The translations under genes were made by a program, and so were the position numbers. The notes beneath the pieces are model-generated. The model had not been told where the DNA came from. It made no database searches and was given only the letters and a program-made list of their open reading frames with translations. This document shows, piece by piece, positions 1-64,000 of a stretch of DNA of 64,000 nucleotides; position 1 is the first letter of the stretch; each line of letters starts with the position of its first letter. The DNA is from an uncultured Thermoleophilia bacterium (GTDB lineage Bacteria > Actinomycetota > Thermoleophilia > UBA2241): contig CAVOGK010000026.1 of the NCBI GenBank assembly GCA_963695395.1, positions 60,511-124,510 on the forward strand. The letters run 5' to 3'.

Positions 1-2
1 TC

Positions 3-289
3 GCCGTCACCTTCGCCCTGCGCTCTCTGCCCTTCGCCGTCCTCCGGCCGCTGCGCGACTCCGCTCTGATCGGGTACCTGAGCCGCCACATGCCGGCCGG
101 CATCATGGTGATCCTCGTGGTGTACACACTGCGCGGCGTCTCGCTGGGCGAGGCGCCGCACGGGCTGCCCGAGGCCCTCGCCATCGCCGTGACCGTCGCA
201 CTGCACCTGCTGGAGGCGCAACGCCGTGGCCAGCATCATCGTGCGGCACGGCGGTCTACATCGCTCTGGTCAACGTGGTGTTCATCTGA
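3..289 (+). CDS. 3' end of an AzlD-like small membrane protein (branched-chain amino acid exporter accessory subunit), partial, with two apparent frameshifts
   Basis: Reading from the window edge gives ...LPFAVLRPL...MPAGIMVILVVYTLRG...ALHL. After two +1 shifts it continues WRRN...GTAVYIALVNVVFI-stop (stop 287-289). Hydrophobic, AzlD-like C-terminus. Gene starts outside the window. Confidence 0.3.
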   Translation, partial: RHLRPALSALRRPPAAARLRSDRVPEPPHAGRHHGDPRGVHTARRLAGRGAARAARGPRHRRDRRTAPAGGATPWPASSCGTAVYIALVNVVFI

Positions 290-881
290 GGTCTGGGCAC
301 GGCGGTGCCGTCGGGCCGGCTTCCCCGGTGCCCCAACGGTCGTTGACGCAGTCCAGGTCCCTTGTCGCCGCGGCCGTCAAGGCTGACGACGATCGTCCCC
401 GTCTTCCTCTCTCGGGCCATGACGGGCGCGTGCGCCACGCCGTGCTGACCAGCGCCGGTCTCGGCGATGCCTTCTTTCGATCCCTGCACATGGCCGACAG
501 GTCCTCGCGCACGCAGCGGTTGAGCATGTGTGCTTCGGAGTGGCTCGAATACTCGCTCGTCAGGTAGATCCGCGAGCCTCCGTTGTCGAGCGACTGCACG
601 CGCCCGTGACAGCCACGGGTCGGGCAGCGCCTGCCCCGCCGCGCCTGACCGAGCAGCCGTCACCGCGTGGTCTCGGTGTCTCGCATCGGCCGGCGGCCAG
701 TCCACGCGCCGCCGCGACCGCACGCCTCCGCGTCCCGGCTCGTTGTCAGCACGGGCAACGGCGGCTTCACAAGGTCCTGGCGGCTCAGGCCTGAGCAGGG
801 CGATCACGGGGTACATGAGGAAATCATTGCTTCGCGTGACATCGAGGGTCGGGGTGACCCCCTTTCAAGGAGACAGAGACC

Positions 882-2087
882 ATGAGACGTAGCCACATCG
901 CGCCGCTCGTCGCGGCGCTCGCCCTGCTCACACTGCTTGTCGCCGTCCCCATCGCGGCGGCGACCGGCAGCAGCTTCAACCCGTCGCTGTCGTGGACCAA
1001 GGTCTACGGCGACGATCCGTCGGGCTGGACCGGCCGTGCCGGCCTTCAGGCCGTCCAGCTGCGCGGCGACTTCTATGTGATGGGCGGCCGCACGCCGGAC
1101 CCGTCGCAGTTCAACCCGTTCGGCAGCATCCTGTGGAACGACGTGTGGAAGAGCCGCGACCTCGGACGCTCGTGGCGCCAGGTGGGCACGGCGCCGTGGG
1201 CCGCCCGCGGCTACTTCCAGGCCGTCACCAAGGACGGCGCCATGTTCGTGCTCGGCGGCCAGAATCTGACCCGGCTGGGCAGCCGTCCGAGTTCTTCAAC
1301 GACGTCTGGAGGTCATACGACGGCAAGAACTGGAAGCAGCTGACCGCCAACGCTCCGTGGAAGGGCCGCGCCGGCCTCAGCGCGATCGTGTTCGGCGGCT
1401 ACATCTACGTCATGGGCGGCAGCAACGGTGACGACGTCGCCATCGGCGGCAGCGGTCGCGAGCTGTTCAACGACGTCTGGCGCTCCCGCGACGGCAAGTC
1501 GTGGCAACAGGTCACCGGCAACGCCGCTTGGCCGGCACGGGCCGGCGCCGCGGTCGTCAAGAAGGCACGGCTACCTGTACCTCCTCGGCGGCGAGGACGG
1601 CTTCCTCTGCACGGTGGGTCCGGCCGGCCTTCAGTGCCCGTACTTCAACGACGTCTGGCGTTCGCGGGACGGCGCCACTGGAAGCAGGTGACGCCGTCCG
1701 CGGCGTGGAGTCCCGCGCCCCGGGCACCAGGCCCAGGTGCTCTACGGCGCGATCGTCGTGTTCGGCGGTTTCGGCTGGCCCTCGCTCGCGGACCCGACGC
1801 AGCCGCCCGGACCCTTCAACCCGTTCCTTCCCGGCCATCCGACCGACCAGTGGTCCAGCCGCGACGGGAAGAACTGGACCCGGTTGCCGGGCAGCCCGTG
1901 GAACGCGACCAGCGCCGCGGACGTCAAGTACGACTTCGACTCGCTCGTGGTCAGGACGGGCCTCTTCGGGCTGCGCCAGTCGATCTACACGTTCGGTGGC
2001 GACCGTGAGATCTCGTTCGTGAACCCCGATCCTTCGCTGGTCGACGACGACGTCTGGCGCGCCACGCCGCGTCTCTGGCGCTGGTAG
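882..2087 (+). pseudogene. Secreted Kelch/beta-propeller repeat protein, broken into four ORF pieces by at least 4 frameshifts
   Basis: N-terminal signal peptide (MRRSHIAPLVAALALLTLLVAVPIAAA). Repeated FNDVWRSxDGKxWxQV and YVMGG motifs continue across ORFs 882-1343, 992-2008, 1428-1691 and 1737-2087 in alternating frames. Confidence 0.55.
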
Positions 2088-2207
2088 TTCGACGCTGACG
2101 CCACCCGCTCGCCGCCGGTCTCGGCGGCGAGCGGGTGAAACGCCGAGGGGCGGGTCCGGCGCAGCCGGACCCGCCCCTCGATGCGTCTTCAGTGCGAACG
2201 CAGGGCC

Positions 2208-2683
2208 TCAGCCCCGCCCGCGCCCCATGGCGATCGTGCCGGTGCGCACGACCTCGAGCACGCCGAGCGGCTGCAGCAACTCCAGCAGGGCCTCCACCTT
2301 GTCGTTGGTGCCGACGACGCGAAGCGTGAGCGTGCGCCGGTCCACGTCGACGATCTTGGCCTTGAAGATCTCGGCGATCTGCAGCGCCTCGGTACGCTTG
2401 TCGCCCTCGCCGGCGACGCGCACCAACAGGAGCTCTGCAGAGACCGAGTTGTCCGGCGCGAGTTCGCGGATCTTGAGCACGTTGATGAGCTTGTGGAGCT
2501 GCTTGGTGACCTGGTCGACCGGGTGCTCGTCGCCGTCGATGACGATGGTGATGCGGGAGAGCCTGGGGTCCTCGCTGAGTCCTACCGCCAGGCTCTCGAT
2601 GTTGAAGCCGCGGCGGGCGAAGAGCCCGGCGACCCGCGTGAGCACGCCGGGCTTGTTCTCGACGAGGATGGAGAGGGTGTGCT

Positions 2684-2687
<4 letters not shown>
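2208..2687 (-). CDS. ilvN: Acetolactate synthase small (regulatory) subunit
   Basis: 159 aa, [33 protein letters not shown]... ACT-domain small subunit. ATGA start/stop overlap with ilvB at 2684-2687. Confidence 0.9.
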
Positions 2688-4404
<1,717 letters not shown>

Positions 4405-4408
<4 letters not shown>

Positions 4409-6066
4409 TGCAGCACTGCTCCCTTCTCCGCGCCGGAGACGAGTTTGACGTAGCGGGCGAGGTACCCGGTTACGCCGTCGCGCGGCGCCATGGGCGGCTG
4501 CGCCGCCTTTCGCCGCGCGATCTCGTCCTCCGGAAGGTCGAGGGTGAGCGTGCGTGCGGGGATGTCGATGCTGATCGTGTCGCCGTCCCGCACGAGACCG
4601 ACAGGGCCGCCAGCGTACGCCTCCGGCGCGACGTGCCCGATGGCCGCCCCGCGCGTCGCGCCGCTGAAGCGGCCGTCGGTGATGAGCGCCACATCCTTGT
4701 CCCGCCCCTGGCCCGCCAGCATCGACGTGGCGCTGAGCATCTCGGGCATTCCCGGCGCGCCCTTGGGCCCCTCGCCGCGGATGACGAGGACGGAGCCGGT
4801 CGCGATGTCACCGCTCGAGATGGCCGCGACCGCCTCCTTCTCGCTCTCGAAGACGCGCGCAGGGCCAGAGTGGCGCAGCATCTCATCGGCGACGGCACCC
4901 TCCTTGACCACCGCGCCGAGCGGGGCGAGGTTGCCGAAGAGCACGGCGAGGCCACCGGTGGCGTGCCATGGGTCGTCGAGCGGCCGGATCACGGTCTTGT
5001 CCACGACCCGAGCGCCGGCCACAGCCTCGCCGACGGTACCCCCGGCGACGCTGAGCGCCGAGCCGTCCATGAGCCCGGCGGCGATCAGCTGCTTCATGAC
5101 GGCCTGGATGCCTCCGGCGTGATAGAGGTCTTCCATATGGTGCGTGCCGGCGGGGGCGATCTTGCAGATGTGCGGCACCCTGGCCGCGACCTCGTTGATG
5201 CGCCGCAGGTCGAAGTCGAGGCCCGCCTCGGTGGCGATCGCCGTAAGGTGGAGCACGGTGTTGGTGCTGCAGCCGAGGCTGGCGTCGGCGGCGAGAGCGT
5301 TGCCGACCGCCGCGTCCGTCAGGATGTCGCGCGGCTTGAGGTCAGCGGCGAGCACGTCCATGACCTTCATGCCGCTGTCCTTGGCGAAGCGGAGGCGCTC
5401 GCTGTACACGGCGGGGATCGTGCCGTTGCCGGGCAGCGCAAGGCCGATGACCTCGGCGAGGCAGTTCATCGAGTTGGCGGTGAACATGCCGGAGCACGAG
5501 CCGCAGGTCGGGCAGGCGCTGCACTCGATGGCCTTGAGCTCCTCGTCGTCGAGCTTGCCCGCCTGATGCTGGCCGACGGCCTCGAAGACACTGTTGAGAT
5601 CGAGGGTGCGGCCCTCCAGGTGGCCGGCGAGCATGGCGCCGCCGCCGACCATGATCGAGGGCACGTTGAGCCGCATCGCCGCCATCATCATGCCGGGGAC
5701 GATCTTGTCGCAGCACGGCACGAGCACGAGGGCGTCGAACGCGTGGGCGATGGTCATCGACTCGACGGTGTCGGCGATGAGCTCGCGGCTGGGCAAGGAG
5801 TAGTGCATGCCGAGGTGGTTCATGGCGAGCCCGTCGCAGATGCCCATCACGCCGAATTCCATGGGCACACCGCCGGCCGACCGCACGCCGGCCTTGACCG
5901 CGTCGACGACGCTGCGCAGGTGCACGTGTCCGGGGACGACCTCGCTGAAGGCGTTGACCACTCCGATGAACGGCCGCTCCATCTCGGCGTCGCTCACACC
6001 GAGCGCGCGCAGCAGTGAACGGTGAGGCGCGCGCGCCAGGCCACGCTTGATCTCGTCGCTTCTCAC
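4405..6066 (-). CDS. ilvD: Dihydroxy-acid dehydratase
   Basis: IlvD/EDD motifs: [42 protein letters not shown]. The long ORF extends to 6333, but the conserved N-terminus (V)[18 protein letters not shown] begins at a GTG at 6066 with GGAGAG upstream. Confidence 0.85.
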
Positions 6067-6277
6067 GGCACTCCACTCTCCTCGTCGCCCGCGGACTGGC
6101 CGCCCCCGCTTCGGGCGGCGGCCACGAGCCTGAAATGATACCGGAAACGCCGCGCCCGCGGGGAGAGGCTGCCGCGATCGCTCGGCGAGTGCGGTCACCG
6201 CCGGTCGCCGGACGATTGGCGGCCGCGGCGGGCGGGCATCTAGGTCGTGAGCACCCGGTGGGACCGAGGTATCAGAA

Positions 6278-6295
6278 TATACCCCCCGGGGTATA
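6278..6295. promoter_or_regulatory. Inverted repeat TATACCCC-cc-GGGGTATA in the divergent ilvD / DUF302-trxA intergenic region; CsoR/RcnR-type operator-like
   Basis: 8-bp arms with a 2-bp spacer, 37 nt upstream of the DUF302 ATG. It overlaps a TATAGG -10-like hexamer. Confidence 0.4.
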
Positions 6296-6331
6296 GGAGT
6301 CGCAGTTCCCCCACCAGCGAGGAGGTTCACC

Positions 6332-6724
6332 ATGCAAGGAGTGGAGTACGGCGTCGGCCGTTTCCTTGATGAACCCTACGAGGCCGCCAAGGCCCGGGTC
6401 ATCGAGGCCTTGAAGGTCGAGGGCTTCGGCGTCCTCACGGAGATCGACGTCAAGGCGACGATGAAGGAGAAGCTCGACGTCGACGTCCCGCCCCACACCA
6501 TCCTCGGCGCGTGCAACCCGAAGCTGGCCCACGCGGCGATCGAGGTCGAGCCCGACCTGGGCGTGCTGCTCCCGTGCAACGTCGTCGTCTACGCGACCGA
6601 CGAGGGCACCCGCGTGACCGCGGTCAACGCCGGCGCGATGCTGGGCATGGTGGGCAACGAGCGCCTGGCGCCGATCGCCGAGGAGGTCCAGGCGCGCTTG
6701 AACAGAGTCCTCGAGAGCCTGTGA
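6332..6724 (+). CDS. DUF302-family protein
   Basis: 130 aa. GGAGG SD 7 nt upstream. The sequence pattern is typical of DUF302. Confidence 0.6.
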
Positions 6725-6779
6725 GACAATCACGACCAACGGGCAGGGCCAGTACCTGCCGTCCCAAGGAGGAGACCAC

Positions 6780-7103
6780 GTGGCAAGCGAAGTGAAGACC
6801 CTGACCGACGCGACGTTCGACACCGAGGTCGCGGACACCGGAACGCCGATGATCGTCGATTTCTGGGCGCCCTGGTGCGGCCCCTGCCGCATGGTCGGCC
6901 CCGTGATCGACGAGATCGCCCAGGAGCAGGGGGACAAGGTGAGCGTCGGCAAGGTCAACGTCGACGAGAATCCCGCGACGGCTCAGAAGTACGGCATCAT
7001 GAGCATCCCGACGATCATCCTCTTCAAGGACGGCGAGCCGGCCAAGAAGGTCATCGGGGCGCGCTCCAAAGCCGACTTCCTGCGCGAGTTCGAACTGGCC
7101 TGA
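6780..7103 (+). CDS. trxA: Thioredoxin
   Basis: 107 aa with FWAPWCGPC active site. GTG start preceded by AAGGAGGAG. Confidence 0.9.
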   Translation: MASEVKTLTDATFDTEVADTGTPMIVDFWAPWCGPCRMVGPVIDEIAQEQGDKVSVGKVNVDENPATAQKYGIMSIPTIILFKDGEPAKKVIGARSKADFLREFELA

Positions 7104-7190
7104 GCACACCCCGTCGCCGCCCAGCGCCGCTGGCGGACAGACCGTTCCAGTCGAAGAGCGCGGCCCTGTGGGCCGCAGGCGTAACCCGAA

Positions 7191-7218
7191 GGGGCGGCCG
7201 TGAGGCCGCCCCTTTCAC
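7191..7218. terminator. Hairpin GGGGCGGCC-gtga-GGCCGCCCC followed by TTTCAC, between convergent trxA and glnB
   Basis: 9-bp perfect GC stem, 4-nt loop, T-run on the plus side. Candidate bidirectional terminator. Confidence 0.5.
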
Positions 7219-7220
7219 GC

Positions 7221-7246
7221 GAGAGGCCCGGCATGCCGGGCCTCTC
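7221..7246. terminator. 26-bp perfect palindrome GAGAGGCCCGGCATGCCGGGCCTCTC immediately after the first hairpin
   Basis: Perfect self-complementarity. Tandem with the 7191-7218 hairpin in a convergent intergenic gap. Confidence 0.4.
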
Positions 7247-7288
7247 GCGTGTCGTGCCTGGACTTGTGGCCTCAGGGCCGCGCGCGGC

Positions 7289-7630
7289 TCACGTGATGGC
7301 GTCGCGGCCGCGCTGGCCGGTGCGCGTGCGCACGGCGTCGTCGATCGGGAGCACGAAGATCTTGCCCTCGCCGATCTGGTTGCTCTTGAGAGAGTGGGAG
7401 ATGGCGGCGACGATGCGCTCGACGTCCTTCTCGAGCACGACCATCTCGACCTTCATCTTGGGGTGGAAGCGGTACTCGCCCGGCTTCGTATCTTCGCCGC
7501 GCGTGAACCCCTTCTGGACGCCGAAGCCTTTGACCTCGGCGACCGACATACCGACCACGCCCTCGACCGCCAGGGCCTCGGCCACGGTGTCGAGGTTGTA
7601 CGGCTGGATGTAGCACTCGATCTTCTTCAT
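7289..7630 (-). CDS. glnB: Nitrogen regulatory protein PII (GlnB/GlnK family)
   Basis: MKKIECYIQPYNLDTVAEAL... 113 aa. ATG at 7630 with AAAGGAG SD. The ORF-track start at 7723 is an upstream extension. Confidence 0.9.
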   Translation of the reverse strand: MKKIECYIQPYNLDTVAEALAVEGVVGMSVAEVKGFGVQKGFTRGEDTKPGEYRFHPKMKVEMVVLEKDVERIVAAISHSLKSNQIGEGKIFVLPIDDAVRTRTGQRGRDAIT

Positions 7631-7729
7631 GCTCGCCGCTCCTTTCAGCCCACCGGGCTTGTGACCCGGCGGGATGCGCTCAACTGATACGCAAGCTTGT
7701 GCTGCGTCGTACCTGCCCCACAAGGTGTC

Positions 7730-9136
<1,407 letters not shown>

Positions 9137-9423
9137 TCAGGCTTCGCACACGCCGCGCGCGCCCGGACGACAAGAGCGCGAGGCGCCCGGAGTATACGCC
9201 CTCGCCCGCCACCCCGCAGTCGCCATCCGGGCCAAACTTGGGCGGTGCACGTGGGCCACTTGGTACACCGTGGCGAACCGGCGCGCGTAGGGACCGCAGT
9301 GGCCGGCTGCCGTGTCTGCCGCGGGTGGCGGGCCAAGCCTTCCGAACCCGCCACATTCGCTCGTCATGTCTTGGACATTTAGTACAAGTAGAGGGCGTCT
9401 GGTTGGCTCTCCTCTCGCCCTCA

Positions 9424-9452
9424 TTGACTAGGACCCGGCACGCTCCTATAGT
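9424..9452 (+). promoter_or_regulatory. Consensus sigma70-type promoter TTGACT-N17-TATAGT upstream of abfD
   Basis: Perfect -35/-10 hexamers with a 17-nt spacer, 148 nt upstream of the abfD ATG. A palindrome ATGTCttgGACAT lies at 9366-9378 upstream. Confidence 0.45.
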
Positions 9453-9599
9453 GATTCACGAGGGCGCCAGGAGTCATCCCGACTGCTTCCGCCCCGCCGC
9501 ACCGAATCAACGCGCGAGCGCTCCCGCTTCTGCGCGCGCCCGCGCCCGCCAGGCCAGCGCAGCGCCCGACCCCCGAGGGCGCCAGGAAGGAGTGCACGC

Positions 9600-11099
9600 A
9601 TGGCTCTCAGAACGCCTGAGGAGTTCATCCAGAGCCTCGCCGATCTGCACCTGCAGATCTACCTGTTCGGCGAGAAGGTCGACGACTACGTCAACCACCC
9701 CGTCATCCGCCCCAGCATCAACTGCATCGCCATGACCTACGAACTCGCGGCCCAGCCCGAGTACGAGGACCTGATGCTGGCGACCAGCCATCTCACCGGG
9801 AAGCGGATCAACCGCTTCTCGCACATCCACCAGTCGACGGAGGATCTGTCCAAGAAGGTCAAGATGCAGCGCCTGCTGGGCCAGAAGACCGGCTCCTGCT
9901 TCCAGCGCTGCGTCGGCATGGATGCGATCAATGCCCTCTACTCGGTCACCTACGAGACCGACCAGGCCAGGGGCACCGAGTACCACGAGCGGTTCAAGAA
10001 GTACGTGCAGTACCTGCAGGACAACGACCTCGTCGCCGACGGCGCCATGACGGACCCCAAGGGCGACCGCTCCCTGCCGCCGCACCAGCAGCCCGACCCG
10101 GACGTGTACGTGCACGTCGTCGAGAGGCGCGATGACGGCATCGTGGTGAGCGGCGCCAAGGCCCACCAGACCGGCGCCTGCAATTCGCACGAGATCATCG
10201 TCATGCCGACGGTGGCGATGCGCGAGGGCGACGAGGATTTCGCGGTGAGCTTCAGCTGTCCGGCCAACGCCGAGGGCGTGTACTACATCTACGGCCGCCA
10301 GAGCTGCGACACACGCAAGTTCGAGGAGTCGGACCTGGACGTCGGCAACATGCGCTACGGCGGCCAGGAAGCGCTGATGGTGTTCGAGAACGTGTTCGTC
10401 CCGTGGGACCGGGTGTTCCTGTGCGGCGAGATCGAGTTCTCCGGCGCGCTCGTCGAGCGCTTCGCCGGCTTCCACCGTCAGAGCTACGGCGGCTGCAAGG
10501 TCGGCGTCGGCGACGTGCTGATCGGCGCCGCCGCGACGGCCGCCGACATGAACGGCGTCGCCAGAGCCAGCCACATCAAGGACAAGCTCATCGAGATGAC
10601 CCACCTCAACGAGACGCTGTTCTCGTGCGGGCTGGCCTGCTCCTACGAGGGCGTCAAGATGCCGGCCGGCAACTACCAGATCGACATGCTGCTGGCCAAC
10701 GTCTGCAAGCAGAACGTGACCCGCTTCCCCTACGAGATCGCCCGCCTGGCCGAGGACATCGCCGGCGGCCTCATGGTCACCATGCCGTCGGCCCAGGACC
10801 TCGCAGACGAGAAGATCGGACCCATCGTCGAGAAGTACTTCGCCGGCCAGTGCGACACGCCGACGATCGACCGCATGCGCGTCCTGCGCCTCATCGAGAA
10901 CCTGACCATCGGCGCCGGCGCCGTCGGCTACCGGACCGAGTCGATGCACGGCGCAGGCTCCCCGCAGGCGCAGCGCATCATGATCGCCCGCCAGTCGAAC
11001 CTGAACCACAAGAAGGATCTGGCCAAGGCCATCGCCGAGGTCGGCAAGCCGTGGGACAAGGCGAAGGTCAAGTCGCCGACCGCGGTCTACCCGGACTGA
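9600..11099 (+). CDS. abfD: 4-hydroxybutyryl-CoA dehydratase / vinylacetyl-CoA isomerase
   Basis: 499 aa, high similarity to Clostridium aminobutyricum AbfD. Motifs IRPSINCIAMTYELA, KVKMQRLLGQKTGSCFQRCVGMDA (Fe-S Cys pair), ESMHGAGSPQAQRIMIAR. Confidence 0.9.
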   Translation: MALRTPEEFIQSLADLHLQIYLFGEKVDDYVNHPVIRPSINCIAMTYELAAQPEYEDLMLATSHLTGKRINRFSHIHQSTEDLSKKVKMQRLLGQKTGSCFQRCVGMDAINALYSVTYETDQARGTEYHERFKKYVQYLQDNDLVADGAMTDPKGDRSLPPHQQPDPDVYVHVVERRDDGIVVSGAKAHQTGACNSHEIIVMPTVAMREGDEDFAVSFSCPANAEGVYYIYGRQSCDTRKFEESDLDVGNMRYGGQEALMVFENVFVPWDRVFLCGEIEFSGALVERFAGFHRQSYGGCKVGVGDVLIGAAATAADMNGVARASHIKDKLIEMTHLNETLFSCGLACSYEGVKMPAGNYQIDMLLANVCKQNVTRFPYEIARLAEDIAGGLMVTMPSAQDLADEKIGPIVEKYFAGQCDTPTIDRMRVLRLIENLTIGAGAVGYRTESMHGAGSPQAQRIMIARQSNLNHKKDLAKAIAEVGKPWDKAKVKSPTAVYPD

Positions 11100-11101
11100 C
11101 C

Positions 11102-11443
11102 ATGACCGACGACGGCACGCCGGCGGAGAAGCGCGTGGAGGTCGTGTACTGCGGGGGCTGCAACCCCCACATCGACCGTTCCGCCGTCGCCGTCGGCCTG
11201 CCCGTCGACGACCCGGAAGTACCCCCGGGGACGACCGTGCACCTCAGCGGCTGTCCCCGGGCGTGCGCGTCCGGGCACCAGCTCGTCGCGGAGGGCGGTG
11301 AGCAGGCCGTACGTGGTGCGGAAGGCGCCCCCTCCGGCCGCCCCGCGGCGCCAGTGGTCGTGATCGCGGGCGAGCTCGTCGACGGCGTCCCCACGCCGTC
11401 CGCCGAGATCGTCCCCACCGTAACGCGCAAGCTCAAGGAGTGA
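11102..11443 (+). CDS. Small Cys-rich protein (113 aa; CGGC...GCPRAC) translationally coupled between abfD and abfT
   Basis: ATG 3 nt after the abfD stop. Stop overlaps the abfT region. Four Cys in two C-x2/3-C pairs. Not recognised as a known family. Confidence 0.45.
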   Translation: MTDDGTPAEKRVEVVYCGGCNPHIDRSAVAVGLPVDDPEVPPGTTVHLSGCPRACASGHQLVAEGGEQAVRGAEGAPSGRPAAPVVVIAGELVDGVPTPSAEIVPTVTRKLKE

Positions 11444-11448
11444 AGGGG

Positions 11449-12780
11449 ATGGACTGGAAAACGGAGTACGCCGGCAAGCGCGTCACGGCCGCCGAGGCCA
11501 TGAAGTGCGTCAGGTCCGGCGACCGCGTCGTGTTCGCACACGCCTGCGGCGAGCCGCTCGACCTCGTCGACGCGCTCGTCGCCCGCGCCGGCGAGCTCGA
11601 GCGCGTCGAGATCAACCACATGGTCGCGATGGGCAAGGGCGAGTACGCCCGGCCTGAGTACGCCGACTCGTTCTTCCACAAGTCTCTGTTCGTCGGCGCC
11701 AGCACCCGCGAGGCGGTGAGAGACGGTCGCGGCGACTACATCCCCGTCTTCTTCAGCGAGATCCCCAAGCTGTTCTGCGAAGGCTATCTGCCGCCGGACG
11801 TGGTACTCGTCCACGTCTCGCCCCCCGACAAGCACGGCTTCTGCTCCTTCGGCATCTCGGTGGACTACACGAAGCCGGCGGCCCAGGTGGCGAAGACGGT
11901 CGTCGCGCAGGTGAACCCCAAGATGCCGCGCACCCACGGCGACTCGTTCATCCACGTGTCCGAGATCGACCACATCGTCGAGAGCGAGCAGGACATCGTC
12001 GAGCTGCGGCCACCGCGGATCGGCCCGGTCGAGGAGGCCATCGGCAAGCACATCGCCGGCCTCGTGGACGACGGCTCCTGCCTGCAGCTCGGCATCGGCG
12101 GCATCCCCGACGCGGTGCTGCTGTTCCTGCACGACAAGAACGATCTCGGCATCCACAGCGAGATGTTCAGCGAGGGCGTCGTCGACCTCTACAACGAGGG
12201 CGTGATCACCAACCGCAACAAGGCGATCAACCGCGACAAGATGACGGCGACCTTCCTCATGGGTACGCGCCGCCTCTACGACTTCGTCGACGACAACCCG
12301 GCCGTCAACATGTTCCCGGTCAACATCACCAACGACCCGTACCTGATCGGCCAGAACGACCGCGTCGTCGCCATCAACTCCGCCCTGCAGGTCGACCTCA
12401 TGGGCCAGGTCGTGGCCGACACGATGGGCGCCAACCAGTTCACCGGCATCGGCGGCCAGGTCGACTTCGTGCGCGGCGCCGCCCGGAGCCGCGACGGCAA
12501 GGCGATCATCGCCTTGCCGTCCACGGCGAAGAAGGGCGCCGTCTCGCGCATCGTGGCGGCGCTCTCGCCGGGCACCGCGGTGACGACCATGCGCGCCGAC
12601 GTCGACTACATCGTCACCGAGCACGGCGTCGCCCACCTGCGCGGCCTCGGGTTGCGCGAGCGCGCCGAGGCCCTCATCGCCATCGCCGATCCGGCGTTCA
12701 GAGACCAGATCCGGAGGGAGGCGGCCGAGGTGTACGGGGTCGGCCGCCTGCCCCATCAATCGCTCACCAAGGAGAGCTGA
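11449..12780 (+). CDS. abfT: 4-hydroxybutyrate CoA-transferase (acetyl-CoA hydrolase/transferase family)
   Basis: MDWKTEYAGKRVTAAEAM... Strong similarity to C. aminobutyricum AbfT/Cat2. AAGGAG SD before the ATG at 11449. The ORF track starts at GTG 11440. Confidence 0.85.
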   Translation: MDWKTEYAGKRVTAAEAMKCVRSGDRVVFAHACGEPLDLVDALVARAGELERVEINHMVAMGKGEYARPEYADSFFHKSLFVGASTREAVRDGRGDYIPVFFSEIPKLFCEGYLPPDVVLVHVSPPDKHGFCSFGISVDYTKPAAQVAKTVVAQVNPKMPRTHGDSFIHVSEIDHIVESEQDIVELRPPRIGPVEEAIGKHIAGLVDDGSCLQLGIGGIPDAVLLFLHDKNDLGIHSEMFSEGVVDLYNEGVITNRNKAINRDKMTATFLMGTRRLYDFVDDNPAVNMFPVNITNDPYLIGQNDRVVAINSALQVDLMGQVVADTMGANQFTGIGGQVDFVRGAARSRDGKAIIALPSTAKKGAVSRIVAALSPGTAVTTMRADVDYIVTEHGVAHLRGLGLRERAEALIAIADPAFRDQIRREAAEVYGVGRLPHQSLTKES

Positions 12781-12785
12781 GAGCC

Positions 12786-14075
12786 ATGGACCACGTGCAC
12801 AACGAACCCGAACCGCGAGTGTTCTCATCCTCCATGGGGGGCCAGCAGGTCCAGAGTCGCCGCGTGGAGCGCAAGATGCGCATCCACCGCCAGCCCAAGA
12901 CGCTCATCACCGGCATCGGCGCGGTGGATCAGCTGGGTGTGGAGGCGAAGAAGCTCAACGGGACCAAGGTCCTCGTCGTCACCGACCAGGGCGTCAGCGA
13001 CTGCGGCATGTGCATCGACGTCGAGCGGCCGCTGGTCGAGGCCGGCCTCGAGGTCGCCTTCTACGACAAGACCGTGCCCGAGCCGCCGATGAGTACCATC
13101 GAGGAGATCGTGCGCATCGTCGAGAAGGGCGGCTACGACCTCATCGTCGGCTTCGGCGGCGGCTCGCCGATCGACGTCGCCAAGGCAGCGGCCGTGCTGC
13201 CCAACACCGGCGACACTGTCTACGACTACGTCGGCATCGACCAGGTGCCTCGCAAGGGCCTGCCGATCATCGCCATCCCCACGACGGCCGGCACCGGCTC
13301 GGAGTGCACGGCGATCGCCATCTTCGCCAACGAGAAGCTCAATGTGAAGCAGGGCCTCGTCAGCCCGTTCCTCATGCCGAACGTGGCGCTCATCGACCCG
13401 GCGCTCACGGTGAGCTGCCCGCCGAACGTCACGGCCGCCTCGGGCATGGACGCCCTCATCCACAACATCGAGGCCTACATCTCGGTGAACGCGACCATGC
13501 ACACCGACTCGCTGGCCTACGAGGGCATCAAGCTCATCAGCCAGAGCATCCGCACCGCCGTGTTCGACGGCAACAACATGTGGGCTCGTGACGCCATGGC
13601 GATGGGCTCGATGATGGGCGGCATCGCCTTCGGCAACGCCGGGGTCGGCGCCGTGCACGCGCTCTCGTATCCCATCGGCGGCATGTTCCACGTGCCGCAC
13701 GGGGTCGCCAACACCATGGTCCTGCCGTGGGCGATGGAGTACAACATGCTCGCCTGTCTGCGCTGGTTCAAGCAGTTCGGTGGAGCGATGGGCGAGAACA
13801 TGATCGGGCTCTCAGACCGCGAGGCCGCCGACAAGACCCTCGCCGCGCTGCGGCTGCTCGCGGACGACCTGGGCGTCCCGCAGTACCTGAGCGACGTCGG
13901 CATCCCCGAGTCGGCCATCCCCGATCTCGTGGAGGGCGCCAAGACGCAGGCGCGCCTGTGGAACAACAACCCGCGCAAGTTCACGCCCGAGGACATGGAG
14001 CAGGTGTACCGCAACATGGCCGTCCGCCCGGGCAGCGAGCCCGTCGGCGAGAAGAAGCCGGGCGCCGGCAAGTAG
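12786..14075 (+). CDS. Iron-containing alcohol dehydrogenase, likely 4-hydroxybutyrate dehydrogenase
   Basis: Fe-ADH GGGS motif GFGGGSPIDVAKAAA; HxxxH region present. AAGGAGAG SD. The start could instead be the internal M at 12876. Confidence 0.8.
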   Translation: MDHVHNEPEPRVFSSSMGGQQVQSRRVERKMRIHRQPKTLITGIGAVDQLGVEAKKLNGTKVLVVTDQGVSDCGMCIDVERPLVEAGLEVAFYDKTVPEPPMSTIEEIVRIVEKGGYDLIVGFGGGSPIDVAKAAAVLPNTGDTVYDYVGIDQVPRKGLPIIAIPTTAGTGSECTAIAIFANEKLNVKQGLVSPFLMPNVALIDPALTVSCPPNVTAASGMDALIHNIEAYISVNATMHTDSLAYEGIKLISQSIRTAVFDGNNMWARDAMAMGSMMGGIAFGNAGVGAVHALSYPIGGMFHVPHGVANTMVLPWAMEYNMLACLRWFKQFGGAMGENMIGLSDREAADKTLAALRLLADDLGVPQYLSDVGIPESAIPDLVEGAKTQARLWNNNPRKFTPEDMEQVYRNMAVRPGSEPVGEKKPGAGK

Positions 14076-14098
14076 GGCCGGCGCAAGACGCAAGACAC

Positions 14099-14137
14099 CC
14101 GACGGGCCGGGCGACCGACGGTCGCCCGGCCCGTCGG
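14099..14137. terminator. Perfect 18-bp stem hairpin (CCGACGGGCCGGGCGACC-gac-GGTCGCCCGGCCCGTCGG) between convergent 4hbD and the LarA-like gene
   Basis: Arms are exact reverse complements. Ends at the stop of the minus-strand gene. Confidence 0.55.
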
Positions 14138-15415
14138 TCAGTCGGCGCCGGCAGTCACCCGGCTGCCGTGCGGCACGACCAGGCAGCGGGCGCCGGGACC
14201 GGCGCGGTCCAGCGCGGCTCCGATCGCCGCGTCGACGCTCGCGAACGGCGTCATGCACATACTGCGCACGACGTCGTCCGGGAACTCCGAGACGAGGTAC
14301 ACCTCGGCCCGGTCGAGCAGTCCGGCGACGGCCGCCGCCTTGTGCCCGCCGAGCACGAACTCCTGCTGGATGCGGTCGATGAGGACCTGGGGGCTGCCCA
14401 TGCCCGTCATCCACTCCTCGAAGACCTTCTGCCCGAAGCCCTCGCGGCAGCGGGCGACCAGCACGATCACGCCGCCGTCGCGCACCGCCCCGCCGACGTT
14501 GTCGAGCGTCTTCTGCGCCTGGTACAGGTTGATGTCCTTGGGCCTGCCGCCCGGCGAGGCGACGACGACGTCGGCCGCCTCGGGGATGCGCAGGTCGCAG
14601 CGCCGGTCGTAGGCGGCGGCGCCGGCGCGGTGCGCCTCGAGGTAGTGACCGGCCACGGCGCGGACGATCCGCTTGTCCTCGTCGAGCAGCACGTTGAAGA
14701 TGAAGTCGATGCCGATCAGCCCGCCGGCCTCGTCGATGTCCTCGCGCACGGGGTTGCCGTCGATGATGCCGGCCCTCGCCGTCGGCGCCAGCATCATGCT
14801 GTGGTTGTCGCGGATGGCGGCGTAGGAGCAGAGACCCGGGACGACCGCCTTGGCGCCGCCGCTGAAGCCGGCGAAGTAGTGGTACTCGATGTTGCCGGTG
14901 CAGATGCGCAGGTCGGCGTCCAGGTAGGGCTCGAAGACCTCGAGGCGCGTGCCGCGCGAGGTCGTGCCGACCGGCACGCAGCGCGCGGCGTCGAGGTCGA
15001 TCAGGCGGACGCCGCTCGCGGCCACCTCCGTCGCCGACGAGCTGCGCGCTGCTCCTCGGGCGTGTGCGCCCGGTGGCCGCCGAGCGCGAAGAGGATGCTG
15101 ACGTCCTCCGGCGCGAGCGGCGCGAGCTCCTCGAGCAGCGCCGGCAGGAAGCGGTACGACGGGCACGGCCTGGTGACGTCGCTGACGACGATCGCGGCCG
15201 CTGCGCGCCGAGGCCGCGAGCTCCGAGAGGCGCGGCGCGCCGATGGGCTCCGCCAGGGCGCGCCTGATCTCGGCCTGCTCGTCCTCGGCCGACGGCGCCG
15301 CCGGCGGAGGCTCCTCTTCGCCCAGGCCGCAGCCGGGGCCGATGACGGTGACCTGCAGGTCGTCGGGCAGGACGGCGTCGAGAGCGCCGTCGCCGTACGG
15401 GATGGAGACCTTCAT
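14138..15415 (-). CDS. LarA-like (nickel-pincer lactate racemase family, DUF2088) protein, two internal frameshifts
   Basis: N-terminus MKVSIPYGDGALDAVLPDD. An alternative frame restores the VVSDVTRPCPS (DxTRP) motif. The 837-aa ORF 14138-16651 is a read-through artefact. Confidence 0.6.
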   Translation of the reverse strand: MKVSIPYGDGALDAVLPDDLQVTVIGPGCGLGEEEPPPAAPSAEDEQAEIRRALAEPIGAPRLSELAASARSGRDRRQRRHQAVPVVPLPAGAARGARAARAGGRQHPLRARRPPGAHARGAARSSSATEVAASGVRLIDLDAARCVPVGTTSRGTRLEVFEPYLDADLRICTGNIEYHYFAGFSGGAKAVVPGLCSYAAIRDNHSMMLAPTARAGIIDGNPVREDIDEAGGLIGIDFIFNVLLDEDKRIVRAVAGHYLEAHRAGAAAYDRRCDLRIPEAADVVVASPGGRPKDINLYQAQKTLDNVGGAVRDGGVIVLVARCREGFGQKVFEEWMTGMGSPQVLIDRIQQEFVLGGHKAAAVAGLLDRAEVYLVSEFPDDVVRSMCMTPFASVDAAIGAALDRAGPGARCLVVPHGSRVTAGAD

Positions 15416-15432
15416 CCGCCGCTCCCGGGCCG

Positions 15433-16686
15433 TCAGCCGAAGCGGACGGCCGACTCCTTGAGCGCTTCGATGACCGGCATCGGCTTGCCGCTGAGGAACT
15501 GCACCATGGCGCCGCCGGCGGTGCACACGTAGTCGAAGCGGCCGGCGAGTCCGAAGCGGTTCATGGCCGCGACGCTGTCGCCGCCGCCGAGGGCGCTGAA
15601 GGCGGCCGAGTCGGCCATCGCCTCCCAGATCGCCCGCGTGCCGTACTCCGTCTCCGCCTGCTCGAACACGCCGGCCGGGCCGTTGACGAACACGGTGCCG
15701 GCGGCGGCGATGCGGGCGGCGTAGTCGGCCGCGGCCGCGTGACCGATGTCCACGAGCGGCGCGTCCACCGGCAGGTCCGCGACGGCGACCTCGCCTGCGC
15801 TCCCCGTCCTCGCACCCAGGCGAGGTCGGCCGGCAGCACGATCTTGTCGCCGTGCGCGGCGAGGATCGCCCGCGACTCCTCGATGAACGGCTCCAGCTGG
15901 CTCGCACTGGATGAACTCCATGGACGGCTCGCCGATGTCCACGCCGCTCGCCGCCAGCATGACGTTGGCGACCAGGCCGGCGGTGAGCACGGTGTCGACG
16001 ACGCCGTCGGCAAGCGCGGCGGCCATCATCGGGAACGCCTCCTGGATCTTGGTGCCGCCGAGGACGAAGACGCACGGCCGGGCCGGATCCTCGCGCAGGC
16101 GAGCCAGGTTCTCGTACTCGCGCTCGAACAGGCGGCCCATCGCCGACGGCAGCAGCTGCTCGAAGCCGACGAGGGTGGGCTGTGAGCGGTGCGCGGCCGC
16201 GAAGGCGTCGCAGACGTAGAGGTCGGCGAGCGGCGCCAGCTTGCGCACCACGAGCGTCTTCGCCTGGTCCTCCGGCGAGAGCTCGAGCTTGCGCTCGAAC
16301 AGGGTGAGCTCCTCGGCGCAGAAGCGCACGTTGTCGAGGAGCAGGACGTCGCCGCCTGAGAGCCGGCCGATCGCGTCGCGCGCGGCCGGCCCGCAGACGT
16401 CGTCGATGAACGCGACGGCATGGCCGGTGAGCTCGCTCATCACGGCCGCGTGCGGCTCGGTGGAGGCGTAGTTGTGGTACTCGAGGTCGCCGCCCTGGTG
16501 GGCGAGCAGGACGACCCGGGCGCCGGCGTCCGCGAGCTCGCGGACGGTGGGCGCGCAGCCGCGGAGCCGCGTCACGTCGCGCAGCCCGCCGGTCTCCGGG
16601 TCGAGCGGCGCGTTGATGTCCACGCGGCAGAGGACGGTCTTGCCGCCCCACGCGAAGTCGTCCAGCGTGTGGATGCCGTACTTCAC
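15433..16686 (-). CDS. pgk: Phosphoglycerate kinase, archaeal type, with two internal frameshifts
   Basis: (V)KYGIHTLDDFAWGGKTVLCRVDINAPLDPETGG, VCDAFAAAHRSQPTLVGF and GGGAMVQFLSGKPMPVIEALK match archaeal PGKs rather than bacterial ones. The middle segment is recovered in the frame of ORF 15561-16013. GTGA overlap with the gap stop. Confidence 0.8.
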   Translation of the reverse strand: MKYGIHTLDDFAWGGKTVLCRVDINAPLDPETGGLRDVTRLRGCAPTVRELADAGARVVLLAHQGGDLEYHNYASTEPHAAVMSELTGHAVAFIDDVCGPAARDAIGRLSGGDVLLLDNVRFCAEELTLFERKLELSPEDQAKTLVVRKLAPLADLYVCDAFAAAHRSQPTLVGFEQLLPSAMGRLFEREYENLARLREDPARPCVFVLGGTKIQEAFPMMAAALADGVVDTVLTAGLVANVMLAASGVDIGEPSMEFIQCEPAGAVHRGVAGDPRRARRQDRAAGRPRLGARTGSAGEVAVADLPVDAPLVDIGHAAAADYAARIAAAGTVFVNGPAGVFEQAETEYGTRAIWEAMADSAAFSALGGGDSVAAMNRFGLAGRFDYVCTAGGAMVQFLSGKPMPVIEALKESAVRFG

Positions 16687-17747
16687 GTGGGTCGCCTCTC
16701 CCCTGCGCCGATCAGGCGAGCCCGAGGTACTTGTTCGTGAGCCCCACGGCCTCGAGGCGGTCGGTCTGCATGCTGAGCGCCGCGCGCACGGCGTCCACGG
16801 TCTCGGGGATCACCACCGACTCCTGCGGGATGTTGATCGCGAACATGAACTCGCGGCCGCTCTTGGCGATGGTCTCGTCGAAGACGGCGATGTCGTACAT
16901 GTCGGCGCGCTTGTTGCCGAGGTCGCGGGCGTAGCGGAACAGCGCCGCGTTGCTGTTGAAGCCGTCGGCGATCTTGACGGGCCGGATGCGCGGGTGCGCC
17001 GCGAAGAGCTCGAGCGCCCGCTCCTTGCTGACGTCGCGCCTTGGTGGTGGCGATCACGTTGATGATGTGGCCGTGCGTGGTGGGCACGTGCACGAGCAGG
17101 CCGGTGGCCTCGATGTGCGGCATGATCGTCATCAGGTCGAGCGCCTGGTGGTTCGGGACGGGCTCGACCTGAGCGACGTCGACGAGCCCGCGGTGCGTGT
17201 CGCCGGGGTCGGCGACGCGGCGCACGATGGTGACGATGACGCGCTCCACGCCGACCTCGCGGTCGAGGCAGTCGACGGCGCGGATGAGGCCGGTGGTGTT
17301 GCAGCTGGTCAGCTTGAGGTAGTCCCGCCCGACGCCCTTCTCGTAGTTGGCGTAGCCGTGGAAGAAGACGTCGACGATGTCGTTCTTCTCGCCGCCCTGG
17401 AAGACGGCCTTGACGCCCTTCGCCTGGTAGAGCTCCTTGTTCTTGCGCCCCACGCCGCCGGGCGAGGAGTCGAGCACGATGTCGACCTTGCCGAGCAGGT
17501 CGTCCATGGTGCCGGTGACCGGGATGCCGACCTCGTCGAAGGCGGCCTTCTGGCCGGCCTCGACCACGTACAGGTCGTAGGGCATGCCCGACTCACACAG
17601 GGCGCGCGTCGAGAGCGTCGGCGCGACGTCGACGACGCCGACCAGCTCCATGTCGCCCTGCAGCGCCACGCCGTCGGCGAGACGCTGGCCGATGACGCCG
17701 TAGCCGACGACGCCCACTCTTGGCTTGCTCATGTTCCGCTCCTTCAA
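16683..17747 (-). CDS. gap: Glyceraldehyde-3-phosphate dehydrogenase, type II (archaeal type), C-terminal frameshift(s)
   Basis: VGVVGYGVIGQRLADGV, AVFQGGEK, LTSCNTTGL and VTIVRRVADP match archaeal GAPDH. The C-terminal part continues in the frame of ORF 16712-16900. Confidence 0.8.
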   Translation of the reverse strand: MKERNMSKPRVGVVGYGVIGQRLADGVALQGDMELVGVVDVAPTLSTRALCESGMPYDLYVVEAGQKAAFDEVGIPVTGTMDDLLGKVDIVLDSSPGGVGRKNKELYQAKGVKAVFQGGEKNDIVDVFFHGYANYEKGVGRDYLKLTSCNTTGLIRAVDCLDREVGVERVIVTIVRRVADPGDTHRGLVDVAQVEPVPNHQALDLMTIMPHIEATGLLVHVPTTHGHIINVIATTKARRQQGAGARALRGAPAHPARQDRRRLQQQRGAVPLRPRPRQQARRHVRHRRLRRDHRQERPRVHVRDQHPAGVGGDPRDRGRRARGAQHADRPPRGRGAHEQVPRARLIGAGERRPT

Positions 17748-17771
17748 GCGTCATGCCGCCGCCGGCGGCGA

Positions 17772-19170
17772 TCAGTAGCCCAGTTCCTTCTCGACGACGC
17801 CGATCGACTCGTCGAGCACGTTCACGACGGTGTCGATCTGCTCCTTGCTGATGATGAACGGCGGCGCGACCGCGTGCACGTGGCCGCCGCCCAGCAGGCG
17901 CACGAAGACGCCGCGCTTGAACGCCTCGTCGCGGATCTTCGCGGCGACGCCCTGCGCCGGCGCGAACCACTCACGCGTCTCCTTGTCCTTGACGTACTCG
18001 ATGCCGGCCACGAGGCCGACGCCGCGCACGTCGCCGACGATCGGGTGCGCGAGCAGCGTGGCGAGGCCGTCCTGCAGGTACGGACCGAGCTCGGCGCAGC
18101 GCTCGACCAGTTTCTCGCGCTCGACGATCTCGAGGTTGGCGATGCCGGCGGCGCAGCACAGCGGGTGACCCATGTAGGTGGCGCCGCTCATGAACGCCTC
18201 GCCCGGGGCCGCCGAGGAAGGCGTCGAACACGTGGTCCTTGGCGCCCACGGCGCCCAGCGGCAGGTAGCCGGAGGAGAGGCCCTTGGCCAGCGTGATCAG
18301 GTCGGGGTCGGAGCCGAACTGCTCGAAGCCGAACCAGGTGCCGCTGCGCCCGAAGCCGGTGATCACCTCGTCGTTGATCACGAGCACCTCGTTGGCCTTG
18401 CAGATCTCGTTGACCATCGGCCAGTACTCGGGCGGCGGCGGGATCACGCCGCCGGTGCCGATCATCGTCTCGCCGAGCATGGTGCCGACGTTCTCGGGGC
18501 CGTAGAAGGCGATCTCCCCTGCGACCTGCGTGGCGCACTCCATCTTGCAGTCGTCGCCGTAGGTCTTGTTCCACTCGCAGCGGTAGCAGTACGGCGCGCC
18601 GAGCTTGATGAAGCCGGGCAGCAGGGGCTCGAACTTGGCGCGGTTCACGGTGAGGCCCTGGGCGCTGACGCTGGTCATGGTCGTGCCGTGGTACGAGCGG
18701 TCGCGGAACATGACCATGTACTTGGTGCCTTTGCCCTTGTTGCGCCAGTACTGACGCGCCATCTTGACCGCGGTCTCGACCGACTCCCCGCCGCCGAGCG
18801 TGAGAAAGACGTGGTTCAGATCGCCGGGCATGTGCTCCGCGACCTTGGCGGCGAGCTTGATGGCCGGCTCGTTGCCGATCTGGAAGATGTGGTAGATGGC
18901 CAGCTTCTGCATCTGGGCGTTGATGGCGTCGTAGATCTCCTGGCGGCCGTGGCCGACGTTCACCGTCCACAGGCTGGCGAAGGCGTCGATGTACTCGTTG
19001 CCGTCGCTGTCGTAGACGAGCGCGCCCTCGGCGCGCTCCATGATCACCGGCTTGAGGCCCTCCATCTGCGTGAAGGGGGGCCAGAGGTGCTCGAAGGACT
19101 CGTCCTTCATCCCACCGTCGGCCGCGTGTTCCTTGTCTGCCATGAGTCCTTCCTCTCCGCTGGTATCCAC
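17772..19170 (-). CDS. Class III (omega/BioA-like) aminotransferase, one frameshift near 18190-18240
   Basis: HLWPPFTQM, PLP-lysine region EVLVINDEVITGFGRSGTWFG. C-terminal part in ORF 17772-18191. Confidence 0.8.
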
Positions 19171-19218
19171 CCAGGTGGAAACTAGGGCGTCAGCGCCCCG
19201 ATGTCAACACGACGAGCG

Positions 19219-20649
19219 TCACGTGAGGACGACGCCGCAGACCTCCGCCAGAGCAGCCACTTGGGCATCGGACAACGCCGGTCTCCAGTCGGCGCGAGCC
19301 TGCAACATGGCTGTCACGCGCTCGCGGGCGGCGTCGACCTCGTCGCGGTCCTCCGCCTTCCAGGCGTCGTACGAAAGACGTGTCGAGACGACCGGCGCGA
19401 ACTGCTCGCCGGCGCGGATGCGCCGCGTGGTCTCCTTCTCGGCCAGGAAATGCCCGCCCGGACCGACCCTCTCGATCATCTCGCCGAGGATCTCCTCGTG
19501 CGAGATGGTCACGTCGGCCAGCAGCCGGCGGATGATGCCCACGATCTCGCAGTCGATGACGATCTGCGGCAGGTACAGCAGGTCGACAGAGTCGAGCATG
19601 CCGACGCCACCGCTGAGCACGTCGGCCCCGGCGGCGGCTGAGGTCAACCCCTTCAGGGCCTTGTCGTACCCAGCCTGGATGCCGGGGTACTTGGCCTCCG
19701 TGCCCAGGCCGGGCACCGCGACAGGCACGCCCAGGAAGTGCCCCATCTCGATGCTGGCGGCGGCCATGAGGTGAGATTCGGGCGCTCCGTACGCCACGTG
19801 TGCGGAGCGCATGTCCATGACGTTGGAGGAGGCGCCGAACACCAGGCGCGCGCCGGGGGCCATTGACTGCATCGCCGTGGCCACGCCGAGGAACTCGGCT
19901 ACCGCCTGCGTGACGCCGGCGGCGACGGTGATCGGCGTCGTCGCCCCGGACATCGGGATCGTGTAGACCTCGATCGGCACACCGTGCACGGCCATGGCGG
20001 CATGGAAGTCCAGCGCACCGCCGTCCACCTGCAGCGGGGAGGCCGCGGTGAGCAGCGTGCTGAACCGCGGTCGCTCCCTGAACGCTTCCTCGCCATCGGC
20101 GACGATGTCCCCGATGCGCAGCAGCGGTTCGACCTGCGACGGGCAATCGACGAAGGTGACGTGCTTGTCCGTGTTCGTGAGCATGGTGAAGTAGCCGGTG
20201 AGCTCGCGGACATCGAGAGGCACGTCGTTGGCGGTCACCGTCGTCCAGACCAGGTCGACCTCCGGCGAGGCGTCGAGCAGCGCCGTGGCCTTACGCAGGT
20301 CGTCGAGCGTCGAGAGCCGGCGTTCGCCGCTCTCGTCGTCCAGCACGAAGGCGCCGCAACCGGAGGAGCAGAAGTGCGAGCCCTCCCCTTCGGCGAGCAG
20401 AACGTCCTGCGCCGGCGTGGCGCCCGCCATGACGATCTCGCGCGGGCAGTGGTCGACGGCCTCCCGGACGAGGTCCGGTGGGAAGCGGACGATGCCGCTC
20501 TCGTGGTCGACCGCCGCGCCTTGCGCGGCGAGCGCGGCGAGTGCCCGGGAGCCGGCGAGACGCATGCCGACGCGCTCGAGCAGGGCCAGGGCCTCCCGGA
20601 CGATGAGGTCCTTCTCTTCCTGGCTCAGCCAGGTGGTCCGCTGTCGCAC
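19219..20649 (-). CDS. MttB-superfamily (trimethylamine methyltransferase family, COG5598) corrinoid-dependent methyltransferase, non-pyrrolysine paralog
   Basis: 476 aa. Family-typical segments PESHLMAAASIEMGHFLGVP, AGYDKALKGLTSAAAGADVLSGGVGMLDS. No internal stop. Confidence 0.8.
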   Translation of the reverse strand: MRQRTTWLSQEEKDLIVREALALLERVGMRLAGSRALAALAAQGAAVDHESGIVRFPPDLVREAVDHCPREIVMAGATPAQDVLLAEGEGSHFCSSGCGAFVLDDESGERRLSTLDDLRKATALLDASPEVDLVWTTVTANDVPLDVRELTGYFTMLTNTDKHVTFVDCPSQVEPLLRIGDIVADGEEAFRERPRFSTLLTAASPLQVDGGALDFHAAMAVHGVPIEVYTIPMSGATTPITVAAGVTQAVAEFLGVATAMQSMAPGARLVFGASSNVMDMRSAHVAYGAPESHLMAAASIEMGHFLGVPVAVPGLGTEAKYPGIQAGYDKALKGLTSAAAGADVLSGGVGMLDSVDLLYLPQIVIDCEIVGIIRRLLADVTISHEEILGEMIERVGPGGHFLAEKETTRRIRAGEQFAPVVSTRLSYDAWKAEDRDEVDAARERVTAMLQARADWRPALSDAQVAALAEVCGVVLT

Positions 20650-20829
20650 GGCGCTCCTCCGTTCGTGGCCGGATCAAGTCCCGCCGGCCATCAGTACCCA
20701 TGGCCCGTCCGACACGGCCATGCCCATACCGCGGACGGGAGGCAGCGCGCCGGACCAAGCGCCGCAGCGCCGGCGACGAGGACCAAGCGGCCACCGACCA
20801 ACCGCCCGGCCCGGCCGGACCGGCCCTGC

Positions 20830-22653
20830 TCAGACCGTCGGCGTGTCCGACAGCAGCTTCTTGGTGTAGTCGGCCTGCGGGTCGTCGAGGACGGCGTCCA
20901 CGGCGCCGTACTCCACAATACGCCCCTCGTTCATCACCGCGACCTCCTGGGAGATGCTGCGCACCAGGGCCAGGTTGTGGGTGACGAACAGCATCGAGAG
21001 GCCCATGTCGCGCTGCAGGCGCGGCGAGCAGTTCGATGATCGCCGCCTGCACGGAGACGTCGAGCCAGGAGGTCACCTCGTCGCAGATCAGCACCGTCGG
21101 CTCCGCCGCCAGACCGCGAGCGATGGCCACCCGCTGCCGCTCCCCGCCGGAGAGCTGGTCCGGGTAGCGGCTGAGCAGCGACGCGTCCAGGGCCACCTGC
21201 TCGAGCGCCTGCTCCATCCGCCCCTCCATCTCGCTGCGCGAGAGGTCGAAGAAGACCCGGAGCGGCTGCGAGAGGATCTGGCCGATCGTCTTGCGCGGGT
21301 TGAGCGAGCTGTAGGGGCTCTGGAAGATGTACTGGATCGCCTGCCGGGTCGCCCGCGGCCGGCCGCGGGCGTCGCGCGAGAGCGGCTTGCCCATGAACTC
21401 GATGTCGCCGACGATCTTGTGCTGATGCAGTCCGGCGATGCAGCGCGCCAGGGTCGTCTTGCCGGACCCGGACTCACCGACCAGGGAGAGGCAGCGCCGC
21501 TCGCTGAGATGAGTGGTGATGTCGTGCAGCGTCTCCTTGTGCTGGTAGAACGCCTTCACGTCGCGCACGCTGATGACCTGCTTCTCCTGGGTTCCCGGAG
21601 CAGAGAGCGACTTGTCGCGCAGCAAGAAGTCCCGCTCGGCCGCCGCGGCATTCACTTCCTTGTGGCGCCAGCAGCGCACGCGGTGCCCGGGGCTCACCTC
21701 CTCCACGGGGGGATACTCCTCCCCGCAGTGGTCGACCGCCCAATCGCAGCGCGGCGTGAAGGCACAGCCGCTGGGCCGCCTGCCCGGGCGGGGGGCCCAG
21801 CCCGGGATGCCGCGCAGGGCACGCTCGCCGGTGATATCGGGGATGGACGCGAGCAGCTTGCGCGTGTAGGGGTGCCGGCCGGACGCGAAGAGCTCGTCGC
21901 GGGTGCCGATCTCGACGACCCGGCCGGCGTACATCACGGCGATGCGGTCGGCGAGGTTGGAGACCACGGCGAGGTCGTGGGTGATGTAGAGCGCCGCGAC
22001 GCCGTACGACCTCGTGAGGTCGCGCACGGTGTCGAGCACGTGCGCCTGGGTGGTCACGTCGAGGGCGGTGGTCGGCTCGTCGAGGACGATGACCTTGGGC
22101 CGGTTGGCGAAGGCCATGGCGATGGCGACGCGCTGCTGCTGTCCGCCGGAGAGCTGGTGCGGATACCTGCGCAGGAACGCCCTGTCGGACGGCAGCAGGA
22201 CCTCGGCCATCATCTCGGCGCGGCGCGCCTCGCGATCTTCCGTCGACGAGCCGAAGCCGTGCACCTCGAGGATCTCCAGGAGCTGCGTGCCGATGCGCAG
22301 CGCCGGGTTGAGCGCCGCCGAGGAGTCCTGCGGCACGTAGCTGATCTGGCCGCCGCGGACGGCGCGCAGCGCCGCCGGGCCCATGGCAAGGACGTCCTCT
22401 CCGTCGATCTCCACCTGTCCGCCGGCGATCTTCGCGCCGCGGCGCTGGTAGTCGAGCAGGCTGGTCCCGACCGTGGTCTTGCCCGAGGCGGATTCGCCGA
22501 CCAGGCCCAGCACCTCACCGCGGTGGATCACCATCGAGACGTCGTCGTCGATGTCCACGCCCGAGGGATCGAAGACGATGCGCAGCCCCTCGACGCGCAG
22601 GACGACGTCAGGCTCCACGCTGGTCGCGGGACCGGCAGTGGTCGTGGACTCCA
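20830..22653 (-). CDS. Fused double ABC ATPase of an Opp/Dpp-type transporter (OppD-OppF fusion), one frameshift near 21020
   Basis: MESTTTAGP... Two Walker A sites ([18 protein letters not shown]) and two LSGG signatures. The true C-terminus ...[20 protein letters not shown] is in an alternate frame ending near 20830. The 1104-aa ORF is an artefact. Confidence 0.75.
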
Positions 22654-23574
22654 TCACCCCACCCCCGTGTCGCGTTCGATGCCGATCAGCGCGCGTCCCA
22701 GACCGTCGGCGATCAGGTTGGTGCCGATCGTCAGGATGCCGATCAGCAGCACCGGCACGAACACCGGCCACGGCTGGATGACGATGCCGATGCGGTTCTC
22801 GTTGATCATGAGGCCCCAGTCGGCCGCCGGTGGCTGCATGCCGAAGCCGAGGAACGACAGCGCCGCGATGAGGCCGATCGAGTACGTCAGGCGCAGGCCG
22901 AACTCGACCAGCAGCGGGCTGGTGATGCTCGGCATGATCTCGTTGAAGAGGATCTTCCAGCGCGCGATGCCGAACGCCTCGGCCGCGCGCACGAAGTCGC
23001 GCTGCGCGACCTCGAGCGTCGCGGAGCGCGCCACGCGCGCGATGCGCGGCGCGTGCCCGATGCCGACCATGAGCACGATCAGCCAGAGCCGCGGGCCGAG
23101 GATGGAGACGAAGAGCAGCGTGAGGACGATCTGCGGGAAGGCGAGCACGACGTCCAGGATGCGCATGACCGACTCGTCGACCCAGCGCCGCGCGTAGCCG
23201 GTGATGAGGCCCAGGGTGACGCCGAGGGAGAGGCCGATCACGGTGGCCGCGAGGGCGAGCAGGATGACCGTGCGCCCGCCGTAGAGCACGCGCGTGAGCA
23301 CGTCGTGGCCGATGTAGTCGCTGCCCAGCCACATCTTCGGGATGGCCGGTGGGGAGAAGGGCGGCGCCACGAACTCGGTCGGTGAGTACGGAGCGATCCA
23401 GGGGCCGACGACCGCGAGCAGCACGATGAAGCCGAAGATGCCGACGCCGATCTTGGTGCGCCCCATGCCCCAGGCCTCGCGAAGGGTCATCAGCCACTCG
23501 GAGTGGCGACGCTCGGGCAGGATGACGGCCGGCTCGGCCAGCTCGTCGGCGCTGATCATGATCTCGTCGCTCAT
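22654..23574 (-). CDS. oppC: Oligopeptide/dipeptide ABC transporter permease
   Basis: 306 aa with multiple TM segments. ATG/TGA abutment with the ATPase gene. Confidence 0.85.
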   Translation of the reverse strand: MSDEIMISADELAEPAVILPERRHSEWLMTLREAWGMGRTKIGVGIFGFIVLLAVVGPWIAPYSPTEFVAPPFSPPAIPKMWLGSDYIGHDVLTRVLYGGRTVILLALAATVIGLSLGVTLGLITGYARRWVDESVMRILDVVLAFPQIVLTLLFVSILGPRLWLIVLMVGIGHAPRIARVARSATLEVAQRDFVRAAEAFGIARWKILFNEIMPSITSPLLVEFGLRLTYSIGLIAALSFLGFGMQPPAADWGLMINENRIGIVIQPWPVFVPVLLIGILTIGTNLIADGLGRALIGIERDTGVG

Positions 23575-24536
23575 CGCAGGCCTGTCCGTAGTCGCGGGCT
23601 GACAAGGATGGTGAGGATGTCGGCCGTCAGGTTGGCCAACACGTACACGGCCGCGATGATCAGGCAGATGGCCTGCACCATGGGCATGTCGCGGTTGGCG
23701 ACGGCGTCGACCAGGGCCGAGCCGATGCCGGGAAAGGCGAAGAGGTACTCGACCACGACGACGCCCCCGGCCAGCCAGGCGAGGTTGAGCGCCGTGACCT
23801 GGAGCGCCGGGCCGAGGGCGTTCGGGAGCGCGTGCCGGTTGAGCACGAGGCGCTCGGGCAGCCCCTTGAGCCGCGCCATCATCACGTACTCGCTCTCGAG
23901 CACCTCGATGGTGCTGGCACGCAGGATGCGCGTGATGTACGGCGCCACCGCCAGCGTCAACGTGAGCGCGGGCAGGATGAACAGCTCGATTTGCTGATAG
24001 ATGGGAACGCCCGGGTCGACGCGCGAGACCGCAGGCAGCCAGTTGAAGACCTGGGTCGCGAACAGCAGGATCAGGACGATGCCGATGACGAACTCCGGCA
24101 GGGCGGCAAGCGAGAGGCTGCCGACAGTCACGGTGGTGTCGAACTTGCTGTCTCTTCGTAACGCGGTGAGGGAGCCCAGAAGCAGGGAGATGGGAATGCT
24201 GAGCAGGGCGGCAATCGCGACCAGTATGAAGGTGTTGATGACGCGCCGCGTGAGGAGCTCGGTGACCGGCTTGTCCTGCACGAGCGAGTTCCCGAGGTCG
24301 CCGGTGACGACGCCGCCGAGCCAGCTCAGGTACTGCTCGGCGATCGGCTTGTTCAGTCCGAGTTGCTCCCGCAGGGCCTCGTAGCGGGCCTTTTCCGCCG
24401 CTTCCTTGCCGAGGATCGCCCGGGCCGTGTCGCCGGGCAGGGCCTGGGTCGCGGCGAACACGACGACCGAGACCAGGAACAACGTGAGGACACCCAAGCC
24501 GATCCGGATCAGGATCAGCTTCAGGAGCGGTGGCAT
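23571..24536 (-). CDS. oppB: Oligopeptide/dipeptide ABC transporter permease
   Basis: 321 aa. MPPLLKLILIRIGLGVLTLFLV..., typical OppB/DppB. Confidence 0.85.
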   Translation of the reverse strand: MPPLLKLILIRIGLGVLTLFLVSVVVFAATQALPGDTARAILGKEAAEKARYEALREQLGLNKPIAEQYLSWLGGVVTGDLGNSLVQDKPVTELLTRRVINTFILVAIAALLSIPISLLLGSLTALRRDSKFDTTVTVGSLSLAALPEFVIGIVLILLFATQVFNWLPAVSRVDPGVPIYQQIELFILPALTLTLAVAPYITRILRASTIEVLESEYVMMARLKGLPERLVLNRHALPNALGPALQVTALNLAWLAGGVVVVEYLFAFPGIGSALVDAVANRDMPMVQAICLIIAAVYVLANLTADILTILVSPRLRTGLR

Positions 24537-24750
24537 CGGATCCGATCCCTTCTGTGAGTCATGCGAAGCATTCGGTCAAGTCTCCCGCGAGTCTAGGGGC
24601 AGAGTCGGAGGTGTCAAGGTCGCCACGGTCACGTCGACGACCGACGTCGAGGCGCGTGGTTCCTGCCTCCGGGCGGTCTCGACCGGACCGGCGGCGGGCG
24701 CCAAGGGAGAGTATGGCGTTCGCCGCCGGTCCTGACGATAGTGCCCTGTC

Positions 24751-26397
24751 TCAGACGAAGTAGACTTCCTTGAAGTACATCCGGCCGACAGGACCGCCGA
24801 GCTTGTCCAGCTTGTAGCCGGTGGTCGTCGTGGAGTAGGCGTCGACCTGGTTGCGCCACGACCAGACGATGTAGCCGCCCGTGTCGAACTCGATCTGCTG
24901 CGCTTGGCTGATGAGCGCGTTGCGCTGCGTCGTCGTCGACCGTCGTGAACGCCTCCTGGACGCAGCGACAGCCACTCGGCGTTCTCCCAGTGAGTCTCGT
25001 TGTAGGGCGCGTCGGGCATCGTGCCCTGGCTGGCCTGCGCGAGGTAGCCTCGCGTCGCCCAGAAGTCCTGGGCGAACGGCCACGACAGGTAGTCGTCGCC
25101 GTAGAAGACGCCCGCGTCGGTCTTCTTGATCTTGACGGTGACGCCGGCGGCCTTGGCCTGCTCGGCGAACACCTGCGCCGCCGCGACCTCGTCGCCGCCC
25201 AACGCGCCCTCGGAAGTGACGAGCTCGACCGTGAGGTTGTTGTCGTAGCCGGCCTGCTTGAGCAGCGACTTGGCCTGCTCGATGTCCTGCACGCGCTGCG
25301 GCGAGGTCGCGGCGTGCCGGCGTCGTACCGGGCGTACATGTCGTTGCCCACGGCGCCCGAGGCCGCTGTACGCCTGGTCGATCATCTGCTGGCGGTCGAC
25401 GATGAGCCGGAAGGCCTGACGCACGCGCACGTCGTCGAACGGCTTGACGTCGATGCGCATGGTGAAGGGACGCCACGCGCCGGTCTCGGCGTTGAGGAGC
25501 GCGAGGCCGTCCGTCGCCTCGATGACCTTGGCCTGGCTCTTCGGCAACTGCGACATCGCCTGGATCTGGCCGCTCTGCAGCGCGTTGATGCGCGCCGTGT
25601 CGTCGGCGAACTCGATCATGGTGAGGGTGTCGACGTACGGGGGCGTGTTCCAGTAGTCGGCGAACGCATCCCACTTGAACTGCTCGCCGGGCTTCATGTC
25701 GATCATCTTGAACGGGCCGCTGCCGATGGGGTTCTTCGGGTCGAAGCCCACCGGAACGATCTTGGCAGCTACGCTCAGCGAGATTCTCGGCCAGCAGCAC
25801 GTTCGCCGTCGAGAGGGTGATCTCGACCGTCTTGTCGTCGATCTTCTTGGTGCCGCCGGGAGCGACGCCGGTGAGAGCGGCGGCGCCGACCTTCGGGTCC
25901 TTCGGGTCGACGATGCGATCCAAGGAGAAGACGACGTCGTCGGCGGTGACGGGCTTACCGTCGTGCCACAGCACCCCGTCGCGCAGCTTGACCTGCCAGA
26001 CGGAACCGTCGGCGTTGGGCTCGATGGTCTCGGCCAGCAGGTTCTCCAACTGCATGTCGAAGGTCCAGCTGGTGAGACCCTCGTACATGATGTACTGGAT
26101 GGCGATGTCGGGCTCGTACGAGCCCAAGTGCGGATCGGCGGTGTCTTTGGCCGAGCCGCCGACGATGCCGACCATGAGGTCGCCGCCCTTGTTGGGCGTG
26201 CCCGCGGCGGACTCCGAGGCGGAGCTGCTCGTACTGTCGCTGCCGCACGCTGCCGCCAGCGGCCCGAGAGCCGTGACTCCTCCGAGCGCTGCCGCCCCCT
26301 TGAGCAGACTGCGGCGCGAGATGCGCTTGCCGTTGACGAGCTCCCCGAGCTCGCCCAACTCGAGCCCTGCTGGACTCCGCTTGTCCTTGTCAGTCAC
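24751..26397 (-). CDS. oppA: ABC transporter substrate-binding protein, family 5 (OppA/DppA/NikA-like)
   Basis: Tat/Sec-like RRSLLKGAAALGGVTALGPLAAACGS lipobox-like signal. SBP_bac_5 pattern. Start uncertain: GTG 26397 preferred, the ORF extends to 26607. Confidence 0.75.
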   Translation of the reverse strand: MTDKDKRSPAGLELGELGELVNGKRISRRSLLKGAAALGGVTALGPLAAACGSDSTSSSASESAAGTPNKGGDLMVGIVGGSAKDTADPHLGSYEPDIAIQYIMYEGLTSWTFDMQLENLLAETIEPNADGSVWQVKLRDGVLWHDGKPVTADDVVFSLDRIVDPKDPKVGAAALTGVAPGGTKKIDDKTVEITLSTANVLLAENLAERSCQDRSGGLRPEEPHRQRPVQDDRHEARRAVQVGCVRRLLEHAPVRRHPHHDRVRRRHGAHQRAAERPDPGDVAVAEEPGQGHRGDGRPRAPQRRDRRVASLHHAHRRQAVRRRARASGLPAHRRPPADDRPGVQRPRAPWATTCTPGTTPARRDLAAARAGHRAGQVAAQAGRLRQQPHGRARHFRGRVGRRRGRGGAGVRRAGQGRRRHRQDQEDRRGRLLRRRLPVVAVRPGLLGDARLPRAGQPGHDARRALQRDSLGERRVAVAASRRRSRRSTTTQRNALISQAQQIEFDTGGYIVWSWRNQVDAYSTTTTGYKLDKLGGPVGRMYFKEVYFV

Positions 26398-26568
26398 GAT
26401 TCCCGTCCCCCTGTCTCGGTCGTTTCCTGAAAGTCGCGCCTCAGTGTCAATCCTGTCGTCTCCGGGCATCGGCGTCAATGTCGCAGATCGCGCCTTGGGC
26501 ATTCGTCCGCGACGGAAAGCCCCTTGGCTGCACACGCTCGCGGCCGGCCGGTGACCTGCAACGACTAT

Positions 26569-26580
26569 CCACCCGGGTGG
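26569..26580. promoter_or_regulatory. Perfect 12-bp palindrome CCACCCGGGTGG in the oppA1/lrp1 divergent region
   Basis: Exact self-complement. Lies in a relatively AT-rich promoter island. Confidence 0.25.
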
Positions 26581-26728
26581 GTAGACAAGTAACGTCACTA
26601 TGGACAAGGTGCCACAACTCTGTCAAGACTCTTGATCATGAACACTAGCACCGGGGCCCGGCATTGGCAACTAGATGGGATATGGAATCGTAGCGCATGT
26701 CTTTGATTCCGAGCAGTTTGTTGAACGG

Positions 26729-26746
26729 ATAGCGTCGCATCGCTAT
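26729..26746. promoter_or_regulatory. Inverted repeat ATAGCG-N6-CGCTAT 12 nt upstream of the lrp1 start; candidate autoregulatory operator
   Basis: Exact 6-bp arms. Position overlaps the expected promoter/RBS region of lrp1. Confidence 0.3.
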
Positions 26747-26757
26747 ACTTCACCTTC

Positions 26758-27345
26758 ATGAAACCGAAATCTGATAGTCATCACGAAAGTCAGCCCGTCG
26801 TTCGTCAGGGCTCTCTCCCCCATGGCACCATCGAGTTGGACGACGTCGATCGGCGCATCATGAAGCTGCTGCGCCACGACGCGCGCCTCAGCTACGCACA
26901 CGTCGCGCGCACGGTCGGCGTCTCCGAGCCCACCGTGCGCAAACGCATCGACCGCCTGGTGCACGCCGGCGCCATCATCAACGCGGCACGCATCAATCCG
27001 GCCCCCATCGGCTTCCCCATAGACGCCATGATCGGCATCAACGTGGTCCGCGGCAGGGTCAAAGAGGTCGGGCGCAACCTGGCCGAGATGGAGAACGTGG
27101 CCTACGTGGCCTACGTGGCCGGCAATTTCGACATCATCATCCAGGCCTACCTGCCCCACACTGAGGGGCTGTTCAAATTCCTGAACGAGGATCTCGAGAA
27201 GATCGAGGGCATCGCCAGCACGCAGACGTGGAACGTGCTGCGCACGGAGAAGTTCTTCTACAACTGGGAGGGCGAGGATATCGGCCTCGACACCTCACCG
27301 GCCGCGGACGAAACGAGCGCCGACGGACACGACGCGTCCTCCTGA
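26758..27345 (+). CDS. Lrp/AsnC-family transcriptional regulator
   Basis: HTH (IDRRIMKLLRHDARLSYAHVARTVGVSEPTVRKRIDRL) plus a RAM domain. Divergent from oppA1. Confidence 0.85.
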   Translation: MKPKSDSHHESQPVVRQGSLPHGTIELDDVDRRIMKLLRHDARLSYAHVARTVGVSEPTVRKRIDRLVHAGAIINAARINPAPIGFPIDAMIGINVVRGRVKEVGRNLAEMENVAYVAYVAGNFDIIIQAYLPHTEGLFKFLNEDLEKIEGIASTQTWNVLRTEKFFYNWEGEDIGLDTSPAADETSADGHDASS

Positions 27346-27688
27346 CCTCGCTCCGGCCCAGTACTGAAGCGTTGAGTGCCGGCCGCAGTCCTCGCCCTGC
27401 TGGCACGTCCCTCGTGGAGGACGTCCTCTTCCTGGTCGCCGTGGAATCCATCGTCGTCGCCACGGCGAAGCCGGGCTGCACCGCGCGGGAGAGTGCCGGG
27501 GAAGGCCGTCCGCGTGCCTTCGCGGTCGGCCGCACGCAGACGGTCTCCCGCGCGCCAACGCGTAGCTGGCGCGAGGCAGCGCCGAGGGAGTACCCTGCGG
27601 GATGAAGCGTGTGCGACCCGCGACGACGACGGCGCGGGCAGCGGATCGCGCGGCGGGCTGCGCAGGCGCCGCGCAGAAAGGTGATCTG

Positions 27689-27925
27689 ATGAACGAGCCG
27701 ACGTGCGCGACCTGCCCGTGGTGGTCGCGGTTCCCCGATCGAGTCGAGTTCGGCGGCACGCCGGAGCCGGACGGCTCGATACCGGAGACCCACTCGCCGA
27801 ACGACAAGGGCGAATGCCGCAAGCGGCCGCCGCTCTTCAAGCGCACCTTTCCGATCAGCGACATCGACGACTGGTGCGGCGAACACCCGGGCCGCGCCGT
27901 CCCACGCCCCGGGGCGACCGGCTGA
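27689..27925 (+). CDS. Small Cys-rich hypothetical protein (78 aa; CATCPWW...C...C)
   Basis: ATG preceded by AAAGGTGAT. Four Cys, possible zinc ribbon. Sits in an otherwise non-coding gap. Confidence 0.3.
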   Translation: MNEPTCATCPWWSRFPDRVEFGGTPEPDGSIPETHSPNDKGECRKRPPLFKRTFPISDIDDWCGEHPGRAVPRPGATG

Positions 27926-27943
27926 GGTAGCCGAAAGCCGGGC

Positions 27944-29740
27944 TCAGCCGGCGTCGGGGCCGGCCACGCCCCCGACGTCCTTCGTCTCCAGCCAATCCTG
28001 TCCGCGACGCTGGGCCAGCGCGCACGCCCCGTAGAGCTCGTCGGTGGCGGCCACCACAGCGTCCGGTCCCAGCATCTTGAGCACGCCGGTACGGCGCAGC
28101 TGATCCTGCATCTCAGGGCCGACCCCCGCGAGGTACAGCCGCCCCCCGACGGCCGCGCAATCGGCCGCATAGTCGCGGATCAACGCGATCGTGGCGCTGT
28201 GGAGCGTCCCGCGCCCGCGCACGCGCAGCACGACGACCGGTCGCCGCGCCGCGCCGACAGCGGGCAGGGACTCCCTCACCTTGGGGCCGGCGGCGAAGAA
28301 GAGGCTGCCGTAGATGTCCAGCACGGTGACGGCGTCGCTGGAGAGCGCGCGCGGCGCGGCGGTCTCCCTCAGGCGTCCGTCCTCACCCGTCACGACCTGC
28401 ATCACGCGCACATCGAGCGACGACAGGTAGATGTGCTTGATCACCGAGATGGCCGCCCCGGCGAGCACCGCATACTGCAATGGGACGACGAGGACGAGGA
28501 CGAACGTCGTCACCATGACGGCGGCGGACATCTTGTCCGCCCTCCAGATGTCCCCCACGGCGCGCGGCTGGAGCGCGCTGGAGGCCGCCACCACCAGGAT
28601 GCCCGCCGTGACCGCAAGCGGGACCCGCTGCACCAGCGGCGCCGCGACAAGCACGACGATGACGACGAAGAGGCCGGCGAAGACGGACGACCAGCGTGTG
28701 CGCGCGCCGGCGCCGACGTCGAGCGCCGTGGCCTGCACGGACCCCCCGACGACCCCTCCGGTGAAGAAGCCCGAGAAGATGTTCGCGACGCCCTGGCCGG
28801 CGAAATCCCGGCTTGAGTCTCCGAGGCGCCCGTCCGCGTTGGGCACGGTCCGGCTGATGCCGGCGCCCTGCACCAGCCCGATGATCGCCAGGGACAGGGC
28901 CGGCAGCAACAGCGCCGGCGCGAGCGAGAAATCGGGCAGCCGCGGGATCGGCAGGCTCCGGGGAATCGGCGCGATGTCGCCGACCACCGCCACCGACGGC
29001 AGGCGGAGCACCGCGACCGTCACGGTCAGCGCAACGAGCGCGATCGCCATGGCGAGGAGCCGCAGGCGCGTCCGTCTGAGCACGACGACGAGGACCACCG
29101 TCGTGAGGCCGACGACAGTGGTCGGGAGGTCGACACTCCCCAGGTGTGCGATCGTGTCGGCGGCCTTCTGGAGCTTGTTGTCGTGATAGCCGGAGAAGCC
29201 GGTGAGCGCGGCCAGCTGCCCGAGCAGGATCGTCACCGAGACGCCGGCCATGAACCCGACCATGACCGCGTTCGAGATGAAGCGCACCAGACCACCGGCT
29301 CGCAGGATCCCGGCGACGGTCATGATGACGCCGGTGAGAAGCGCCAGTACGAACAGGCCCGAAACCCGCTGCTGCGCCGGCAGGGCGGCCAGGGCTCCGC
29401 CGGCAGCAAGGCTCAACACCGCCGTCGGGACGATCGACATGCGCTCCGAACTCGACGCGAGCGCCCCTGACGGGCTGCCGACCATCACCGCGTAGAGCCC
29501 GTGCACCGGCGGGACGCCGGCGAGCATCGTGTAGGCCATGGAATTGCCGACCTGGGCGGCGCCTACCGTGGCGCCGGCGAGCAGGTCGCGAGGCAGGTCC
29601 TTGCGCGTCGGCAGCTCGAGCCGGCGCACGAGACCGCGGACGCCCGCCGAGGGCCGTCGACCGTTGCTCATCGCGACCGCCGCCGATGGCGTCCCGAGCG
29701 CCGCCGCTCGCCGGCGCGGGGCGCCGGCGCAACGACACAA
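27944..29740 (-). CDS. SulP-family sulfate/anion permease with C-terminal STAS domain
   Basis: Multi-TM core plus STAS-like tail. Start uncertain; several in-frame Met. Confidence 0.8.
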   Translation of the reverse strand: MCRCAGAPRRRAAALGTPSAAVAMSNGRRPSAGVRGLVRRLELPTRKDLPRDLLAGATVGAAQVGNSMAYTMLAGVPPVHGLYAVMVGSPSGALASSSERMSIVPTAVLSLAAGGALAALPAQQRVSGLFVLALLTGVIMTVAGILRAGGLVRFISNAVMVGFMAGVSVTILLGQLAALTGFSGYHDNKLQKAADTIAHLGSVDLPTTVVGLTTVVLVVVLRRTRLRLLAMAIALVALTVTVAVLRLPSVAVVGDIAPIPRSLPIPRLPDFSLAPALLLPALSLAIIGLVQGAGISRTVPNADGRLGDSSRDFAGQGVANIFSGFFTGGVVGGSVQATALDVGAGARTRWSSVFAGLFVVIVVLVAAPLVQRVPLAVTAGILVVAASSALQPRAVGDIWRADKMSAAVMVTTFVLVLVVPLQYAVLAGAAISVIKHIYLSSLDVRVMQVVTGEDGRLRETAAPRALSSDAVTVLDIYGSLFFAAGPKVRESLPAVGAARRPVVVLRVRGRGTLHSATIALIRDYAADCAAVGGRLYLAGVGPEMQDQLRRTGVLKMLGPDAVVAATDELYGACALAQRRGQDWLETKDVGGVAGPDAG

Positions 29741-29860
29741 GGGAGCTGAGACCGCGCCGCGGGCGTCCGCGGGACGACCCGCGTGAGAGGTGCGCCGCCC
29801 GGGGTCACCGGCGGCCGGAGCAGCCCGGCTCGGCGACGCCGGCGAGCACGGGGGCCGGCC

Positions 29861-31079
29861 TCACGCCCGCGAGCTAGCATTGCCGTGGCCGGCGTACGCC
29901 TTCTGGAGGACCTCCGCCACCTCCGGCCGTGTGAACCACTCGGGGAGCTTCTTGCCTTTGGCGAGGTAGTCCTCACGCACCTGGGTGCCGGAGATGGAGG
30001 AGATGTCGGCCCCGGGAGGGACCAGGCTGGCCTCTTCATACCGGTCCTCATCGGACAGATAGAACAGCTCGCGCGGAGGCGACGGTCTGCACACCGATCT
30101 CGGCCGAGTAGTGCTCGGCCATCGCTTGCGCGTCGTAGGGTCCGTAGAAGGGCACGCCGTGCGAATCGGGGCCGGGGCCGGCATGGTCCCGCCCGACAAT
30201 GAGATGCGTGGCGCCGTAGTTGCGCCGGATGATGGCGTGCCACACGGCCTCTCGCGGCCCGGCGAAGCGCATGGCCAGGGGCATGAGCGAGAGCAGCGTG
30301 GTCGCCTGGTCGTAGTAGTTGCGCACCAGCACCTCGTAGGCCTCGACGCGGAGTGCGTGATGCACGTCCTGGGGGCGGGTCACGCCGACCGCCGGATGGA
30401 TGAGGAGCGTACCGCCCACAGCGCTCGCGGCACGCTTGGTCAGCTCCTCGTGGATACGGTGCATCGGGTTGCGGGTCTGGAACGCGACGACCGTCGGGTT
30501 GCCCATGGCCGCGAGGCGCTCCCGCGTCTCGGCCGGCGTGAGGCACTGTGAGCCGTGAAGACGATGCCGCGGCAGACCGAGCACGCGCGGGCGGCCGGCG
30601 AGGTAGTAGCCCGGCCAGCGCGCCGCCTCGATCACCAGCGGGTGGGCGCTGTCCCTCCCGCCCAGCACGGCCCGCATCTCGCGCATCATGTCGTGAGGGT
30701 AGGCCTCGTCCACCTCAAGGACCGCGAGGACCGCGCCCTGCTCATCCGTCAGCGCCACCTCGCCGGGAGCGCCGCGCACGTCCTCCTCGCGGACGGGCAC
30801 CGCCAGCGGGATGGGGAACAGCATGCCACCCCTGAGATGCATCTCGTAGAGCACCGACTCGTACTCGTCCTGCGCCATGAACCGGTCCAGCGGGGAGAAC
30901 GCCCCGACGGCCAGCATCTCGAGGTCGTACTGGGCGCGCAGCGAGAGCGGCACGACGGGGAGCCGTCGTGCCCGCTCGAGCAGCGACCGCCGTTCTTCGG
31001 GGTCGCTCACGACGAGGTCCACAAGCCGCCCGCCGAACGGCGAGATCAGCTCGCGGGCTGGCTCAGGTCGGTGGCTCAC
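29861..31079 (-). CDS. sat: Sulfate adenylyltransferase (ATP sulfurylase), one frameshift near 30130-30200
   Basis: QTRNPMHRIHEEL, HLIVGRDHAGPG. The C-terminus ...GTQVREDYLAKGKKLPEWFTRPEVAEVL continues in ORF 29861-30199. Confidence 0.75.
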
Positions 31080-31186
31080 GGAAGTCGTCGTGCACGCTCC
31101 TGATCGGACGGCCGCGTCGGCCGACGCGGCCGCGACGCCGGGGAGGGCGGACGGCACGCGCGCCCTCCCCGGCGAGGTAGGCGCGC

Positions 31187-31915
31187 CTACGGACGCAGGC
31201 GCGCCTCGTACATCTTCTCGTAGTACGGCATGCACTGCTCGTACATCTCCTTGAGCTCCGGCACGTCGTCGACCGTGTAGCCGAAGTCCTCCATGTCTTT
31301 CTGGAATCCGGTGCTGTCGCCGGCGTCCAGGTGCCACATCTCCCAGTCCTTCCACTCCTGCTTGAACTCGGGCTTCCACGTGAGCGACTCGGGCAGGAAC
31401 GGGATGCCGACCTTCTCGCAGTACTGCTCGACCACAGACCCGGCGTCGATGAGCAGGTCCTCGGCGTCGACGACCGCCGGCACCTCACCGGTGATCTTCT
31501 TGGCCAGCTCGAACAGCTTGAACTGCGACTCGAAGCCGATCTCGCGGAGCGTCACCGTGGGGTCGAGCTTGTGATACGAGACCAGCGTGAGGGCGGGGTC
31601 GCGGATGATGAACGTGTTGGTGAACTTCTGCATGAAGTCCTCGTCCGCGTCGTCGCTGACGTAGTACGCCATGTCCTTGAAGAACACCGGCTTGTCCGCG
31701 CCGGCGGCCTCGATCATCTCGACGGTGCCCTCGAAGGTCTGGGGATGGCCCTCCTGCGGCTGCATCCCGACCGGCTCCTTCGCCTTGGCCTCGAGGTAGA
31801 AGTAGTACCCGAACGGCTCGTGGATGACCTTGAAGTCGCCGCGCTCGAACATCATGCGTTCGAATCCGGTCGAGATCGAGCGGGGGACGGACCAGAGGGG
31901 GACGATCTTGTTCAT
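31187..31915 (-). CDS. Sulfotransferase-family protein
   Basis: MNKIVPLWSVPRSISTGFERMM, a P-loop-like PAPS-binding motif. GGAGAG SD before the ATG at 31915. Confidence 0.55.
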   Translation of the reverse strand: MNKIVPLWSVPRSISTGFERMMFERGDFKVIHEPFGYYFYLEAKAKEPVGMQPQEGHPQTFEGTVEMIEAAGADKPVFFKDMAYYVSDDADEDFMQKFTNTFIIRDPALTLVSYHKLDPTVTLREIGFESQFKLFELAKKITGEVPAVVDAEDLLIDAGSVVEQYCEKVGIPFLPESLTWKPEFKQEWKDWEMWHLDAGDSTGFQKDMEDFGYTVDDVPELKEMYEQCMPYYEKMYEARLRP

Positions 31916-32411
31916 GCAATCTCTCCTCGACGCGTGCTGCAGGGCTGATGTGACGATCGGGACCGGCCAGCCGTGGCGACGGGCGACGCACCCGGGACGG
32001 CGACCATGCCTCCGACATGTCTGCAACGACGGTAACACTCGGGCGACGTCGTGGCAACACCAGGATGACGGAATCATAGCGAATCCTGCTGATTCTCAAC
32101 TGGTCGTGAATGCAAAGGGTCCGATTCTCTGTACTTACTGACTGTGGTCAGCATTATCGATATGAATCCCTGAAATCCCACCCGTTGTGCGTCAGGGCCA
32201 GCTCCCCAACGGGACACTGCCGCTCGGCGGCCTCGACCGCCACACGCGGCCTGCGTCGCCGGCGGTATGGAACGCGCCGCGCACGGAGGATCTCTTCTAC
32301 AATCGGCAGGGTGAGGGCGTAAGGGTGGCGCGGCCCGGCGAGGACGAGACCTCGCAGGAGCCGCGGCGGACCGGCAAAGCGAGACAGGCTACCTCGTCCG
32401 GGAGGACGCCG

Positions 32412-33413
32412 ATGTTCACAGTGATCCAGACCGACCGCGGCGCCTCGGATCGGGAGGTCGAAGACGGCGTCTTTCGCGGCTGCGGCCTCGACATCGACTT
32501 CAGGCGCTTCGAGCTCGAGAGCGAGAGTGATCTGATCGCCACCTGTGCGCAGGCCCACGCCCTCCTCCCGGCGTTCGCCCCGGTCACCGCGCGTGTCCTT
32601 GGCGAGCTTCCCGACTGCCGCATCGTCGCCTTCATGGCCACGGGCTACAACAGCGTCGACCTGGCGGCGGCCACAGAGCTCGGCATCGTCGTCACCAACG
32701 TGCCCGACTACTGCACCGCGGAAGTCGCCGACCACGCCCTCGGGTTCCTGCTCGATCTGGGGCGGAACATCACCCGGCTGCGCGACAGCGTCCTGGCAGG
32801 GCGGTGGGACTACGAAGCGTGCGGCAAGCCCGACCGCATCGGCGACCAGACGCTCGGCATCATCGGCCTGGGGCGCATCGGCAGCGCGGTCGCGCGACGG
32901 GCCCGCGGCTTCGGCCTCGCGGTGCTGGCCTCCGACCCCTACGTCGACGAGGCCGCGATGACGGGGCTCGGCGTGCAGAAGGCGGATCTCGATGAGGTCC
33001 TCGCCTGCGACTACGTCTCCCTCCACTGCGCCCTGACCGACGAGACGCAGTCGATCATCGACGCGGCGGCGCTCGCGCGGATGAGGCCGACGGCCTTCCT
33101 CATCAACACCGCCCGCGGGGGCTGCGTGGACACCGAGGCGCTCACCGTGGCGCTCGACGAGCGGCGCATCGCCGGTTCCGCGCTCGACGTGGTGAGCCCC
33201 GAGCCGCTTCCCGACGGCCATCCGCTGTACACCATGCCCAACGTCATCATCACCCCGCACACGGCCTTCATGTCGCGGGTCTCGGAGCGTGAGGCGCGCG
33301 AGAAGGCCTGCCTGGAGGTGGTGCGTGCGCTTCGCGGCGAAGTCCCCCGCAACGTGCGCAATCCCCAGGTGCTGGACCGGGACGGCCTCCGTCTCACCGC
33401 CTCCGCGGCATGA
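32412..33413 (+). CDS. D-isomer-specific 2-hydroxyacid dehydrogenase (PGDH/CtBP-like)
   Basis: GIIGLGRIGSAVARRARGFGL NAD-binding motif. Catalytic R/E/H pattern. Confidence 0.8.
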   Translation: MFTVIQTDRGASDREVEDGVFRGCGLDIDFRRFELESESDLIATCAQAHALLPAFAPVTARVLGELPDCRIVAFMATGYNSVDLAAATELGIVVTNVPDYCTAEVADHALGFLLDLGRNITRLRDSVLAGRWDYEACGKPDRIGDQTLGIIGLGRIGSAVARRARGFGLAVLASDPYVDEAAMTGLGVQKADLDEVLACDYVSLHCALTDETQSIIDAAALARMRPTAFLINTARGGCVDTEALTVALDERRIAGSALDVVSPEPLPDGHPLYTMPNVIITPHTAFMSRVSEREAREKACLEVVRALRGEVPRNVRNPQVLDRDGLRLTASAA

Positions 33414-33485
33414 GACCTTGACCACCCGGCGCCACACGCGATCTCTCCAGCTGCCTGGATCACCCCCAGGGACGGCGGTCAGCGG

Positions 33486-35414
33486 TCAGGTCGGCGAACG
33501 CCCCCCTGTCTCCGCCGCCAGACGTCGGGCGACGGCTACCGCGTCGCCGGCGCTCGAGCCGTGGCCGTCCGCGCCGATGTCACGGGCGAAGCGCGCGGTG
33601 ACGGGAGCCCCGCCGACCATGACGCGTACGCCGTCGCGCTCACCCGACGCGACCAGCGCGTCGATCACGAGCCCCATCTGCGGCATGGTCGTGGTCAGCA
33701 GGGCGCTGAGGCCGAGAAGCGACGCGCGATGCTCTCGAAGCGCGCGCACGAACTCCTCGACCGGCACGTCCGTCCCGAGGTCGACCACGTCGAACCCCAC
33801 GCCACGCAGCATGATGGCCACGAGGTTCTTGCCGATGTCGTGAAGGTCGCCCCTCACAGTCCCAAGGACGACGGTGTCCGCCGCCCGCGAGACGCGTCCC
33901 TCGTTCATGAGCGCCTCGCCGAGCGCGTCGACCCCCGCCTGCATCGCGCGCGCCGCCAGCAGCATCTCCGGTATGAACGCCTCGCCCGCGGCGAAGCGCG
34001 CGCCGACGACGTCCATCGCGTGGATGAGGCCGTCGTCGAGGATCGCCTGCGCCGGCTGGCCGGCCGAGAGCAGCCGCCGACACCCGTCGTCGACGCTTGC
34101 CTCATCCCCGGCGAGGACGGCGGCGGCCAGCGAGGTGAACCCCTCGGCGACGGGAGCCGCCGGCTGCATCGGCGCGCGCCCACCCTCGACGAGGATGTCG
34201 GGCACCGCGCCCATCGCCAGCGGCAGTCTGCCGTCTGTCTGGAAGAACTCGTGCACGCGGCGCAGGCGGTCGAAGTCGGCCGTCGGCGGGACGGCATCGG
34301 TGATGCCGGCGATGAAGCGACGGCCCGGAGCTACGGCAGCTTTCACGTAGCGCAGGTAGTCGTCCAGGTCGGCGTCCGACGTCTGCTCGGGAATGAGATA
34401 GTCGGCCGGGATGCCGCCGATGATGCACAGATCGCCGGCCCAGCGCTCGTAGTACTCACGGAGGGTCAGGGCGGTCATCGGATACGGACAGACGGATTCC
34501 GCGGCATCGACGCCCGACGTCCTGATGAGCTCCATGAGGCCCCGGTTCTCGCCGTCGCAGTGCGTCAGGAGAGGGATGCCGCGAGGCCGCAGCACATCCG
34601 CGGCACGACGCAGCCAGGGGAGGATCTGCTCCTCGAAGAACGGCGGATACGTGATCGTCTCGTCGAAGTTGCCGCCCCAGGTCACGCCGTCGACGTCGGC
34701 GGACTCGTAGAACTCGAGAAACTGCTCGTAGAGCGGAGCGATCGCGGCGGCGAACTCCTCCAGTTCCGCCCGCCGGTCGTTGTAGAGCAGGTAGAAGTCG
34801 GTGCCGGGGAAGAAATGCTTCTGGATGTGGTGCATCGGCGAGGCCGGCTCCCCGGCCGCCGAGATCACGGCGCCGTCCTCGCCGATGCTCTGCCTGACCC
34901 GGCGATAGGTGTCCGGGTCCGGCACGAGACGCAGCGACCGGAACAGGTCGGCGACGACCCGCCAATCGTCGAACTCCTTGATGAAGGGCTGCGTGACCCA
35001 GGGGTAGGTGATCCCATTGCGGAGCATCTCGGGCGTGTGACTCAGGACGGCGCCCGCGTCGCCGGAGTCCGTCTCCGCCCGCACGTGGAGGCGATCGCCG
35101 TCGCGGCGCCACGAGAAGCCTACGTCGTCACCGAGGGTCAGCCGATAGCCACACTCCGGGGGCGTGTAGAGACCGAGAGCACTGAGGGCCATGCCCTCGT
35201 CCGACGACGCGAGGTAGGCGAAGGTGCTCGTCAGCAGGTAGACGCCCCACCCCTCGGCGCGACAGATCTCCTCGATCGAGGCATCCTCGAGTCCGGGCGG
35301 CAGGGTCCCCGCGGCCGCACGGCCGGTGTGCCAGAGGTCCAGCCGCGGTGCGTACGGGAGCCTGTCGGGCAGCTCACCTCGGAGGGCCGCCAGCGCCTGT
35401 GTCCTGAACCCCAT
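33486..35414 (-). CDS. Two-domain methyltransferase: N-terminal URO-D/MtaA-like domain fused to a C-terminal cobalamin-binding domain (CmuA-like architecture)
   Basis: URO-D-like N-terminal ~400 aa. C-terminal DLHDIGKNLVAIMLRGVGFDVVDLG...GLSAL B12-binding DxHxxG/SxL/GG signature. GGAAGGGAGGG SD before the ATG at 35414. Confidence 0.75.
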   Translation of the reverse strand: MGFRTQALAALRGELPDRLPYAPRLDLWHTGRAAAGTLPPGLEDASIEEICRAEGWGVYLLTSTFAYLASSDEGMALSALGLYTPPECGYRLTLGDDVGFSWRRDGDRLHVRAETDSGDAGAVLSHTPEMLRNGITYPWVTQPFIKEFDDWRVVADLFRSLRLVPDPDTYRRVRQSIGEDGAVISAAGEPASPMHHIQKHFFPGTDFYLLYNDRRAELEEFAAAIAPLYEQFLEFYESADVDGVTWGGNFDETITYPPFFEEQILPWLRRAADVLRPRGIPLLTHCDGENRGLMELIRTSGVDAAESVCPYPMTALTLREYYERWAGDLCIIGGIPADYLIPEQTSDADLDDYLRYVKAAVAPGRRFIAGITDAVPPTADFDRLRRVHEFFQTDGRLPLAMGAVPDILVEGGRAPMQPAAPVAEGFTSLAAAVLAGDEASVDDGCRRLLSAGQPAQAILDDGLIHAMDVVGARFAAGEAFIPEMLLAARAMQAGVDALGEALMNEGRVSRAADTVVLGTVRGDLHDIGKNLVAIMLRGVGFDVVDLGTDVPVEEFVRALREHRASLLGLSALLTTTMPQMGLVIDALVASGERDGVRVMVGGAPVTARFARDIGADGHGSSAGDAVAVARRLAAETGGRSPT

Positions 35415-35530
35415 GGACGACCCTCCCTTCCAGTTCGTCGCGCCAGCCAGCACACCTGATCGATCGCGGTCGCGATGCTACGGGGCCGCAGCAGCCCGGC
35501 GATGCCCCCAGTGTCGCGCCGCGGCGACCC

Positions 35531-35761
35531 TCAGACAGGGTAGGCCTCGTACTCCAGACCGGCTCTGACCATGGCCAAGTAGTTCTCCGCCGCGACGCCC
35601 GTGTGGATCGAGGCCGTGTTCACCGCCTCCCGGCCGAGGATCGCCCGGGCCGTGTCTCCGGGCAGCGCCTGCGTCGCCGCGAAGACGACGACCGAGACCA
35701 GCAGCAGGGTGAGGATCCCCAGGCCGATGCGGACGAGGATCAACTCCAGGAGCGGCGGCAA
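35531..35761 (-). pseudogene. In-frame chimeric remnant: 5' ~50 codons of an oppB paralog (TTG start, SD retained) joined to the last ~26 codons of a URO-D-like methyltransferase gene
   Basis: (M)PPLLELILVRIGLGILTLLLVSVVVFAATQALPGDTARAILG matches oppB1 (~85% nt identity). The tail SIHTGVAAENYLAMVRAGLEYEAYPV matches the C-terminus of the URO-D gene at 58099-59175. Confidence 0.55.
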
Positions 35762-35888
35762 GGTACGCGCTCACCTCCATGCAAGGACTGTCGCGGGAAC
35801 GATGCCGAGCCCGAAGCGACCGGCGCGGCGGCGGGCGCCAGGGGGAGTACGGGCGCCCGCCGCCAGGTACTTTGCGCCGGCAGGGACG

Positions 35889-37502
35889 TCACACGAAGGA
35901 GACGTCCTTGAAGCCGAAGTTGCCAAGCGGGACGCCGAGCTTCGAGGTCTTGAGACCCGAGACCCTATCGGACCCGGCATCGACCTGATTGCGGAACGCC
36001 CAGATGATGTAGCCGCCCTCGTTGAACTCGATCTCCTGCGCCTGACCGATGAGCTCGTTGCGCGCCGCATCGTCAACCGTGCCGAAGGCCTCCTTCACGA
36101 TGGCAAGCCACTTGTCGTTCTTCCAGTGCGTCTCGTTGTAGGGAGCCCCGGGCATGGTGGCCTGGCCGGCCTGACTGAGGTAGTTGCGTGTGTACCAGAA
36201 GTCCTGCGCAAAGGGCCAGCTCAGGTACTCGTCCCCGTAGAAGACGCCCGAGTCGGTCTTCTTGACCTTCACGGTGACGCCGGCCGCCTTGGCCTGTTCG
36301 GCGAAGACCTGCGCCGCCGCGACTTCGTCGGCTCCAAGAGCACCGGCGGACGTGACCAGTTCAACCGTGAGGTTGTTGTCGTAGCCCGCCGCCTTGAGCA
36401 GTGACTTGGCCTGCTCGATGTCCTGCATACGCTGGGGCAGGTCGGGAGTGCCCGGGTCGAACGGCGCGTACATGTCGTTACCCACGGCGCCGAAGCCACT
36501 GTAGGCCTGGTCGATCATCTGCTGGCGGTCGACGATCATGCGGAACGCCTGCCGGACGCGAACGTCGCTGTACGGCTTGACGTCGATGCGCATGGTGAAC
36601 GGACGCCATGCGCCCGTCTCGGCGTTGAGCAACAGGAGGCCGGCGGTCGCCTCGATCACCTTCGACTGGCTCGTCGGCAGGTTCGATATGGCCTCCACCT
36701 CGCCGCTCTGCAGAGCATTGACGCGCGCTGTGTCGTCGGCGAACTCGATGATCGTGAGCTCATCCACCCATGGGCTCCCGTCCCAGTACTCCGCGAACGG
36801 GGCGAAGGTGAACCGCTCACCAGGCTTGAACCCTGTGAGCTTGAACGGGCCGCAGCCGATGGGGTTCTTCGGATCGAAGTCGACCGGCACGAGCTGACTG
36901 CCACGGAATGCGAGCCCCTCCGTGAGCAGCACGTTCGGCGGGTCCATGCGGAACTCGACCGTGAGGTCATCGATCTTGACGGTGCCGCCAGGATTAAGGC
37001 CGGCGAGCGACGACACGGCCGTCTTCGGATCCTCGGGATCGACGATGCGCTCGAACGTGTACACGACGTCGTCGGCGGTGACGGGCTTGCCGTCGTGCCA
37101 GGTGAGGCCCGACTTCAGGCGGCACGTCCAGACGGAGCCGTCGTCGTTGGGTGTGATCTCCTCGGCCAGATGGTTGACCGCAATGGCGTCCGTGTCGAAC
37201 GCCGTGAGGCCGTCGTACATCTGGTATTGGATGGCGATGTCCGGTTCATAGGACGCCCGGTGCGGGTCGGCTGTGTCCTTCGCGGAGCCGCCCACGATGC
37301 CCACCCGGAGAGAACCGCCCTTGCTCGCGCCGGCTGTGGGAGACGCCGAGGCGTCGCCGTCAGTCTCGCTGCCGCCGCAGGCAGACACGATCGGCCCAAG
37401 AGCCGCCATGCCGCCGAGAACCGCCGCCCCCTTGAAGAGACTCCGGCGCGACACGCGCTTGTTGGAGACCTCCCAGATGAAACCCATCTCGTCGCTACTC
37501 AT
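35889..37502 (-). CDS. ABC transporter substrate-binding protein, family 5 (paralog of oppA1)
   Basis: MSSDEMGFIWEVSNKRVSRRSLFKGAAVLGGMAALGPIVSACGG signal. Homologous to oppA1 throughout. Confidence 0.8.
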   Translation of the reverse strand: MSSDEMGFIWEVSNKRVSRRSLFKGAAVLGGMAALGPIVSACGGSETDGDASASPTAGASKGGSLRVGIVGGSAKDTADPHRASYEPDIAIQYQMYDGLTAFDTDAIAVNHLAEEITPNDDGSVWTCRLKSGLTWHDGKPVTADDVVYTFERIVDPEDPKTAVSSLAGLNPGGTVKIDDLTVEFRMDPPNVLLTEGLAFRGSQLVPVDFDPKNPIGCGPFKLTGFKPGERFTFAPFAEYWDGSPWVDELTIIEFADDTARVNALQSGEVEAISNLPTSQSKVIEATAGLLLLNAETGAWRPFTMRIDVKPYSDVRVRQAFRMIVDRQQMIDQAYSGFGAVGNDMYAPFDPGTPDLPQRMQDIEQAKSLLKAAGYDNNLTVELVTSAGALGADEVAAAQVFAEQAKAAGVTVKVKKTDSGVFYGDEYLSWPFAQDFWYTRNYLSQAGQATMPGAPYNETHWKNDKWLAIVKEAFGTVDDAARNELIGQAQEIEFNEGGYIIWAFRNQVDAGSDRVSGLKTSKLGVPLGNFGFKDVSFV

Positions 37503-37928
37503 GGAACTCCCCCTTCTTGCCTGCCTGTATCGACCAACCCGACTTCGGCGGCGCTCGCCGCGGTCCGTCCCCAGAGCAGCCCCCTGGCTGCAGTTGAGGA
37601 AATCGGTAGACGTACGTCCCCCGTAGACCTCGGCGACAAACCGCTGCGCCACGTTGTCAACGACCATCCCTTATGGATTCTTCATATGTACCGCAGCATC
37701 TCCTGCAAGTCAACAGTGAATCCGAAGAGTATCTGGACATGATGCTTCTTTCTCGGCGTATCGCTCACCACCTCGCACGGCGGCAGGAGACTGTGCGGCT
37801 GCTCCTGGGTACTCCGAACTCCTCACACGCCCAGAACGCGCTCCGCACGACGGGTCGACCCCTCGCCCCTCCCCTCTCGCCGCTCATCGGCGCGATATGA
37901 TGCACTGAACCGCTCAGAGGGAGACCCC

Positions 37929-38399
37929 GTGGACGTTCTCGACCGCCGCATCCTGATCGAACTGCAACGGGACGGCAGCCTCACCAATGCCCGCCTCGCC
38001 GAGATCGTCGGCCTCAGCCAGTCGGCGATGAGCGAGCGCGTGCGCCGACTCGAGGGCGAGGGCCACATCACCGGCTACCGGGCGCTGGTCAGCCCGGCCA
38101 GCCTGGGCATCGGCCTGCAGGCGTTCGTAGCCGCCGAGCTGGTGCATCACGAGACCGCCTGCATCGAGGGCTTCGAGCGCGGCGTCGCCGCCCTGCCCGA
38201 CGTGCGCGCCTGCTACCACGTGGCCGGACGCTTCGACTACCTGCTGCACATCGCCGTGCAGGACCTCGAACACCTCGGCCGCCTGATCAAGGACGACATC
38301 GCCGCCATCCCCGGCGTCGACAAGGTGGAGACCATGCTCGTGTACTCCGAGGTCAAGGCGGACACGGGCTGGCCGACGCTTGAAGGCGACGGAGGCTGA
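37929..38399 (+). CDS. Lrp/AsnC-family transcriptional regulator (paralog of the 56468-56971 gene)
   Basis: GTG start. (M)DVLDRRILIELQRDGSLTNARLAEIVGLSQSAMSERVRRLE. ~88% nt identity to lrp3. Confidence 0.85.
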   Translation: MDVLDRRILIELQRDGSLTNARLAEIVGLSQSAMSERVRRLEGEGHITGYRALVSPASLGIGLQAFVAAELVHHETACIEGFERGVAALPDVRACYHVAGRFDYLLHIAVQDLEHLGRLIKDDIAAIPGVDKVETMLVYSEVKADTGWPTLEGDGG

Positions 38400-38521
38400 T
38401 CGGCGATGCGCTTGCGGCAGGTGGGGCAGCTAGATCCGGCGCCCCGCTCGCCAGCCCGTTCGGCGCGATACCCGAAGCCGCCGCCCCATGACCAGGCGCG
38501 CAAGCTGACACGCTGCACCGC

Positions 38522-39964
38522 TCATTGCTGCACGCCGCAGACCTCCGCGAGGGCGGCGAGCTGGTCAGATCCGAGCGCCGAGGCGCGGCCGTCGGCGGCG
38601 TCCGCCGCCCCAGTGGCGAGCACCTGATCCACGATCTCCCTGGCCACGTCCGTCTCGAGCACCCCCGCAGCCATCCACTGTTCGAAGGCCAGGCGACTGC
38701 CGATGACGGGGCTGAAGTGCTCGCCCGCCCGGGTACGCTCGCGCGTCACGCGCTCCTTGAGGTAGTTGCCGCCCGCGCCCAGGCGCGCGATGGCGTCGCT
38801 CATGACGCTCTCCACGCTGATATCGGCGCCCGCGACGATGTGCCGCACGAGCCGCGCGATGTCCGCGTCGATCGGCACCATCGGGAGGTGCCACACGCTC
38901 GACGAGGCCAGCGCCCCGAATCCCCCGCTGATGACATCCACCCCGGCGAGCGCCGCCGGCAGCACCTTGAGGCCCTTCTCGTACCCGGCCTGCACGCCGG
39001 GGTGCTTGGCGTCCGTCGAGAGGGCCGTGTTGTGGACGGGCAGACCGAGATGGTGTCCGATCTCGACCGAGGCGATGCCCATGATGGTGTTCTCCGGGCT
39101 GCCGAGGGACATCGACGAGGTGCGCATGTCGAGGACGCCGGGCCCGCAGCAGGCGAGCACCGCGGCCCCGGGGGCCGTGGCCTGGACGGCGGTGACCATG
39201 CCGAGGATCTCCGCCCACATCAACGCGAGCGTCCCCCCCACCGTGACCGGTGACGTGGCGCCGGCCATCGGCATGGTGTACGCCCAGACCGGCGCCCCCA
39301 TCGCTGCGTGCGCACAGGTCGCGTCGAGGAGCTCGCCGTTGACCTGCAGGGGAGCGCGGACGGCGCACAGGATAGCGATCCGCGGACGCCGCCTGAAGCC
39401 GTCCATGCCGTCCCCGAGGACGTCCATGATGCGCCGTACCGGCGCGACCTCGGTCGGGCAGTCGACGATCACGAATGGCTTCGAGGTCAGCGAGAGGTAT
39501 GCGTAGTACTCGGTCAGCTCGCGGCGTTCATCGGGCACGTCGTTCGCGGTCGCGAACGTCCACAGGAAGTCGATCTCGGGTGTCGCATCCATGACCGCGG
39601 TGCCCTCACGGATGTCCTGCAGCGTCGACTGCCGCACCTTGCCCGTGCGGAAATCCAACGTCTTGGCGTGGCAACCGGACGGATTGAAGAACGGTCCGGT
39701 GTGGCGGTCAAGGACCACGTCGCGTTCCGGCGTGGCTCCGGCCAACACGAGCCGGTCGGGCAACTGGGCGAGAGAGGCGCGCACGAGGTCCGGCGGCATG
39801 CGCACCATGCCGGACTCCCGGTCCACCGTCGCGCCGCGCTCCTCGAGAGCGTCGAGCGCGCGCGATCCCTTCATGCGCATGCCCTCCCGCTCGAGCACGC
39901 TGAGAGCGGACTCGACGACGAGGTCGCGCTCGGACGGGTCCAGGCACGTGAGACGAAGGTTCAT
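38522..39964 (-). CDS. MttB-superfamily corrinoid-dependent methyltransferase, non-pyrrolysine paralog 2
   Basis: Homologous to the 19219-20649 gene (LSLGSPENTIMGIASVEIGHHLGLPV, AGYEKGLKVLPAALAGVDVISGG). ATG at 39964 with AAAGGGG SD. Confidence 0.8.
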   Translation of the reverse strand: MNLRLTCLDPSERDLVVESALSVLEREGMRMKGSRALDALEERGATVDRESGMVRMPPDLVRASLAQLPDRLVLAGATPERDVVLDRHTGPFFNPSGCHAKTLDFRTGKVRQSTLQDIREGTAVMDATPEIDFLWTFATANDVPDERRELTEYYAYLSLTSKPFVIVDCPTEVAPVRRIMDVLGDGMDGFRRRPRIAILCAVRAPLQVNGELLDATCAHAAMGAPVWAYTMPMAGATSPVTVGGTLALMWAEILGMVTAVQATAPGAAVLACCGPGVLDMRTSSMSLGSPENTIMGIASVEIGHHLGLPVHNTALSTDAKHPGVQAGYEKGLKVLPAALAGVDVISGGFGALASSSVWHLPMVPIDADIARLVRHIVAGADISVESVMSDAIARLGAGGNYLKERVTRERTRAGEHFSPVIGSRLAFEQWMAAGVLETDVAREIVDQVLATGAADAADGRASALGSDQLAALAEVCGVQQ

Positions 39965-40084
39965 GCAACCCCTTTTCAGGACGCGCCGGCGGCGAGGGCC
40001 GTCGGCAGCGGTGTCCGTAGGTGACCTGCTCGTAGTCAAGCGCGAATGGTACACCCCTGACCGGCCTCGCGGATGCTGCGCGCT

Positions 40085-41485
40085 CTACTCCTCCGCGGGC
40101 GGCGTCAAGCTTTTGCGGACGTCCTTCGAGCGAACAAGGAGGTGCTGCGGGCCCGTGGGCGAGGGCGCAAAGCCGTACTTCTCAAAGAAGCCGCGCGCGG
40201 CGCCGTCACCAGCATCGACGAGGACTGCCCGGGAGAACATCGTGGAGGACGCCTGCAGGCAGCGAGACAACGCCTGCACGAGCATCGCCTCGCCGATGCC
40301 CCTGCCCTGCTCCGGGGTGTCGACCGCCATGCGCTCGAGCACGATCACCGGGATGTCCAGAGGACCCTGGCCGAGCTCGTGCTCGATCGTCGCGGGTGGG
40401 CTGACCGTCGCCGCCTTGAGTGCGAAGTAGCCGACCACTCGCGCATCCCGGGCGGCCACGCGGGTCGTGCCGGCCCGCTGGTCGATGAGCGCGCGCTGCG
40501 CGAGGTACTCGTCCAGGGCAGCGTCGCCACAGGTGAAGCCGGCGACATCGTCGGTCGCCCCGAGGGCCTCGAGCCGGAGCGACGCCCCGTCGCCCTCGAA
40601 TGGGCTCGCCGCCGCAGCCGCCTCGGCGAGCGCCGTGATCGGCTCCGACTTGCCCGACAACTGCTCGCCGAAGGCCGTCCAGGCCTCGTCGTCGAGCACG
40701 AACCGGGGCTGGTCGGGCAGCGGCTGGTCGGGCGGGCTGACGAAGCCTCCGCCGCCGTCCTGGCCGATGGGGCACGCCAGTTCGCAGGCACGGCAGTACT
40801 TGGTGACGTTGCTGGGCTCGTCGAGTGCCATGATCGCCCCGTCGAGCACCTCGAAGTCCACGTCGAGTTGATCCTGCTCCTGCTTGCAGAGTGTCCGCGC
40901 GTACGAGCCGCTACGGAACGCGGTCCGCGGGCAGACACGCTGACAGGGCTTGCTGCACGTCGCGCAGGGATCGAAGCCCACGAGCTGCGGGGTCGGTCCC
41001 AGTTCCGCTTCCATGAAGATGCCGCGAAGCCGTATGCGCGGGCCGTACTCGGGCGTGATCAGCAGGTTGTCCCGGCCGAACACACCCAGGCCGGCGAGGA
41101 CTGCGGCATCCTTGAGGAAGGCCCCGCCGTACTCGATCTGGTACGGCAGCGACAGGGCGCCCATGTCGAGTTCTTCATTCATCCACACGCGGAGCCGCCG
41201 GGACTGGGCGGCCAACTCGCGGTTGCCGGGGGTGAAGCCTTTGACCTTCAGGCTCCACCAGTCGAGAACGGGCTCCGACGCCGGGTGCGCCAGCCCCCAC
41301 ACCAGCATCGTCTTGAACTCGTCCTTCCATTCCACGCCCTTGTACTCGGGGTAGAAGGGGTTCTCGTCGTAGGTCGCGTATGACGGAGCGTCCTTGAGGT
41401 CCGCGATGCGTACGATGCCGACCAGCGAAGCACCCTCTTCCCTGGCCTTGTCCATGATTCTCTGCGTGAGCCCGTCGCTGCCCAT
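40085..41485 (-). CDS. Fusion protein: QueG-like (DUF1730 + double 4Fe-4S cluster) N-terminal region with a C-terminal GNAT acetyltransferase domain
   Basis: Cys clusters CATCSKPCQRVCP and CRACELACP. C-terminal GNAT pattern. ATG 41485 with AAAGGA SD. Confidence 0.5.
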   Translation of the reverse strand: MGSDGLTQRIMDKAREEGASLVGIVRIADLKDAPSYATYDENPFYPEYKGVEWKDEFKTMLVWGLAHPASEPVLDWWSLKVKGFTPGNRELAAQSRRLRVWMNEELDMGALSLPYQIEYGGAFLKDAAVLAGLGVFGRDNLLITPEYGPRIRLRGIFMEAELGPTPQLVGFDPCATCSKPCQRVCPRTAFRSGSYARTLCKQEQDQLDVDFEVLDGAIMALDEPSNVTKYCRACELACPIGQDGGGGFVSPPDQPLPDQPRFVLDDEAWTAFGEQLSGKSEPITALAEAAAAASPFEGDGASLRLEALGATDDVAGFTCGDAALDEYLAQRALIDQRAGTTRVAARDARVVGYFALKAATVSPPATIEHELGQGPLDIPVIVLERMAVDTPEQGRGIGEAMLVQALSRCLQASSTMFSRAVLVDAGDGAARGFFEKYGFAPSPTGPQHLLVRSKDVRKSLTPPAEE

Positions 41486-41547
41486 GTGTCTGGATCCTTT
41501 CCGCCGTGAGGTCGGGCCCGCGGCCCCTCCTCGCACGTCCGTGACTT

Positions 41548-43620
41548 CTAACGGTCCCCGCTCAGTCTGATGAGCGCGTCGGCCGCGACCGCGCCCTGGC
41601 CCTCGGCCAGGACCAGGAGCGGGTTCACGTCGAGCTCCACGATGGCCGCGGGATCCTTCTGGACAAGGGCGGCGACCGCAAGGACGACGTCGGCGGCCGC
41701 GTTCAGGTCGGCCTGCGGACACCCCCGGAAGCAGTTCAGGAGCGGCGCGCACATGAGTCCGCCCAGCGCGTCCAGGACGTGCTCCCGGGTCACCGGGAGC
41801 AGGAGGGACGCGCTGTCCTTCATGAGCTCGACGAGGATGCCGCCGCCGCCGACCACCAGGTACGGGCCGAACTGCTCGTCCTGGGCGACGCCGACGATGA
41901 TCTCCGCGACGGCGTCCTCGACCATGCGCTCGACGAGGAAGGACTCCGAGAGCCCCGCCATCATCGCCATCGCAGACGACACGTCGTCGGCGCTCCGCAG
42001 GTCGAGGCGCACGCCACCCACGTCGGTCTTGTGGGCGACGCCCAGCGCCTTGACGACGACCGGGAAGCCGAGCGCCTCGGCGGCCGCGACCGCCTCCCCG
42101 GCGCTGCCGACGACCCGCGCCTCGGGAACGGGGACGCCGGCGTCGGCGAGCATGCGCTTCGAGGCCGCCTCGTCAAGCACGGTGACGGCGTCGCGATCGA
42201 CCCGGAACGGAGCCACCAGCAGGGGCTGACTCGGCGGCTGCTCCCAGGCCGCGCCGATGTCCACGGCCGCCTGGACCGCCGCCACCGCATCGTCGATGCC
42301 GGCGAGCAGCGCGACGCCGTCTTCCATGAGGCGCTCGGCCACGGGCTCGGCGACCGTGTCGGCGAAGGTCGCGAGCACCGCGCCCTTGGTGCCGGTGGCC
42401 TTGGTCGCACGCACGAAGCCCCGCTCCGCCCCGCCCCAGGTGGACTGGTCGCACCTGTCCGCCCTCGGGTAGTCGAGCGCGCACAACGCGATGTCGAAGT
42501 CCTCCGCCATGAAGGCGCCGAAGATCTCGGCGTTCGCGTCGTCGTCGTCCCACGTGTACATCTGATAGTCGAACGGGTTGGAGGCGACGACCCGTTCGTG
42601 GACGACCGCGCGCACCCCCTCCGCGACCTTCTCGGACAGCGGCGGCAGGGTCAGCCCCGGCGTCAAGGCGTCGGCCAGCAGCGTGAGGTCGCCGCCCGAC
42701 GTGCTCATCGCGCCGACGCGGCCGCCCTGGAGGGGGCCCACCACGTGAAGCAGCTTCAGCGCCTCGACCAGAGCCTCGAGCGAGTCGACCCGTGCCAGCC
42801 CGAGCCGCTCGAACAGCGCACTCACGAGCACGTCGGAACCGGCCAGCGAAGCGGTGTGGGACACGACCACCTTCTGCGCGACCTGCGAGCGGCCGGTCTT
42901 CACCGCGACGATGGGCTTGCCCAGCTCGCGGGCCACGTCGACCGCCTCCTGAAAGCCCTTCGGATCCGGCAGCGTCTCGAGATAGAGCCCGATCGCCGTG
43001 ACCTCGTCCCGGCGCGCGAAGATCCTGATGGCGTCGTTGAGGTCGAACTTGAGCCGGTTGCCCAGCGAGACCATGTAGGCGATGGGCAGGCCGCGCCGCT
43101 GCATGGTGATGTTGAAGCCGACGTTGGACGACATCGTGATGATCGCCACGCCGCGGTCCACCCGGCGGCCGCCCTGCTGATCCGGCCAGAGCATCGCCCC
43201 CGTGACGTAGTTGAGCAGCCCGTAGCAGTTGGGGCCGACCAGCGCCATGTCTCCCGAAGCCTCGAGCAGCTGCCGCGTGAGCTCGGAGCCCTCTTCGCCC
43301 GCCTCGGCGAAGCCGGTGGCGTACGAGATGGCGCCACCGGCGTCCCGCGCGGCGAGGTCCCTGATGATGTCGATGGTGAGATTGCGGTTCACGCCGACGT
43401 AGGAGGCGTCGGGGCTTGCCGGCAGCTCGTCGACCGAGCGGTAGACCTTGCGCCCCTGCACCTGCTCGGCCTTGGGGTGGACAGGCCAGATCTCGCCCTT
43501 GTAGCCCATGAGGTCGCACTGACGGATCGCCTCCTGAGCCTGCGCGCCGCCGAAGACGGCGATCGACTGCGGGTTCAGAAGGCGCTCGAATCGCGTCGGG
43601 TCAGTGGTCACCGCATCCAT
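41548..43620 (-). CDS. ADP/NDP-forming acyl-CoA synthetase (acetate--CoA ligase family), fused alpha/beta domains
   Basis: CoA-binding and succinyl-CoA-synthetase-like domains followed by an ATP-grasp domain. ATG 43620 with GGAGGT SD. Confidence 0.75.
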   Translation of the reverse strand: MDAVTTDPTRFERLLNPQSIAVFGGAQAQEAIRQCDLMGYKGEIWPVHPKAEQVQGRKVYRSVDELPASPDASYVGVNRNLTIDIIRDLAARDAGGAISYATGFAEAGEEGSELTRQLLEASGDMALVGPNCYGLLNYVTGAMLWPDQQGGRRVDRGVAIITMSSNVGFNITMQRRGLPIAYMVSLGNRLKFDLNDAIRIFARRDEVTAIGLYLETLPDPKGFQEAVDVARELGKPIVAVKTGRSQVAQKVVVSHTASLAGSDVLVSALFERLGLARVDSLEALVEALKLLHVVGPLQGGRVGAMSTSGGDLTLLADALTPGLTLPPLSEKVAEGVRAVVHERVVASNPFDYQMYTWDDDDANAEIFGAFMAEDFDIALCALDYPRADRCDQSTWGGAERGFVRATKATGTKGAVLATFADTVAEPVAERLMEDGVALLAGIDDAVAAVQAAVDIGAAWEQPPSQPLLVAPFRVDRDAVTVLDEAASKRMLADAGVPVPEARVVGSAGEAVAAAEALGFPVVVKALGVAHKTDVGGVRLDLRSADDVSSAMAMMAGLSESFLVERMVEDAVAEIIVGVAQDEQFGPYLVVGGGGILVELMKDSASLLLPVTREHVLDALGGLMCAPLLNCFRGCPQADLNAAADVVLAVAALVQKDPAAIVELDVNPLLVLAEGQGAVAADALIRLSGDR

Positions 43621-43784
43621 CTCAACCTCCGTTGTCACGGGTTCTCGCAGGTCCGATCGTCGAGCCGGCGATGGTCGGGCACGCAGGCGCGCCGCGGAGC
43701 GTGGCGCGTGGCCGGGCAGACGCGTGGTCACTGCGGTGGTTCACGCGGGCGTCGAAGCGCTCCGGGGCAACGCACGCGGCCTGG

Positions 43785-44543
43785 TCAAAGCCTGAGGCCG
43801 CCGTCGACCGGGATGACCCGTCCGTTCATGTAGTCGTTCTCGAGCGCGAAGCGCACGGCGTGCGACACCTCGGCGGGCTCCGCCATCCTGCGCAGCGGAA
43901 TGGCGGACGTCAAGCGCTCGCGCGCCTCCTCGGGCATGGACCTGGCCATGTCTGTGGCCGTGAGACCGGGTGCGACGGCGACGGCGCGGATGCCGTACCG
44001 AGCGAGCTCCATGGCCCACGTGCGCGTCATGGAGACGATGCCGCCCTTCGCGGCGCTGTAGTTCGTCTGGCCGGCGTTGCCCATCCACGAGAGAGACGAG
44101 ATGGAGACGATGACGCCGCCCGTGCCCTGGCCGACCATGTGATAGGCCGCCTCACGCGCGCACAGGAACACGCCTGTCAGGTCGACGTCGATCACCGCCT
44201 GCCACCGTGACAGCGGGAGCTTCTCCAGCTGGTCCCCGGTCTTCTTGATGAGCAGGCCGTCGCGGTTCATGCCGGCGTTGTTGACGACGGCGTCGACGCC
44301 GCCGGCCTCCTTCACGAACTCGGCGAAGAGCTGCTCGACGCTGGCCTCGTCGCTGACGTCCGCCGGCGTCGCCCACAGCCGCAGGCCGAGCCTGTCAGCG
44401 TCGGCCCGGAGGTCGTCCAGCGCCGTTTCGTCGACGTCGCAGACACCGACGTGGGCTCCGGCCCCGGCCAGGTCGAACGCGAACGTACGGCCCAGGCCGC
44501 GTGCCCCACCGGTGATGACGACGCGTGCTCCCGCGATCTCCAC
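43785..44543 (-). CDS. Short-chain dehydrogenase/reductase (FabG-like)
   Basis: ITGGARGLG Rossmann motif, NNAG, YSAAK catalytic motif. Confidence 0.8.
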   Translation of the reverse strand: MEIAGARVVITGGARGLGRTFAFDLAGAGAHVGVCDVDETALDDLRADADRLGLRLWATPADVSDEASVEQLFAEFVKEAGGVDAVVNNAGMNRDGLLIKKTGDQLEKLPLSRWQAVIDVDLTGVFLCAREAAYHMVGQGTGGVIVSISSLSWMGNAGQTNYSAAKGGIVSMTRTWAMELARYGIRAVAVAPGLTATDMARSMPEEARERLTSAIPLRRMAEPAEVSHAVRFALENDYMNGRVIPVDGGLRL

Positions 44544-44644
44544 GGCTCACTCCTCCATCCTGGGCCCGCCCGGCATCGCCGGCGCAGCAGCGCGGCGCGC
44601 TCGGTCGGGCGGATTCTACGCCGACGCTCGCGCCGGCGATCGCC

Positions 44645-45241
44645 TCACGCCGGCGTGACGACCGAGTCGCGGCCGAGCGCGAAGGCCTTCTCGTTGACCG
44701 CGAAGATCTTGGCGGGCACGGCCCGTTCCAGGCCCTGCCGCCACGACTCGGCGGCGAAGGACATCACGGTGCTCGTCGCACCCATCAGGGCGACGTTCAC
44801 GGCTCGCACGGTGCCCGCCTCGCGCGCCAGACCCTCGGCGTCGACGGCCAGCAGCCGGACGCCGCGGCCAGCAGCCGCGACGGCCAGATCCTCCGGGTAC
44901 GCCTGCTCGCGCCGCAGCACGCTGCCCGGCAGGATGCGCGTGGTGGCGGCGCAGACGAGCGTGCCGCCCTCGCCCAGCATGTCCAGCCCGCGGAAGCCCT
45001 CGAGCAGCTCCGTGGCGAGGACGTAGTCGGGACGGCGGAAGACCGGCGAGAAGACCTTGGGACCGAAGCGGACCGTGCTGAGCACGCTGCCGCCCCGCTG
45101 GGCCATGCCGTGTACCTCGCTGCCCTTGACTTCGAGGCCTTCGGCGGACGCCGTCTCGGCAAGGATGGATGCCGCGAGCAGGATGCCCTGCCCGCCGACG
45201 CCGATCAGTGCGACCGTGGTGGTGTCCGAAGCGGTGCTCAC
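44645..45241 (-). CDS. iorB: Indolepyruvate ferredoxin oxidoreductase beta subunit
   Basis: (V)STASDTTTVALIGVGGQGILLAASIL, IorB-like. GTGA overlap with the iorA stop. GGAGG SD. Confidence 0.8.
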   Translation of the reverse strand: MSTASDTTTVALIGVGGQGILLAASILAETASAEGLEVKGSEVHGMAQRGGSVLSTVRFGPKVFSPVFRRPDYVLATELLEGFRGLDMLGEGGTLVCAATTRILPGSVLRREQAYPEDLAVAAAGRGVRLLAVDAEGLAREAGTVRAVNVALMGATSTVMSFAAESWRQGLERAVPAKIFAVNEKAFALGRDSVVTPA

Positions 45242-47022
45242 GAGGCCTCCTCTCCGAGGCTGAGGGTCAGCGCGCCGCGCTTGCAGACCTCGACGCAGAG
45301 GCCGCATCCCGTGCAGGCTTCGGTGATGCTGACGGTGTCCGCCTGCGGCGCGATGGCCGGACAGCCGATGGCGAGACAAAGACCGCAGAGGTTGCAGCGC
45401 TCGTCGTCGACGAGCACGGTGCCGTTCTTCTCGCGCACGAGCAGGGCACACGGAGCCTCGGCGACGATCACGCCCAGACCCGGCGTCGCGACCTCCGTCT
45501 TGATGCCGTCGACGATCGCATCGTAGTCCTTGGCGTCGATGGTGGTGCAGCGGACGTGGATGCCGTCGCACAGCTCCTGGATGGTGATCGCCGGACCCTC
45601 GGTGAGGTCCGGGCGCACGCCGCTGCCCGGGTGTCCCTGGTGGCCGGTCATGGCCGTGGTGCGGTTGTCGAGGATCATGACGAGCCCCTCGGCCTCGTTG
45701 TAGGAGGCGCTGATGAGCGCCGTGATGCCGGAGTGGAAGAAGGTGGAGTCGCCGATGACGGCCGCGGCCGCCTTGCGCCCGAGCGCCTGGTTGAAGCCGG
45801 CCATCATGCCGATGCTGGCGCCCATGCAGAGGGAGCTGTCCAGGGCGTTCAGCGGCGGATCGGCGCCCAGCATGTAGCAGCCGATGTCGCCCATCGCGGC
45901 GAGCTTCTGGCGCTTCAGGGCTGTGAAGACCGAGCGATGCCGGCAGCCGGGGCACAGCACCGGCGGGCGCACGGGAAGCTCCGACTCGGCCGGGAGGTCG
46001 CTGAGGCGCGGCGCCGGCGGGAACACCGGGCTCCGGCGCTGGGGCGGCTCGGCTGCGAGGAAGGGCTCGAGCGCCGCGAAAACGACGTCTGGCTCGAGCT
46101 CGCCGTCGGCGGGGATGGCCTCCTTGCCGATCACCGGCAGGCCGAGCATGCGCACGTGGTCCTCGATGAACGGGTCGAGCTCCTCGACGACGAAGACCTT
46201 GGACACGCGCTCGTAGAGGTCGGCGATCTTCTGATACGGCAGCGGATACGACAGGCCGAGCTTGAGGTGCCAGGCCTCCGGGAAGGCCTCACGCGCGTAC
46301 TGGTGGACGACGCCGGAGCTGATGATGCCGAAGTCGGCGGTCCCCTCGATCAGGGGGTTGAGCGGGCTCGCGTCGCTGCGCTCGCGCAGCCGCTCGAGGC
46401 GCTCGATGATGAACCGGGTGCGGAGCCGGGCCCACTGCGGCACCATGAGATACTTGGTGATGTCCTTGACGTAGTCGATCCGCTCGGCCTCGATGCGCTC
46501 GCCCTGCTCGACCTGGCCGCGCCCGTGCGAGAGCTTGGTGCTCGAGCGCAGCAACACCGGCGTGTCGAACTCCTCCGAGAGCGCGAACGCTTCGGCGACG
46601 AAGTCGTAGCACTCCTGGCTGTCCGACGGCTCGAACATCGGGATCTTGGCGAACCGGGCGTAGTGGCGGCTGTCCTGCTCGTTCTGCGACGAGTTCATCC
46701 CCGGGTCGTCGGAGCTGACGATGACCAGCCCGCCGTTGACGCCCGTCTCCGTGAGCGTGAGCAGGGGGTCGGCGGCGACGTTGAGGCCCACGTGCTTCAT
46801 CGCGACGAGGGTGCGCACGCCCGCCCGGGAGCACCCGACCGCGGTCTCGAGCGCGACCTTCTCGTTGACGCACCATTGCGCGTGCACACCGTCGAGGCCG
46901 GCTGCGGTCTCGATGATCTCGGTGGACGGGGTGCCCGGATAGGCGCAGGCGAAGCCGACGCCGGCGCGCGCCGCGCCGTAGGCGATGGCTTCGTTGCCCA
47001 TCAGGAAGAGTGTGGTGTCCAT
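45238..47022 (-). CDS. iorA: Indolepyruvate ferredoxin oxidoreductase alpha subunit
   Basis: ThDP domain, CPGCRHRS, two C-terminal 4Fe-4S motifs (CNLCGLCLAIGCP, CTGCGLCVEVC). Start at ATG 47022 or GTG 47031. Confidence 0.85.
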   Translation of the reverse strand: MDTTLFLMGNEAIAYGAARAGVGFACAYPGTPSTEIIETAAGLDGVHAQWCVNEKVALETAVGCSRAGVRTLVAMKHVGLNVAADPLLTLTETGVNGGLVIVSSDDPGMNSSQNEQDSRHYARFAKIPMFEPSDSQECYDFVAEAFALSEEFDTPVLLRSSTKLSHGRGQVEQGERIEAERIDYVKDITKYLMVPQWARLRTRFIIERLERLRERSDASPLNPLIEGTADFGIISSGVVHQYAREAFPEAWHLKLGLSYPLPYQKIADLYERVSKVFVVEELDPFIEDHVRMLGLPVIGKEAIPADGELEPDVVFAALEPFLAAEPPQRRSPVFPPAPRLSDLPAESELPVRPPVLCPGCRHRSVFTALKRQKLAAMGDIGCYMLGADPPLNALDSSLCMGASIGMMAGFNQALGRKAAAAVIGDSTFFHSGITALISASYNEAEGLVMILDNRTTAMTGHQGHPGSGVRPDLTEGPAITIQELCDGIHVRCTTIDAKDYDAIVDGIKTEVATPGLGVIVAEAPCALLVREKNGTVLVDDERCNLCGLCLAIGCPAIAPQADTVSITEACTGCGLCVEVCKRGALTLSLGEEAS

Positions 47023-47079
47023 AACCCTCACCTTGACCGAATGATTTGCGAGCCGTCAGACCCTTGTCAGGAACTATTC

Positions 47080-47108
47080 CTGTGTCAATGACTCATGATA
47101 GGACACAG
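47080..47108. promoter_or_regulatory. Inverted repeat CTGTGTC-N15-GACACAG upstream of iorA
   Basis: 7-bp exact arms, 50-80 nt upstream of the iorA start, in a 170-nt intergenic region. Confidence 0.2.
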
Positions 47109-47203
47109 TGCGGGCGATTGGCAACAGACCGAAATACCTTCGCCGCCGATGCCTCCGCACCGGCGGCGACCGGCGCGACCGCCCATCGCCGGAGGCCGTG
47201 GAC

Positions 47204-48847
47204 TCACCTCCCGTACGCTTCGCGGAGGCGCTTCTTGTCGAGCTTGCCGACACTGGTCTTGGCGAGCTCGGGCACGAACACGAAGCGGTCGGGCACCGCA
47301 TACTTCGAGATGATCCCGTGCCCGGCATGCTCGAACGTGAAGGCGCGGATGGCGTCGGCGTCGTCAGCCGCGCCGTCCCTGAGGACCACCAACGCGAGGG
47401 GACGCTCGCCCCACTTCTCGTCCGGCACGCCGATGACGGCCACCTCGCTGACCGCCGGGTGCCGCCCGATGATGTTCTCGAGATCGAGCGAGGAGATCCA
47501 CTCGCCGCCGGTCTTGATCACGTCCTTGATCCGGTCCGAGACCTGCAGGTAGCCCTGCGCGTCGATGAAGCCGACGTCGCCGGTGTGCAGATACCCGCCA
47601 GCCCAGAGCGCCGACGAGTTCCGCTCGTCCTTGAGGTACCCCATGGTCGCCCATGGAGCGCGCACGACGATCTCGCCCGTGGCCTCGCCGTCGTGAGGCA
47701 CGTCCCGCATCGCGTCGTCCACGATCCGCAGGTCCACGAGGGGGTTGGGCCGGCCGGCCCTGCAGCGGATCTCGAGCTCGCGCTCGTCGTCCAGCCCGGT
47801 GGTGTCCGGCGGCAACTGGGCGCTCATGATGAACGGGCAGGTCTCGCTGAGGCCGTAGCCGCCGAAGATGTCTATCCCTCTGGCCAGAGCCTCCTCGCAC
47901 AGCGCCCTCGGCAGCGGCCCGCCGCCGATGATCACCTTCCAGCCGGAGACGTCGGCGTGCTCCATGGCAGGGCTGCCCAGAAGCATGAACATGATGGTGG
48001 CCACGCAGTGAGAGAAGGTCACCTTCTCCGTCTGGATCAGGCGTAGAAGCCTCGCGGGATCGTAGCGCCCCGGGTAGACCTGCTTCACGCCCATGAGGGT
48101 CGCCATGTACGGGTAGCCCCAGGCATGGGCGTGGAACATGGGCGTGATCGGCATGTAGACGTCGTCGCGGTGGAAGCTGCCCTGCCCGGGCGACATCGCC
48201 ATCGCGGAGAGCCCGGCGAGGGTGTGCAGCACAAGCTGCCGGTGGCTGTAGTACACCCCCTTGGGCAAGCCCGTCGTCCCGGTCGTGTAGAAGGTCGTGG
48301 CGCAGGTGTCTTCGTCCAGCTCGGGAAACGCGAACTGCTCGCCGCTGCCGGCGAGCAGCTCTTCGTACTCGGCGTCCAGCGGCACGCTCGTCGCCGGCGG
48401 CTCCTCCTGGTCGCTGAGGAGGACGAACCGCTTGACCGTGGTGAGGCGGGAGCTGATCTGCTCGAGGACCGGGAGGAACTCGGCGTTCACGAGGATGACG
48501 TCGTCCTCCGCGTGATCGATCGTGTACAGGATCTGTTCCGGCGAGAGGCGCACGTTCACGGTGTGCAGCACCGCCCCCATCATGGGCACGGCGAAGAAAC
48601 ACTCCAGGTAGCGGTGGCTGTCCCAGTCCATCACGCCGACGGTGTCGCCCGGTCGCACGCCCAGGCTCGTCAGGCCGCTCGCGAGCCGGCCGACGCGGGC
48701 GATGAGATCCCTGTAGGTGTAGCGTGCCAGGTCGCGATAGACGATCTCCTGGTCGAGCGCGTAGGCGCGCGGCGCATGCAGCAGGTGCTTGATGAGCAGC
48801 GGGTAGCCGTAGGCATCGGGGTTCCTCTCGATGATCCTCGCGGGCAT
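47204..48847 (-). CDS. AMP-forming fatty-acid/acyl-CoA ligase
   Basis: YTTGTTGLPKGV AMP-binding motif, GYGLSE, and a C-terminal lysine motif. Confidence 0.85.
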   Translation of the reverse strand: MPARIIERNPDAYGYPLLIKHLLHAPRAYALDQEIVYRDLARYTYRDLIARVGRLASGLTSLGVRPGDTVGVMDWDSHRYLECFFAVPMMGAVLHTVNVRLSPEQILYTIDHAEDDVILVNAEFLPVLEQISSRLTTVKRFVLLSDQEEPPATSVPLDAEYEELLAGSGEQFAFPELDEDTCATTFYTTGTTGLPKGVYYSHRQLVLHTLAGLSAMAMSPGQGSFHRDDVYMPITPMFHAHAWGYPYMATLMGVKQVYPGRYDPARLLRLIQTEKVTFSHCVATIMFMLLGSPAMEHADVSGWKVIIGGGPLPRALCEEALARGIDIFGGYGLSETCPFIMSAQLPPDTTGLDDERELEIRCRAGRPNPLVDLRIVDDAMRDVPHDGEATGEIVVRAPWATMGYLKDERNSSALWAGGYLHTGDVGFIDAQGYLQVSDRIKDVIKTGGEWISSLDLENIIGRHPAVSEVAVIGVPDEKWGERPLALVVLRDGAADDADAIRAFTFEHAGHGIISKYAVPDRFVFVPELAKTSVGKLDKKRLREAYGR

Positions 48848-48875
48848 CAGTGCCTCCGTCGCTCGGTGCGCAGGC

Positions 48876-50126
48876 TCAGACGAGCTCGAGGGCCGTCGCG
48901 ATCGAGACCCCGCCGCCGCCGCACAGGGTGGCCAGGCCGAGCGTCTTGCCGCGCCGTCGCATGGCGTGCAGCAGGGTGACCATGATCCGGCACCCCGTGG
49001 ACCCGACCGGGTGGCCGAGAGCGATCCCCGAGCCGTTCACATTGGTGATCGCGCGGTCGAGCCCGAGGTCCCGCTCGCAGGCGAGGTACTGCGAGGCGAA
49101 CGCCTCGTGGACCTCGAGCAACTCGAAGTCGGAGACGCCGAGCCCCGACCGGCGCTCCAGGTCCTGGACCGCCGGCATCGGACTCAGGCCCATGACCGAG
49201 GGCTCGCAGCCGCCGTAGCCGACGCCGCGGATGCGCGCGAGCGGCTGGACCCCCAGCTCGCGCGCCTTCGCCGTCGACATGATGACCACGGCGCTGGCGC
49301 CGTCGTTGATCCCCGCGGAATTGCCCGCGGTGACCTTGCCGAGCCCGGGCATGAACGCCGGACGCAGCGCCGCGAGATCATCCATCGTGAGCCCCGCACG
49401 GAAGTGCTCGTCGCGGGCGAATGCGAGCGGCGGCTTGCCGCGCCGCTGCGGGACCTCCACCGGCACGATCTCGTCGCTGAAGTCGCCCTCTTCGGTCGCG
49501 CGCTCGACGTTGTGATGACTGCGCAGCGCCACCTCGTCCATCTCCTCTCGGGAGAGGCCGTACTGCTCGGCGACGAGCTCCGCGGTGTGGCCCATGACGT
49601 AGGGCTGGCCCTGGAGCTGGGCGAGGATGGGGCGGTCCTTCGTGTCGCCACCTGATGGACAAGGGTGGTATCGCGAGCCGCAGTAGAGACCCTCGATCAC
49701 CTGGTCGTCGATGGTCTGGTTCTGAAGCCGGGCGCCCCATCGTGCCGTCGGGATCGCGTACGGCACGCCGGACATGACCTCGACGCCGCCGGCCACGATG
49801 ACGTCCGCCAGGCCCGCCTGGATCATCGCCATGCCTGAGACCACGGCCTCCATCGCCGACACGCACACGCGGTCCATCGACACCGCCGTCGCCGTGACGG
49901 GGATGCCGGCCTCGATGGCCGCCGACCGGGCGACGCTCTTCGTGAGGTAGGGCTCGAAGCAGCTGCCGAGCCGGACGTCACTCACGGCCTCCGGCTCGAT
50001 CCCCGCACGAGCGACGGCCTCGCGGATGACGGCTGCGGCGAGCGCATACGGTGGCACGTCCTTGAGCGTGCCTCCGAACGCGCCGATCGCCGAGCGACAC
50101 GCGGACGCGACTACGACATCATCCAT
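48876..50126 (-). CDS. Acetyl-CoA C-acetyltransferase (thiolase)
   Basis: Thiolase signatures: active-site Cys region CRSAIGAFGG, NVNGSGIALGHPVGSTG, CGGGGVSIA. ATG at 50126. Confidence 0.85.
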   Translation of the reverse strand: MDDVVVASACRSAIGAFGGTLKDVPPYALAAAVIREAVARAGIEPEAVSDVRLGSCFEPYLTKSVARSAAIEAGIPVTATAVSMDRVCVSAMEAVVSGMAMIQAGLADVIVAGGVEVMSGVPYAIPTARWGARLQNQTIDDQVIEGLYCGSRYHPCPSGGDTKDRPILAQLQGQPYVMGHTAELVAEQYGLSREEMDEVALRSHHNVERATEEGDFSDEIVPVEVPQRRGKPPLAFARDEHFRAGLTMDDLAALRPAFMPGLGKVTAGNSAGINDGASAVVIMSTAKARELGVQPLARIRGVGYGGCEPSVMGLSPMPAVQDLERRSGLGVSDFELLEVHEAFASQYLACERDLGLDRAITNVNGSGIALGHPVGSTGCRIMVTLLHAMRRRGKTLGLATLCGGGGVSIATALELV

Positions 50127-50344
50127 CGGGCACCTCTCTCCACCTCTCGGCCTCTCGGCCGGGTGGCCGCGAACGCCTGCGCGCGGAGGCCGCGAACCAC
50201 CCGCATGATAGACGGAGCATCTCCTGCTCGTCAACGCTTCTTCCGCCATCTGTGCTGTCAGGACGACATTCCATGGAGATTCTCCGTTCCTGGTCTCGTT
50301 CCTCGGGATTCCTTTCGGCTGACAGCGACGCTGCCGGAACCCCG

Positions 50345-51121
50345 TCAGATGAACTCCGTGTGGCCGTCCACGCCGATCGCCTGACCCGAGATGCGCGCTC
50401 CCTGCTCCGAGCAGAGGAAGAGGATCATCGCTGCGACGTCATCCGCTGTGACGAACGTGCGCAACGAGCAGCCACGCACCCACTGCTCGCGCAGGTCCTC
50501 GCAGGTGATGCCCTTCTCCTCCGCTTCGAGGCGCATCACCCGCTCAAGGCGCTCGCCGACGACGCTGCCGGGACACAGGGCGTTGGCGCGGACGCCGAAC
50601 GGCCCGAGCTCCATGGCGACCGTCTTCATCAGGCCGATCAGCCCCCACTTGCTGGCCACGTACGGGGCTCGGGTCGGGCCACCGAACACGCCGTAGTGGG
50701 ACGACATGATGACGACCGAGCCGGAGCGCTGGTCCTTGAAGACCGGGGCGGCCCGGCGCGTGCACAGAAAGGCCCCCGTGAGATCCACGTCGATGGTGCG
50801 CTGCCAGTCGGCGAGTGAGACGTTCTCGATGCAGGCCACCGGGCCGCCGACGCCGGCGTTGTTGACGAGGACGTCGAGTCCTCCGAGGTGCGCCTGCGCC
50901 TCTTCGAAGAGGCGATCGACGTCGGCCTCGCGGGAGACGTCGGCGACCGTCGCACCGGCGCGCGGCTCGGCCTCGCGCAAGGCCTCCACCGCAGCGGGAT
51001 CCACGTCGCACGTGAAGACCGAGGCACCGGAGTCCACGAACTGCTTGAGAATCACGTTGCCGATCCCGCTTCCCCCAGCCGTCACGATCACCCGGGCGCC
51101 AGACAGGCCCGTCAGCTGCAT
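50345..51121 (-). CDS. Short-chain dehydrogenase/reductase
   Basis: VTAGGSGIG, NNAG, YVASKWG. ATG 51121 with AAGGGTGG SD. Confidence 0.8.
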   Translation of the reverse strand: MQLTGLSGARVIVTAGGSGIGNVILKQFVDSGASVFTCDVDPAAVEALREAEPRAGATVADVSREADVDRLFEEAQAHLGGLDVLVNNAGVGGPVACIENVSLADWQRTIDVDLTGAFLCTRRAAPVFKDQRSGSVVIMSSHYGVFGGPTRAPYVASKWGLIGLMKTVAMELGPFGVRANALCPGSVVGERLERVMRLEAEEKGITCEDLREQWVRGCSLRTFVTADDVAAMILFLCSEQGARISGQAIGVDGHTEFI

Positions 51122-51230
51122 CGCGCACCACCCTTCATGTCGGAGGCTGAACCCACCGCAGCTGTTCGCGGCCACCCATTCTACGCCGGACCGAGGGTCG
51201 TCAAGCGCCGGACGCGGCGGAGAGTCCGCG

Positions 51231-52121
51231 TCACCGCGCCGGCTGACGCAGACCGAGCTTGGCGCGCGCCTCGGAGGCCGTGAGGGTGCGCGCGCCCAGC
51301 ATCTCGACGAGACCGACCGCCTTCTCGACCAGCTGCGCGTTGCTGGCGAAGACGCCCCGGCGGAGGTAGAGGTTGTCCTCCAGGCCGACACGGACGTTGC
51401 CTCCCAACAGCACCGCTTGGGCGACGATCGGCATCTCCATCCGGGAGATCGCGAAGGCGGCCCACACGGCGTCGGGCGGCAGCAGGTCGATCATCGCCGC
51501 CATGGTGCGCGTGTCGGCCGGCGCACCGTAGGGGATGTCGAGACAGAGCTGGAACAACGGGGCGCCGTCGATCAGTCCCTCCTCGACGAGCCGGTTCGCG
51601 AGGCGCACGTGACCGGTGTCGAACACCTCCAGCTCCGGCTTGACGCCGAGCTCCTGGACCCGTGCGGCCATCGTGCGCAGCTGATTCGCCGTGACCACCG
51701 CCACGTAGTCCCCGTCGGAGAAGTTCATGCTGCCGCAGTCCAGCGTGCACATCTCGGGGCGCAGAGCTTCGATGTGCTCCAGCCGCTCCAGGGCAGGGAT
51801 CATGTCGCTGCCGGGCGCGGCGACCGAAGGATGGGCGTCGTCCACGATGAGGTCGCCGCCCATGCCGGTGGTCAGATTGATGATGACGTCGACGCCGCTC
51901 GAGCGGATGCGGTCGACGACCTCCCGGTAGTACTCGAGCTTGCGCGACGGCGCGCCCGTCTGCGGGTCGCGTACGTGGATGTGCGCGACGGCGGCGCCCG
52001 CCTCGGCAGCGCCGATGGCCGCCGCCGCGATCTGCGCCGGCGTCACCGGGAGCTCGGGGTGGATGCCTGCGGTGTCCCCGGCGCCGGTGACGGCGCAGCT
52101 GACGATGACCTCGTTGTTCAT
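51231..52121 (-). CDS. 3-keto-5-aminohexanoate cleavage enzyme family (BKACE, DUF849)
   Basis: [16 protein letters not shown]..., a TIM-barrel beta-keto acid cleavage enzyme pattern. Strong GAAGGAGGAG SD. Confidence 0.8.
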
Positions 52122-52152
52122 CACTCCTCCTTCGCCCGAGGGCTCGTCCGCA

Positions 52153-53016
52153 TCATCGCGGCGGCTCACCGGGAGTGAGCAGCGCCCATTCGCGGGCCTT
52201 GGCCATGCGGTCGAGCCAGTCGCCCACCAGCGCCCGGAAGGGGGCCGGACACTCGATGCGACCGAGTTGGTGGCCCGCCATGTCGAGCACCGCGTACGTT
52301 GCCCGAGGAAACTCGTCCAACAGCGACCCGGCCGGGCGGTACCCGACCGTCGAGTCCTGGCGGCCGGCCAGGATGAGACTCGGCTCAGCGAACGGGGGCC
52401 CGGGTCGTCCGGCGGCGCCGGTCGCGTGGAGGTTCGCCTCGAGACGCGCGAGGAACTCGTAGTCGGCCCGCCGGTAGGCGGGCATGTCGTGAGCCCTGAT
52501 CTCGTCGACCATCCAGCGCTCGTGCACGACCAGCGTGTCGCGCATCCACTCCTCGTCAGGCTCGAGATCCTCGAAGATCGAGTCGTCCTCGAAGAGCACG
52601 GTGACGTCGGTGGGTTCCAGCGCGCCGTCCGCGGCGTCGATCGCAGGGACGAGAAGCCCGGCGCCCGCCAGCCGGTCGGGGATCAGCCGGACCAGCCCCA
52701 CCGTGAGGCGGCCTCCGTAGGAGCTGCCGGCGATCGCGAACCGACCGTCCGGCAGCACGGCGTCGATGAAGTCGCGCACGACCGAGAGCATCTGGTCTTC
52801 CGTCGAGAGCCACTCGGGGGCAGGGGTCGAACCGTGGCCCGGGAGGTCCAGGTAGATGCGCCGCCACCCGGGGTGCTCGTCGAAGACTGGCTCGAGATCG
52901 GCGAGCATGTAGTCCCGATCCGCCGACCAGCCGTGGACGAGCAGGATGGGCCTGCCTTCCCCACGTGCCTCGTAGGCGATCGGGATTCCCTGGACCTCGA
53001 TCGGCGGCGACGTCAT
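52153..53016 (-). CDS. Alpha/beta-fold hydrolase
   Basis: HGWSAD and GSSYGG nucleophile-elbow motifs. Confidence 0.75.
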
Positions 53017-53040
53017 GGACGTTCCTCGTGAGCGGTCATG

Positions 53041-54258
53041 TCAGGCGAGCACACGCGAGAGATCCTCGCACGACTGGAAGACGTGCGCGCCCCAGTCCTC
53101 GTACAACTCCTGCGGCGACGACGAGAGTATGACGACGACGACCCCGGCCTCCTGATTCACGTAGACGCGCTGCCCCAGCCAGCCGACGGCGCTGAACGCG
53201 GTGTGGTCGGCCAGCTCGCGGACCCAGAAGCAGCTCCGGTACGAGTAGCCGGCGTAGTCGCCGCCGCCCCAGGTCTCGGCGGCGGCGGCGAACGCAGCCT
53301 TGTCTCCGTTTCGCCTGACGTCCTCCAGCCAGCGCTCCGGGACCACCTGGACGCCGGCGAGGCGACCGCCCTGCGCGAGCATCAGGCCGAAACGGGCGAG
53401 GTCGCGGAGGCTGCACGCCAAGCCGCCGTCAAGCTGCGCGCTGCCGGCGCCGTCGAGGAGGAGGTACGCGTCGTGCTCGGCGCCCAGCTTGCTCCAGAGG
53501 TGTCTCCTGACGAGCTCGGGCACGCTCAGCCCTGTGGCCCTCTCCATGACCCAGCCGAGCACGATCGTGTTCAGCGAGACGTAGTGGAACAGGGCGCCGT
53601 GCTGGTCCTCCTTGCGCGTGGTCGTGGCGAAGTCGTACGCGGATCCGGGCTCGTCGTCCGCCAACGCGGGCTGCACGCCCTGGAGGCGGCACAGACGGGC
53701 GCCGTCGTACTGCGGCCGGTCCAGGTCGTCCTCGTAGCGGATGCCCACGGTCATGTCCAGGAGGTGCCGGACCGTGGCGTCACCGTACGCGCTGAGGGCG
53801 AGCTCCGGGACGAGCGCGGCGACGGCATCGTCGACGGCGAGGCTCCCGGCCTCGACGAGATTGGCGACGACACACGACGTCACCGCCTTGGTGATCGACT
53901 GGGAGAGGTGGGGCGTCTCGGCCGTCATGCCGCGCAGATAGCGCTCGTAGACGATCCGCCCCCCGCGCATGACGATGATGCCGTCGACGCTCGCGCCGTC
54001 GAGCATCTCGCGCACGGTCCATGCGGCGCCGTCGGCCTTGCCGACCCGGACCGCATCCAGATCCAGCGGCTCCTGCGGGAGCTCGAGGACGGGCTGCCGT
54101 GACGACACATCCGCCGTGGCCGACACCTGCCGGGCGTGCTGCATGTACCAGTGCGTCAGCCGCGGGTCGGTGTAGACCCGGTCCGCCCTCACCCGCTGCT
54201 CGGGCGGCGGCGGAAAGCCGCGCATCACGCGATCGTCGTTCGCGTTCACGTCAGACAC
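53041..54258 (-). CDS. Beta-lactamase-related serine hydrolase
   Basis: SQSITK (SxxK) motif and a class-C-like fold pattern. Confidence 0.75.
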   Translation of the reverse strand: MSDVNANDDRVMRGFPPPPEQRVRADRVYTDPRLTHWYMQHARQVSATADVSSRQPVLELPQEPLDLDAVRVGKADGAAWTVREMLDGASVDGIIVMRGGRIVYERYLRGMTAETPHLSQSITKAVTSCVVANLVEAGSLAVDDAVAALVPELALSAYGDATVRHLLDMTVGIRYEDDLDRPQYDGARLCRLQGVQPALADDEPGSAYDFATTTRKEDQHGALFHYVSLNTIVLGWVMERATGLSVPELVRRHLWSKLGAEHDAYLLLDGAGSAQLDGGLACSLRDLARFGLMLAQGGRLAGVQVVPERWLEDVRRNGDKAAFAAAAETWGGGDYAGYSYRSCFWVRELADHTAFSAVGWLGQRVYVNQEAGVVVVILSSSPQELYEDWGAHVFQSCEDLSRVLA

Positions 54259-54325
54259 GGACCTGCACCTCCGGGCGCCGCCCCGCCGCCGCCGCTACGA
54301 GCGGCGGCGGCGCTTTGGGGGACCG

Positions 54326-55607
54326 TTACGCCGGCGCGTGAAGCAGCGCGGCTGCGTGCACGCCGATGCCGGCCTTCGTCAGCTCAGCGGCAGTGTGGAC
54401 CACGGCGTCGTGCTTGTCGAGGTAGTTGCGCTCCATGAGCGGCATGAGGCCGTCGGCGACGACCTGCTCCTTGGCCACGAAGTAGTCGAGGATGTCGCTG
54501 GGGTGCTCGCGGGTCGCCTCGGTCTCCGGGTCGCCACCCTCGTGCTTGGCGGAGATGTTGGGCACCGTGGCCGCAGCGGCGACCACGTCGGCGCGGCGGT
54601 CGTAGGGCTGACGCACGATCGACTTCCAGGTCTCGGTGACGTGGTGCTCGAAGCGCACGCCCTCGTCGAAGCCCAGGCCGCGGCGCACGTCGGCGGCGGC
54701 GAGCAGCGTCGGCAGCTCGACGGAGTTGGAGAGGTTGAGGCCGATCATGCTGGTCGTGCCGTCGTCGGCCGCGAAGAGGCGCGCGCCCATCAGCAGCCAA
54801 AGAACTGACCACGGGTTGTCGACGCCCATGAACACCGAGACCTTGAACTCGTTGCGGATCCCGAGCTTGTGCATCAGGAGGGCGACGAGGATGGTGCCGC
54901 TGTTGATGTTGAGCGCCTGGCGGACGCCGTACTTCGTGAGCAGCCCGAGGTACTCGTCGGCGAACTTGAGCGGGTAGTCGTTGGGCTGGCCGATGCCGCC
55001 GAAGTAGCCGGTGATCGTGTCGGGGCCGCCGAGGTGGACGTTGGAGCCGTCGATACCCTTGGTGTCGAGCGTCTCCACGTGCGTCGCGCCGATGATCTGC
55101 ATGGCGGCGGCCACGGCGAGGATGTCCTCACCCGGCGCCGACTGCTCGACGATGTTGCGCACGCGGATGTAGCGGCCCGGCATGAGCTCGCGCTTCTCGA
55201 TCGCCTGCTTGGCCTCGGCGATCAGCCACGGGAAGTACTGCAGGGCGCTGACCTCGAGCGTGACGGCGTTGGCCTGGTTGAACGCCATGCCGTCGGCGGC
55301 GTCGCCGAGGACGCTGCGCCGGTACTCGGGCAGCGTGACGAAGGCGCCGGCGTCGCGCTGCTCGGTGAGCCACTGCAGGCCGCCCAGGAAGGGTGAGCCC
55401 TCGTCCTGCAGACGCGCGAGGCGGGTCTCGAGGACGCCCGGCCTCGTCGGCCTTGCGGTTGATCTCGTCCACGCCGCCGTACTTCTCGACGAGGTCGAGA
55501 AGGCCGCCGACGAGCGCGTTGTCTTCGCCCGCGAGGACCGCGTTCACGGCCTCCAGGTCGGCCGGCTTGATGCGCAGCTGCTCGCGCATGGCGTCACGGG
55601 TGGTCAT
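54326..55607 (-). CDS. Conserved hypothetical protein co-transcribed with panB (about 425 aa, one frameshift near 55290-55430)
   Basis: ATGA overlap with the panB stop. The N-terminus MTTRDAMREQLRIKPADLEAVNAVL... continues in the frame of ORF 54326-55288. No recognised family. Confidence 0.45.
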
Positions 55608-56458
55608 CGGGTCTCCTCCATGTACGTTGCGAACTTCTCCCGCTCCCCCTCGAGCATGCGGTAGCAGTGCTCCTCCTCGGGGAAGGCGCCGCCGCGCACG
55701 TCGCTGACGTACTCGCCGAGCGCCGCCGTGGAGACGGCGGCCAGGTCGGCGTACTTCTTCACGAACTTGGGGGTGAAGGCGGCGAAGGTGCCGAGCACGT
55801 CGGAGACGATGAGCAGCTGGCCGTCGACGCCGGCGCCGGCGCCGATGCCGAGCACCGGGATGGGCAGCTCGGCGCGGATGAAGCCGGCGACCTCGGGGGG
55901 CACCGCCTCGACGAGCAGCAGCTGCACGCCGGCCGCATGCAGGGCGCGGGCGTCCTCGACCACCAGCTTGGCGGACTCGAGCGTGCGCCCCTGGGCCTTG
56001 TGGCCGCCGAGCTGGCCCGAGGACTGCGGGGTGAGGCCGATGTGGCCGCAGACGGCGACGCCGGCGTCGAGGATGGCGCGCACGCGGGAGACGGTGCGCA
56101 CCCCGCCCTCGAGCTTGATGGCGTCGACGTTGGCCTCCTTGAGGAAGCGGATCGCGTTGCGGACCGCGTCCTCGTCCGAGGCCTGGTAGCTGCCCAGGGG
56201 CATGTCGCCGACGACGAAGGTGTTCGGGGCGCCGCGGCGCACCGCCTCGCAGTGCACGATGCACTGGTCCATGGTCACGGGCACGGTGCCCGCGTAGCCG
56301 TAGACGCACATGCCCAGCGAGTCGCCGACCAGGATCATGTCGACCCCGGCGGCCTCCTCGAAGCTGGCCGTGGGGTAGTCGTAGGCGGTGAGCCAGGCGA
56401 TCTGCTCGCCGGCGCGCTTCATCTGGTGCAGGTCGAAGAGACCCTTCTTCGTTGTCAA
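55604..56458 (-). CDS. panB: 3-methyl-2-oxobutanoate hydroxymethyltransferase
   Basis: 284 aa. LTAYDYPTA, GDSLGM, KLEGG motifs. Confidence 0.9.
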   Translation of the reverse strand: MTTKKGLFDLHQMKRAGEQIAWLTAYDYPTASFEEAAGVDMILVGDSLGMCVYGYAGTVPVTMDQCIVHCEAVRRGAPNTFVVGDMPLGSYQASDEDAVRNAIRFLKEANVDAIKLEGGVRTVSRVRAILDAGVAVCGHIGLTPQSSGQLGGHKAQGRTLESAKLVVEDARALHAAGVQLLLVEAVPPEVAGFIRAELPIPVLGIGAGAGVDGQLLIVSDVLGTFAAFTPKFVKKYADLAAVSTAALGEYVSDVRGGAFPEEEHCYRMLEGEREKFATYMEETR

Positions 56459-56467
56459 GATCCCCTC

Positions 56468-56971
56468 CTAGTGATGAGCTGGTACTGCGATCTGTGCGGG
56501 GGCCGGCTCCGTCTCCTCCGGCACCGGCCATCCCGTGTCTGGCTTCACCTCCGAGTAGACGAGCATGGTCTCCACCTTGTCGACGCCGGGGATGGCGGCG
56601 ATGTCGTCCTTGATCAGGCAGCCGAGGTGCTCGAGATCGCGCACCGCGACGCGCAGCAGGTAGTCGAAGCGCCCGGCGACGTGGTAGCAGGCGCAGACGT
56701 CGGGCAGGGCGACGACGCCGCGCTCGAAGCCCTCGATGCAGGCGGTCTCGTGATGCACGAGCTCGGCGGCGAGGAAGGCCTGCAGGCCGAGGCCGAGGCT
56801 GGTAGGGCTGACGAGGGCGCGGTAGCCGGTGATGTGGCCGTCGAACTCGAGGCGTCGCACGCGCTCGCTCATCGCCGACTGGCTGAGCCCGACGAGCTCG
56901 GCGAGGTGGGCGTTGGTGAGGCTGCCGTCCTTCTGAAGCTCGATCAGGATGCGGCGGTCGAGAGCGTCCAT
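56468..56971 (-). CDS. Lrp/AsnC-family transcriptional regulator, 9 nt upstream of panB
   Basis: MDALDRRILIELQKDGSLTNAHLAELVGLSQSAMSERVRRLE. Near-duplicate of the 37929-38399 gene. Confidence 0.85.
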   Translation of the reverse strand: MDALDRRILIELQKDGSLTNAHLAELVGLSQSAMSERVRRLEFDGHITGYRALVSPTSLGLGLQAFLAAELVHHETACIEGFERGVVALPDVCACYHVAGRFDYLLRVAVRDLEHLGCLIKDDIAAIPGVDKVETMLVYSEVKPDTGWPVPEETEPAPAQIAVPAHH

Positions 56972-57215
56972 GTCATCTCCACTGGAACGACCGGTCAGCC
57001 CAGATGGTAATCGAAAGATTTCCTGTCAGTCAATGTTATTGCCGCCGAAACTCCTGACATACGCCGCAATATCGACAGAGTCGCCGTACTCGAGCGTCCT
57101 CAGCGGGAGACTTTGCGAGGCAGTACGGCACCGGCCGGGTCCGCGGCGAGCTCCGGCGACGGAGCGGCGGCGGTCCCCCGGAATCTGGTAGGTTTGCTGG
57201 CGAGGAGGGTGGACC

Positions 57216-57902
57216 ATGTACGACTGGCGCAGAGACTGGCTGACCCGTTTCGGACGCACCGAGCCGAAGATCGTCTGTGTGGGTCTCAACTACACCGACC
57301 ATGCCGCGGAGCAGGGCGTGAAGCTGCCGCCGAACCCCATGCTGTTCGCCAAGTTCGCGAACGCCCTCTGCGGGGACGGCGAGGACATCGTCCTCCCCCG
57401 CGAGATCGGACACGTCGACGCCGAGGCCGAGCTGGCCGTCGTCATCGGCCGCGAGGCGCACGGCGTCGCCGCCGACGACGTCCTCGAGATCGTGCACGGC
57501 TATCTGTGCGGCAACGACGTGAGCGCGCGCGACCTGCAATTCGGCGACGGGCAGTGGTTTCGCGGCAAGAGCCAGGACACCTTCTGCCCCATCGGTCCGG
57601 GGATCGTGCCCGCGAGCGAGCTGGGCGACGCCGGCGACCTGCGCGTGGTGCAGCGCCTCAACGGCGAGACGCTGCAGGACTCGCGCACCAGCCGGCTCCT
57701 CTTCGGCGTTCGCGAGCTGGTCTCGTTCGCCTCGCACGCGCTGACGCTGCTGCCCGGCGATCTGATCCTCACGGGCACGCCCGCGGGCGTGGGCGTCTTT
57801 CGCGACCCCAAGGTCTCCCTGCGGCACGGCGACGTCGTCGAGGTCGAGGTGGAGGGCATCGGCGTGCTCCGCAACCCGGTGATCGAGTCCCCGGAAGCCT
57901 AG
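57216..57902 (+). CDS. Fumarylacetoacetate hydrolase family protein
   Basis: FAH-fold motifs (IVCVGLNY, EAELAVVIG, GTPAGVG). Confidence 0.8.
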   Translation: MYDWRRDWLTRFGRTEPKIVCVGLNYTDHAAEQGVKLPPNPMLFAKFANALCGDGEDIVLPREIGHVDAEAELAVVIGREAHGVAADDVLEIVHGYLCGNDVSARDLQFGDGQWFRGKSQDTFCPIGPGIVPASELGDAGDLRVVQRLNGETLQDSRTSRLLFGVRELVSFASHALTLLPGDLILTGTPAGVGVFRDPKVSLRHGDVVEVEVEGIGVLRNPVIESPEA

Positions 57903-58098
57903 AACGAGCCCTCCGGGTCGCGCCCGAGCGCGTCCCTGAAGCCACCGTCAGGCGCCTGCGCGGACCGCGGCGCCCGGCGTGCGGCGTACGGCGAGTGACT
58001 ACGCAGGCGCCTCCCCCACTCCAGAGACGCGTCCTTCGCGGACGCTGCCGGCCGAGCGCCTCCTCGTCGGATTGTGGTCCTGAGATGGCGCGCCGTGG

Positions 58099-59175
58099 TC
58101 AGAGCGGGTACGCGCCGTGCTCACGACCTGCCCTCACCATGGCCAGGTAGTTCTCCGGCCTCACGCCTGCGTGGATCGAGTTCGACGAGGAGAGGATGTA
58201 GCCGCCGCCCGGAGCCGCCGCGTCGATCGTCTGCTCGACGGTCCGTACGACCTCGCCTTCGTCCCCGCTGACGAGTACCTCGACACAGTCGATGTTCCCG
58301 ACCAGACAGATGCGGTCGCCGAGTCGCTCCTTGACCTCAACGATGTCCATGCACTGCGGCTGGATCGGGTTGTAGCCGTCGAAACCGACGTCGATGAGAT
58401 CCTGCATGAGCGGCCACATGTTGCCGTCGCTGTGCTTGACGATCGGCAGGCCGCAGTCGTGCGCGGCCGCGACGATCTCGGCATAGTAGGGCTTCACGTA
58501 CTCGCGAAAGTGGGCCGGCGAGAAGATCGGCGCCTTGTTGGCGGCGAGGTCACCCTCCATGAGGAGCACGTCGGCGCCCGCCTGTGCGGCGCCGCGCACG
58601 GTGGCGATCGTGGCGTCGGTGGTGACCCGGGCGAGGGCATGGACCAGCTGCGGATCCCGGAGGAAGTCCCAGAGCAGCGCCTCCATGCCGCCCCGGAGCT
58701 TCCAGGACAGCTTGAAGGTATCGGCGAAGTAGAACCACACGGGGTAGTCCGGGCCGAGCAGCTCGCGCGCCTTGCGCACGCAGTCGAAATCCGCAGACGT
58801 GAGTCTGCCCGCCATGTCGAAGCCGACCAGATCCTCGACTGAGCCGACAGGGCCCTCTTCCACCGTCGGTTCCCCATGCCTGCTGAGACGATAGACAGAG
58901 CCGTAGCGGTCCCGCACGCGCTCTTCATCGACGGGCGTGACGCCGAGCGGCATGCAGATCCAGATGCTGTCGATGCCCAGGGCCTTCGTCAGGGACGCCG
59001 ACAGCTGCTCGAACGCGAACGGCTCCTCAGCCGCCGGCACGTCGAGGTCGAGCAGCCGGGCCAGGTCGACCATCGGCGCCCAGTCGATACAGTCGACGAT
59101 AGGCACGCGATCCGGCGCCTCGCCGCGGAGGGCGGCGAGCACGCGCTGCCTGGGCGTCATGGCCGGGGTGGCCAT
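58099..59175 (-). CDS. URO-D/MtaA-like methylcobamide methyltransferase family protein
   Basis: 358 aa, URO-D fold pattern. The C-terminal tail ...SIHAGVRPENYLAMVRAGREHGAYPL is the same tail found in the 35531-35761 remnant. Confidence 0.75.
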   Translation of the reverse strand: MATPAMTPRQRVLAALRGEAPDRVPIVDCIDWAPMVDLARLLDLDVPAAEEPFAFEQLSASLTKALGIDSIWICMPLGVTPVDEERVRDRYGSVYRLSRHGEPTVEEGPVGSVEDLVGFDMAGRLTSADFDCVRKARELLGPDYPVWFYFADTFKLSWKLRGGMEALLWDFLRDPQLVHALARVTTDATIATVRGAAQAGADVLLMEGDLAANKAPIFSPAHFREYVKPYYAEIVAAAHDCGLPIVKHSDGNMWPLMQDLIDVGFDGYNPIQPQCMDIVEVKERLGDRICLVGNIDCVEVLVSGDEGEVVRTVEQTIDAAAPGGGYILSSSNSIHAGVRPENYLAMVRAGREHGAYPL

Positions 59176-59511
59176 TCCGACGGCCGATCCGGTCCGCTAC
59201 GACGCCGAAACCGGCGTCGTGTCGGTCTTCCGGAAGCTCATGACGACCTCCTCGTCGACAGGCGGCGGAGCCATCCGCCGGCGGTCGCGCGGCAGCGAGC
59301 CGTCCGCGCACTGCATAACCACCCAGGTGGGTGCTACCCTACCATCGGTGCCCGTAGCGTCAACGGCGTCGACGCCTCGGCACGCGGAGAGACCGTTCGC
59401 CGGCGCCCTGCGCACGTCTCTCCGCGCGAATCCAGGAAGGGAGATGCCGATCCGGCCGGGTGGTACCATGCCACCCAGCGGTGCCTCGCCGCCGTCGACA
59501 TCGGGGGACGC

Positions 59512-61191
59512 GTGCGACTGACCACCCGCGATCTGCTGCGTCGCCCACTCGGCAGCTCGCAGCGAGCGCTCTACAAGAGCATGGGCCACAGCGATGACGA
59601 CCTCAGTCGCCCGCTCGTCGGCCTGGCCAACGCGTACAGCACGCTCGTCCCCGGCCACGCCAACCTCCGCGATGTGGCCGAGGCCGTGCGCCGCGGCGTG
59701 ACGAGGGCCGGCGGCACGGCGGTCGAGTTCGGCGTACCGGGTATCTGCGACGGTCTGGCCGACCATCACTCCGGCGCCCACTACACCCTCCCCTCGCGCG
59801 AGATCGTCGCCGCGTCCGTGGAGATGATGGTTCGCGGCCACGCGCTCGACGGGGTCGTGCTGCTCGGATCCTGCGACAAGATCGTGCCGGGCATGCTGAT
59901 GGCGGCCGCGCGCGTCGACGCGCCGGCGATCATGATCGTCGGCGGCCCTGCGGAGGGTGGCATCGAGTTCCAGGGACACGCCGCCGACAGCTCGTCACCC
60001 GACGACGCCGTCACGCTGCTGCAGAGCGGTGAGATGGACCAGGAGGCGTTCCTCGCGCTCGAGAACGGCTGCCAGCCCGACTGCGGTTCGTGTGCCTACC
60101 TCGGCACGGCGAACTCGATGTGCTGCGCGGCCGAGGCGATGGGCATGAGCCTGCCGGGCAGCGCCACGATCCCGGCCACCGACGCCGCCCGGCTGCACGC
60201 GGGGCAGGCGACCGGCGAGCGGATCGTGCACCTCATCTCGGAGGGCGCCGGAGCGCGCTCGATCATGAGCCTCGCCGCCATCACCAACGCGATCCGGACG
60301 ATGGCCGCCATCGGTGGCTCCACCAATACGGTGCTGCATCTCATGGCCATCGCCCGTGAAGCCGGAATCGCCATCACGATCGACGACTTCGCCGACCTGT
60401 GGACCACGACGCCGCAGATCGCCCGCGTGAACCCGTCCGGCCCCGCCACCGTGCCCGACTTCCACCGCGCCGGCGGGGTGCCCGCCGTGATGCGAGAGAT
60501 CCAACCCCTGCTCGAGGGTTCCGCGCCCACGGTCACCGGCCGCACTCTCGCGGAAGACCTGCTGGCAGCCACGCCGCCGGCGCGCGGCGACGAGATCATC
60601 CGCCCGCTCGGTGACCCCTGGAATGCGGGAGGCGGACTTGCCGTGCTGCGGGGCAACCTCGCGCCGCGCAGCGGCATCACACGCCCGGCGGCCTTCTCGC
60701 GCAGCCTGCACGTGTTCACCGGTCGCGCCCTCTGTTTCGACAGCGAACAGGCCGCCAACGAGGCCATTCTCGGCGGTCACATCGAGCCGGCGACCGTCGT
60801 CGTCATCCGGTACGTGGGCCCGCGCGGCGGCCCCGGCATGCCGGAGATGTACGCGCCGATGAAGTACCTGGCGGCGCGTGGCCTGGCCACGTCCGCCGCG
60901 ATCGTCACGGACGGCCGCTTCTCGGGCACCAACAACGGCTGCTTCGTCGGCCACGTCTGCCCCGAAGCCGCGCTCGGCGGTCCCATCGCCCTGGTCCACG
61001 ACGGCGACGAGATCACGATCGACGTACCCGGAGGGGCGCTCCACCTGCACGTGGACGACCTGGAACTGGAGCGGCGCCGTACCGCGTGGCGGCCGCGAAC
61101 AGCGAAGCCCGCCGGCGGCCTGCTGGCACTCTACGCGCGGCTCGCCGGCCCCGCCGATCGCGGCGCGCTCATGGAGGTGGACGAAACGTGA
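59512..61191 (+). CDS. IlvD/EDD-family dehydratase (second copy; substrate unknown)
   Basis: [45 protein letters not shown]. The ORF is open from 58876, but the conserved N-terminus begins at a GTG near 59512. Confidence 0.75.
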   Translation: MRLTTRDLLRRPLGSSQRALYKSMGHSDDDLSRPLVGLANAYSTLVPGHANLRDVAEAVRRGVTRAGGTAVEFGVPGICDGLADHHSGAHYTLPSREIVAASVEMMVRGHALDGVVLLGSCDKIVPGMLMAAARVDAPAIMIVGGPAEGGIEFQGHAADSSSPDDAVTLLQSGEMDQEAFLALENGCQPDCGSCAYLGTANSMCCAAEAMGMSLPGSATIPATDAARLHAGQATGERIVHLISEGAGARSIMSLAAITNAIRTMAAIGGSTNTVLHLMAIAREAGIAITIDDFADLWTTTPQIARVNPSGPATVPDFHRAGGVPAVMREIQPLLEGSAPTVTGRTLAEDLLAATPPARGDEIIRPLGDPWNAGGGLAVLRGNLAPRSGITRPAAFSRSLHVFTGRALCFDSEQAANEAILGGHIEPATVVVIRYVGPRGGPGMPEMYAPMKYLAARGLATSAAIVTDGRFSGTNNGCFVGHVCPEAALGGPIALVHDGDEITIDVPGGALHLHVDDLELERRRTAWRPRTAKPAGGLLALYARLAGPADRGALMEVDET

Positions 61192-62468
61192 CCACACCAC
61201 CGACTCCCGTGCGACTGCCGGATCTGGTCCGCGTGCGGCAGCGGTTCCCCGCTCGGGCGGGGATCGACGTCGTCGCGCGCCTCGGCGAGCAACTCGACGC
61301 GATGGACCTGGCCGGTCGCATCACTCCGGGCGCCCGAGTGGCTCTCACGGCAGGAAGCCGAGGCGTGCGCGACATCGTGCCGGTGCTTCGCCTGCTCACC
61401 ACCCGGGTCCGCGCCGCCGGCGGCTCGCCGTTCCTCGTCCCCTGCATGGGGAGTCACGGCGGAGCCACGGCAGAGGGTCAAGCCGAGGTGCTGCGCTCGC
61501 TCGGCGTCACGGAGGAGGGCGTGGGCGCGCCTGTCGTGTCGTCGATGGACGTGACGCGCGCCGCGGAGAGCCGCTTCGGGGCGCCGGTCTGGGTGTCGCA
61601 AGATCTGGCACAGGCGGACGCCGTCATCGTCGTCAACCGGGTCAAACCGCACCCCGACTTCGTCGGTCCCATCGAGAGCGGACTCGTGAAGATGCTCGTC
61701 ATCGGCGCCGGCAAGCACGCCGGGGCCGCCGAGGCTCACCGACTGGCCCTCCGCCACGGCTTCCCCGTCGTCCTCGAGGAGCACGCGCGCGGCGCGCTCG
61801 CCCGTCTCCCGGTCATCTGCGGGGTGGCGCTCATCGAGGACCAGACCGAGCAGACGGCCGAGATCCACGTGCTCGAGGCGCGCGACATCATCGCGCGCGA
61901 GCCCGCGCTGCTCGAGCGCGCCAAAGGCCTGATGCCGTCGCTCCCCTTCGAGGCGCTCGACTGCCTGATCGTCGACGAGCTCGGCAAGGAGGTCAGCGGC
62001 AACGGCATGGACTCCAAGATCATTGGTCGCATGGGCCCGTCCGACAGCCCATCCGCCATGACGCCGCGCATCATCCGCATCGTCGTGCGCGACCTCACGG
62101 AGTCCTCGCACGGCAACGCCATCGGCATCGGCTCCGCCGATTTCACGACGAAGCGTCTGCTGGCGGCGATCGACGCGGAGGCGACCACGATCAACTGCGT
62201 GACCTCGATGGCCCCCGAAGCCGCCCGCCTGCCCATCGCCTTTGACCGGGACGTGGACGCGGTGCGCGCCGCCTATGCGACCTGCGGCGCGGCGGCGCCT
62301 GACGAGTTCACCCTCGCCTGGATCCGCAACACGTTGTGCCTTGAGGAACTCCTCATCTCGACGGCGCTGCTGGACACGGCCCGCTCCAATGAGCGTCTGG
62401 AGATCCTGGGCGAACCGTTCACGTTTCCTGCCCTCCGCGACGGTACCCTGGCGCCGGCGTGGGACTGA
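61188..62468 (+). CDS. LarA-like (DUF2088) nickel-pincer-dependent racemase/epimerase family protein
   Basis: GTGA overlap with the upstream dehydratase. DUF2088-like N-terminal domain, similar to the 14138-15415 gene. Confidence 0.6.
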   Translation: MTTPPTPVRLPDLVRVRQRFPARAGIDVVARLGEQLDAMDLAGRITPGARVALTAGSRGVRDIVPVLRLLTTRVRAAGGSPFLVPCMGSHGGATAEGQAEVLRSLGVTEEGVGAPVVSSMDVTRAAESRFGAPVWVSQDLAQADAVIVVNRVKPHPDFVGPIESGLVKMLVIGAGKHAGAAEAHRLALRHGFPVVLEEHARGALARLPVICGVALIEDQTEQTAEIHVLEARDIIAREPALLERAKGLMPSLPFEALDCLIVDELGKEVSGNGMDSKIIGRMGPSDSPSAMTPRIIRIVVRDLTESSHGNAIGIGSADFTTKRLLAAIDAEATTINCVTSMAPEAARLPIAFDRDVDAVRAAYATCGAAAPDEFTLAWIRNTLCLEELLISTALLDTARSNERLEILGEPFTFPALRDGTLAPAWD

Positions 62469-62500
62469 GCGTCTCTGGCGACCAGGACTGGAGGTCACTG

Positions 62501-63311
62501 ATGGACGATGGGCGGCAGGTCTCGAGAGGACGCCTGCAAGGGACTGTGGCGATCGTCACCGGCGGGGCTTCGGGCATCGGCGCCGCCATCGCGCGGCGCT
62601 TCGCCGCAGAGGGCGCCCGTCAGGTCATCGTGGGACTCGCGGACGAGACGGAGAAGGCGGCGTCCCTGATCGGCGAGCTCGGCCACGACCGCGCCGTCTT
62701 CGTGGCCGGAGACGTCAGCACCCCGGAGACCGCCTCTCGTGCAGTAGACATCGCCCTTGAACGCCACGGAAGACTCGACGTCCTGGTCAACAACGCCGGC
62801 CTCGACTACTCGGGTGTGGACGTGCTCGAGTCGGACCTCGGGTTCTCCCGGCGCGTCATGGAGGTCAATTTCTTCGGGTGCTTCCTCATGCTGCGGGCGG
62901 CAGCGCGAGGCGATGATGGGAGCGGCGGACACGGAGACCGGCCCCACGGCGGGCGCCGTCGTGAACGTCGCGTCGCGCGCCGGCGTGGTGGGCGTACCGT
63001 CGATGGCCATGTACGGCGCCAGCAAGGCCGCGCTCATCAGCCTGACTCGTACGGCCGCTCTCGAACTGGCGCCGAGGATCAGGGTGAACGCCGTGGCGCC
63101 CGGCGCTACGGAGACGCCGATGATGCGCACCTGGATCGACGAGCAGGATGACCCTGCCGCCTTCGCGAGCGCCCTCGCCGCCACCGTACCTCTCGGCCGC
63201 CTGGCGCAGCCGCGGGAGATCGCCGACGCGGTCCTCTTCCTGGCCTCGGACGAAGCCTCGCACGTCACCGGCGTCGTCCTGTCGGTGGACGGCGGCTACA
63301 CGACGGGATAA
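62501..63311 (+). CDS. Short-chain dehydrogenase/reductase, one frameshift near 62890
   Basis: VTGGASGIG, NNAG. The C-terminal part (YGASKAAL...) lies in the frame of ORF 62757-63311. Confidence 0.75.
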
Positions 63312-63342
63312 GGCCGCCGGGGGTTGTCTGGGCGTCGATACC

Positions 63343-64000
63343 TCAGCGCACTCCGAGCTCGGCCTCGGCGCCGCGGATGATCTCCCCCAGCTCCGCGGCG
63401 ACGCCATCCGGCAGCGGGGTCGGGACGTGCGTCTCGAGGATCGTGCGCGCCCTGGCGAGGGCACGCTCCTGCATGGTGCTCGAGCCCGACTGCTTCCAGT
63501 CCTCGCGCACGCGCCGGTCGATGAGCGCCGGCTGCGAGGTCTCCCGCATGTGCGCCATCGTGTGGTCGTGGCTCAGGAAGTCGCCGAAGGGCCCGATCTC
63601 GCCGATGACGTCGATGGCGAGCGCTTCGTCGTCCACGCGGATGCCGCGGACGCACTGCTTGATCATCCCAGCGTACTCGTCGTCCATCACGAGCTGCCCG
63701 AAATCGAAGGTCATGCCCGACTCGATCATCCCCAGACCGTAGATGAGGTTGGCGCCTGCCAACGCCGGCATAAGGCCGGTCAGGGTCTTCTCGTGGCCAC
63801 TTTGGGCATCGACCACTTTGGAGTCGCCCTACGCACCCGCCACCCAGCTGGGCAGCAGGTAGAAGCGGGCGATCTGCGCGACGGCCGCGCCGATGAGCGC
63901 GCACTCGGGCGAGCCGACGCTCGCCGAAGCGAGGCGGAGGTCCATGGCCGTCGTCGAGCTGCCGTAGACGACCGCGGCCCCCGGCCGCACGAGCTGGTTC
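63343..64000 (-). CDS. mttB: MttB-family methyltransferase, C-terminal ~220 codons (gene continues beyond the window), with an in-frame TAG at 63829-63831
   Basis: ...[15 protein letters not shown]...[52 protein letters not shown]... is continuous MttB homology on both sides of a single in-frame amber codon, with no frameshift needed. Confidence 0.6.

Follow-up and report, generated by a model that had tools for sequence, protein, structure and literature searches.

Why does a bacterial genome carry a gap-pgk gene pair that looks archaeal, and what does the pair do there? The question arises from a 64-kb stretch of DNA (here called the window; positions are counted from its first letter). A preliminary description had offered two explanations: that the contig is archaeal, or that a bacterium had acquired an archaeal gluconeogenic cassette.

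Gene identities and bacterial origin of the locus

The first gene of the pair, which we call gap2, encodes a type II (archaeal-type) GAPDH homologue, as had been proposed. With a frameshift repaired, Gap2 scores 387.6 bits on the NCBIfam profile NF003251 for type II GAPDH (cutoff 185) and 299.9 bits on TIGR01546 (cutoff 232.9). Its strong PDB matches are four archaeal type II GAPDH structures only, the best type I match having E = 1e-4, and the active-site motif SCNTT is present. The gene starts at an ATG (17732-17730) behind the Shine-Dalgarno (SD) sequence GAAGGAG (17745-17739) and stops at a TGA (16714-16712), giving the C-terminus ...TNKYLGLA. A 1-nt insertion at about 17036-17038, which is absent from 12/12 relatives, breaks this frame. 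The open reading frame (ORF) at 16683-17747 that was first taken as gap is a chimera of the two frames that result; its type II identity stands, while its boundaries do not.

The second gene, pgk, runs from a GTG at 16686 to a TGA at 15435-15433 and matches Pfam PF00162 over its full length (349.5 bits, profile positions 1-379 of 379). The protein matched 46 PGKs in the PDB; the best is archaeal (P. horikoshii 2CUN, 278 bits) and the best bacterial one, from Geobacillus, scores 207 bits, which bears out its description as archaeal-like. The nucleotide-binding and catalytic motifs GG-K, GP-GVFE and GGGDS appear in the window protein as LGGTK, NGPAGVFE and GGGDS. The two genes had been said to overlap by GTGA (16686-16683). 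That stop belongs to the shifted gap frame, which rules out translational coupling through GTGA; the true spacer is 25 nt long and contains the SD-like GGGGAGAGG, and spacers in close relatives measure about 25-50 nt.

The neighbouring genes (Table 1) form a tightly spaced series on the same strand. The MttB-superfamily gene lies 48 nt upstream of the aminotransferase, whose stop is 39 nt upstream of the gap2 start, and the larA ATG at 15415 lies 17 nt past the pgk stop. The LarA-like gene and the aminotransferase, between which the preliminary description saw the pair wedged, are not unrelated neighbours; aminotransferase, gap, pgk and LarA are a conserved unit. The divergent Lrp/AsnC-family protein is a candidate regulator of the operon. 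The consensus sigma70 promoter reported earlier has no counterpart around the operon: no sigma-70-like promoter was found in 13900-21000. Downstream, three plus-strand genes converge on the minus-strand operon. Together with the GDH gene they look like a GABA/4-hydroxybutyrate-type set, which we treat as context of the gap2 unit with no membership implied. No transketolase or iol genes occur in the window.

Table 1. Features of the gap2 operon and its surroundings in the window
Feature	Position	Strand	Basis
GDH, intact	7733-9136	-	
4-Hydroxybutyryl-CoA dehydratase-like HpaB-family protein, intact	9432-11096	+	
4-Hydroxybutyrate-type CoA transferase, intact	11440-12780	+	
Fe-alcohol dehydrogenase, intact	12786-14075	+	
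LarA-family (nickel-pincer nucleotide) 2-hydroxyacid racemase homologue	14138..15415	-	NCBIfam LarAH6 best match
pgk, archaeal-like phosphoglycerate kinase homologue	15433..16686	-	Pfam PF00162, PDB match
gap2-pgk spacer	16687..16711	-	Sequence read; SD-like element
gap2, type II GAPDH homologue	16712..17732	-	NCBIfam profile, PDB matches, frame comparison
Class III (omega-) aminotransferase	17772..19170	-	Profile search, relatives
MttB-superfamily methyltransferase	19219..20649	-	TIGR02369 332 bits, below cutoff 525; syntenic in close relatives
Opp/Dpp-type ABC transporter: fused ATPases, two permeases, family-5 solute-binding protein	20830..26700	-	
Lrp/AsnC-family regulator, divergent	26725..27342	+	Pfam HTH_AsnC-type and AsnC_trans_reg; syntenic in relatives L001 and L016

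The contig that carries the pair is bacterial. About 20 kb (about 7.5-27 kb of the window) is syntenic at 85-93% nucleotide identity with metagenome-assembled genomes (MAGs), the majority carrying the label Thermoleophilia or Actinomycetota, and in profile searches the other window genes are those of ordinary bacterial metabolism. A genome scan confirmed 558 relatives; the best 80 of the 558 are all bacterial, come from many phyla, and share 66-97% amino acid identity. Identity between the Gap2 of this clade and archaeal GAPDHs is only 37-40%, whereas archaeal GAPDHs are 54-55% identical among themselves. Any transfer from archaea would therefore be old and followed by spread among bacteria; judged from these comparisons, the pair is not a recent archaeal import. 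A search of a representative library that carries no taxonomy, with only the C-terminal 107 residues of Gap2 as query, showed a compact group at 55-80% identity apart from matches at 30-40%.

That the contig is archaeal and the genes a native archaeal gluconeogenic pair, a reading favoured by the family resemblance of the two enzymes and nothing else, is ruled out for practical purposes by the synteny, the taxonomy of the relatives and the low identity to archaeal GAPDHs. Of the two explanations first offered, a bacterium with an archaeal-type gap-pgk pair thus survives, and the acquisition of an archaeal gluconeogenic cassette finds no support. Haloarchaea reach 65-70% GC, so high GC was in any case a weak argument against an archaeal origin. 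Within the window, no tRNA was found, no ribosomal proteins were among the ORFs scanned, PYLIS_3 was the only family in an Rfam scan, and there is no canonical gapA-pgk-tpiA locus or type I GAPDH. The reading that best explains the locus as a whole is that the host is a soil-type actinobacterium (Thermoleophilia) to which the pair is native.

Frameshifts in the operon

Eight frameshifting 1-nt insertions affect four genes of the operon. Besides the one in gap2, there are three in pgk (about 15908-15910, 15805-15813, and 15796), three in larA (about 15198-15202, 15045-15050, and 15028-15036) and one in the aminotransferase gene (about 18202-18205), which splits it into two ORFs. The three pgk insertions garble about 37 codons, after which the frame is restored. 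About 11 further window-specific 1-nt insertions lie in the ABC transporter genes. The eight insertions mostly occur without homopolymer extension.

These frameshifts are most likely assembly indel errors and not real pseudogenisation. With the insertions removed, dN/dS against the syntenic relative L003 is 0.07-0.29 in the affected genes (0.08 in gap2), as low as the 0.12-0.21 of intact neighbours. Low dN/dS and the bias toward insertions make long-standing pseudogenes unlikely. We consider it improbable, too, that the whole operon, from transporter to LarA, was recently inactivated in this genome. That the frameshifts are real is suggested by their confinement, which uniform sequencing error would not lead one to expect: at least 19 window-specific 1-nt insertions fall between 15.0 and 26.8 kb, a region that amounts to one minus-strand operon. 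The adjoining 8 kb has none, the genes at 7733..14075 being free of frameshifts relative to L003, and Pfam domains elsewhere in the window look complete. Bacterial pseudogenes decay mainly through deletion, however, so that the excess of insertions among the window-specific frameshifting indels (19/22, with 3 deletions) counts against recent inactivation. Recent inactivation is also disfavoured by the dN/dS values, by the insertion triplets in pgk and in larA, each of which restores the frame, and by the origin of several of the closest relatives, which are long-read MAGs, some with indels of their own.

Clade-wide gene context and residue changes

Together the relatives form a large and compact clade, widely distributed in bacteria, in which homologues of type II GAPDH are paired with homologues of archaeal-like PGK. 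The pgk gene directly follows gap2 in 67/69 loci with enough flanking sequence. Among close loci the aminotransferase adjoins gap2 in 18/19 and LarA is present in 12/13. Across the loci, the pair is accompanied either by a malate racemase of LarA type, in some cases together with malic enzyme, or by a tartrate/D-malate dehydrogenase homologue (best match tartrate dehydrogenase TIGR02089, 439 bits), and further by a split transketolase or acetoin-type E1, often with iolG/E/D/B. The racemase and the dehydrogenase exclude each other: the 30 distant loci with long flanks include 19 with LarA, four with the tartrate/D-malate dehydrogenase-like gene and none with both, and LarA is absent from all seven of the best 80 loci that have the dehydrogenase-like gene. 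In the same survey, malic enzyme was found in 10 loci, transketolase N-terminal or E1-alpha genes in 23, and iol genes in 11. LarA, D-malate dehydrogenase and malic enzyme are all missing nearby in 7/30 of the well-flanked distant loci, which counts against the module proposed below.

The best-resolved operon, L034 of C. magnum, has the order SBP-ABC-ABC-ME-gap2-pgk-tktN-tktC-iolB-iolD-iolE-iolG-LarA. It shares iolG, iolE, iolD and iolB, which lead to 5-dehydro-2-deoxy-D-gluconate, with the canonical myo-inositol pathway (B. subtilis type). The canonical kinase, aldolase and malonate-semialdehyde dehydrogenase (IolC, IolJ, and IolA) were not found in L034, which has split transketolase, gap2, pgk, LarA and malic enzyme instead.

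We compared Gap2 with the archaeal type II GAPDHs of M. fervidus (1CF2), P. horikoshii (2CZC), M. jannaschii (2YYY), and S. solfataricus (1B7G). They have in common the SCNTT cysteine, the catalytic histidine, an RR-ADP motif and overall length, and C144 and H222 (the catalytic Cys and His) are invariant in an alignment of 75 clade members and three archaeal structures. Apart from identity level, Gap2 differs from the archaeal enzymes in being bacterial, in its catabolic operons, and at defined positions. The lysine at the end of beta-2 in three archaeal enzymes (Lys35 equivalent) is aspartate in 100% of the bacterial clade, which by the Rossmann-fold rule would favour NAD+ and an oxidative role. 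On sequence grounds, then, the archaeal mark of NADP(H) preference and anabolic function is absent from clade Gap2; this change and the catabolic character of the conserved neighbours speak against a gluconeogenic role. In the 75 bacterial members, the archaeal-invariant SHHGPD has become (N/S)HQA-D (with a form NHQALD), QAVHQES has become INIPQES, and LMH-H has become HGH-I. The substitutions H196Q, G197A and Q299I/A300N/H302P are each kept in at least 95% of clade members, so the archaeal active-site motifs are lost. In archaeal GAPDH, SHHGPD and QAVHQES presumably take part in anion binding.

PGK shows a similar mixture. Binding of 3-phosphoglycerate (3-PG) involves Asp23, Asn25, Arg38, His62, Arg65, Arg122 and Arg170 (yeast/human numbering). 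Equivalents of D23, N25, R38, H62, R122 and R170 are kept in 66/66 clade PGKs, while Arg65 is lost in all 66, where G, D or S is followed by D or T. At that position P. horikoshii has K and Geobacillus has R. The clade retains six of the seven residues. The window PGK shares with 2CUN the archaeal-type insertion after LxNxRF and the HQG motif; it differs in overall sequence (about 39% identity) and, with the rest of the clade, in the replacement of 2CUN's lysine in the 3-PG phosphate-binding patch.

The best PDB match of the Thermoleophilia LarA orthologue is the malate racemase Mar2 (6D6Z, 342 bits), a LarAH6 enzyme of T. thermosaccharolyticum. The window LarA, frameshifted as it is, scores 389 bits on LarAH6 over its C-terminal two thirds; the intact L003 orthologue scores 476, slightly under the cutoff of 500, and the gap2-linked LarA of C. 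magnum scores 592. Equivalents of the catalytic and NPN-binding residues (D, R, H, H, K, H, and K) are present as in Mar2, and so are YQAQK and the GGHK lysine. The signature of malate-specific LarA comprises an HYK loop, Q-K and the GHK lysine (PMC7583248). All 30 gap2-linked LarAs carry HYF in place of the HYK of Mar2, which with the score of 476 against 500 suggests that their substrate may be malate-like rather than malate.

A proposed D-malate module and its alternatives

We propose that gap2-pgk, native to its host, belongs to a widespread bacterial clade in which the pair serves catabolism with a yield of ATP, and not glycolysis or gluconeogenesis, a view we hold with confidence that is evenly balanced. 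Somewhat more tentatively, Gap2 would be a phosphorylating D-malate-semialdehyde dehydrogenase and the PGK homologue a D-malyl-phosphate:ADP phosphotransferase. Joined by a dedicated transketolase and by malate racemase or D-malate dehydrogenase, the two would constitute an ATP-conserving lower branch of inositol catabolism in several phyla, including many anaerobes; the Thermoleophilia version would be fed by the aminotransferase from an amine of the 4-amino-3-hydroxybutyrate or carnitine type. Gene identities, the bacterial origin, the distribution of the clade, operon conservation, residue differences and frameshift positions are observed; substrate, direction and aldehyde source we infer, and for the substrate we rely on the gene neighbourhood, on stereochemistry and on a small number of altered residues.

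D-malate semialdehyde (3-hydroxy-4-oxobutanoate) is the carboxylate analogue of D-glyceraldehyde 3-phosphate (D-GAP), a 2-hydroxy-aldehyde with a distal carboxylate. Gap2 would convert it, with NAD+ and phosphate, to D-malyl phosphate, from which the PGK homologue would transfer the phosphate to ADP, giving D-malate and ATP. A racemase or D-malate dehydrogenase would be needed because the product is D-malate. The LarA-type racemase would turn D-malate into L-malate, which malic enzyme and central metabolism would take up; where a lineage lacks LarA, D-malate would be decarboxylated in one step by the tartrate/D-malate dehydrogenase homologue. For many loci, in Bacillota, Chloroflexota and elsewhere, transketolase may release the aldehyde by cleaving 5-dehydro-2-deoxy-D-gluconate, which IolB produces; this would be an undescribed lower inositol branch in place of IolC/IolJ/IolA. 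Transketolase requires the D-threo configuration, and the ketol end of this compound has it. Its cleavage would leave OHC-CHOH-CH2-COO- in the D configuration, so that oxidation would yield (R)-malate, which is D-malate. For the window, the aldehyde may come from the upstream class III aminotransferase acting on what we guess to be a 4-amino-3-hydroxybutyrate-type amine. Its own origin may be a quaternary amine handled by the ABC importer and the MttB-family methyltransferase next to it; against this route, the MttB enzymes known so far take just one methyl group off such compounds.

Parts of this scheme have precedents. Aspartokinase with aspartate-semialdehyde dehydrogenase, and the engineered malate kinase/malate-semialdehyde dehydrogenase route to 2,4-dihydroxybutyrate, follow the same acyl-phosphate logic for C4 dicarboxylate semialdehydes. 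Their proteins belong to unrelated families, their target is the C4 carboxylate, the one distal to the substituent, and their reactions are reductive; the reactions proposed here concern the carboxylate beside the hydroxyl and are oxidative and ATP-yielding. In the sulfo-TK (sulfoquinovose) and apiose pathways, a dedicated split transketolase of a catabolic operon cuts an unphosphorylated or unusual ketose; the substrates are others, and no substrate-level phosphorylation of GAPDH/PGK type follows.

The first alternative, unlikely in our estimation, is that the enzymes are a true GAPDH and PGK acting on D-GAP, 1,3-bisphosphoglycerate (1,3-BPG) and 3-PG, either as an extra, operon-borne copy of lower glycolysis that takes GAP from the neighbouring transketolase or in gluconeogenesis, with LarA and malic enzyme unrelated. 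Transketolase normally frees GAP from xylulose-5-P. Gap2 scores above the equivalog cutoffs curated for type II GAPDH, PGK matches its profile in full, and both the catalytic residues (Cys and His) and most of those that bind 3-PG and ATP are kept, so that real GAP/1,3-BPG activity is conceivable. GAP metabolism, however, does not explain the mutual exclusion of LarA and D-malate dehydrogenase or the frequent presence of malic enzyme, and the iol/transketolase operon L034 has no sugar kinase. The loss of the Arg65 equivalent and the changed archaeal-invariant GAPDH motifs point the same way. So does P. thermosuccinogenes, which has two active type I GAPDHs beside a type II enzyme, CDQ83_07070, the sole bacterial one tested, that showed no GAP-dependent activity (PMC6543838). 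The assay was on E. coli extracts, so the negative result could reflect poor expression.

It is still less probable that the pair acts on another 2-hydroxy-aldehyde and 2-hydroxy acid: L-GAP to L-3-phosphoglycerate (with LarA leading to D-3-PG), lactaldehyde to lactate, or glyceraldehyde to glycerate. Glycerate is among the many 2-hydroxy acids that are racemised by LarA enzymes (PMC11770544). One residue of the substrate loop distinguishes the linked LarA from Mar2, and the aminotransferase could equally yield lactaldehyde from aminopropanol. Against such substrates, malate in particular is indicated by two of the neighbours, malic enzyme and the tartrate/D-malate dehydrogenase homologue; the linked LarA retains the GGHK lysine, for which binding of the second carboxylate of malate has been proposed; and iol/transketolase operons offer no evident source of L-GAP.

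Reviews still draw a clean line between archaeal and bacterial GAPDH and PGK (PMC12525153), and the study of P. thermosuccinogenes considered type II GAPDH rare in bacteria, with no functional evidence for it there (PMC6543838). We found no description of the gap2-pgk operon or its function in the literature on bacterial type II GAPDH, LarA, malate semialdehyde and inositol. The linkage of gap2-pgk to LarA is not discussed in the LarA literature that we found; Table S1 of one study lists a PGK association for LarAH group 4 (3/18), unremarked there (PMC7583248).

The conserved operon context gives a concrete and cheaply testable candidate function to two housekeeping-looking genes that annotation pipelines call glycolytic, and metabolic reconstructions would miscount gap2-pgk as glycolysis or gluconeogenesis. 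The D-malate module would amount to a new substrate-level phosphorylation reaction and may point to a missing route of inositol fermentation. For the malate racemases, the largest LarA group, it would also indicate where D-malate comes from in the cell.

The gap2-pgk pair and its bacterial clade

Four closely packed genes occupy 14.1-19.2 kb of the minus strand and encode an aminotransferase, a type II GAPDH homologue (gap2), a PGK homologue and a LarA-family racemase homologue (see the table). The ORF at 16683-17747 was ruled out as the gap gene by three-frame translation, since it joins two frames: one frame encodes the N-terminal 230 residues of Gap2, the next its C-terminal 107 (RDVSKERALELF...TNKYLGLA). 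Because of the true gap2 stop and the pgk GTG start, the genes are separated by a 25-nt spacer, which includes GGGGAGAGG. The preliminary description had the two genes overlapping by GTGA, which relied on a wrong-frame stop codon; the enzymes it recognized are real, but the overlap and the ORF boundaries were artefacts.

Features of the window discussed in the text
Feature	Position	Strand	Remarks
Glutamate dehydrogenase; HpaB-family (AbfD-like, 4-hydroxybutyryl-CoA dehydratase-like) protein; CoA-transferase (4-hydroxybutyrate/butyryl-CoA:acetate)-like; Fe-alcohol dehydrogenase	7733-14075		
LarA-family racemase homologue	14138-15415	-	
PGK homologue	15433-16686	-	GTG start at 16686
Type II GAPDH homologue, gap2	ATG 17732 to TGA 16714-16712	-	GAAGGAG six bases upstream of ATG
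Class III aminotransferase	17772-19170	-	
1-nt insertions in larA	~15198, 15045, 15028		window-specific
1-nt insertions in pgk	~15908, 15805-15813, 15796		window-specific
1-nt insertion in aminotransferase	~18202		window-specific
Lrp/AsnC-family regulator	26725-27342	+	
URO-D-like domain fused with two B12-binding domains	33489-35477	-	corrinoid protein-methyltransferase fusion
Family-5 solute-binding protein	35892-37670	-	
Lrp/AsnC-family regulator	37743-38396	+	
Second MttB-family gene	38525-40084	-	
Lrp/AsnC-family regulator	56471-57025	-	
FAA-hydrolase-family gene	57192-57899	+	
Separate URO-D-like methyltransferase	58102-59196	-	
MttB-family gene	63732-63831	-	stretch with in-frame TAG at 63831-63829 and PYLIS_3 match; the gene runs off window end

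The repaired Gap2 scores 387.6 bits on the NCBIfam 'type II GAPDH' model (cutoff 185) and 299.9 bits on TIGR01546 (cutoff 232.9), and its strong PDB matches are four archaeal type II enzymes only. The repaired PGK covers the entire Pfam PGK model (349.5 bits), and its best PDB match is P. horikoshii PGK (278 bits, against at most 207 bits for bacterial and eukaryotic PGKs). Because of these profile and PDB matches, the label 'archaeal-type' is correct for both enzymes, as first described. They belong by homology to the same families as the archaeal type II GAPDH and PGK, but lack several archaeal-defining features. Gap2 is 37-40% identical to archaeal GAPDHs, which are 54-55% identical among themselves; the PGK shares 39% identity with its P. 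horikoshii counterpart and 35% with that of Geobacillus. Public annotation already names such bacterial genes 'type II GAPDH'.

A genome scan, with one genome per prokaryotic species, confirmed GAPDH relatives at 558 loci, and the best 80 of these are all bacterial. About 20 are from MAGs, mostly labelled Thermoleophilia or Actinomycetota, with 82-97% amino acid identity to the window GAPDH. At 66-75% are Bacillota (Moorella, Clostridium magnum, C. pascui, C. peptidivorans), Anaerolineae, Dehalococcoidales, Atribacterota, Aminicenantes, Planctomycetota, Desulfovibrionaceae, Spirochaetia and others. The contig is bacterial, because about 7.5-27 kb of the window is collinear with Thermoleophilia MAGs at 85-93% nucleotide identity. 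When the Gap2 C-terminal fragment was compared with 50%-identity representatives, a compact group at 55-80% was followed by a gap and then by matches at 30-40%. Such comparisons indicate that the gap2-pgk clade is old, distinct and disseminated among bacteria, and no fresh archaeal import. The bacterial host, one of the two options first offered, is thus upheld by collinearity, while a recent acquisition from archaea does not agree with 37-40% identity.

Two side observations concern these relatives. A 4.5-kb contig labelled as a Deltaproteobacteria MAG (L004, JBLMXT010000253.1) is 91% identical to the window in nucleotides, shares the collinear arrangement of the Thermoleophilia loci and was probably binned wrongly. 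Three type-II-GAPDH-like proteins of normal length in the representative library (P0163, P0177 and P0242) are without the SCNTT cysteine motif, which is replaced by LKLPIGMV, LQLPQPSL and LKISNYNI, respectively; these may be relatives of the bacterial clade that have lost catalysis or taken on another role.

Single-base insertions in the operon

The frame break in gap2 is due to one extra base at about 17036-17038, which is missing from all relatives aligned (five, then twelve loci). Similar insertions are found in pgk, larA and the aminotransferase gene. The 6.5-27.5 kb examined has 22 frameshifting indels that are specific to the window, and 19 are insertions. All of these 1-nt insertions, at least 19, are inside 15028-26772, a single minus-strand operon that runs from a solute-binding protein gene to larA and includes the transporter, MttB, aminotransferase, gap2 and pgk genes. 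No window-specific frameshifting indel was found in the well-aligned adjacent 9.6-15.0 kb. Several insertions occur in twos or threes and together bring the reading frame back, and the eight in the aminotransferase, gap2, pgk and larA genes mostly do not lengthen homopolymer runs.

When the inserted bases are taken out, comparison with the short-read MAG L003 gives a dN/dS of 0.065 for the aminotransferase gene, 0.080 for gap2, 0.146 for larA and 0.288 for pgk; four intact neighbour genes give 0.12-0.21. The insertion-dominated spectrum, together with purifying selection that has not slackened, favours consensus errors where the metagenome assembly is poorly resolved. A very recent inactivation of the operon by real frameshifts is a less likely alternative, which the limitation of the insertions to one operon would fit, but the affected genes are under purifying selection like their intact neighbours.

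Other catabolic genes of the window

The genes at 7733-14075 resemble a GABA-to-crotonyl-CoA fermentation set. The window is rich in genes for corrinoid-dependent methyl-amine demethylation, with two more MttB genes farther along besides that in the gap2 operon. An Rfam PYLIS_3 match (64.5 bits, gathering score 38) lies on the minus strand at the in-frame TAG of the last of these and just beyond it in the downstream direction; the gene resembles one for a trimethylamine methyltransferase of the pyrrolysine type, here in a Thermoleophilia-like genome. All three Lrp/AsnC regulators in the 64 kb adjoin amine or amino-acid catabolic genes. The FAA-hydrolase-family gene has counterparts (83-87% nucleotide identity) close downstream of larA in four related loci (L001, L004, L016 and L030); here it is 40 kb away.

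Conserved neighbours and a proposed malate-semialdehyde model

Of 69 loci whose downstream sequence reaches far enough, 67 have pgk directly 3' of gap2. In the 80 loci, all ORFs no more than about 10 kb away were clustered and cluster representatives annotated. Recurring in these neighbourhoods are a LarA homologue; an NAD(P) malic enzyme; a split transketolase (N and C subunits) or an acetoin-dehydrogenase-type E1-alpha/E1-beta/E2/E3 set with LipA/LipB; iolG, iolE, iolD and iolB; sugar ABC transporters; and LacI regulators. Among 30 distant loci with flanks of at least 6-7 kb on each side, transketolase-N or E1-alpha is present in 23, LarA in 19, iol genes in 11 and malic enzyme in 10. An isopropylmalate-DH-family gene, best matched by tartrate dehydrogenase TIGR02089 (439 bits, cutoff 470), is present in four, and none of the 30 combines it with LarA. 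All seven loci with a tartrate/D-malate-DH-like gene beside gap2-pgk (L018, L022, L026, L039, L045, L054, L056) are likewise without LarA. Such catabolic neighbours speak against the gluconeogenic role first proposed, and we are highly confident that gap2-pgk is a native bacterial pair within a catabolic module linked to LarA.

The LarA adjoining gap2-pgk in C. magnum scores 592 bits on the curated LarAH6 malate-racemase model (cutoff 500); the Thermoleophilia orthologue scores 476, its best structure match being the Mar2 crystal structure. C. magnum DSM 2767 has two gap2-pgk copies (L034 and L036) in operons of differing type, one with iolGEDB and the split transketolase, the other with acetoin-dehydrogenase-like E1-alpha/E1-beta/E2/E3, malic enzyme and LarA. 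The L034 genes share one strand and are separated by minimal spacers, in the order SBP-ABC-ABC-malic enzyme-gap2-pgk-tktN-tktC-iolB-iolD-iolE-iolG-LarA; iolC, iolJ and iolA were not found in this operon.

The product of IolG, IolE, IolD and IolB is 5-dehydro-2-deoxy-D-gluconate, on which the FBP-aldolase homologue IolJ acts once it is phosphorylated. Its ketol end has the D-threo configuration, as in xylulose or fructose, and it is therefore a legitimate transketolase donor. Transketolase would remove a C2 unit to leave OHC-CH(OH)-CH2-COO-, an analogue of D-GAP in which a carboxymethyl group replaces CH2-O-phosphate. Gap2 would act on this aldehyde by GAPDH-type thioester formation and phosphorolysis, and PGK-type transfer to ADP would yield ATP and D-malate, (R)-malate. 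D-malate would then be metabolized by a racemase and malic enzyme, or by a decarboxylating D-malate dehydrogenase. A D-malate product would thus need either a racemase or a D-malate dehydrogenase, the two mutually exclusive partners seen, and the model would account for all the recurrent operon genes and for the missing sugar kinase.

The active sites were also compared. In all 66 clade PGKs the residues for the carboxylate, the hydroxyl and catalysis are kept, but the Arg/Lys65 equivalent in the phosphate-binding patch is gone, and the next position is acidic or Thr. All clade Gap2 proteins keep the Cys and His, have fixed changes in motifs invariant across three archaeal structures, and have Asp, not Lys, at the end of beta-2. 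These changes would fit an altered substrate and the oxidative direction. We give the malate-semialdehyde model an even chance of being right.

Directly upstream of gap2 in the window is an omega-aminotransferase gene, which 18 of 19 close relatives share at this place; farther upstream come MttB-family methyltransferase and Opp/Dpp-type ABC importer genes and a divergent gene for an Lrp/AsnC regulator. Here, in the most economical extension of the model, a 4-amino-3-hydroxybutyrate-type amine might be transaminated to the same aldehyde; carbon derived from (R)-carnitine would end in D-malate, and hence a racemase would be required. No other part of the model is as speculative as this transamination.

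Our literature search turned up no account of the gap2-pgk operon, nor of an inositol branch that depends on transketolase, nor of a role in malate-semialdehyde metabolism. One paper remarks on the oddity and inactivity of bacterial type II GAPDH: the sole enzyme assayed had no GAPDH activity (PMC6543838). A LarAH-PGK association (3/18) is given, uncommented, in a supplementary table of a LarA superfamily paper (PMC7583248). The genomic context of gap2-pgk leads to a functional prediction that is fairly specific and can be tested.

Follow-up and report, generated by a model that had tools for sequence, protein, structure and literature searches.

Characterised members of the MttB superfamily are encoded next to BCCT or MFS carriers (PMC6855144, PMC8604678, PMC12478193). 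The MtgB systems of Desulfitobacterium hafniense and Methanolobus vulcani (MtgB/MtgC/MtgA) are glycine betaine:THF (or CoM) methyltransferase systems; Ruegeria pomeroyi has MtgBCD. The importer of the MtgB systems is the BCCT carrier OpuD (PMC6855144, PMC12478193). Within MtgB, the residues Y97, R312, H348 and F356 bind glycine betaine (PMC13080624). The genes of MtcB and MtyB adjoin MFS transporters and RocR-type regulators (PMC8604678).

The window analysed here, a stretch of 64,000 nt, belongs to the metagenome-assembled genome (MAG) of an uncultured Thermoleophilia bacterium, a soil/sediment actinobacterium, in a long-read assembly with indel errors. Every gene listed in the original prediction was found in it (Pfam, NCBIfam), and the pairing of an Opp-type importer with MttB-family genes is indeed unusual if compared with the carriers named above. 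Related loci, numbered L001 and following, served for comparison; in a survey of 80 metagenome loci, adjacency was counted only where the flank was adequate (17 orthologous loci). With moderate confidence, we favour the explanation that the locus is part of a variable methylamine/quaternary-amine methyltransferase island upstream of a conserved aminotransferase-GAPDH-PGK anchor, and that its core, oppA-oppB-oppC-oppDF-mttB1, would import and demethylate an N-methylated solute.

The predicted opp-mttB1 operon and its conservation

On the minus strand, the predicted operon comprises oppA1 (24751-26397), encoding a family-5 lipoprotein binding protein with a TAT motif and a lipobox, the permease genes oppB (23571-24536; BPD_transp_1_N and BPD_transp_1) and oppC (22654-23574; BPD_transp_1 and OppC_N; 99.7% identical to L003), oppDF for a fused double ABC ATPase (20830-22654; two ABC_tran plus oligo_HPY domains, Pfam) and mttB1 (19219-20649). 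By Pfam, the parts of a PepT-family importer are thus complete: the binding protein is of family 5, both permeases are of the BPD_transp_1 type and the ATPases have oligo_HPY. Against the favoured explanation stands the gap of 180 nt between oppDF and mttB1, and for it that no intrinsic terminator was predicted inside the operon.

The binding protein expected at 24751-26397 is present, but not as one clean reading frame: six +1 insertions (25763, 25362, 25313, 25303, 24966 and 24930) had to be removed to obtain one open frame of 553 codons. A single +1 insertion at 21021, mapped against L001 and L003, breaks oppDF, of which the L003 ortholog is intact (607 aa); the long open reading frame 20291-23605 is a run-on artefact. 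Lesions of the same +1 type occur in the GAPDH gene (17037) and the aminotransferase gene (18204), the +1 errors being concentrated at 16.7-26.4 kb, and ATP sulfurylase has a frame break near 30070. L003 is an independent NCBI assembly from a strain with 98.7% identity. It covers only 19794-24960 and has neither of the two insertions within that range, at 24930 in oppA1 and 21021 in oppDF, which makes consensus error the likely cause. Most likely, then, the +1 insertions are consensus errors and do not mark pseudogenes.

The full oppB-oppC-oppDF set directly upstream of mttB1, claimed at the outset, is not a peculiarity of this genome. In 16 of the 17 loci with adequate flank, the gene immediately upstream of the MttB1 ortholog is oppDF, in the same orientation (11/11 loci at ≥70% MttB1 identity, 5/6 at 59-69%), a recurrence that is more than chance. 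L001/L011, L004-L006 and L013 show the arrangement MttB2-<Lrp-SBP5-OppB-OppC-OppDF-MttB1-AT3 again, and L002, L012 and L014 keep it in part. Opp genes are also found near more distant MttB1 homologs (L016, L048, L052 and L053), and five of ten long-flank loci below 56% MttB1 identity have Opp-like BCDF genes. In many lineages of Thermoleophilia, then, an Opp-type importer and an MttB-family gene have been conserved together as one co-directional unit. Downstream of mttB1 follows a gene for a class-III omega-transaminase (AT3; 17772-19170, minus strand; Pfam), whose L001 ortholog scores 448 bits on PRK07480. AT3 holds this position in 15/15 loci and is 85-93% identical regardless of MttB1 divergence; it appears to be a conserved core-genome anchor outside the pathway, and may be no more than that.

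Physical linkage alone could also arise if Opp were an ordinary importer of peptides or amino-acid derivatives that came to adjoin mttB1 through a recombination-prone variable region, with no substrate in common. We consider this unlikely, though it is the likeliest of the rival explanations. Island content varies by lineage, whereas AT3-GAPDH-PGK keeps 85-96% identity; variation is greatest in the binding proteins (50-90% identity), Lrp/AsnC regulators are typical of amino-acid metabolism, and distant MttB1-like genes often have no adjacent Opp system. Across loci, the allele of MttB1 assorts independently of the transporter alleles (r = 0.19, n = 25; in L037, for example, OppA1 is 90% and MttB1 61% identical), which gives no support for tight co-specialisation. 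Against this stands the co-directional upstream position of oppDF in 16/17 loci spanning 59-88% MttB1 identity; that adjacency is kept despite allele shuffling suggests that adjacency itself is selected. Nor do the binding proteins match any OppA, DppA, MppA, NikA or GsiB equivalog in NCBIfam (best 143 bits to Opp5A_nikA, cutoff 600; OppA 90 versus 947; DppA 86 versus 1005), and their nearest solved relatives are binders of small ligands, namely Lmo0135, the opine binder AgaA, NikA and GsiB.

Methyltransferases and the corrinoid fusion protein

MttB1 (476 aa; PF06253, 251 bits) and MttB2 (38522-39964, minus strand; 480 aa; 213 bits) are 48% identical to each other and cover positions 31-489 and 30-478 of the 500-position profile, and hence are full-length members of the family. 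An end at 40054 for mttB2 corresponds to the longest open reading frame only; the gene end was taken as 39964. Both are non-Pyl enzymes. They have no in-frame stop, the column of Pyl334 holds Gly316 in MttB1 and Ser316 in MttB2, and neither reaches the TIGR02369 equivalog cutoff of 525 bits (332.5 and 298.6); judged by these criteria, they are not Pyl-type trimethylamine (TMA) methyltransferases. We also reject an assignment as MtgB-type glycine-betaine enzymes: the four MtgB binding residues align with C98, A311, G347 and V355 in MttB1 and with C, H, G and S in MttB2, so that none is kept. The Cys98/Gly347 signature is invariant among 24 clade members. MtgB and MttB structures are matched about equally well (169 versus 163 bits for MttB1, 150 versus 152 for MttB2).

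Family membership predicts that both proteins would transfer a methyl group to the Co(I) of a corrinoid protein. With neither the MtgB residues nor pyrrolysine, the prediction of an unrecognised substrate is a fair one, and the conserved gene arrangement points to an uncharacterised methylated nutrient as the substrate of MttB1. That this might be a methylated peptide or amino-acid betaine is a guess, to which only the gene for a CocE/NonD hydrolase, adjoining the MttB1 homolog in relatives and sitting there between opp and the MttB homolog, adds a hint.

As the cation-pi aromatics Y97 and F356 of MtgB align with Cys and Val, a quaternary amine is not obligatory. MttB1 and MttB2 might instead take the methyl group from a tertiary or secondary amine, or from a donor without nitrogen, and could for instance complement the Pyl-type TMA/DMA enzymes of the same island. 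The loss of all four MtgB residues in favour of an invariant Cys, an invariant Gly, Val (MttB1) or Ser (MttB2) and one variable position agrees with this, as do the clustering of MttB1/MttB2-like genes with Pyl-MttB and Pyl-MtbB (L016, L044, L050-L054; most loci <56%), the MttB2-like gene within a Pyl-type cluster of L009 and the absence of MtmB from the loci examined. Nevertheless, we hold it to be improbable: all characterised non-Pyl members use a quaternary amine (PMC13080624, PMC8604678), those with other substrates should likewise depart from MtgB in these residues, and small volatile methylamines are unlikely to enter through an ABC importer that has a family-5 binding protein.

Our preferred reading, demethylation of an imported N-methylated solute, requires a corrinoid carrier. 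The candidate in the window is a URO-D + B12 fusion (33486-35453, minus strand), with a URO-D/MtaA-fold domain at residues ~1-425 and an MttC/MtgC-type corrinoid domain at ~437-650 (PF02607 and PF02310). The latter contains DLHDIG, an instance of DxHxxG, and is closest to MttC (40% identity; 7xcn, the MttB-MttC complex). In sequence, the N-domain has diverged strongly (Pfam URO-D, 25 bits). MtaA and CmuA have the canonical zinc motif H-x-C...C; the fusion lacks it, the conserved motif being H298-C-D300-G-E-N...C322, and finds no match to the MtaA/CmuA subfamily model TIGR01463 at E ≤ 1e-5. The description of this protein as CmuA-like therefore stands for the architecture at fold level, but not for the subfamily. 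Two close relatives, L008 and L009, have an informative gene context, and there its orthologs adjoin Pyl-type MttB/MtbB. Among relatives generally, the fusion lies beside Pyl-type MttB/MtbB or alone, not next to the non-Pyl genes, and relatives with the same operon have no corrinoid gene within 10 kb. The cognate corrinoid protein is accordingly uncertain.

A stand-alone MtaA/MtbA-like URO-D-family gene (58099-59196, minus strand; PF01208, 119 bits) is a candidate for the second methyltransferase (MT2). Its NCBIfam matches to MtaA/CmuA and to methylcobalamin:CoM methyltransferase are all below cutoff, and its counterpart in L009 adjoins the fusion, which it directly precedes there. The predicted lack of RamA and MtrH holds: no RamA, MtrH or pterin-binding gene was found among the window genes scanned or read, a few reading frames having no Pfam match. 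The third paralog, mttB3 (63343 to past 64000, minus strand), is cut by the window end and is of genuine Pyl type. Its TAG (63829-63831) falls in the alignment column that holds the Pyl residue (X) in 7xcl, and a PYLIS element was found at 63732-63831 on the minus strand (Rfam RF02510, 64.5 bits, gathering score 38).

The second locus and its junction

The second binding-protein gene, oppA2 (35889-37502, minus strand; PF00496, 263 bits), is intact and an orphan, its own permease genes missing; its product, a family-5 lipoprotein, is 87% identical to the binding protein of L001. The nearest orthologs of OppA1 are in L037 (90%) and L018 (87%). At both loci an Lrp/AsnC gene on the plus strand, lrp1 (26758-27345) or lrp2 (37929-38399; both Pfam), is divergent from the binding-protein gene, as had been described. 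Both regulators carry HTH_AsnC-type and AsnC_trans_reg ligand domains but share just 28% identity, so it was wrong to call them duplicated. L037 has at the corresponding place a regulator with 90% identity to Lrp1, and in 19/24 distant loci an Lrp1-like gene stands divergent from an MttB1-like gene. Lrp2 is 89% identical to Lrp3 (56519-56971).

What the two loci have in common is oppA (75.7% nucleotide identity) and the first 149 nt of oppB (83.2%). Beside oppA2, on the minus strand, a remnant of about the first 50 codons of oppB (35612-35763; tblastn) matches 24387-24535 without gaps, 83.2% over 149 nt (blastn). It meets what is left of a URO-D gene, the final 29 codons (35534-35620, minus strand), equivalent to URO-D residues 333-361 of L009 at 69% identity (tblastn). 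A putative rearrangement junction at ~35612-35620 thus joins oppB codon ~50 to URO-D codon ~333. The two intergenic regions are unrelated, and the loci are not two parallel systems.

In gene order, the window follows L009 plus L037. A block of SulP-STAS permease, ATP sulfurylase and Sulfotransfer_5 genes (27944-32077, minus strand; Pfam) is syntenic with L009, whose proteins match at 79-90% identity (tblastn), and a D-2-hydroxyacid dehydrogenase (32412-33413, plus strand; Pfam, NCBIfam) is 91% identical to its L009 ortholog. Upstream of mttB2 lie, on the minus strand, a gene for a single protein, in which a GNAT domain comes after a double [4Fe-4S] motif of QueG/RDH-like type (40085-41485; Pfam, PDB sequence search, motifs and synteny), found at this place also in L001 and L004/L017, and a gene for an ADP-forming acyl-CoA synthetase (ACS; 41548-43731; CoA_binding_2, Succ_CoA_lig and ATP-grasp_5, Pfam; NCBIfam). 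Identities along the window are mosaic, MttB2 being closer to L001 (95%, versus 73% to L004) and MttB1 closer to L004 (88%, versus 81% to L001). On balance, a single operon probably has here two front ends, which are divergent alleles joined by one illegitimate junction. The first would be of L001 type, ACS-GNAT-MttB2-Lrp2-OppA2, and the second of L009/L037 type, URO-D-fusion...SulP-Lrp1-OppA1.

Could the layout be an assembly chimera of two co-occurring strains, with no real genome arrangement behind it? The many +1 consensus errors of this long-read MAG at 16.7-26.4 kb and the mosaic identity of its two halves speak for it, and L003 does not span the junction. We find it improbable, since the join is non-homologous and offers no shared repeat for an assembler to join across, each flank is collinear with real arrangements in other genomes, and L018 independently has both binding-protein types in one operon. 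There they stand in tandem ahead of a single permease set, which supports two binding proteins serving one importer. It is very unlikely that this importer is a NikABCDE-like one for Ni/Co or a metallophore, supplying corrinoid cobalt to the neighbouring methyltransferases: those enzymes are B12-dependent, the NikA-type Opp5A model is the top NCBIfam match of OppA2 and several NikA structures are among the PDB sequence matches, but all equivalog scores are far under cutoff and do not exceed those for GsiB, DppA or AgaA, the regulator is of the Lrp/AsnC type and does not sense metal, one permease is served by two or three divergent paralogs of the binding protein (L018), and the CocE/NonD hydrolase of relatives fits an organic substrate.

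Proposed pathway and comparison with known systems

In the pathway that we favour, the predicted operon would be governed by the divergent Lrp/AsnC regulator. OppA1, and probably also the orphan OppA2, would capture the N-methylated solute and OppBC/DF would import it. MttB1 and MttB2 would move one methyl group to corrinoid-bound Co(I), for which the C-terminal domain of the fusion is the carrier available in the window. A URO-D/MtaA-fold methyltransferase, either the fusion N-domain or the stand-alone protein, may hand the methyl group to an acceptor, which could be tetrahydrofolate or a thiol; reductive reactivation (RamA) would have to be encoded outside the window. A bolder proposal, to which we give little credence, is that the importer, its fast-diversifying binding proteins and the MttB1/MttB2 clade catabolise a methyl-donor class new to the MttB superfamily. 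Candidate donors may be N-methylated (betaine-type) amino-acid conjugates, short peptides or esters, trimmed by CocE/NonD in related lineages. If true, soil/sediment Thermoleophilia would gain a cobalamin-dependent methyl harvest from peptide-like compounds alongside Pyl-dependent TMA/DMA use.

The system is a real, conserved and undescribed variant, all parts of which are of known kinds. With the MtgB systems it has in common a non-Pyl PF06253 methyltransferase beside importer genes and the predicted methylation of an MtgC/MttC-type corrinoid protein. It differs in having a PepT/Opp-type ABC importer in place of OpuD and in the divergence of MtgB's four binding residues; pterin-binding MT2 and RamA are not nearby, and the candidate MT2 has the URO-D/MtaA fold. 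MtcB, MtyB, MtpB and MthB of Eubacterium limosum (carnitine, gamma-butyrobetaine, proline betaine, phosphocholine), compared by description and not by sequence, are likewise non-Pyl and illustrate how the family diversifies by substrate; unlike MtcB and MtyB, the enzymes described here have an Opp-type ABC importer and Lrp/AsnC as partners. Among the Pyl-dependent MttB-MttC and MtbB-MtbC systems, mttB3 is of the same type and MttC is the closest relative of the fusion's corrinoid domain, whereas MttB1 and MttB2 depart from Pyl-dependent MttB in their Gly/Ser and TIGR02369 scores. The fusion resembles CmuA and the MtsD/F/H-type fusions in the succession of a URO-D/MtaA-fold domain, B12-binding_2 and B12-binding with DxHxxG; it is unlike CmuA in its divergent N-domain, with H-C-D-G-E-N...C instead of the canonical motif, and in its genomic partners, which are methylamine-type genes and not cmuB/cmuC. 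Finally, the importer shares with the Opp/Dpp/Nik/Gsi (PepT) group the family-5 binding protein, two permeases (one with OppC_N) and oligo_HPY ATPases, but its binding proteins fit no characterised equivalog, its ATPases are fused in a single polypeptide, and the last gene of its operon encodes a corrinoid-type methyltransferase.

Gene content and reading frames of the island

Gene calling from third-position GC and Pfam/NCBIfam profiles recovered all the elements named in the original prediction from the window, which has a GC content of 69%. Read from high to low coordinates, the island begins with an ADP-forming acyl-CoA synthetase (43731-41548, minus strand), a 466-aa protein combining an Fe-S N-domain with a GNAT domain (41485-40085, minus), MttB2 (39964-38522, minus), the regulator Lrp2 (37929-38399, plus) and the binding protein OppA2 (37502-35889, minus). 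These are followed by an oppB remnant (35763-35612, minus), a URO-D remnant comprising the last 29 codons of a second gene copy (35620-35534, minus) and, directly downstream of it, the URO-D + B12 fusion (35453-33486, minus). Next come a 2-hydroxyacid dehydrogenase (plus), the sulfotransferase, ATP sulfurylase and SulP-STAS genes (minus), a small ORF beside Lrp1 on the SulP-STAS side, Lrp1 (26758-27345, plus), OppA1 (26397-24751, minus), the permeases OppB and OppC and the fused ATPase OppDF (to 20830, minus) and MttB1 (20649-19219, minus). Genes for a class-III transaminase, GAPDH and PGK (minus) lie downstream of MttB1. The predicted lack of RamA and MtrH held among the window genes scanned or read, and pterin-binding genes were likewise absent from these. 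An Rfam search detected no riboswitch in the island, its sole match being a PYLIS element, and no tRNA was found in the window. Scans for promoters and terminators gave weak promoter-like sites only and no terminator, respectively, which says little in an actinobacterium of 69% GC.

The N-terminal part of the GNAT protein contains the motifs CxxCxxxCxxxCP and CxxCxxxCP and weakly matches reductive dehalogenase and epoxyqueuosine reductase, while its C-terminal domain is closest to TacT/AtaT-type acetyltransferases. Its position between the acyl-CoA synthetase gene and mttB2 recurs in the related loci L001 and L004/L017 (here and below, L numbers denote MAG or metagenome contigs).

Three-frame translation and tblastn with orthologs revealed several frame changes in oppA1 and one in oppDF; the GAPDH, aminotransferase and ATP sulfurylase genes were also broken. 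All lesions mapped at base level by alignment to orthologous DNA were single-base (+1) insertions in GC-rich context, located at 17037, 18204 and 21021 and, within oppA1, at 24930, 24966, 25303, 25313, 25362 and 25763. Further breaks lie at ~30070 and at 61209-63305. The breaks cluster at 16.7-26.4 kb, with none at 9.2-16.7 kb. Removal of the six inserted bases from oppA1 yielded a single open frame of 553 codons that encodes both a TAT motif and a lipobox. The independent NCBI MAG contig L003 is 98.7% identical over 5.2 kb and differs by two indels only, which coincide exactly with the breaks at 24930 and 21021; its OppDF is intact (607 aa). Pseudogenization of oppA1 and oppDF was dropped as the leading reading because the mapped lesions are all of the +1 type, GAPDH is hit too, two of them are missing from L003 and their removal restores a clean frame. 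The close relatives stem from long-read MAG projects, and judged from these alignments the insertions are probably long-read consensus errors, with oppA1, oppDF and the other affected genes intact in the cell. For annotation this calls for caution, as long ORFs may mask frame errors in high-GC long-read MAGs. A secreted protein at ~840-2190 (plus) with repeated NDVW(K/R)S.DG..W units, Kelch/BNR-like by eye, is also broken by frame changes and is apparently unrelated to the island.

Conserved gene order and the probable junction of two alleles

A scan of the genome collection with MttB1 as query gave three close loci only; a profile scan of metagenome contigs, used in its place, yielded 80 additional loci. 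An exact-match search with the MttB1 of the window itself matched no recorded contig. The MttB1 homologs and near-identical contigs carry Thermoleophilia labels, on which grounds a haloarchaeal origin, initially considered because the GC content is high, TAT signals occur and a GAPDH match looked archaeal, was rejected.

The order GNAT-MttB2-Lrp (divergent)-SBP5-OppB-OppC-OppDF-MttB1-aminotransferase was found in L001/L011, L004-L006 and L013, preceded by ACS and followed by GAPDH-PGK where the locus extends far enough; L002, L012 and L014 contain parts of this order. Among loci with adequate flank, oppDF lies directly upstream of and co-directional with MttB1 in all 11 with at least 70% MttB1 identity and in five of six at 59-69%, and a transaminase follows MttB1 in 15/15. 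Below 56% identity the usual neighbor is a divergent Lrp1-like regulator (19 of 24 loci), and Pyl-type MtbB and MttB genes occur nearby in 8 of 10 long-flank loci. A survey of the distant locus L069 yielded no further corrinoid, RamA or MtmB gene. The transaminase and GAPDH hold 85-96% identity regardless of MttB1 divergence and may be read as a core-genome anchor flanking a variable island. Across loci, binding-protein and ATPase identities correlate (r = 0.77), whereas MttB1 and the transporter vary in identity independently of each other (r = 0.19). This module shuffling suggests cassette-like replacement within a fixed operon frame. Within the set L037-L043, L058, L022 and L013, some loci combine OppBCDF 83-90% identical to the window with a same-slot MttB1 at 57-61%, and in others MttB1 is the better conserved of the two (82%, with Opp at 68%).

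Within the window, the regulators had been taken to be duplicated between two like loci, a view that the comparison did not bear out. Lrp1 and Lrp2 share only 28% identity, and the intergenic regions between Lrp and oppA show no relationship to each other. By sequence, the recent paralog of Lrp2 is not Lrp1 but Lrp3 (56519-56971, minus), which is 89% identical both to Lrp2 and to the L001 regulator and adjoins panB and an FAA-hydrolase gene. The repeated part consists of oppA (75.7% nucleotide identity) and the first 149 nt of oppB (83.2%, ungapped). In L037 the order is SulP-h133-EamA-Lrp1 (divergent, 90%)-SBP (90% to OppA1)-OppBCDF-MttB1-AT3-GAPDH-PGK, AT3 being the class-III transaminase, and L009 runs from URO-D and the fusion through further genes to 2-HADH-sulfotransferase-ATP sulfurylase-SulP-h133-EamA-Lrp1. 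These two orders make the window from 35620 down to 15433 collinear with a single native allele; from 43731 down to 35612 it matches the left half of an L001-type allele. The halves meet at the point where ~50 codons of oppB run into the final 29 codons of the URO-D gene, a full-length URO-D gene being present at 58099-59196. The identities are mosaic, with MttB2 95% identical to L001 and 73% to L004, and MttB1 81% and 88%, respectively.

In the simplest history, a related lineage would have supplied a divergent allele, which entered through one illegitimate join and one homologous crossover. That the layout is instead an assembly chimera is unlikely, as the junction unites non-homologous sequence. 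Insertion of a 9-kb block into an ancestral single locus was rejected because L037 and L009 show the side from the fusion through SulP, Lrp1, OppA1 and Opp to MttB1 to be native. At 91-3497 of L018, an OppA2-like gene (77%) and an OppA1-like gene (87%) stand in tandem ahead of a single oppBCDF-mttB1 set, so the two binding-protein types are real paralogs able to share an importer; OppA2 in the window is an orphan binding protein.

Methyltransferases and the URO-D + B12 fusion

MttB1 and MttB2, 48% identical to each other, are full-length members of PF06253 and contain no in-frame stop. The family comparison covered MtgB, MttB and 4yyc from the PDB; the scores against the MtgB and Pyl-MttB structures were nearly alike, at 169 vs 163 bits for MttB1 and 150 vs 152 bits for MttB2. 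Glycine betaine is bound in MtgB by Y97, R312, H348 and F356 (PMC13080624). The corresponding residues are C, A, G and V in MttB1 and C, H, G and S in MttB2, and Cys98 and Gly347 are invariant among 24 clade members. As the MtgB residues are not kept and the pyrrolysine (Pyl) position is occupied by Gly in MttB1 and Ser in MttB2, the two enzymes are neither of the MtgB type nor of the TMA type.

The third paralog, mttB3 (63343-64000, minus), is cut by the window end. Its in-frame TAG (63829-63831) is in exact alignment with the pyrrolysine residue of MttB from M. barkeri, and this codon marks the start of a PYLIS_3 element (63732-63831; Rfam, 64.5 bits). TAG-split MtbB genes also occur in L008, L009 and L016. 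Pyrrolysine is seldom used among Actinomycetota, but a metatranscriptome study has reported Actinobacteriota MAGs that express Pyl-type mttB/mtbB (PMC10805028). In two Actinobacteria genomes, PylRS genes were found (PMC9630628).

The description of the fusion as CmuA-like applies to its architecture and fold, not to its sequence-family membership. Its C-terminal ~210 residues form an MtgC/MttC-type corrinoid domain with DxHxxG. Foldseek returned MttC from the MttB-MttC complex as best match (40% identity), and AlphaFold2 modelled the fusion with high confidence (pLDDT 89, pTM 0.87). The family, of ~640 aa and widespread in metagenomes, has a conserved H-C-D-G-E-N...C motif, similar to the H-S-D-G-N...C of the complete, MtaA/MtbA-like stand-alone URO-D protein (58099-59196, minus); the MtaA motif is H-x-C...C. 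Fusion orthologs in L008 and L009 adjoin TAG-split MttB and MtbB genes, that of L009 directly following a URO-D gene, and the L010 ortholog stands alone. From this gene neighborhood, the usual partners of the fusion look like Pyl-type enzymes.

Substrate leads and comparison with known systems

The domain content of the transporter is that of a PepT-family importer. OppA2 matched no characterised equivalog in NCBIfam (best 143 bits, cutoff 600); its nearest solved relatives, Lmo0135, AgaA, NikA and GsiB, are distant and bind small ligands.

Some neighboring genes offer possible leads to the substrate. A CocE/NonD hydrolase often adjoins MttB homologs at 56-58% identity and is also present in L002, L015 and L016 (TIGR00976, 393 bits), suggesting that an ester or amide bond in the imported compound may have to be cleaved. 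This Peptidase_S15 + PepX_C protein is encoded at 11469-13187 in L002, at 8229-9971 in L015 and at 8216-9997 in L016, there between oppDF and the MttB gene; it also lies beside the MttB1 homolog in L034, L036, L041, L044-L048, L050-L052, L054 and L055 and is missing from the window operon. The Sulfotransfer_5/ATP sulfurylase/SulP-STAS module (window 27944-32077; L009 16346-20189; L014 1-1706; L037 264-1976) adjoins the island in several lineages, in L014 directly at an MttB gene; an APS kinase was not seen. The module might hint at choline-O-sulfate or another sulfated compound. Finally, a minus-strand cluster at 47204-52682 encodes an AMP-dependent ligase, a thiolase, an SDR and a beta-keto acid cleavage enzyme (BKACE, PF05853), and in L002 (1-3483) the orthologous thiolase and SDR genes directly abut MttB2. 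BKACE enzymes include the dehydrocarnitine-cleaving enzyme, which makes a beta-hydroxy quaternary amine a possible lead.

In the model best supported by these comparisons, the Opp system would import an N-methylated solute and MttB1 and MttB2 would transfer a methyl group to a corrinoid carrier, the fusion being the carrier at hand in this strain. A URO-D-fold methyltransferase would hand the methyl group onward, with activation and downstream one-carbon enzymes presumably encoded elsewhere. Gene order, folds and signatures are observed here, whereas substrate, carrier pairing and acceptor are inferred. The island is a well-conserved and experimentally tractable variation on a familiar type of system. 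The literature searched held no account of an MttB-Opp pairing and nothing specific on MttB with oligopeptide transport or on Thermoleophilia with pyrrolysine or MttB.

With every new MttB-family substrate, the picture of how methylated amines turn over in guts, oceans and wetlands has changed. The MttB1/MttB2 clade, frequent in metagenomes from soil, sediment and peat, would connect uncultured Thermoleophilia with a cycling of methylamines and methyl groups that competes with methylotrophic methanogens. Its frequency there, its distinctive active-site signature and its conserved Opp-type importer partner, which no characterised system employs, together offer a tangible and testable route towards a new substrate, the targets being the two binding proteins and the two methyltransferases. 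The characterised MttB-family systems adjoin the BCCT carrier OpuD (PMC6855144, PMC12478193) or MFS carriers (PMC8604678), whereas the partner here is of the Opp type.

Follow-up and report, generated by a model that had tools for sequence, protein, structure and literature searches.

One gene in the 64-kb stretch of DNA analyzed here (the window) encodes a protein of 642 amino acids in which a divergent methyltransferase domain of the UroD fold is fused to a C-terminal corrinoid-binding module. The gene is intact and functional, and it is under purifying selection. The best reading of the protein, which we hold tentatively, is that it is an MT1-carrier fusion in the style of CmuA, with a corrinoid module that is probably shared with neighboring methyltransferases. 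The features discussed below are collected in Table 1, and related loci are designated by L numbers.

Table 1. Features of the fusion gene, its protein and its surroundings in the window.
Feature	Coordinates	Strand	Description
MttB1, non-Pyl MttB family	19219-20649	minus	Pfam MTTB 252 bits
Fusion gene	33486-35414	minus	642 aa; UroD-fold methyltransferase domain and corrinoid-binding module; ORF, translation, Pfam, AF2
Rossmann-type B12-binding domain, residues 514-626	33537-33875	minus	PF02310, 93 bits, E 1.5e-26
B12-binding_2 helical cap, residues 428-498	33921-34133	minus	PF02607, 70 bits, E 1e-19
Inter-domain linker, residues ~401-424	34143-34214	minus	Variable in length and sequence; low pLDDT at 412-415
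N-terminal domain, residues 1-400	34215-35414	minus	Divergent UroD-fold TIM barrel; Pfam, AF2, Foldseek, hhalign
Asp373 (G-I-T-D), invariant	34296-34298	minus	Aligns with the Cys (P-E-C) that is the third zinc ligand in MtaA-like/CmuA domains
H285-C-D287-G-E-N290 motif, invariant	34545-34562	minus	Family alignments, hhalign columns
22.7-kb block	35415-58098		Lies between the fusion and its ancestral upstream partner; L133 and L002 lack it here
Shine-Dalgarno GGGAGGG	35421-35427	minus	6 nt before the fusion-gene ATG; read from sequence
Chimeric 76-codon relic ORF	35531-35761	minus	Directly upstream of the fusion; marks the rearrangement junction
SBP_bac_5 (OppA/DppA-like) binding protein	35889-37667	minus	Pfam 263 bits; orphan
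Lrp regulator	~37929-38399	opposite strand	Between the fusion side and MttB2
MttB2, non-Pyl MttB family	38522-40054	minus	Pfam MTTB 213 bits and NCBIfam; 3.1 kb away, inside the inserted block
Free UroD paralog	58099-59175	minus	358 aa; motif K-H-S-D-G-N; Pfam URO-D 119 bits
IlvD/Edd-family dehydratase	59476-61191 (start approximate)	plus	Pfam; divergent from the free UroD gene
LarA-N/DUF362-like protein 'unk430'	61086-62468	plus	Pfam DUF362/Lar_N, weak
Pyrrolysine-type MttB, 3' part	63343-64000	minus	Pfam MTTB; cut by the window end

Structure and Integrity of the Gene

The reading frame runs without interruption from the ATG at 35414-35412 to the stop codon at 33488-33486, and thus bears out the single 642-aa protein of the preliminary description of this DNA. 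That description also raised the prospect of an assembly chimera, in which a UroD-like gene and an adjacent corrinoid protein gene would have been misread as one. Many related loci do have a UroD-type gene followed by a separate corrinoid protein gene, and a few stand-alone homologs of the N-terminal domain, of about 400 aa, exist. The frame, however, contains neither frameshift nor stop, and of the 96 homologous loci that could be assessed, drawn from independent assemblies (ENA, JGI, NCBI, and Logan), 93 carry the fusion. The orthologous genes in L133 and L134 are each exactly 1929 nt long, dN/dS is 0.17 and 0.20 in comparison with them, with both domains under purifying selection, and the AF2 model of the full-length protein is confident (pLDDT 89, pTM 0.88). 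The artifact is therefore already refuted, and we assign it next to no probability. A scan of the whole window at Rfam gathering thresholds found no cobalamin riboswitch upstream of the fusion; the only match was PYLIS_3, taken up below.

The C-Terminal Corrinoid Module

Both Pfam families expected of a corrinoid module match strongly (Table 1). The cap region finds the PDB entries 1y80, 7xcn (MttC), and 4jgi, and Foldseek returns the same three for the module. The cobalamin signature DxHxxG/SxL/GG appears as D-L-H-D-I-G at residues 523-528 (DNA 33831-33848), SALL at 570, and VGGAP at 600, all of which are kept across the family, and the strings that led the preliminary description to a B12 domain (DLHDIGKNLV at 523, GFDVVDLG, and GLSAL) are all in place. 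By these motifs the module is predicted to be a canonical His-on/base-off cobalamin binder. It matches MttC, MtgC, MtbC and the Cob domains of MetH strongly. The NCBIfam models of MtgC, pyl_corrinoid and MtbC score 174-190 bits, below the cut-offs of the named equivalogs (MtgC_2, 190 vs. 370; TIGR02370, 175 vs. 215; MtbC, 174 vs. 350). The module is a member of the methyltransferase cognate corrinoid protein family that matches no named subtype. Whether the fusion carriers group with the stand-alone carriers associated with MttB was not discriminated in a neighbor-joining tree, all being 45-55% identical. A search of the window to E ≤ 10 found no B12 domain other than that of the fusion.

The N-Terminal Domain and Its Putative Active Site

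The UroD-type (beta/alpha)8 barrel of the N-terminal domain is barely visible in the sequence, but clear in the modeled structure. The Pfam URO-D match (PF01208, residues 137-390) is marginal, with 25.4 bits against a cut-off of 23.9, and many homologs have no precomputed PF01208 match. Neither phmmer nor the family profile matched the domain to any PDB sequence at E ≤ 10. Because Foldseek with the full-length model was swamped by the B12 domain, the N-terminal domain was modeled and searched alone. With the AF2 model of residues 1-411 (pLDDT 93.7), the top 23 PDB matches were all HemE or MtaA (including MtaA 4ay7), with E from 1.6e-9 to 1e-6, TM of 0.5-0.6, and 12-14% identity, and there were no other significant matches. 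Profile-profile alignment by hhalign to Zn-type MtaA-like and CmuA domains gave 91% probability (E 9e-7). The assignment to the UroD family in the preliminary description is thus upheld by two methods independent of the weak Pfam call. A four-strand beta insertion interrupts the barrel at residues ~90-125. The domain is closest to what we call the URO-D356-type family (BLAST E 1e-12, vs. 1e-6 for Zn-type proteins), and within the window its HMM finds the free UroD paralog as its closest relative (E 1.3e-11). The equivalog models NF040654 (MtaA) and NF041608 (MtbA) do not match the fusion protein.

In the hhalign columns, the HxC zinc motif of MtaA and CmuA aligns its His with His285 and its Cys with Asp287. 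At the positions of His285, Asp287 and Asp373, CmuA and the Zn-type UroD proteins have an invariant H236, C238 and C314. The Cys-containing zinc site by which soluble CoM methyltransferases activate thiols is thus absent, with Asp287 and Asp373 replacing both cysteines. From the alignment we infer that His285, Asp287 and Asp373 may together bind a metal. Such a predicted H/D/D site would differ, in a defined way, from that of every characterized UroD-type methyltransferase.

Comparison with CmuA

CmuA, the chloromethane:corrinoid methyltransferase of Methylobacterium and Hyphomicrobium, provides the precedent for a fusion of an MT1 with its carrier (PMC9768040). The preliminary description called the present protein CmuA-like, which is apt for the domain layout: in both, an N-terminal methyltransferase of the UroD superfamily and a C-terminal corrinoid domain form one polypeptide, in the same order. 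The likeness does not extend to the N-terminal domains. With the cmuA product of pJM105 as reference (L052:2935-4779), BLASTP aligned only residues 421-630 (33% over 210 aa, E 4e-28) and found no pairwise similarity between the N-terminal domains, and none of the UroD-type NCBIfam models, TIGR01463 (mtaA_cmuA) included, matches the fusion protein at E ≤ 1e-3. CmuA retains the H-x-C...C zinc motif where the fusion has H/D/D, and it has Gln where the fusion keeps the cobalt-ligand His of DLHDIG.

The genetic context differs as well, as the fusion is without cmuB, cmuC, folD and purU; the preliminary description had already remarked on the lack of a cmuB-type gene nearby. The neighbors are instead transporters of the TRAP and MFS types for organic acids. 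A LarA-N-like gene that lies just upstream of the fusion in Deltaproteobacteria was considered as an analog of CmuC, but is not homologous to it. In the neighbor-joining tree, the corrinoid domain of CmuA falls outside all the carriers compared, whether fused or stand-alone. Orthology with CmuA, and hence a dehalogenase of chloromethane or another halomethane, would account for the shared domain order and the similarity of the corrinoid domains, but it is already contradicted by the features above and is very improbable. The two fusions probably arose independently.

Gene Neighborhood and Rearrangement

The preliminary description paired the fusion with an MttB-family enzyme, an Lrp regulator and an OppA paralog. 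These neighbors are real, but their adjacency is secondary, because a 22.7-kb lineage-specific block lies there. In blastn alignments, L133 8876-9950 corresponds to window 59173-58099, and L133 10001-11987 to window 35414-33429, and the rearrangement is recent. The relic at the junction is composite: an ABC permease N-terminus makes up residues 1-50 (82% identity to the permease at 23571-24536), and a UroD-paralog C-terminus residues 48-76 (66% identity to the URO-D at 58099). The DNA of the relic aligns to the 3' end of the L002 URO-D gene, its stop codon and the intergenic sequence GGGTCGCC. The permease gene downstream of the orphan binding protein survives only as this relic, and MttB2 belongs to a separate transcription unit, with the Lrp gene intervening on the opposite strand. 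Gene adjacency thus misleads here, since the apparent OppA/Lrp/MttB2 'operon partners' stem from recent rearrangement.

The free UroD paralog at the far end of the block, which the preliminary description had proposed as a possible next step in methyl transfer, is a genuine partner gene: its orthologs in L002 and L133 (83-84% identity) directly precede the fusion there, and a relic persists in the window. It scores 58-92 bits with the NCBIfam models of MtaA/CmuA type, whose cut-offs are 244-600. Linkage to the IlvD/Edd gene recurs in L133, L002, L047/48, L058, and L093. The unk430 protein is 40-45% identical to proteins of L044, L007, and L009; in Deltaproteobacteria, genes of this type directly precede the fusion, and in L133 the protein is fused to an SDR domain (706 aa). 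An ORF at 62495-63268 on the minus strand was rejected as a gene, being the shadow of the plus-strand SDR-coding region.

At the window end, the pyrrolysine-type MttB gene has an in-frame TAG at 63829-63831 (translation WVAGA*GDSKV) within a PYLIS_3 element (63732-63831, 64.5 bits), and is 91% identical to an L133 gene bearing the same TAG. It belongs to an ancestral cluster, CP-MttB-MttB(Pyl)-MtbB(Pyl). No tRNA-Pyl was found in the window and six related loci, the literature searched yielded no paper that connects pyrrolysine with Thermoleophilia, to which the related MAGs belong, and no pterin-binding MT2 homolog or activator gene was found in the window.

Relatives of the Fusion

Upstream of the fusion, at distances of 0.2-7 kb, the nearest relatives carry genes for MttB and MtbB of the pyrrolysine type; these share its operon in two of them and lie 5-7 kb away in two. 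This, rather than the proximity of MttB2, is the meaningful link to MttB. Within 22 kb, L134 (TetR-MttB(Pyl)-MtbB(Pyl)-MFS-fusion) encodes no further corrinoid protein, and in L004 (MttB(Pyl)-MtbB(Pyl)-fusion-MFS) a scan with reference proteins found none; the MFS gene occupies the place of mttP in methanogen operons. In L133 and L002 a stand-alone carrier is encoded separately, beside the MttB/MtbB genes. MttB genes also occur, with no stand-alone carrier, in L047/48 (IlvD-fusion-MttB), L049 (fusion-MR_MLE-MttB), and L058.

More distant relatives lie in canonical corrinoid methyltransferase clusters. Of the 61 loci in a census, 12 had a pterin-MT2, 11 RACo and 14 DUF1638, the last lying no more than 3 kb from the fusion in 12 loci. 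MttB is linked to the fusion in the near clade (the window, L002, L004, L133, and L134) and in L047/48, L049, and L058, but in the census as a whole it occurs in only 6 of the 61; no MttB-carrying census locus has a pterin-MT2 within 10 kb. Several loci (L046, L108, L125, and L130) have two or three fusion paralogs beside one pterin-MT2/RACo set, often with a TRAP or MFS transporter adjacent to each paralog. In five others (L050, L005, L001, L053, and L003) the fusion is accompanied by a transporter only, with no other methyltransferase component within 10 kb. The family is widespread and unstudied: metagenomes gave no fewer than 460 loci, and there are 85 clusters when homologs with E ≤ 1e-30 are grouped at 50% identity. 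Its members have generic names only ('hypothetical protein', 'corrinoid protein', or, at JGI, 'methanogenic corrinoid protein MtbC1'); no characterized member was found in the family or among the nearest relatives, all of which are 'hypothetical protein'. Literature searches found no UroD-corrinoid fusions other than CmuA and MtsD/F/H.

Proposed Function and Its Alternatives

As an MT1-carrier fusion, the protein would be a two-module catalyst of corrinoid-dependent methyl transfer. The C-terminal module would bind cobalamin base-off/His-on and cycle between Co(I) and CH3-Co(III), with the UroD-fold barrel as its catalytic partner. A small methylated substrate would be bound at His285/Asp287/Asp373, a 'hardened' counterpart of the His/Cys/Cys zinc site, and Co(I) of the tethered corrinoid would then take over its methyl group, in the manner of CmuA acting on chloromethane. 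A separate MT2 would pass the methyl on (in the distant relatives a pterin-binding methyltransferase), and activators of the RACo/DUF1638 type encoded elsewhere would repair the oxidized cofactor. In the actinobacterial lineage, the corrinoid module would probably also serve as carrier for the free UroD paralog, the pyrrolysine-type MttB and MtbB, and the non-Pyl MttB paralogs.

We infer the MT1 direction because the URO-D356-type family, closest to the N-terminal domain, holds the MT1 slot in many loci (in the order CP, UroD, pterin-MT2, RACo, DUF1638), because several fusion paralogs with their own transporters beside one pterin-MT2/RACo set form the pattern of substrate-specific MT1s, and because of the pterin-MT2, RACo and DUF1638 genes in the census. 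The known non-thiol substrates of UroD enzymes (chloromethane and aryl methyl ethers) are handled by MT1s, and an MT2 role in the superfamily has been described only for thiol acceptors (PMC8630106, PMC10418091); with CmuA as a precedent, this also favors MT1. Sharing of the carrier is suggested by the single B12 domain against three MttB-family genes in the window, and by the MttB genes of L134, L004, L047/48, L049, and L058, where no other carrier was detected. As to substrate, our guess from the gene neighborhood is a methylated hydroxy- or sugar acid, because TRAP/MFS, LarA-like, IlvD/Edd, GlcD/F-like, 2-hydroxyacid dehydrogenase and glycerate kinase genes recur as neighbors.

The ether-cleaving systems with UroD-type MT1s, OdmB/VdmB (Acetobacterium dehalogenans), MtvB/MtvC (Moorella), and MtoB/MtoC (Methermicoccus), offer a close comparison. 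They combine a UroD MT1 acting on a non-thiol donor with a carrier, a pterin MT2 and clustered RACE/RACo (PMC10418091, PMC8630106). The deltaproteobacterial relatives share this gene set exactly, as judged by gene content. The present system differs in that MT1 and carrier are one polypeptide, and in that its neighbors suggest substrates that are aliphatic (hydroxy- or sugar acids) and not aromatic ethers.

Several points tell against the MT1 reading. With neither MT2 nor activator in the window the pathway is incomplete as seen, the binding of metal by H/D/D is predicted from alignment, and the family and its nearest relatives offer no characterized member. A hydroxy- or sugar acid would leave the co-occurring MttB-family (N-methyl) enzymes unexplained. 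Finally, the tightest linkage in the clade is to trimethylamine and dimethylamine methyltransferases, next to which the most economical role is that of MtbA, an MT2; were the UroD-like domain an MT2, operons such as that of L134 would be complete.

This leads to one of the two proposals of the preliminary description, that the fusion is carrier and MT2, a covalent analog of MttC/MtbC-MtbA, which is possible but which we think doubtful; the other proposal, an independent MT1, is the reading set out above. Here MttB(Pyl), MtbB(Pyl) and the non-Pyl MttBs would methylate the corrinoid module, and the UroD-fold domain would pass the methyl to an acceptor other than CoM (tetrahydrofolate, a low-molecular-weight thiol or another nucleophile). 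L134 and L004 would become complete three-component systems, as no other carrier or MT2 candidate was detected in them, and likewise L047/48 and L049; the lack of a pterin-MT2 near the MttB-carrying census loci and the three MttB-family genes served by one corrinoid module in the window fit as well. MtbA, the methylamine MT2 of methanogens, is itself a UroD-family enzyme. The nearest relatives in fact bring together the same four families as the methanogen methylamine system (MttB/MttC, MtbB/MtbC, MtbA): Pyl-MttB, Pyl-MtbB, a corrinoid module of MttC/MtbC/MtgC type and a UroD-fold protein. They differ in having carrier and UroD-fold domain in one protein and in lacking both the Zn-thiolate site and an MtmB gene, and the UroD-fold domain is an uncertain candidate for the MT2; the host is moreover bacterial (Actinomycetota) and so, unlike methanogens, has no coenzyme M.

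A shared carrier and MT2 has precedents. MtqC/MtqA of Eubacterium limosum is an established shared unit for several MttB-family MT1s. In Ruegeria pomeroyi, MtgC with MtgD(E) provides one corrinoid protein for several MttB-family paralogs (PMC12478193), and reactivation in MttB-family systems is done by DUF1638 and RamA-type proteins (PMC12478193, PMC5764234). The MT2s of both pairs, however, are separate pterin-binding TIM barrels with no UroD-fold domain. The fusion itself has Asp/Asp for the thiol-activating Cys/Cys zinc ligands, and pterin acceptors are served by MeTr/MtrH-type enzymes, with no non-thiol MT2 known in the UroD superfamily (PMC8630106). An MT2 role is also at odds with the small share of census loci that have MttB, with the several fusion paralogs beside one pterin-MT2 in deltaproteobacterial loci, and with the stand-alone carriers of L133 and L002.

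A UroD-fold domain that both loads and unloads its tethered corrinoid, as in MtsA/MtsB, would need no separate MT1 or MT2, and would suit the five loci in which only a transporter lies near the fusion. MtsD/F/H of Methanosarcina acetivorans likewise have a corrinoid module covalently joined to a UroD-family methyltransferase. We take their domain order to be reversed and their chemistry to be that of thiols and thioethers on zinc, and they are archaeal and coenzyme-M-dependent. MtsA, of the UroD family, does both half-reactions as a 'bifunctional MT1/MT2' (PMC8630106), and MtsD/F/H are described as fused corrinoid/methyl-transfer proteins (PMC10418091). However, MtsA-type chemistry is that of thiols and thioethers on a Cys-ligated zinc, which is absent here, and most loci contain further methyltransferase components; we regard such a bifunctional enzyme as unlikely.

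Significance

Corrinoid methyltransferase systems set which methylated compounds can be used, among them methylamines, betaines, methyl ethers and methyl halides, and in this way influence C1 fluxes and the precursors of methane in soils and sediments. The N-terminal domain may, though we would not call it likely, constitute a new functional class among the corrinoid methyltransferases of UroD fold, with His/Asp/Asp in place of the His/Cys/Cys zinc site, and two versions of this fit. If the domain is an MT1, hydroxy- or sugar acids carrying a methyl group (probably O-methyl) would be chelated and activated by a hard divalent metal, and the family would represent an unrecognized route of cobalamin-dependent demethylation that is widespread in anoxic sediments and soils. 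If it is an MT2, it would be the first in the UroD superfamily to serve a non-thiol acceptor and, joined covalently to its carrier, would complete pyrrolysine-dependent demethylation of trimethylamine and dimethylamine in soil Actinomycetota. In the lineage of the window, the fusion looks to be embedded in a bacterial cluster of pyrrolysine-dependent trimethylamine/dimethylamine methyltransferases, which makes it a candidate for one of the missing parts of methylamine use in these soil Actinomycetota, either the carrier or the second methyltransferase.

An intact and conserved gene fusion

The gene is a single ORF in a window of ~69% G+C (Table). By sequence, its C-terminal half is an ordinary methyltransferase-type corrinoid protein: Pfam assigns residues 428-498 to a B12-binding_2 cap (70 bits) and residues 514-626 to a B12-binding Rossmann domain (93 bits), the cobalamin motifs DLHDIG (523), SALL (570) and VGGAP (600) are present, and the PDB sequence matches are 1y80, MttC (7xcn), 4jgi, MtmC, MtaC and the Cob domain of MetH. 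NCBIfam scores (MtgC_2, 190 bits; pyl_corrinoid, 175; MtbC, 174) each lie below the equivalog cut-off. A six-frame HMM search found no other corrinoid-binding module in the 64-kb window, even at E ≤ 10; MttB-family genes number three. The URO-D match (PF01208, residues 137-390) is marginal, 25.4 bits against a cut-off of 23.9. The two-domain reading of the preliminary description is nevertheless confirmed by the single ORF, by Pfam and by AlphaFold2/Foldseek.

An assembly chimera of two adjacent genes, which that description had considered, does not account for the gene. Among the assessable related loci fetched (80 of the fetched loci came from a metagenome scan), 93 are fused and three stand-alone, with five cut by contig ends. 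In L133 and L134, two of the nearest relatives, the gene has the same length, with dN/dS of 0.17 and 0.20, respectively, and similar values in the two domains. The fusion is thus real and conserved. The family to which it belongs is widespread and uncharacterised, and consists of UroD-fold/corrinoid fusions whose active-site triad is altered. A search with the N-terminal domain by itself returned 295 proteins, nearly all of ~636 aa with both B12 Pfam domains; the metagenome scan gave at least 460 loci, and an exhaustive HMMER search of 1.84 billion representatives gave 85 clusters at E ≤ 1e-30. At E ≤ 1e-10 the number rises to 421, with stand-alone proteins of ~395 aa making up many of the more distant ones. 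Source names, where checked, are generic labels or 'hypothetical protein' only.

A second kind of UroD-corrinoid fusion (598 aa, clear PF01208 match) occurs in L046, a locus that also holds two members of the present family. It is of the URO-D356 type, the family nearest to the N-terminal domain studied here; fusion of a UroD methyltransferase to a carrier therefore arose more than once.

A divergent UroD-fold domain and its relation to CmuA

Neither the single sequence nor the family profile found a solved structure for the N-terminal domain in the PDB. For residues 1-411 AlphaFold2 gave a confident model (pLDDT 93.7). In Foldseek this model significantly matches, among PDB entries, only uroporphyrinogen decarboxylases (HemE) and MtaA (4ay7), a methylcobamide:CoM methyltransferase, with E 1.6e-9 to 1e-6, TM 0.5-0.6 and 12-14% identity. 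These matches identify the domain as a strongly divergent UroD-fold barrel that carries an N-terminal extension and a four-strand insertion.

The motifs invariant in family alignments are W246-G-x-N-x-D, H285-(C)-D287-G-E-N, (E306)-x-x-C309-P-x-P-x-T314, G333-G-x-P, G370-x-x-D373 and R383. The reference for the active site was the set of Zn-type UroD methyltransferases and the CmuA N-domain, throughout which H236, C238 and C314 are invariant. Profile-profile alignment (91% probability, E 9e-7) aligns H285 with the His of HxC, D287 with its Cys and D373 with the third Cys; the zinc-triad positions are thus kept, with carboxylates in place of thiolates. This change argues against thiol (CoM-type) chemistry, and the H/D/D site is compatible with a harder metal that would bind an oxygen-rich substrate. 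The free paralogue has K-H-S-D-G-N at the position of the H285 motif.

The label 'CmuA-like' holds for architecture; membership of CmuA does not. When CmuA, the chloromethane methyltransferase, was taken from the cmuBCA cassette of plasmid pJM105, only the corrinoid domains aligned (33% over 210 aa, E 4e-28), and pairwise comparison of the N-domains showed no similarity. The corrinoid motif is G-N-T-Q-D-I-G in CmuA and G-D-L-H-D-I-G in the fusion, and CmuA retains T-H-T-C...P-G-C, replaced here by H/D/D. The protein encoded 5' of the fusion in Deltaproteobacteria, compared with CmuC, is not CmuC. The likeness is one of architecture, not orthology, and probably extends to logic.

Rearrangement around the gene

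The closest relative is L133, with a fusion protein 92-93% identical. By blastn synteny, L133 8876-9950 (UroD) corresponds to window 59173-58099, and L133 10001-11987 (fusion) to window 35414-33429; the two genes are 50 nt apart in L133 and 22.7 kb apart (35415-58098) in the window. The same block separates them relative to L002, another near relative, and contains an SBP_bac_5 (OppA paralogue) gene, Lrp, the non-pyrrolysine MttB gene (MttB2) and a GNAT/acyl-CoA synthetase/SDR/POR module. The 474-nt gap 5' of the fusion holds a 76-codon ORF. Its residues 1-50 are 82% identical to the N-terminus of an intact ABC permease, and the final 29 match the C-terminus of the free UroD paralogue at 66% identity. 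In L002 a UroD gene stands immediately 5' of the fusion, and its 3' end aligns at the DNA level with the tail of this ORF, its stop codon and the subsequent GGGTCGCC. The ORF is a molecular scar of a rearrangement that recently shaped the local neighbourhood.

With its permease reduced to the relic, the binding protein is an orphan, and MttB2 is in a separate transcription unit, with the Lrp gene intervening on the opposite strand. The pairing of the fusion with the OppA paralogue, Lrp and MttB2 in the preliminary description is therefore accidental. Its proposal of the free UroD as a partner is supported by the 50-nt spacing of the orthologue in L133 and by the relic tail.

In L134, parts of the block flank the fusion on its opposite side (Table); modules are therefore shuffled among close relatives. 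The window lacks two features of L133: the MtbB gene, which is also present in L002, L134 and L004 and is replaced by 43 nt (window 63307-63350 vs L133:3306-4796), and a CCG/Fe-S and FAD-oxidase pair 3' of the fusion. A LarA-N/DUF362-like protein and an SDR domain form one 706-aa fusion in L133; the counterpart is split into three frames in the window, which could mean a pseudogene or else a frameshift in the sequencing. An ORF at 62495-63268 (-) was rejected as a mere shadow of this coding region. In a second SBP_bac_5 gene, the match is confined to the initial ~96 positions of the Pfam profile and third-position G+C is low (0.67); this gene may be frameshifted or decaying. The 555-aa ORF immediately 5' of MttB2 has a C-terminal GNAT domain, and its middle region weakly resembles the B12 enzymes reductive dehalogenase/QueG in their Fe-S part. 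A conserved sulfate block with an Lrp regulator lies beside the fusion locus and suggests sulfation of some metabolite.

Features of the window and of related loci (window positions unless a locus is named)
Feature	Position	Strand	Remark
Fusion ORF, single	ATG 35414 to stop 33486-33488	-	642 aa, translation
Ribosome-binding site GGGAGGG	6 nt 5' of fusion ATG	-	sequence read
Chimeric relic ORF, 76 codons	35531-35761	-	permease N-terminus and UroD-paralogue C-terminus, joined in frame
Intact ABC permease	23571-24536		
Free UroD paralogue	58099-59175	-	358 aa
GNAT, ADP-forming acyl-CoA synthetase, SDR, POR	40085-45314		opposite side of fusion in L134
ORF with GNAT domain	40085-41752	-	
FAH	57215-57892		opposite side of fusion in L134
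Second SBP_bac_5 gene	24751-26607	-	
SulP sulfate permease, ATP sulfurylase, Sulfotransfer_5 sulfotransferase	27944-32077; L133:16346-20189; L002:16580-20593		
LarA-N-like/SDR region	61086-63305	+	frames 61209-62465, 62435-62908, 62940-63305
CCG/Fe-S and FAD-oxidase pair	L133:12103-14789		
LarA homologue	14138-15430	-	adjoins phosphoglycerate kinase
MttB(Pyl), window right end	63343-64000	-	TAG 63829-63831; PYLIS_3 64.5 bits (Rfam); also in L133/L002/L134/L004
Pyl-type genes in relatives	L133:1847-3313 and 3345-4727; L134:5821-8669; L004:6914-9760; L002:2365-5246		
URO-D356-type fusion	L046:5057-6853		
Glycerate kinase	L007:11970-13172; L009:12095-13228; L008:2164-3228		directly 3' of fusion

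Genomic contexts of the family

Neighbours within 10 kb were counted in 61 loci that had 4 kb or more of flank, scanned with reference proteins. URO-D356-type paralogues occur in 19 loci, TRAP transporter subunits in 15-18, stand-alone carriers in 17, DUF1638 in 14 (12 within 3 kb), Zn-type MtaA-like UroD and pterin-binding MT2 in 12 each, RACo in 11, LarA in nine, GntR in eight, MttB and MFS in six each, LarA-N-like proteins in six (+3) and IlvD/Edd in five. DUF1638 and RamA/RACo have been linked to the reactivation of corrinoids (PMC5764234; PMC12478193). The typical deltaproteobacterial order is (pterin-MT2), URO-D356, carrier, DctPQM, GntR, Zn-UroD, (carrier), fusion, DUF1638, LarA, RACo. 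Alternatively, a canonical set (carrier, URO-D356, pterin-MT2, RACo, DUF1638) lies beside one fusion gene or two, with a separate TRAP system for each. Deltaproteobacterial loci have a LarA after the fusion/DUF1638 genes, and the window LarA (lactate racemase family) shares 29% identity with it over 339 aa. In L007, L008 and L009, from MAGs with the label Deltaproteobacteria/Candidatus Adiutrix, the fusion is followed immediately by a glycerate kinase gene, which hints that glycerate may be a pathway product.

The nearest relatives of the window are Thermoleophilia and 'Actinomycetes' MAGs. In L133 and L002, one strand bears a carrier, MttB, MttB(Pyl) and MtbB(Pyl); a LarA-N-like/SDR gene and an IlvD/Edd dehydratase are oriented the other way, and the UroD paralogue and the fusion come next. 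L134 has a tight operon (TetR, MttB(Pyl), MtbB(Pyl), MFS, fusion) with no other B12 domain within 22 kb, and L004 has the order MttB(Pyl), MtbB(Pyl), fusion, MFS. In these MAGs the genes of pyrrolysine type, MttB (TMA methyltransferase) and MtbB (DMA methyltransferase, PF09505), are each interrupted by a conserved in-frame UAG (between WVAGA and GDSKV in MttB; MtbB, 353+106 aa) that may be decoded as pyrrolysine. The window and the related stretches examined showed neither tRNA-Pyl nor pyl genes, and a literature search tying pyrrolysine to Thermoleophilia gave nothing relevant. Beyond Actinomycetota, MttB-linked loci are L047/48 (IclR, IlvD, fusion, MttB; on the opposite strand LarA-N-like, MttB, GlcD/F-like, 2-hydroxyacid dehydrogenase), L049 (fusion, MR_MLE, MttB) and L058.

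Direction of methyl transfer

Two points are secure: the fusion belongs among corrinoid-dependent methyl-transfer proteins and brings its own carrier, and it works within multi-component systems. Under either direction of transfer, the corrinoid module is the obvious carrier for co-encoded methyltransferases where a separate carrier is absent. We tentatively prefer, at somewhat below even odds, that the N-domain acts as an MT1, methylating the corrinoid from a substrate, because its nearest relatives fill the MT1 slot of canonical clusters, because fusion paralogues are multiplied, next to dedicated transporters, around a single MT2/activator set, and because CmuA is a precedent (PMC9768040). 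In addition, known non-thiol substrates of the UroD superfamily are the work of MT1s, and the only MT2 activity known there is towards thiol acceptors, on Cys-ligated zinc (PMC8630106; PMC10418091). The fusion as carrier and MT2 serving MttB and MtbB enzymes is the less likely, rival reading: it would render the L134, L004, L047 and L049 operons complete and parallels the methanogen set (MttB/MtbB, MttC/MtbC, MtbA), but needs a UroD-type MT2 with a non-thiol acceptor, which has no precedent.

For the MT1 direction, the recurrent neighbours (LarA, LarA-N-like protein, IlvD/Edd, MR_MLE, GlcD/F-like oxidases, 2-hydroxyacid dehydrogenase and glycerate kinase, with TRAP/MFS transporters and GntR-FCD/IclR regulators) together suggest that the donor is a methylated hydroxy- or sugar acid. 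Speculatively, the H/D/D-bound metal could chelate the carboxylate and ether oxygen of such a donor. The fusion would gain in interest if either the H/D/D chemistry or a link to Pyl-dependent methylamine use in Actinomycetota proved true.

Follow-up and report, generated by a model that had tools for sequence, protein, structure and literature searches.

We examined a short chimeric ORF at 35531-35761 on the minus strand of a 64,000-nucleotide stretch of DNA, which is hereafter called the window and means the whole stretch that was analysed. The ORF has 76 codons, begins with TTG at 35759-35761 and ends with TGA. An SD sequence, GGAGGTGA, lies 9 nt upstream at 35771-35778, and GC3 in this frame is 0.94. 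Public pipelines label the 76-aa product 'ABC-type permease component'. When 35400-35950 was compared by blastn with the whole window, two matches were found that abut at position 35612. The segment 35612-35760 matched the 5' end of oppB1 at 24387-24535 (83.2% over 149 nt, E 3e-40), and 35531-35612 matched the 3' end of a gene of the URO-D family at 58099-58180 (78.0% over 82 nt, E 1e-13). All the remaining matches had E values above 1e-3, except for one to a paralogous oppA 3' end. A separate repeat search of the window returned the same two duplicate pairs, one between the ORF, or stub, and oppB1 and the other between the stub and the methyltransferase gene near 58 kb. A sequence-only reading of this DNA had described a TTG-started ORF with a retained SD, made of the first ~50 codons of an oppB paralog and the last ~26 codons of the URO-D-like methyltransferase encoded at 58099-59175, and had proposed the pairwise comparison that was run here. 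The coordinates and the SD bear out the ORF, and both parental matches were recovered; the oppB part does cover codons 1-50, but the ~85% nucleotide identity given for it has to be lowered to the value above.

The stub was compared with relatives that are represented by contigs or loci rather than by whole genomes, and contig ends limit the comparison of their gene order. L002 is an Actinomycetes MAG locus (CAVXRL010000002.1), L045 a Thermoleophilia MAG (GCA_035686425.1), L051 contig_9089 of ERZ25039603 and L052 contig_45768 of ERZ25039483, while L053 and L044 are JGI contigs. A sister population was represented by L044 and by short-read Logan contigs; the data sets SRR360968xx and JGI 3300046044 are from soils.

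The oppB-derived part of the stub (35612-35761, minus strand) comprises codons 1-50, covering TM1 and the start of a periplasmic loop, and is 83% identical at the nucleotide level to oppB1 at 24387-24536. It matches L052 oppB at 130 of 150 nt, and residues 44-50 of the latter, REAVNTA, are identical. The methyltransferase-derived part (35531-35611, minus strand) comprises the last 26 codons and the stop codon, which correspond to residues 333-358 in the 58-kb paralog. This tail is 86-88% identical to the methyltransferase 3' ends of L002 and L053 versus 76-78% to the paralog in the window, and the homology of L053 to it begins exactly at 35612. With L052 oppB, which reads ...GREAVNTA|RYDAL, and the L053 methyltransferase gene as parental proxies, the joint at 35611-35612 is AACACGGCC|TCGATCCAC, precisely at a codon boundary and with a microhomology of 1 nt (C) common to the oppB and methyltransferase parents. 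The translation across it, ...ARAILGREAVNTA|SIHTGV..., is in frame as had been noted earlier. By this structure the joint is an illegitimate join and no product of homologous recombination.

Residues 4-34 of the stub are strongly hydrophobic and correspond to TM1 of OppB. In Pfam searches, PF19300 gave a sub-threshold match to residues 5-47 (18.8 bits against a cut-off of 23.8). No match to PF00528 was found in the stub, in which the oppB sequence stops after codon 50, and none to PF01208, as only the last 26 residues of the methyltransferase remain; the intact 58-kb paralog spans positions 1-345 of the PF01208 profile. Residues 1-50 are a typical N-terminus of the OppB/DppB permeases (PF19300 and PF00528), including TM1, and are 84-100% identical to orthologs. 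Unlike these permeases, however, the stub is without the remaining 271 residues. Since the PF00528 core and the EAA loop are among what is missing, the stub cannot be a permease.

The gene upstream of the stub is oppA2 (35889-37502, minus strand), which encodes an intact SBP_bac_5 solute-binding protein (PF00496) with 87% amino acid identity to L045 oppA. It has no adjacent permease gene. The sequence-only reading had called oppA2 orphaned, and it is indeed now physically apart from any permease gene. An Lrp/AsnC regulator gene (37929-38399, plus strand) is divergent from oppA2, and the same layout occurs in L045 and L052. The spacer between oppA2 and the stub (35762-35888, minus strand) contains the SD, and its ortholog in L045 is the spacer between oppA and oppB (about 84%); the homology to L045 is contiguous from oppA through the intergenic spacer into the oppB part of the stub. 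The window and the sister population differ in this spacer at 1 of 127 nt. The spacer also contains a perfect 13-bp GC hairpin at 35827-35864 on the minus strand, GGCGGCGGGCGCC ... GGCGCCCGCCGCC, with arms at 35852-35864 and 35827-35839 and without a U tract. This hairpin may be an intercistronic stabiliser or attenuator that descends from the spacer between oppA and oppB. No promoter or terminator was predicted in scans of 35300-38000, and Rfam searches found no riboswitch near the locus.

Downstream of the stub stop codon, a 116-nt spacer (35415-35530, minus strand) leads to the start of the CmuA-like gene. This spacer aligns with the one between the methyltransferase and CmuA-like genes of L053, and the sequence after the stop codon, GGGTCGCC, is common to L002; it was inherited with the methyltransferase tail. 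The CmuA-like gene (33486-35414, minus strand) encodes an intact fusion protein with URO-D-like, B12-binding_2 and B12-binding domains (Pfam). It is 88% identical to its L002 counterpart in amino acids and 90% in nucleotides, with 94% identity at codon positions 1 and 2 versus 83% at position 3; by comparison with L002, the window gene, still intact, seems to be under constraint. 'opp' and 'CmuA-like' serve here as labels of families only, and the substrates are predicted at most.

Both parental genes have intact copies elsewhere in the window. oppB1 (23571-24536, minus strand) is intact and its first 150 nt are a diverged duplicate of the stub; it is orthologous to the L045 oppB gene situated after oppA2. 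It is followed by oppC1 and a fused oppDF1 (20833-23574, minus strand), which are orthologs of L045 oppC and oppDF and contain one +1 frameshift near 21021. A paralogous solute-binding protein gene, oppA1 (24754-26337, minus strand), shows about 65-74% amino acid identity to oppA2, carries five frame-shifting insertions and forms the right end of the block interposed between oppA2 and oppB1. Its region is collinear with L051 and L052. The URO-D-family methyltransferase gene (58099-59175, minus strand) is intact, and its last 82 nt are a diverged duplicate of the stub tail. The genes upstream of it are collinear with those upstream of the L002 methyltransferase gene.

We explored the possibility that the joint is an assembly artefact, with two strains or loci merged in a metagenome contig, which the sequence-only reading had proposed to check. 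An error-prone consensus is suggested by several +1 frameshifts that interrupt conserved genes in the window, and the related MAG locus L002 also has a split gene. However, the identical joint is present in the JGI contig L044, which is 98.4% identical overall to the window, and in 21 Logan short-read contigs of the sister population from several runs. Four of these 21 contigs were read, and all four carry the identical allele. Moreover, the joint lacks any homology by which an assembler might have been misled. Coding indels relative to the short-read contigs number zero across 30463-36591, which makes the reading frame of the stub secure. The joint is real, and the artefact reading, whose probability we consider negligible, is refuted for the joint itself. 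Exact and degenerate-codon scans for the joint pattern in a collection of metagenome contigs found none, and this collection evidently holds no carrier contigs.

The product of the window ORF is database protein P0180, encoded on a 132.6-kb contig. The sister allele corresponds to P0125/P0179, and P0179 and P0180 are in one cluster. Among 5.8 billion proteins, the only full-length homolog was P0125, the sister allele. There were 54 hits in all, and all the others match the OppB part only and stop where the OppB part stops.

Could the stub nevertheless be a functional small membrane protein, composed of OppB TM1 and a 26-residue tail, which is co-transcribed with oppA2 and kept by selection? 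Its native SD and TTG start are intact, and L045 oppB also starts with TTG. The ORF is open and in frame in both populations, and the strong hydrophobic segment is present. The comparison of the window with the sister population nonetheless argues against this idea. The stub differs by 8 substitutions in 231 nt, distributed 3:3:2 over the codon positions. Among them are L20Q, which lies within the TM segment, and K6E, at a position where 6 relatives show no variation. Its pN is 0.031 and its pS 0.047. The pN of the flanking genes oppA2, dehydrogenase and sulfotransferase is 0.005, such that the stub value is about sixfold higher (Fisher p=0.005) and indistinguishable from the pooled pS of these flanks, 0.028. 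Since pN of the stub is at the neutral rate, the remnant is drifting neutrally, and no purifying selection on it was found between the two populations. The sequence-only reading had asked whether the ORF is an independent conserved gene in related genomes. Full-length homologs in several lineages were not found among the 5.8 billion proteins, and the small ORF is confined to one shallow lineage. The in-frame state adds little in its favour, because one in three random joints would be in frame, and we attribute that state to chance. The drift pattern has largely refuted a selected small protein, which we regard as very improbable, and the idea that the peptide, which the sequence-only reading thought could still be made, is of any importance is disfavoured. 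The ORF is a functionless remnant, a neutral fusion pseudogene at a recombination joint.

To place the two parents, we compared gene order in the relatives. Downstream of the oppA2 ortholog in L045, L047 and L050 lie oppB, which again starts with TTG, then oppC, a fused oppDF and a gene of the MttB family; the full order in L045 is Lrp-oppA2-oppB-oppC-oppDF-MttB-aminotransferase. In L002 and L053, an intact URO-D-type methyltransferase gene lies directly upstream of the CmuA-like gene. L045 is collinear with 38070-35625 of the window (Lrp, oppA2, spacer and stub) and then directly with 24535-18317 (oppB1-C1-DF1-MttB-aminotransferase). L002 is collinear with 64000-58099, including the 58-kb methyltransferase gene, and then with 35612-26773. 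L051 is collinear with 31915-14773, straight through oppA1-oppB1, and L052 with 45241-37928, followed by SBPs-oppBCDF. In the window, oppA2 and oppB1C1DF1 are separated by a block of 11.2 kb that contains the methyltransferase tail and the genes for the CmuA-like protein, a 2-hydroxyacid dehydrogenase, a sulfotransferase, an ATP sulfurylase, SulP, Lrp and oppA1. This block is an arrangement that is also established in relatives (L002 and L051). Since the transporter is linked to MttB-family genes in every relative, its substrate is hinted to be a methylated amine rather than peptides. The number and linkage of solute-binding protein genes vary among these loci: L046:10001-13282 has an oppA2-type gene without permease genes and with an MttB-family gene directly after it, and L052:8155-11614 has two tandem genes ahead of one oppBCDF.

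The orthology of the permease genes was examined by sequence divergence and by trees. Between L045 and the window, the proteins of oppB, oppC, oppDF, MttB and the aminotransferase gene are 90, 92, 89, 80 and 91% identical, respectively, with dS values of 0.60, 0.29, 0.35, 0.54 and 0.30; dS for oppA2 is 0.51. The trees of oppA2 and of oppB1C1DF1 are identical, ((window,L045),L050),L047, and the relatives' oppBCDF do not cluster by left-flank type or form two paralog clades. The collinearity with L045, the orthology and the matching trees together suggest that the ancestral partners of oppA2 are most probably still present 11 kb away. By these comparisons, oppA2 and oppB1C1DF1 most probably represent the two parts of an operon that is undivided in the nearest relatives.

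The oppB part of the stub, oppB1 and the L045 ortholog are equidistant from one another (124, 124 and 123 of 150 nt), so whether the stub or oppB1 is closer to L045 is uninformative. The synonymous divergence between the stub and oppB1 is 0.47, which is as large as between species. Against L052, the oppB part of the stub is 94% identical at codon positions 1 and 2 and 74% at position 3, the same as for the intact oppB1, and its omega versus homologs is 0.13-0.27. This profile and these omega values indicate that the parent was functional until recently and that the oppB part of the stub is not an old duplicate. An ancient tandem duplication of [MT tail ... Lrp-oppA-oppB 5'] was considered as well and rejected, because the stub has this profile of a recently functional gene.

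We propose a one-sided recombination to account for this arrangement. In the relatives, two conserved flanks, [A-block ... methyltransferase] and [oppB-oppC-oppDF-MttB-aminotransferase], are joined through one or the other of two alternative middle blocks. Block L is ...MttB-Lrp-oppA2, and block M is CmuA-like-dehydrogenase-sulfotransferase-ATP sulfurylase-SulP-Lrp-oppA1. The relatives show either A-MT-[M]-oppBCDF or [L]-oppBCDF, and the window has both blocks in series, A-MT | L-oppB' | MT'-M-oppA1 | oppB1-C1-DF1, with the stub as the joint between L and M. DNA with the other block would have undergone a homologous crossover at one of its ends, located in oppB and downstream of it or else in the methyltransferase gene and upstream of it, and its other end would have been joined illegitimately at the stub. 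The join at the stub, with its 1-nt microhomology, fused oppB codon 50 to codon 333 of the URO-D-type methyltransferase gene. Such a process would leave two diverged duplicates, one covering 150 nt of oppB and the other 82 nt of the methyltransferase gene. Both duplicates are observed as the one-sided model exactly predicts, and they (oppB 1-150 and the last 82 nt of the methyltransferase gene) flank both candidate inserts. A single event of homology-facilitated illegitimate recombination, with either block as the incomer, is the most economical origin, one that we would accept and doubt in about equal measure. It would require no deletion from a second permease set, and the locus probably gained a block rather than lost one.

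We looked for the homologous crossover by sliding-window identity. Compared with five relatives, oppB-oppDF showed how OppB is generally conserved, together with a patchy mosaic, and no clear switch; the 58-kb methyltransferase gene, compared with L002, gave no clear switch of nearest relative. Third-position identity to the relatives is heterogeneous across the region, ranging from 62 to 85%, and no foreign block stands out in the region by third-position divergence to relatives. The adjacency A-MT|L was seen in no relative, the contigs being too short, and a second complete opp operon, in tandem or at another place, may exist in the relatives' genomes beyond the contigs compared. These points weigh against the one-sided model. 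Versus L002, it is 81-85% for the CmuA-like gene, the dehydrogenase gene, the sulfotransferase gene and the stub tail, 65-70% for the 58-kb methyltransferase gene and its neighbour, and 62-71% for the other genes of the CmuA-like block.

The sequence-only reading had instead regarded the stub as the scar of a deletion. In that case an ancestor with the order oppA2-oppB2-oppC2-oppDF2-(...)-MT-CmuA-like-...-oppA1-oppB1-C1-DF1 would have lost the segment from oppB2 codon 51 to methyltransferase codon 332 in one deletion; in a two-step variant, the second set would perhaps have been acquired by an earlier transfer and then deleted. A single deletion would leave just one abnormal joint, as is found here, and the purifying selection on the oppB part of the stub until recently implies that a full-length parent existed somewhere. 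Deletions do occur at this locus, as shown by a further microhomology deletion of 1.52 kb in the sister population, and the synonymous divergence of the stub from oppB1 is compatible with long-standing paralogs. However, the tandem arrangement that a deletion requires is present in no relative examined: the order oppA2-oppBCDF...MT-CmuA-like was not seen in L045, L046, L047, L050, L051, L052 or L002, within the limits set by contig ends. In L047, we looked for the A-block and the methyltransferase gene after an opp operon and did not find them; the genes downstream of its operon are other MttB paralogs. The genes after oppA2 in L045, including MttB and the aminotransferase gene, are orthologous to the opp1 set and not to a lost one, and the oppBCDF sequences do not fall into a pair of paralog clades that follow flank type. 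A deletion would also call for the methyltransferase gene, and probably its upstream block, to have been present twice. Because of these extra copies, a deletion takes at least two events versus one for the one-sided recombination. We consider a deletion unlikely, and the claim that oppB2, oppC2 and oppDF2 were deleted is not supported and probably wrong, since the partners of oppA2 are most probably the opp1 genes, still present, and tandem sets were seen in no relative within the contigs compared. The comparison with syntenic regions that had been proposed earlier thus gave a divided result, in which both parents are intact in relatives but the undeleted tandem order is not seen.

Homology-facilitated illegitimate recombination was defined and described for Acinetobacter, S. 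pneumoniae, P. stutzeri and E. coli conjugation (PMC3240628). The effector-immunity arrays of the Vibrio cholerae T6SS and the displacement of Rhs C-termini have been proposed as a natural example (PMC5361080). The process is rare where it has been measured (PMC5361080), which counts against the one-step model. As in the described cases, one end would be homologous to the resident locus, and the other is joined with practically no homology, here 1 nt. The displaced resident gene would likewise be an orphan or stub beside the newcomer, and the locus is a mosaic with conserved flanks and alternative middles. Unlike those cases, the process here is read from comparative structure alone, and the block is large (11 or 22 kb).

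The stub also resembles fusion pseudogenes and deletion scars in joining the 5' part of one gene to the 3' part of another in frame, in retaining the RBS of the upstream gene, and in showing neutral drift within a shallow lineage only. Unlike them, it has intact, diverged copies of both segments in the same 64 kb, and these are orthologous to the partners in relatives. This difference favours an insertion or juxtaposition rather than a net loss. Like orphan solute-binding protein genes that serve a permease encoded at another locus, oppA2, which is intact and keeps its divergent Lrp gene, has no adjacent permease gene; the oppA2-type gene of L046 lies apart from permease genes too. oppA2 differs from such genes in that its orphan state is secondary and stems from a split operon; docking of its product on OppB1C1DF1 is only putative.

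If the one-sided recombination is placed in the context of the wider region, the stub might be a natural trace that an abortive exchange of cassettes left in uncultured Thermoleophilia-like actinobacteria of soil. In this exchange a second module, with a CmuA-like corrinoid methyltransferase gene, would have been captured through a homologous crossover at one side and an illegitimate one at the other and would not have replaced the first. We put this forward tentatively, with slightly less than even confidence. The flanks of the exchange would be the Pyl-type methylamine genes with the methyltransferase gene on one side and oppBCDF-MttB-aminotransferase on the other. The captured CmuA-like module would lack its partner methyltransferase and would already be eroding in the sister population, through a 1.5-kb deletion that affects the catalytic domain of the CmuA-like protein.

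The age of the joint can be bracketed by the populations and relatives. The joint predates the split of the window from the sister population, at a neutral divergence of about 3%. The stub has 12 lineage-specific changes in 228 nt, so the joint is recent relative to the split from L045 and L052. In the sister population, the 1.52-kb deletion extends from 35514 to 33994 of the window at a 9-nt microhomology, TCGCCGCGG (L044:1904-2040; L054-L057), and is present in the JGI contig and in the 21 Logan contigs. The CmuA-like protein thereby loses its URO-D-like domain and the greater part of its B12 cap, and what remains is a B12-binding ORF of 159 aa. This deletion suggests that the methyltransferase module beside the scar is dispensable in that population.

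These findings bear on annotation, where the 76-aa ORF should be marked as a pseudogene remnant. Likewise, annotation should treat oppA2 as one half of an operon that has been split, with the permease and ATPase genes still present at a distance of 11 kb. The locus provides a dated, population-supported case of methylated-amine gene-cluster reshuffling in uncultured soil actinobacteria, with capture followed by stepwise decay. It also illustrates that what looks like a 'deletion scar' in one genome can, on comparison with relatives, prove to be the joint of an insertion. The feature is of a known kind and reveals no new kind of biological system.

Other genes in the window carry lesions of their own. 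Compared with oppA2, oppA1 has +1 insertions at about 25763, 25358, 24969 and 24930 and a +2 insertion at about 25311, which break its frame. With these insertions removed, it is 91% identical to intact database proteins, and the lesions reflect either a very recent pseudogene or consensus error. A genuine oppA1 pseudogene as the complement of the orphan oppA2 is a candidate reading, tempered by +1 frameshifts of the same sort in other conserved genes of the window. There are also the +1 frameshift near 21021 in oppDF1, an SDR gene at 62459-63311 that is split into two ORFs, and frame switches at 14000-16700. Such frameshifts in conserved genes suggest an indel-prone assembly, and the CmuA-like gene of L002 is split too. 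For the frameshifts in the window, errors in the consensus of a long-read MAG and lesions of very recent date are both possible sources.

An MttB-family gene at 63343-64000 on the minus strand contains an in-frame TAG at 63829-63831 in the canonical position (…WVAGA*GDSKV…), and Rfam reports a PYLIS_3 match at 63732-63831 (64.5 bits, E 7e-11). By these features, it looks like a pyrrolysine-type trimethylamine methyltransferase gene in a high-GC Thermoleophilia-like genome. In L051 and L002, the Dimeth_Pyl dimethylamine methyltransferase genes are split into 353+106 aa, as an amber codon predicts. No tRNA or pyl biosynthesis genes were found within the window. The three MttB-family paralogs within the 64 kb (19219-20649, 38522-40054 and 63343-64000, all on the minus strand) are 30-50% identical to one another. 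Two Lrp paralogs, at 37929-38399 and 56468-56971, are each about 85-88% identical to the Lrp of relatives. Third-position divergence is heterogeneous to every relative, and the region forms a mosaic island of methyltransferase genes.
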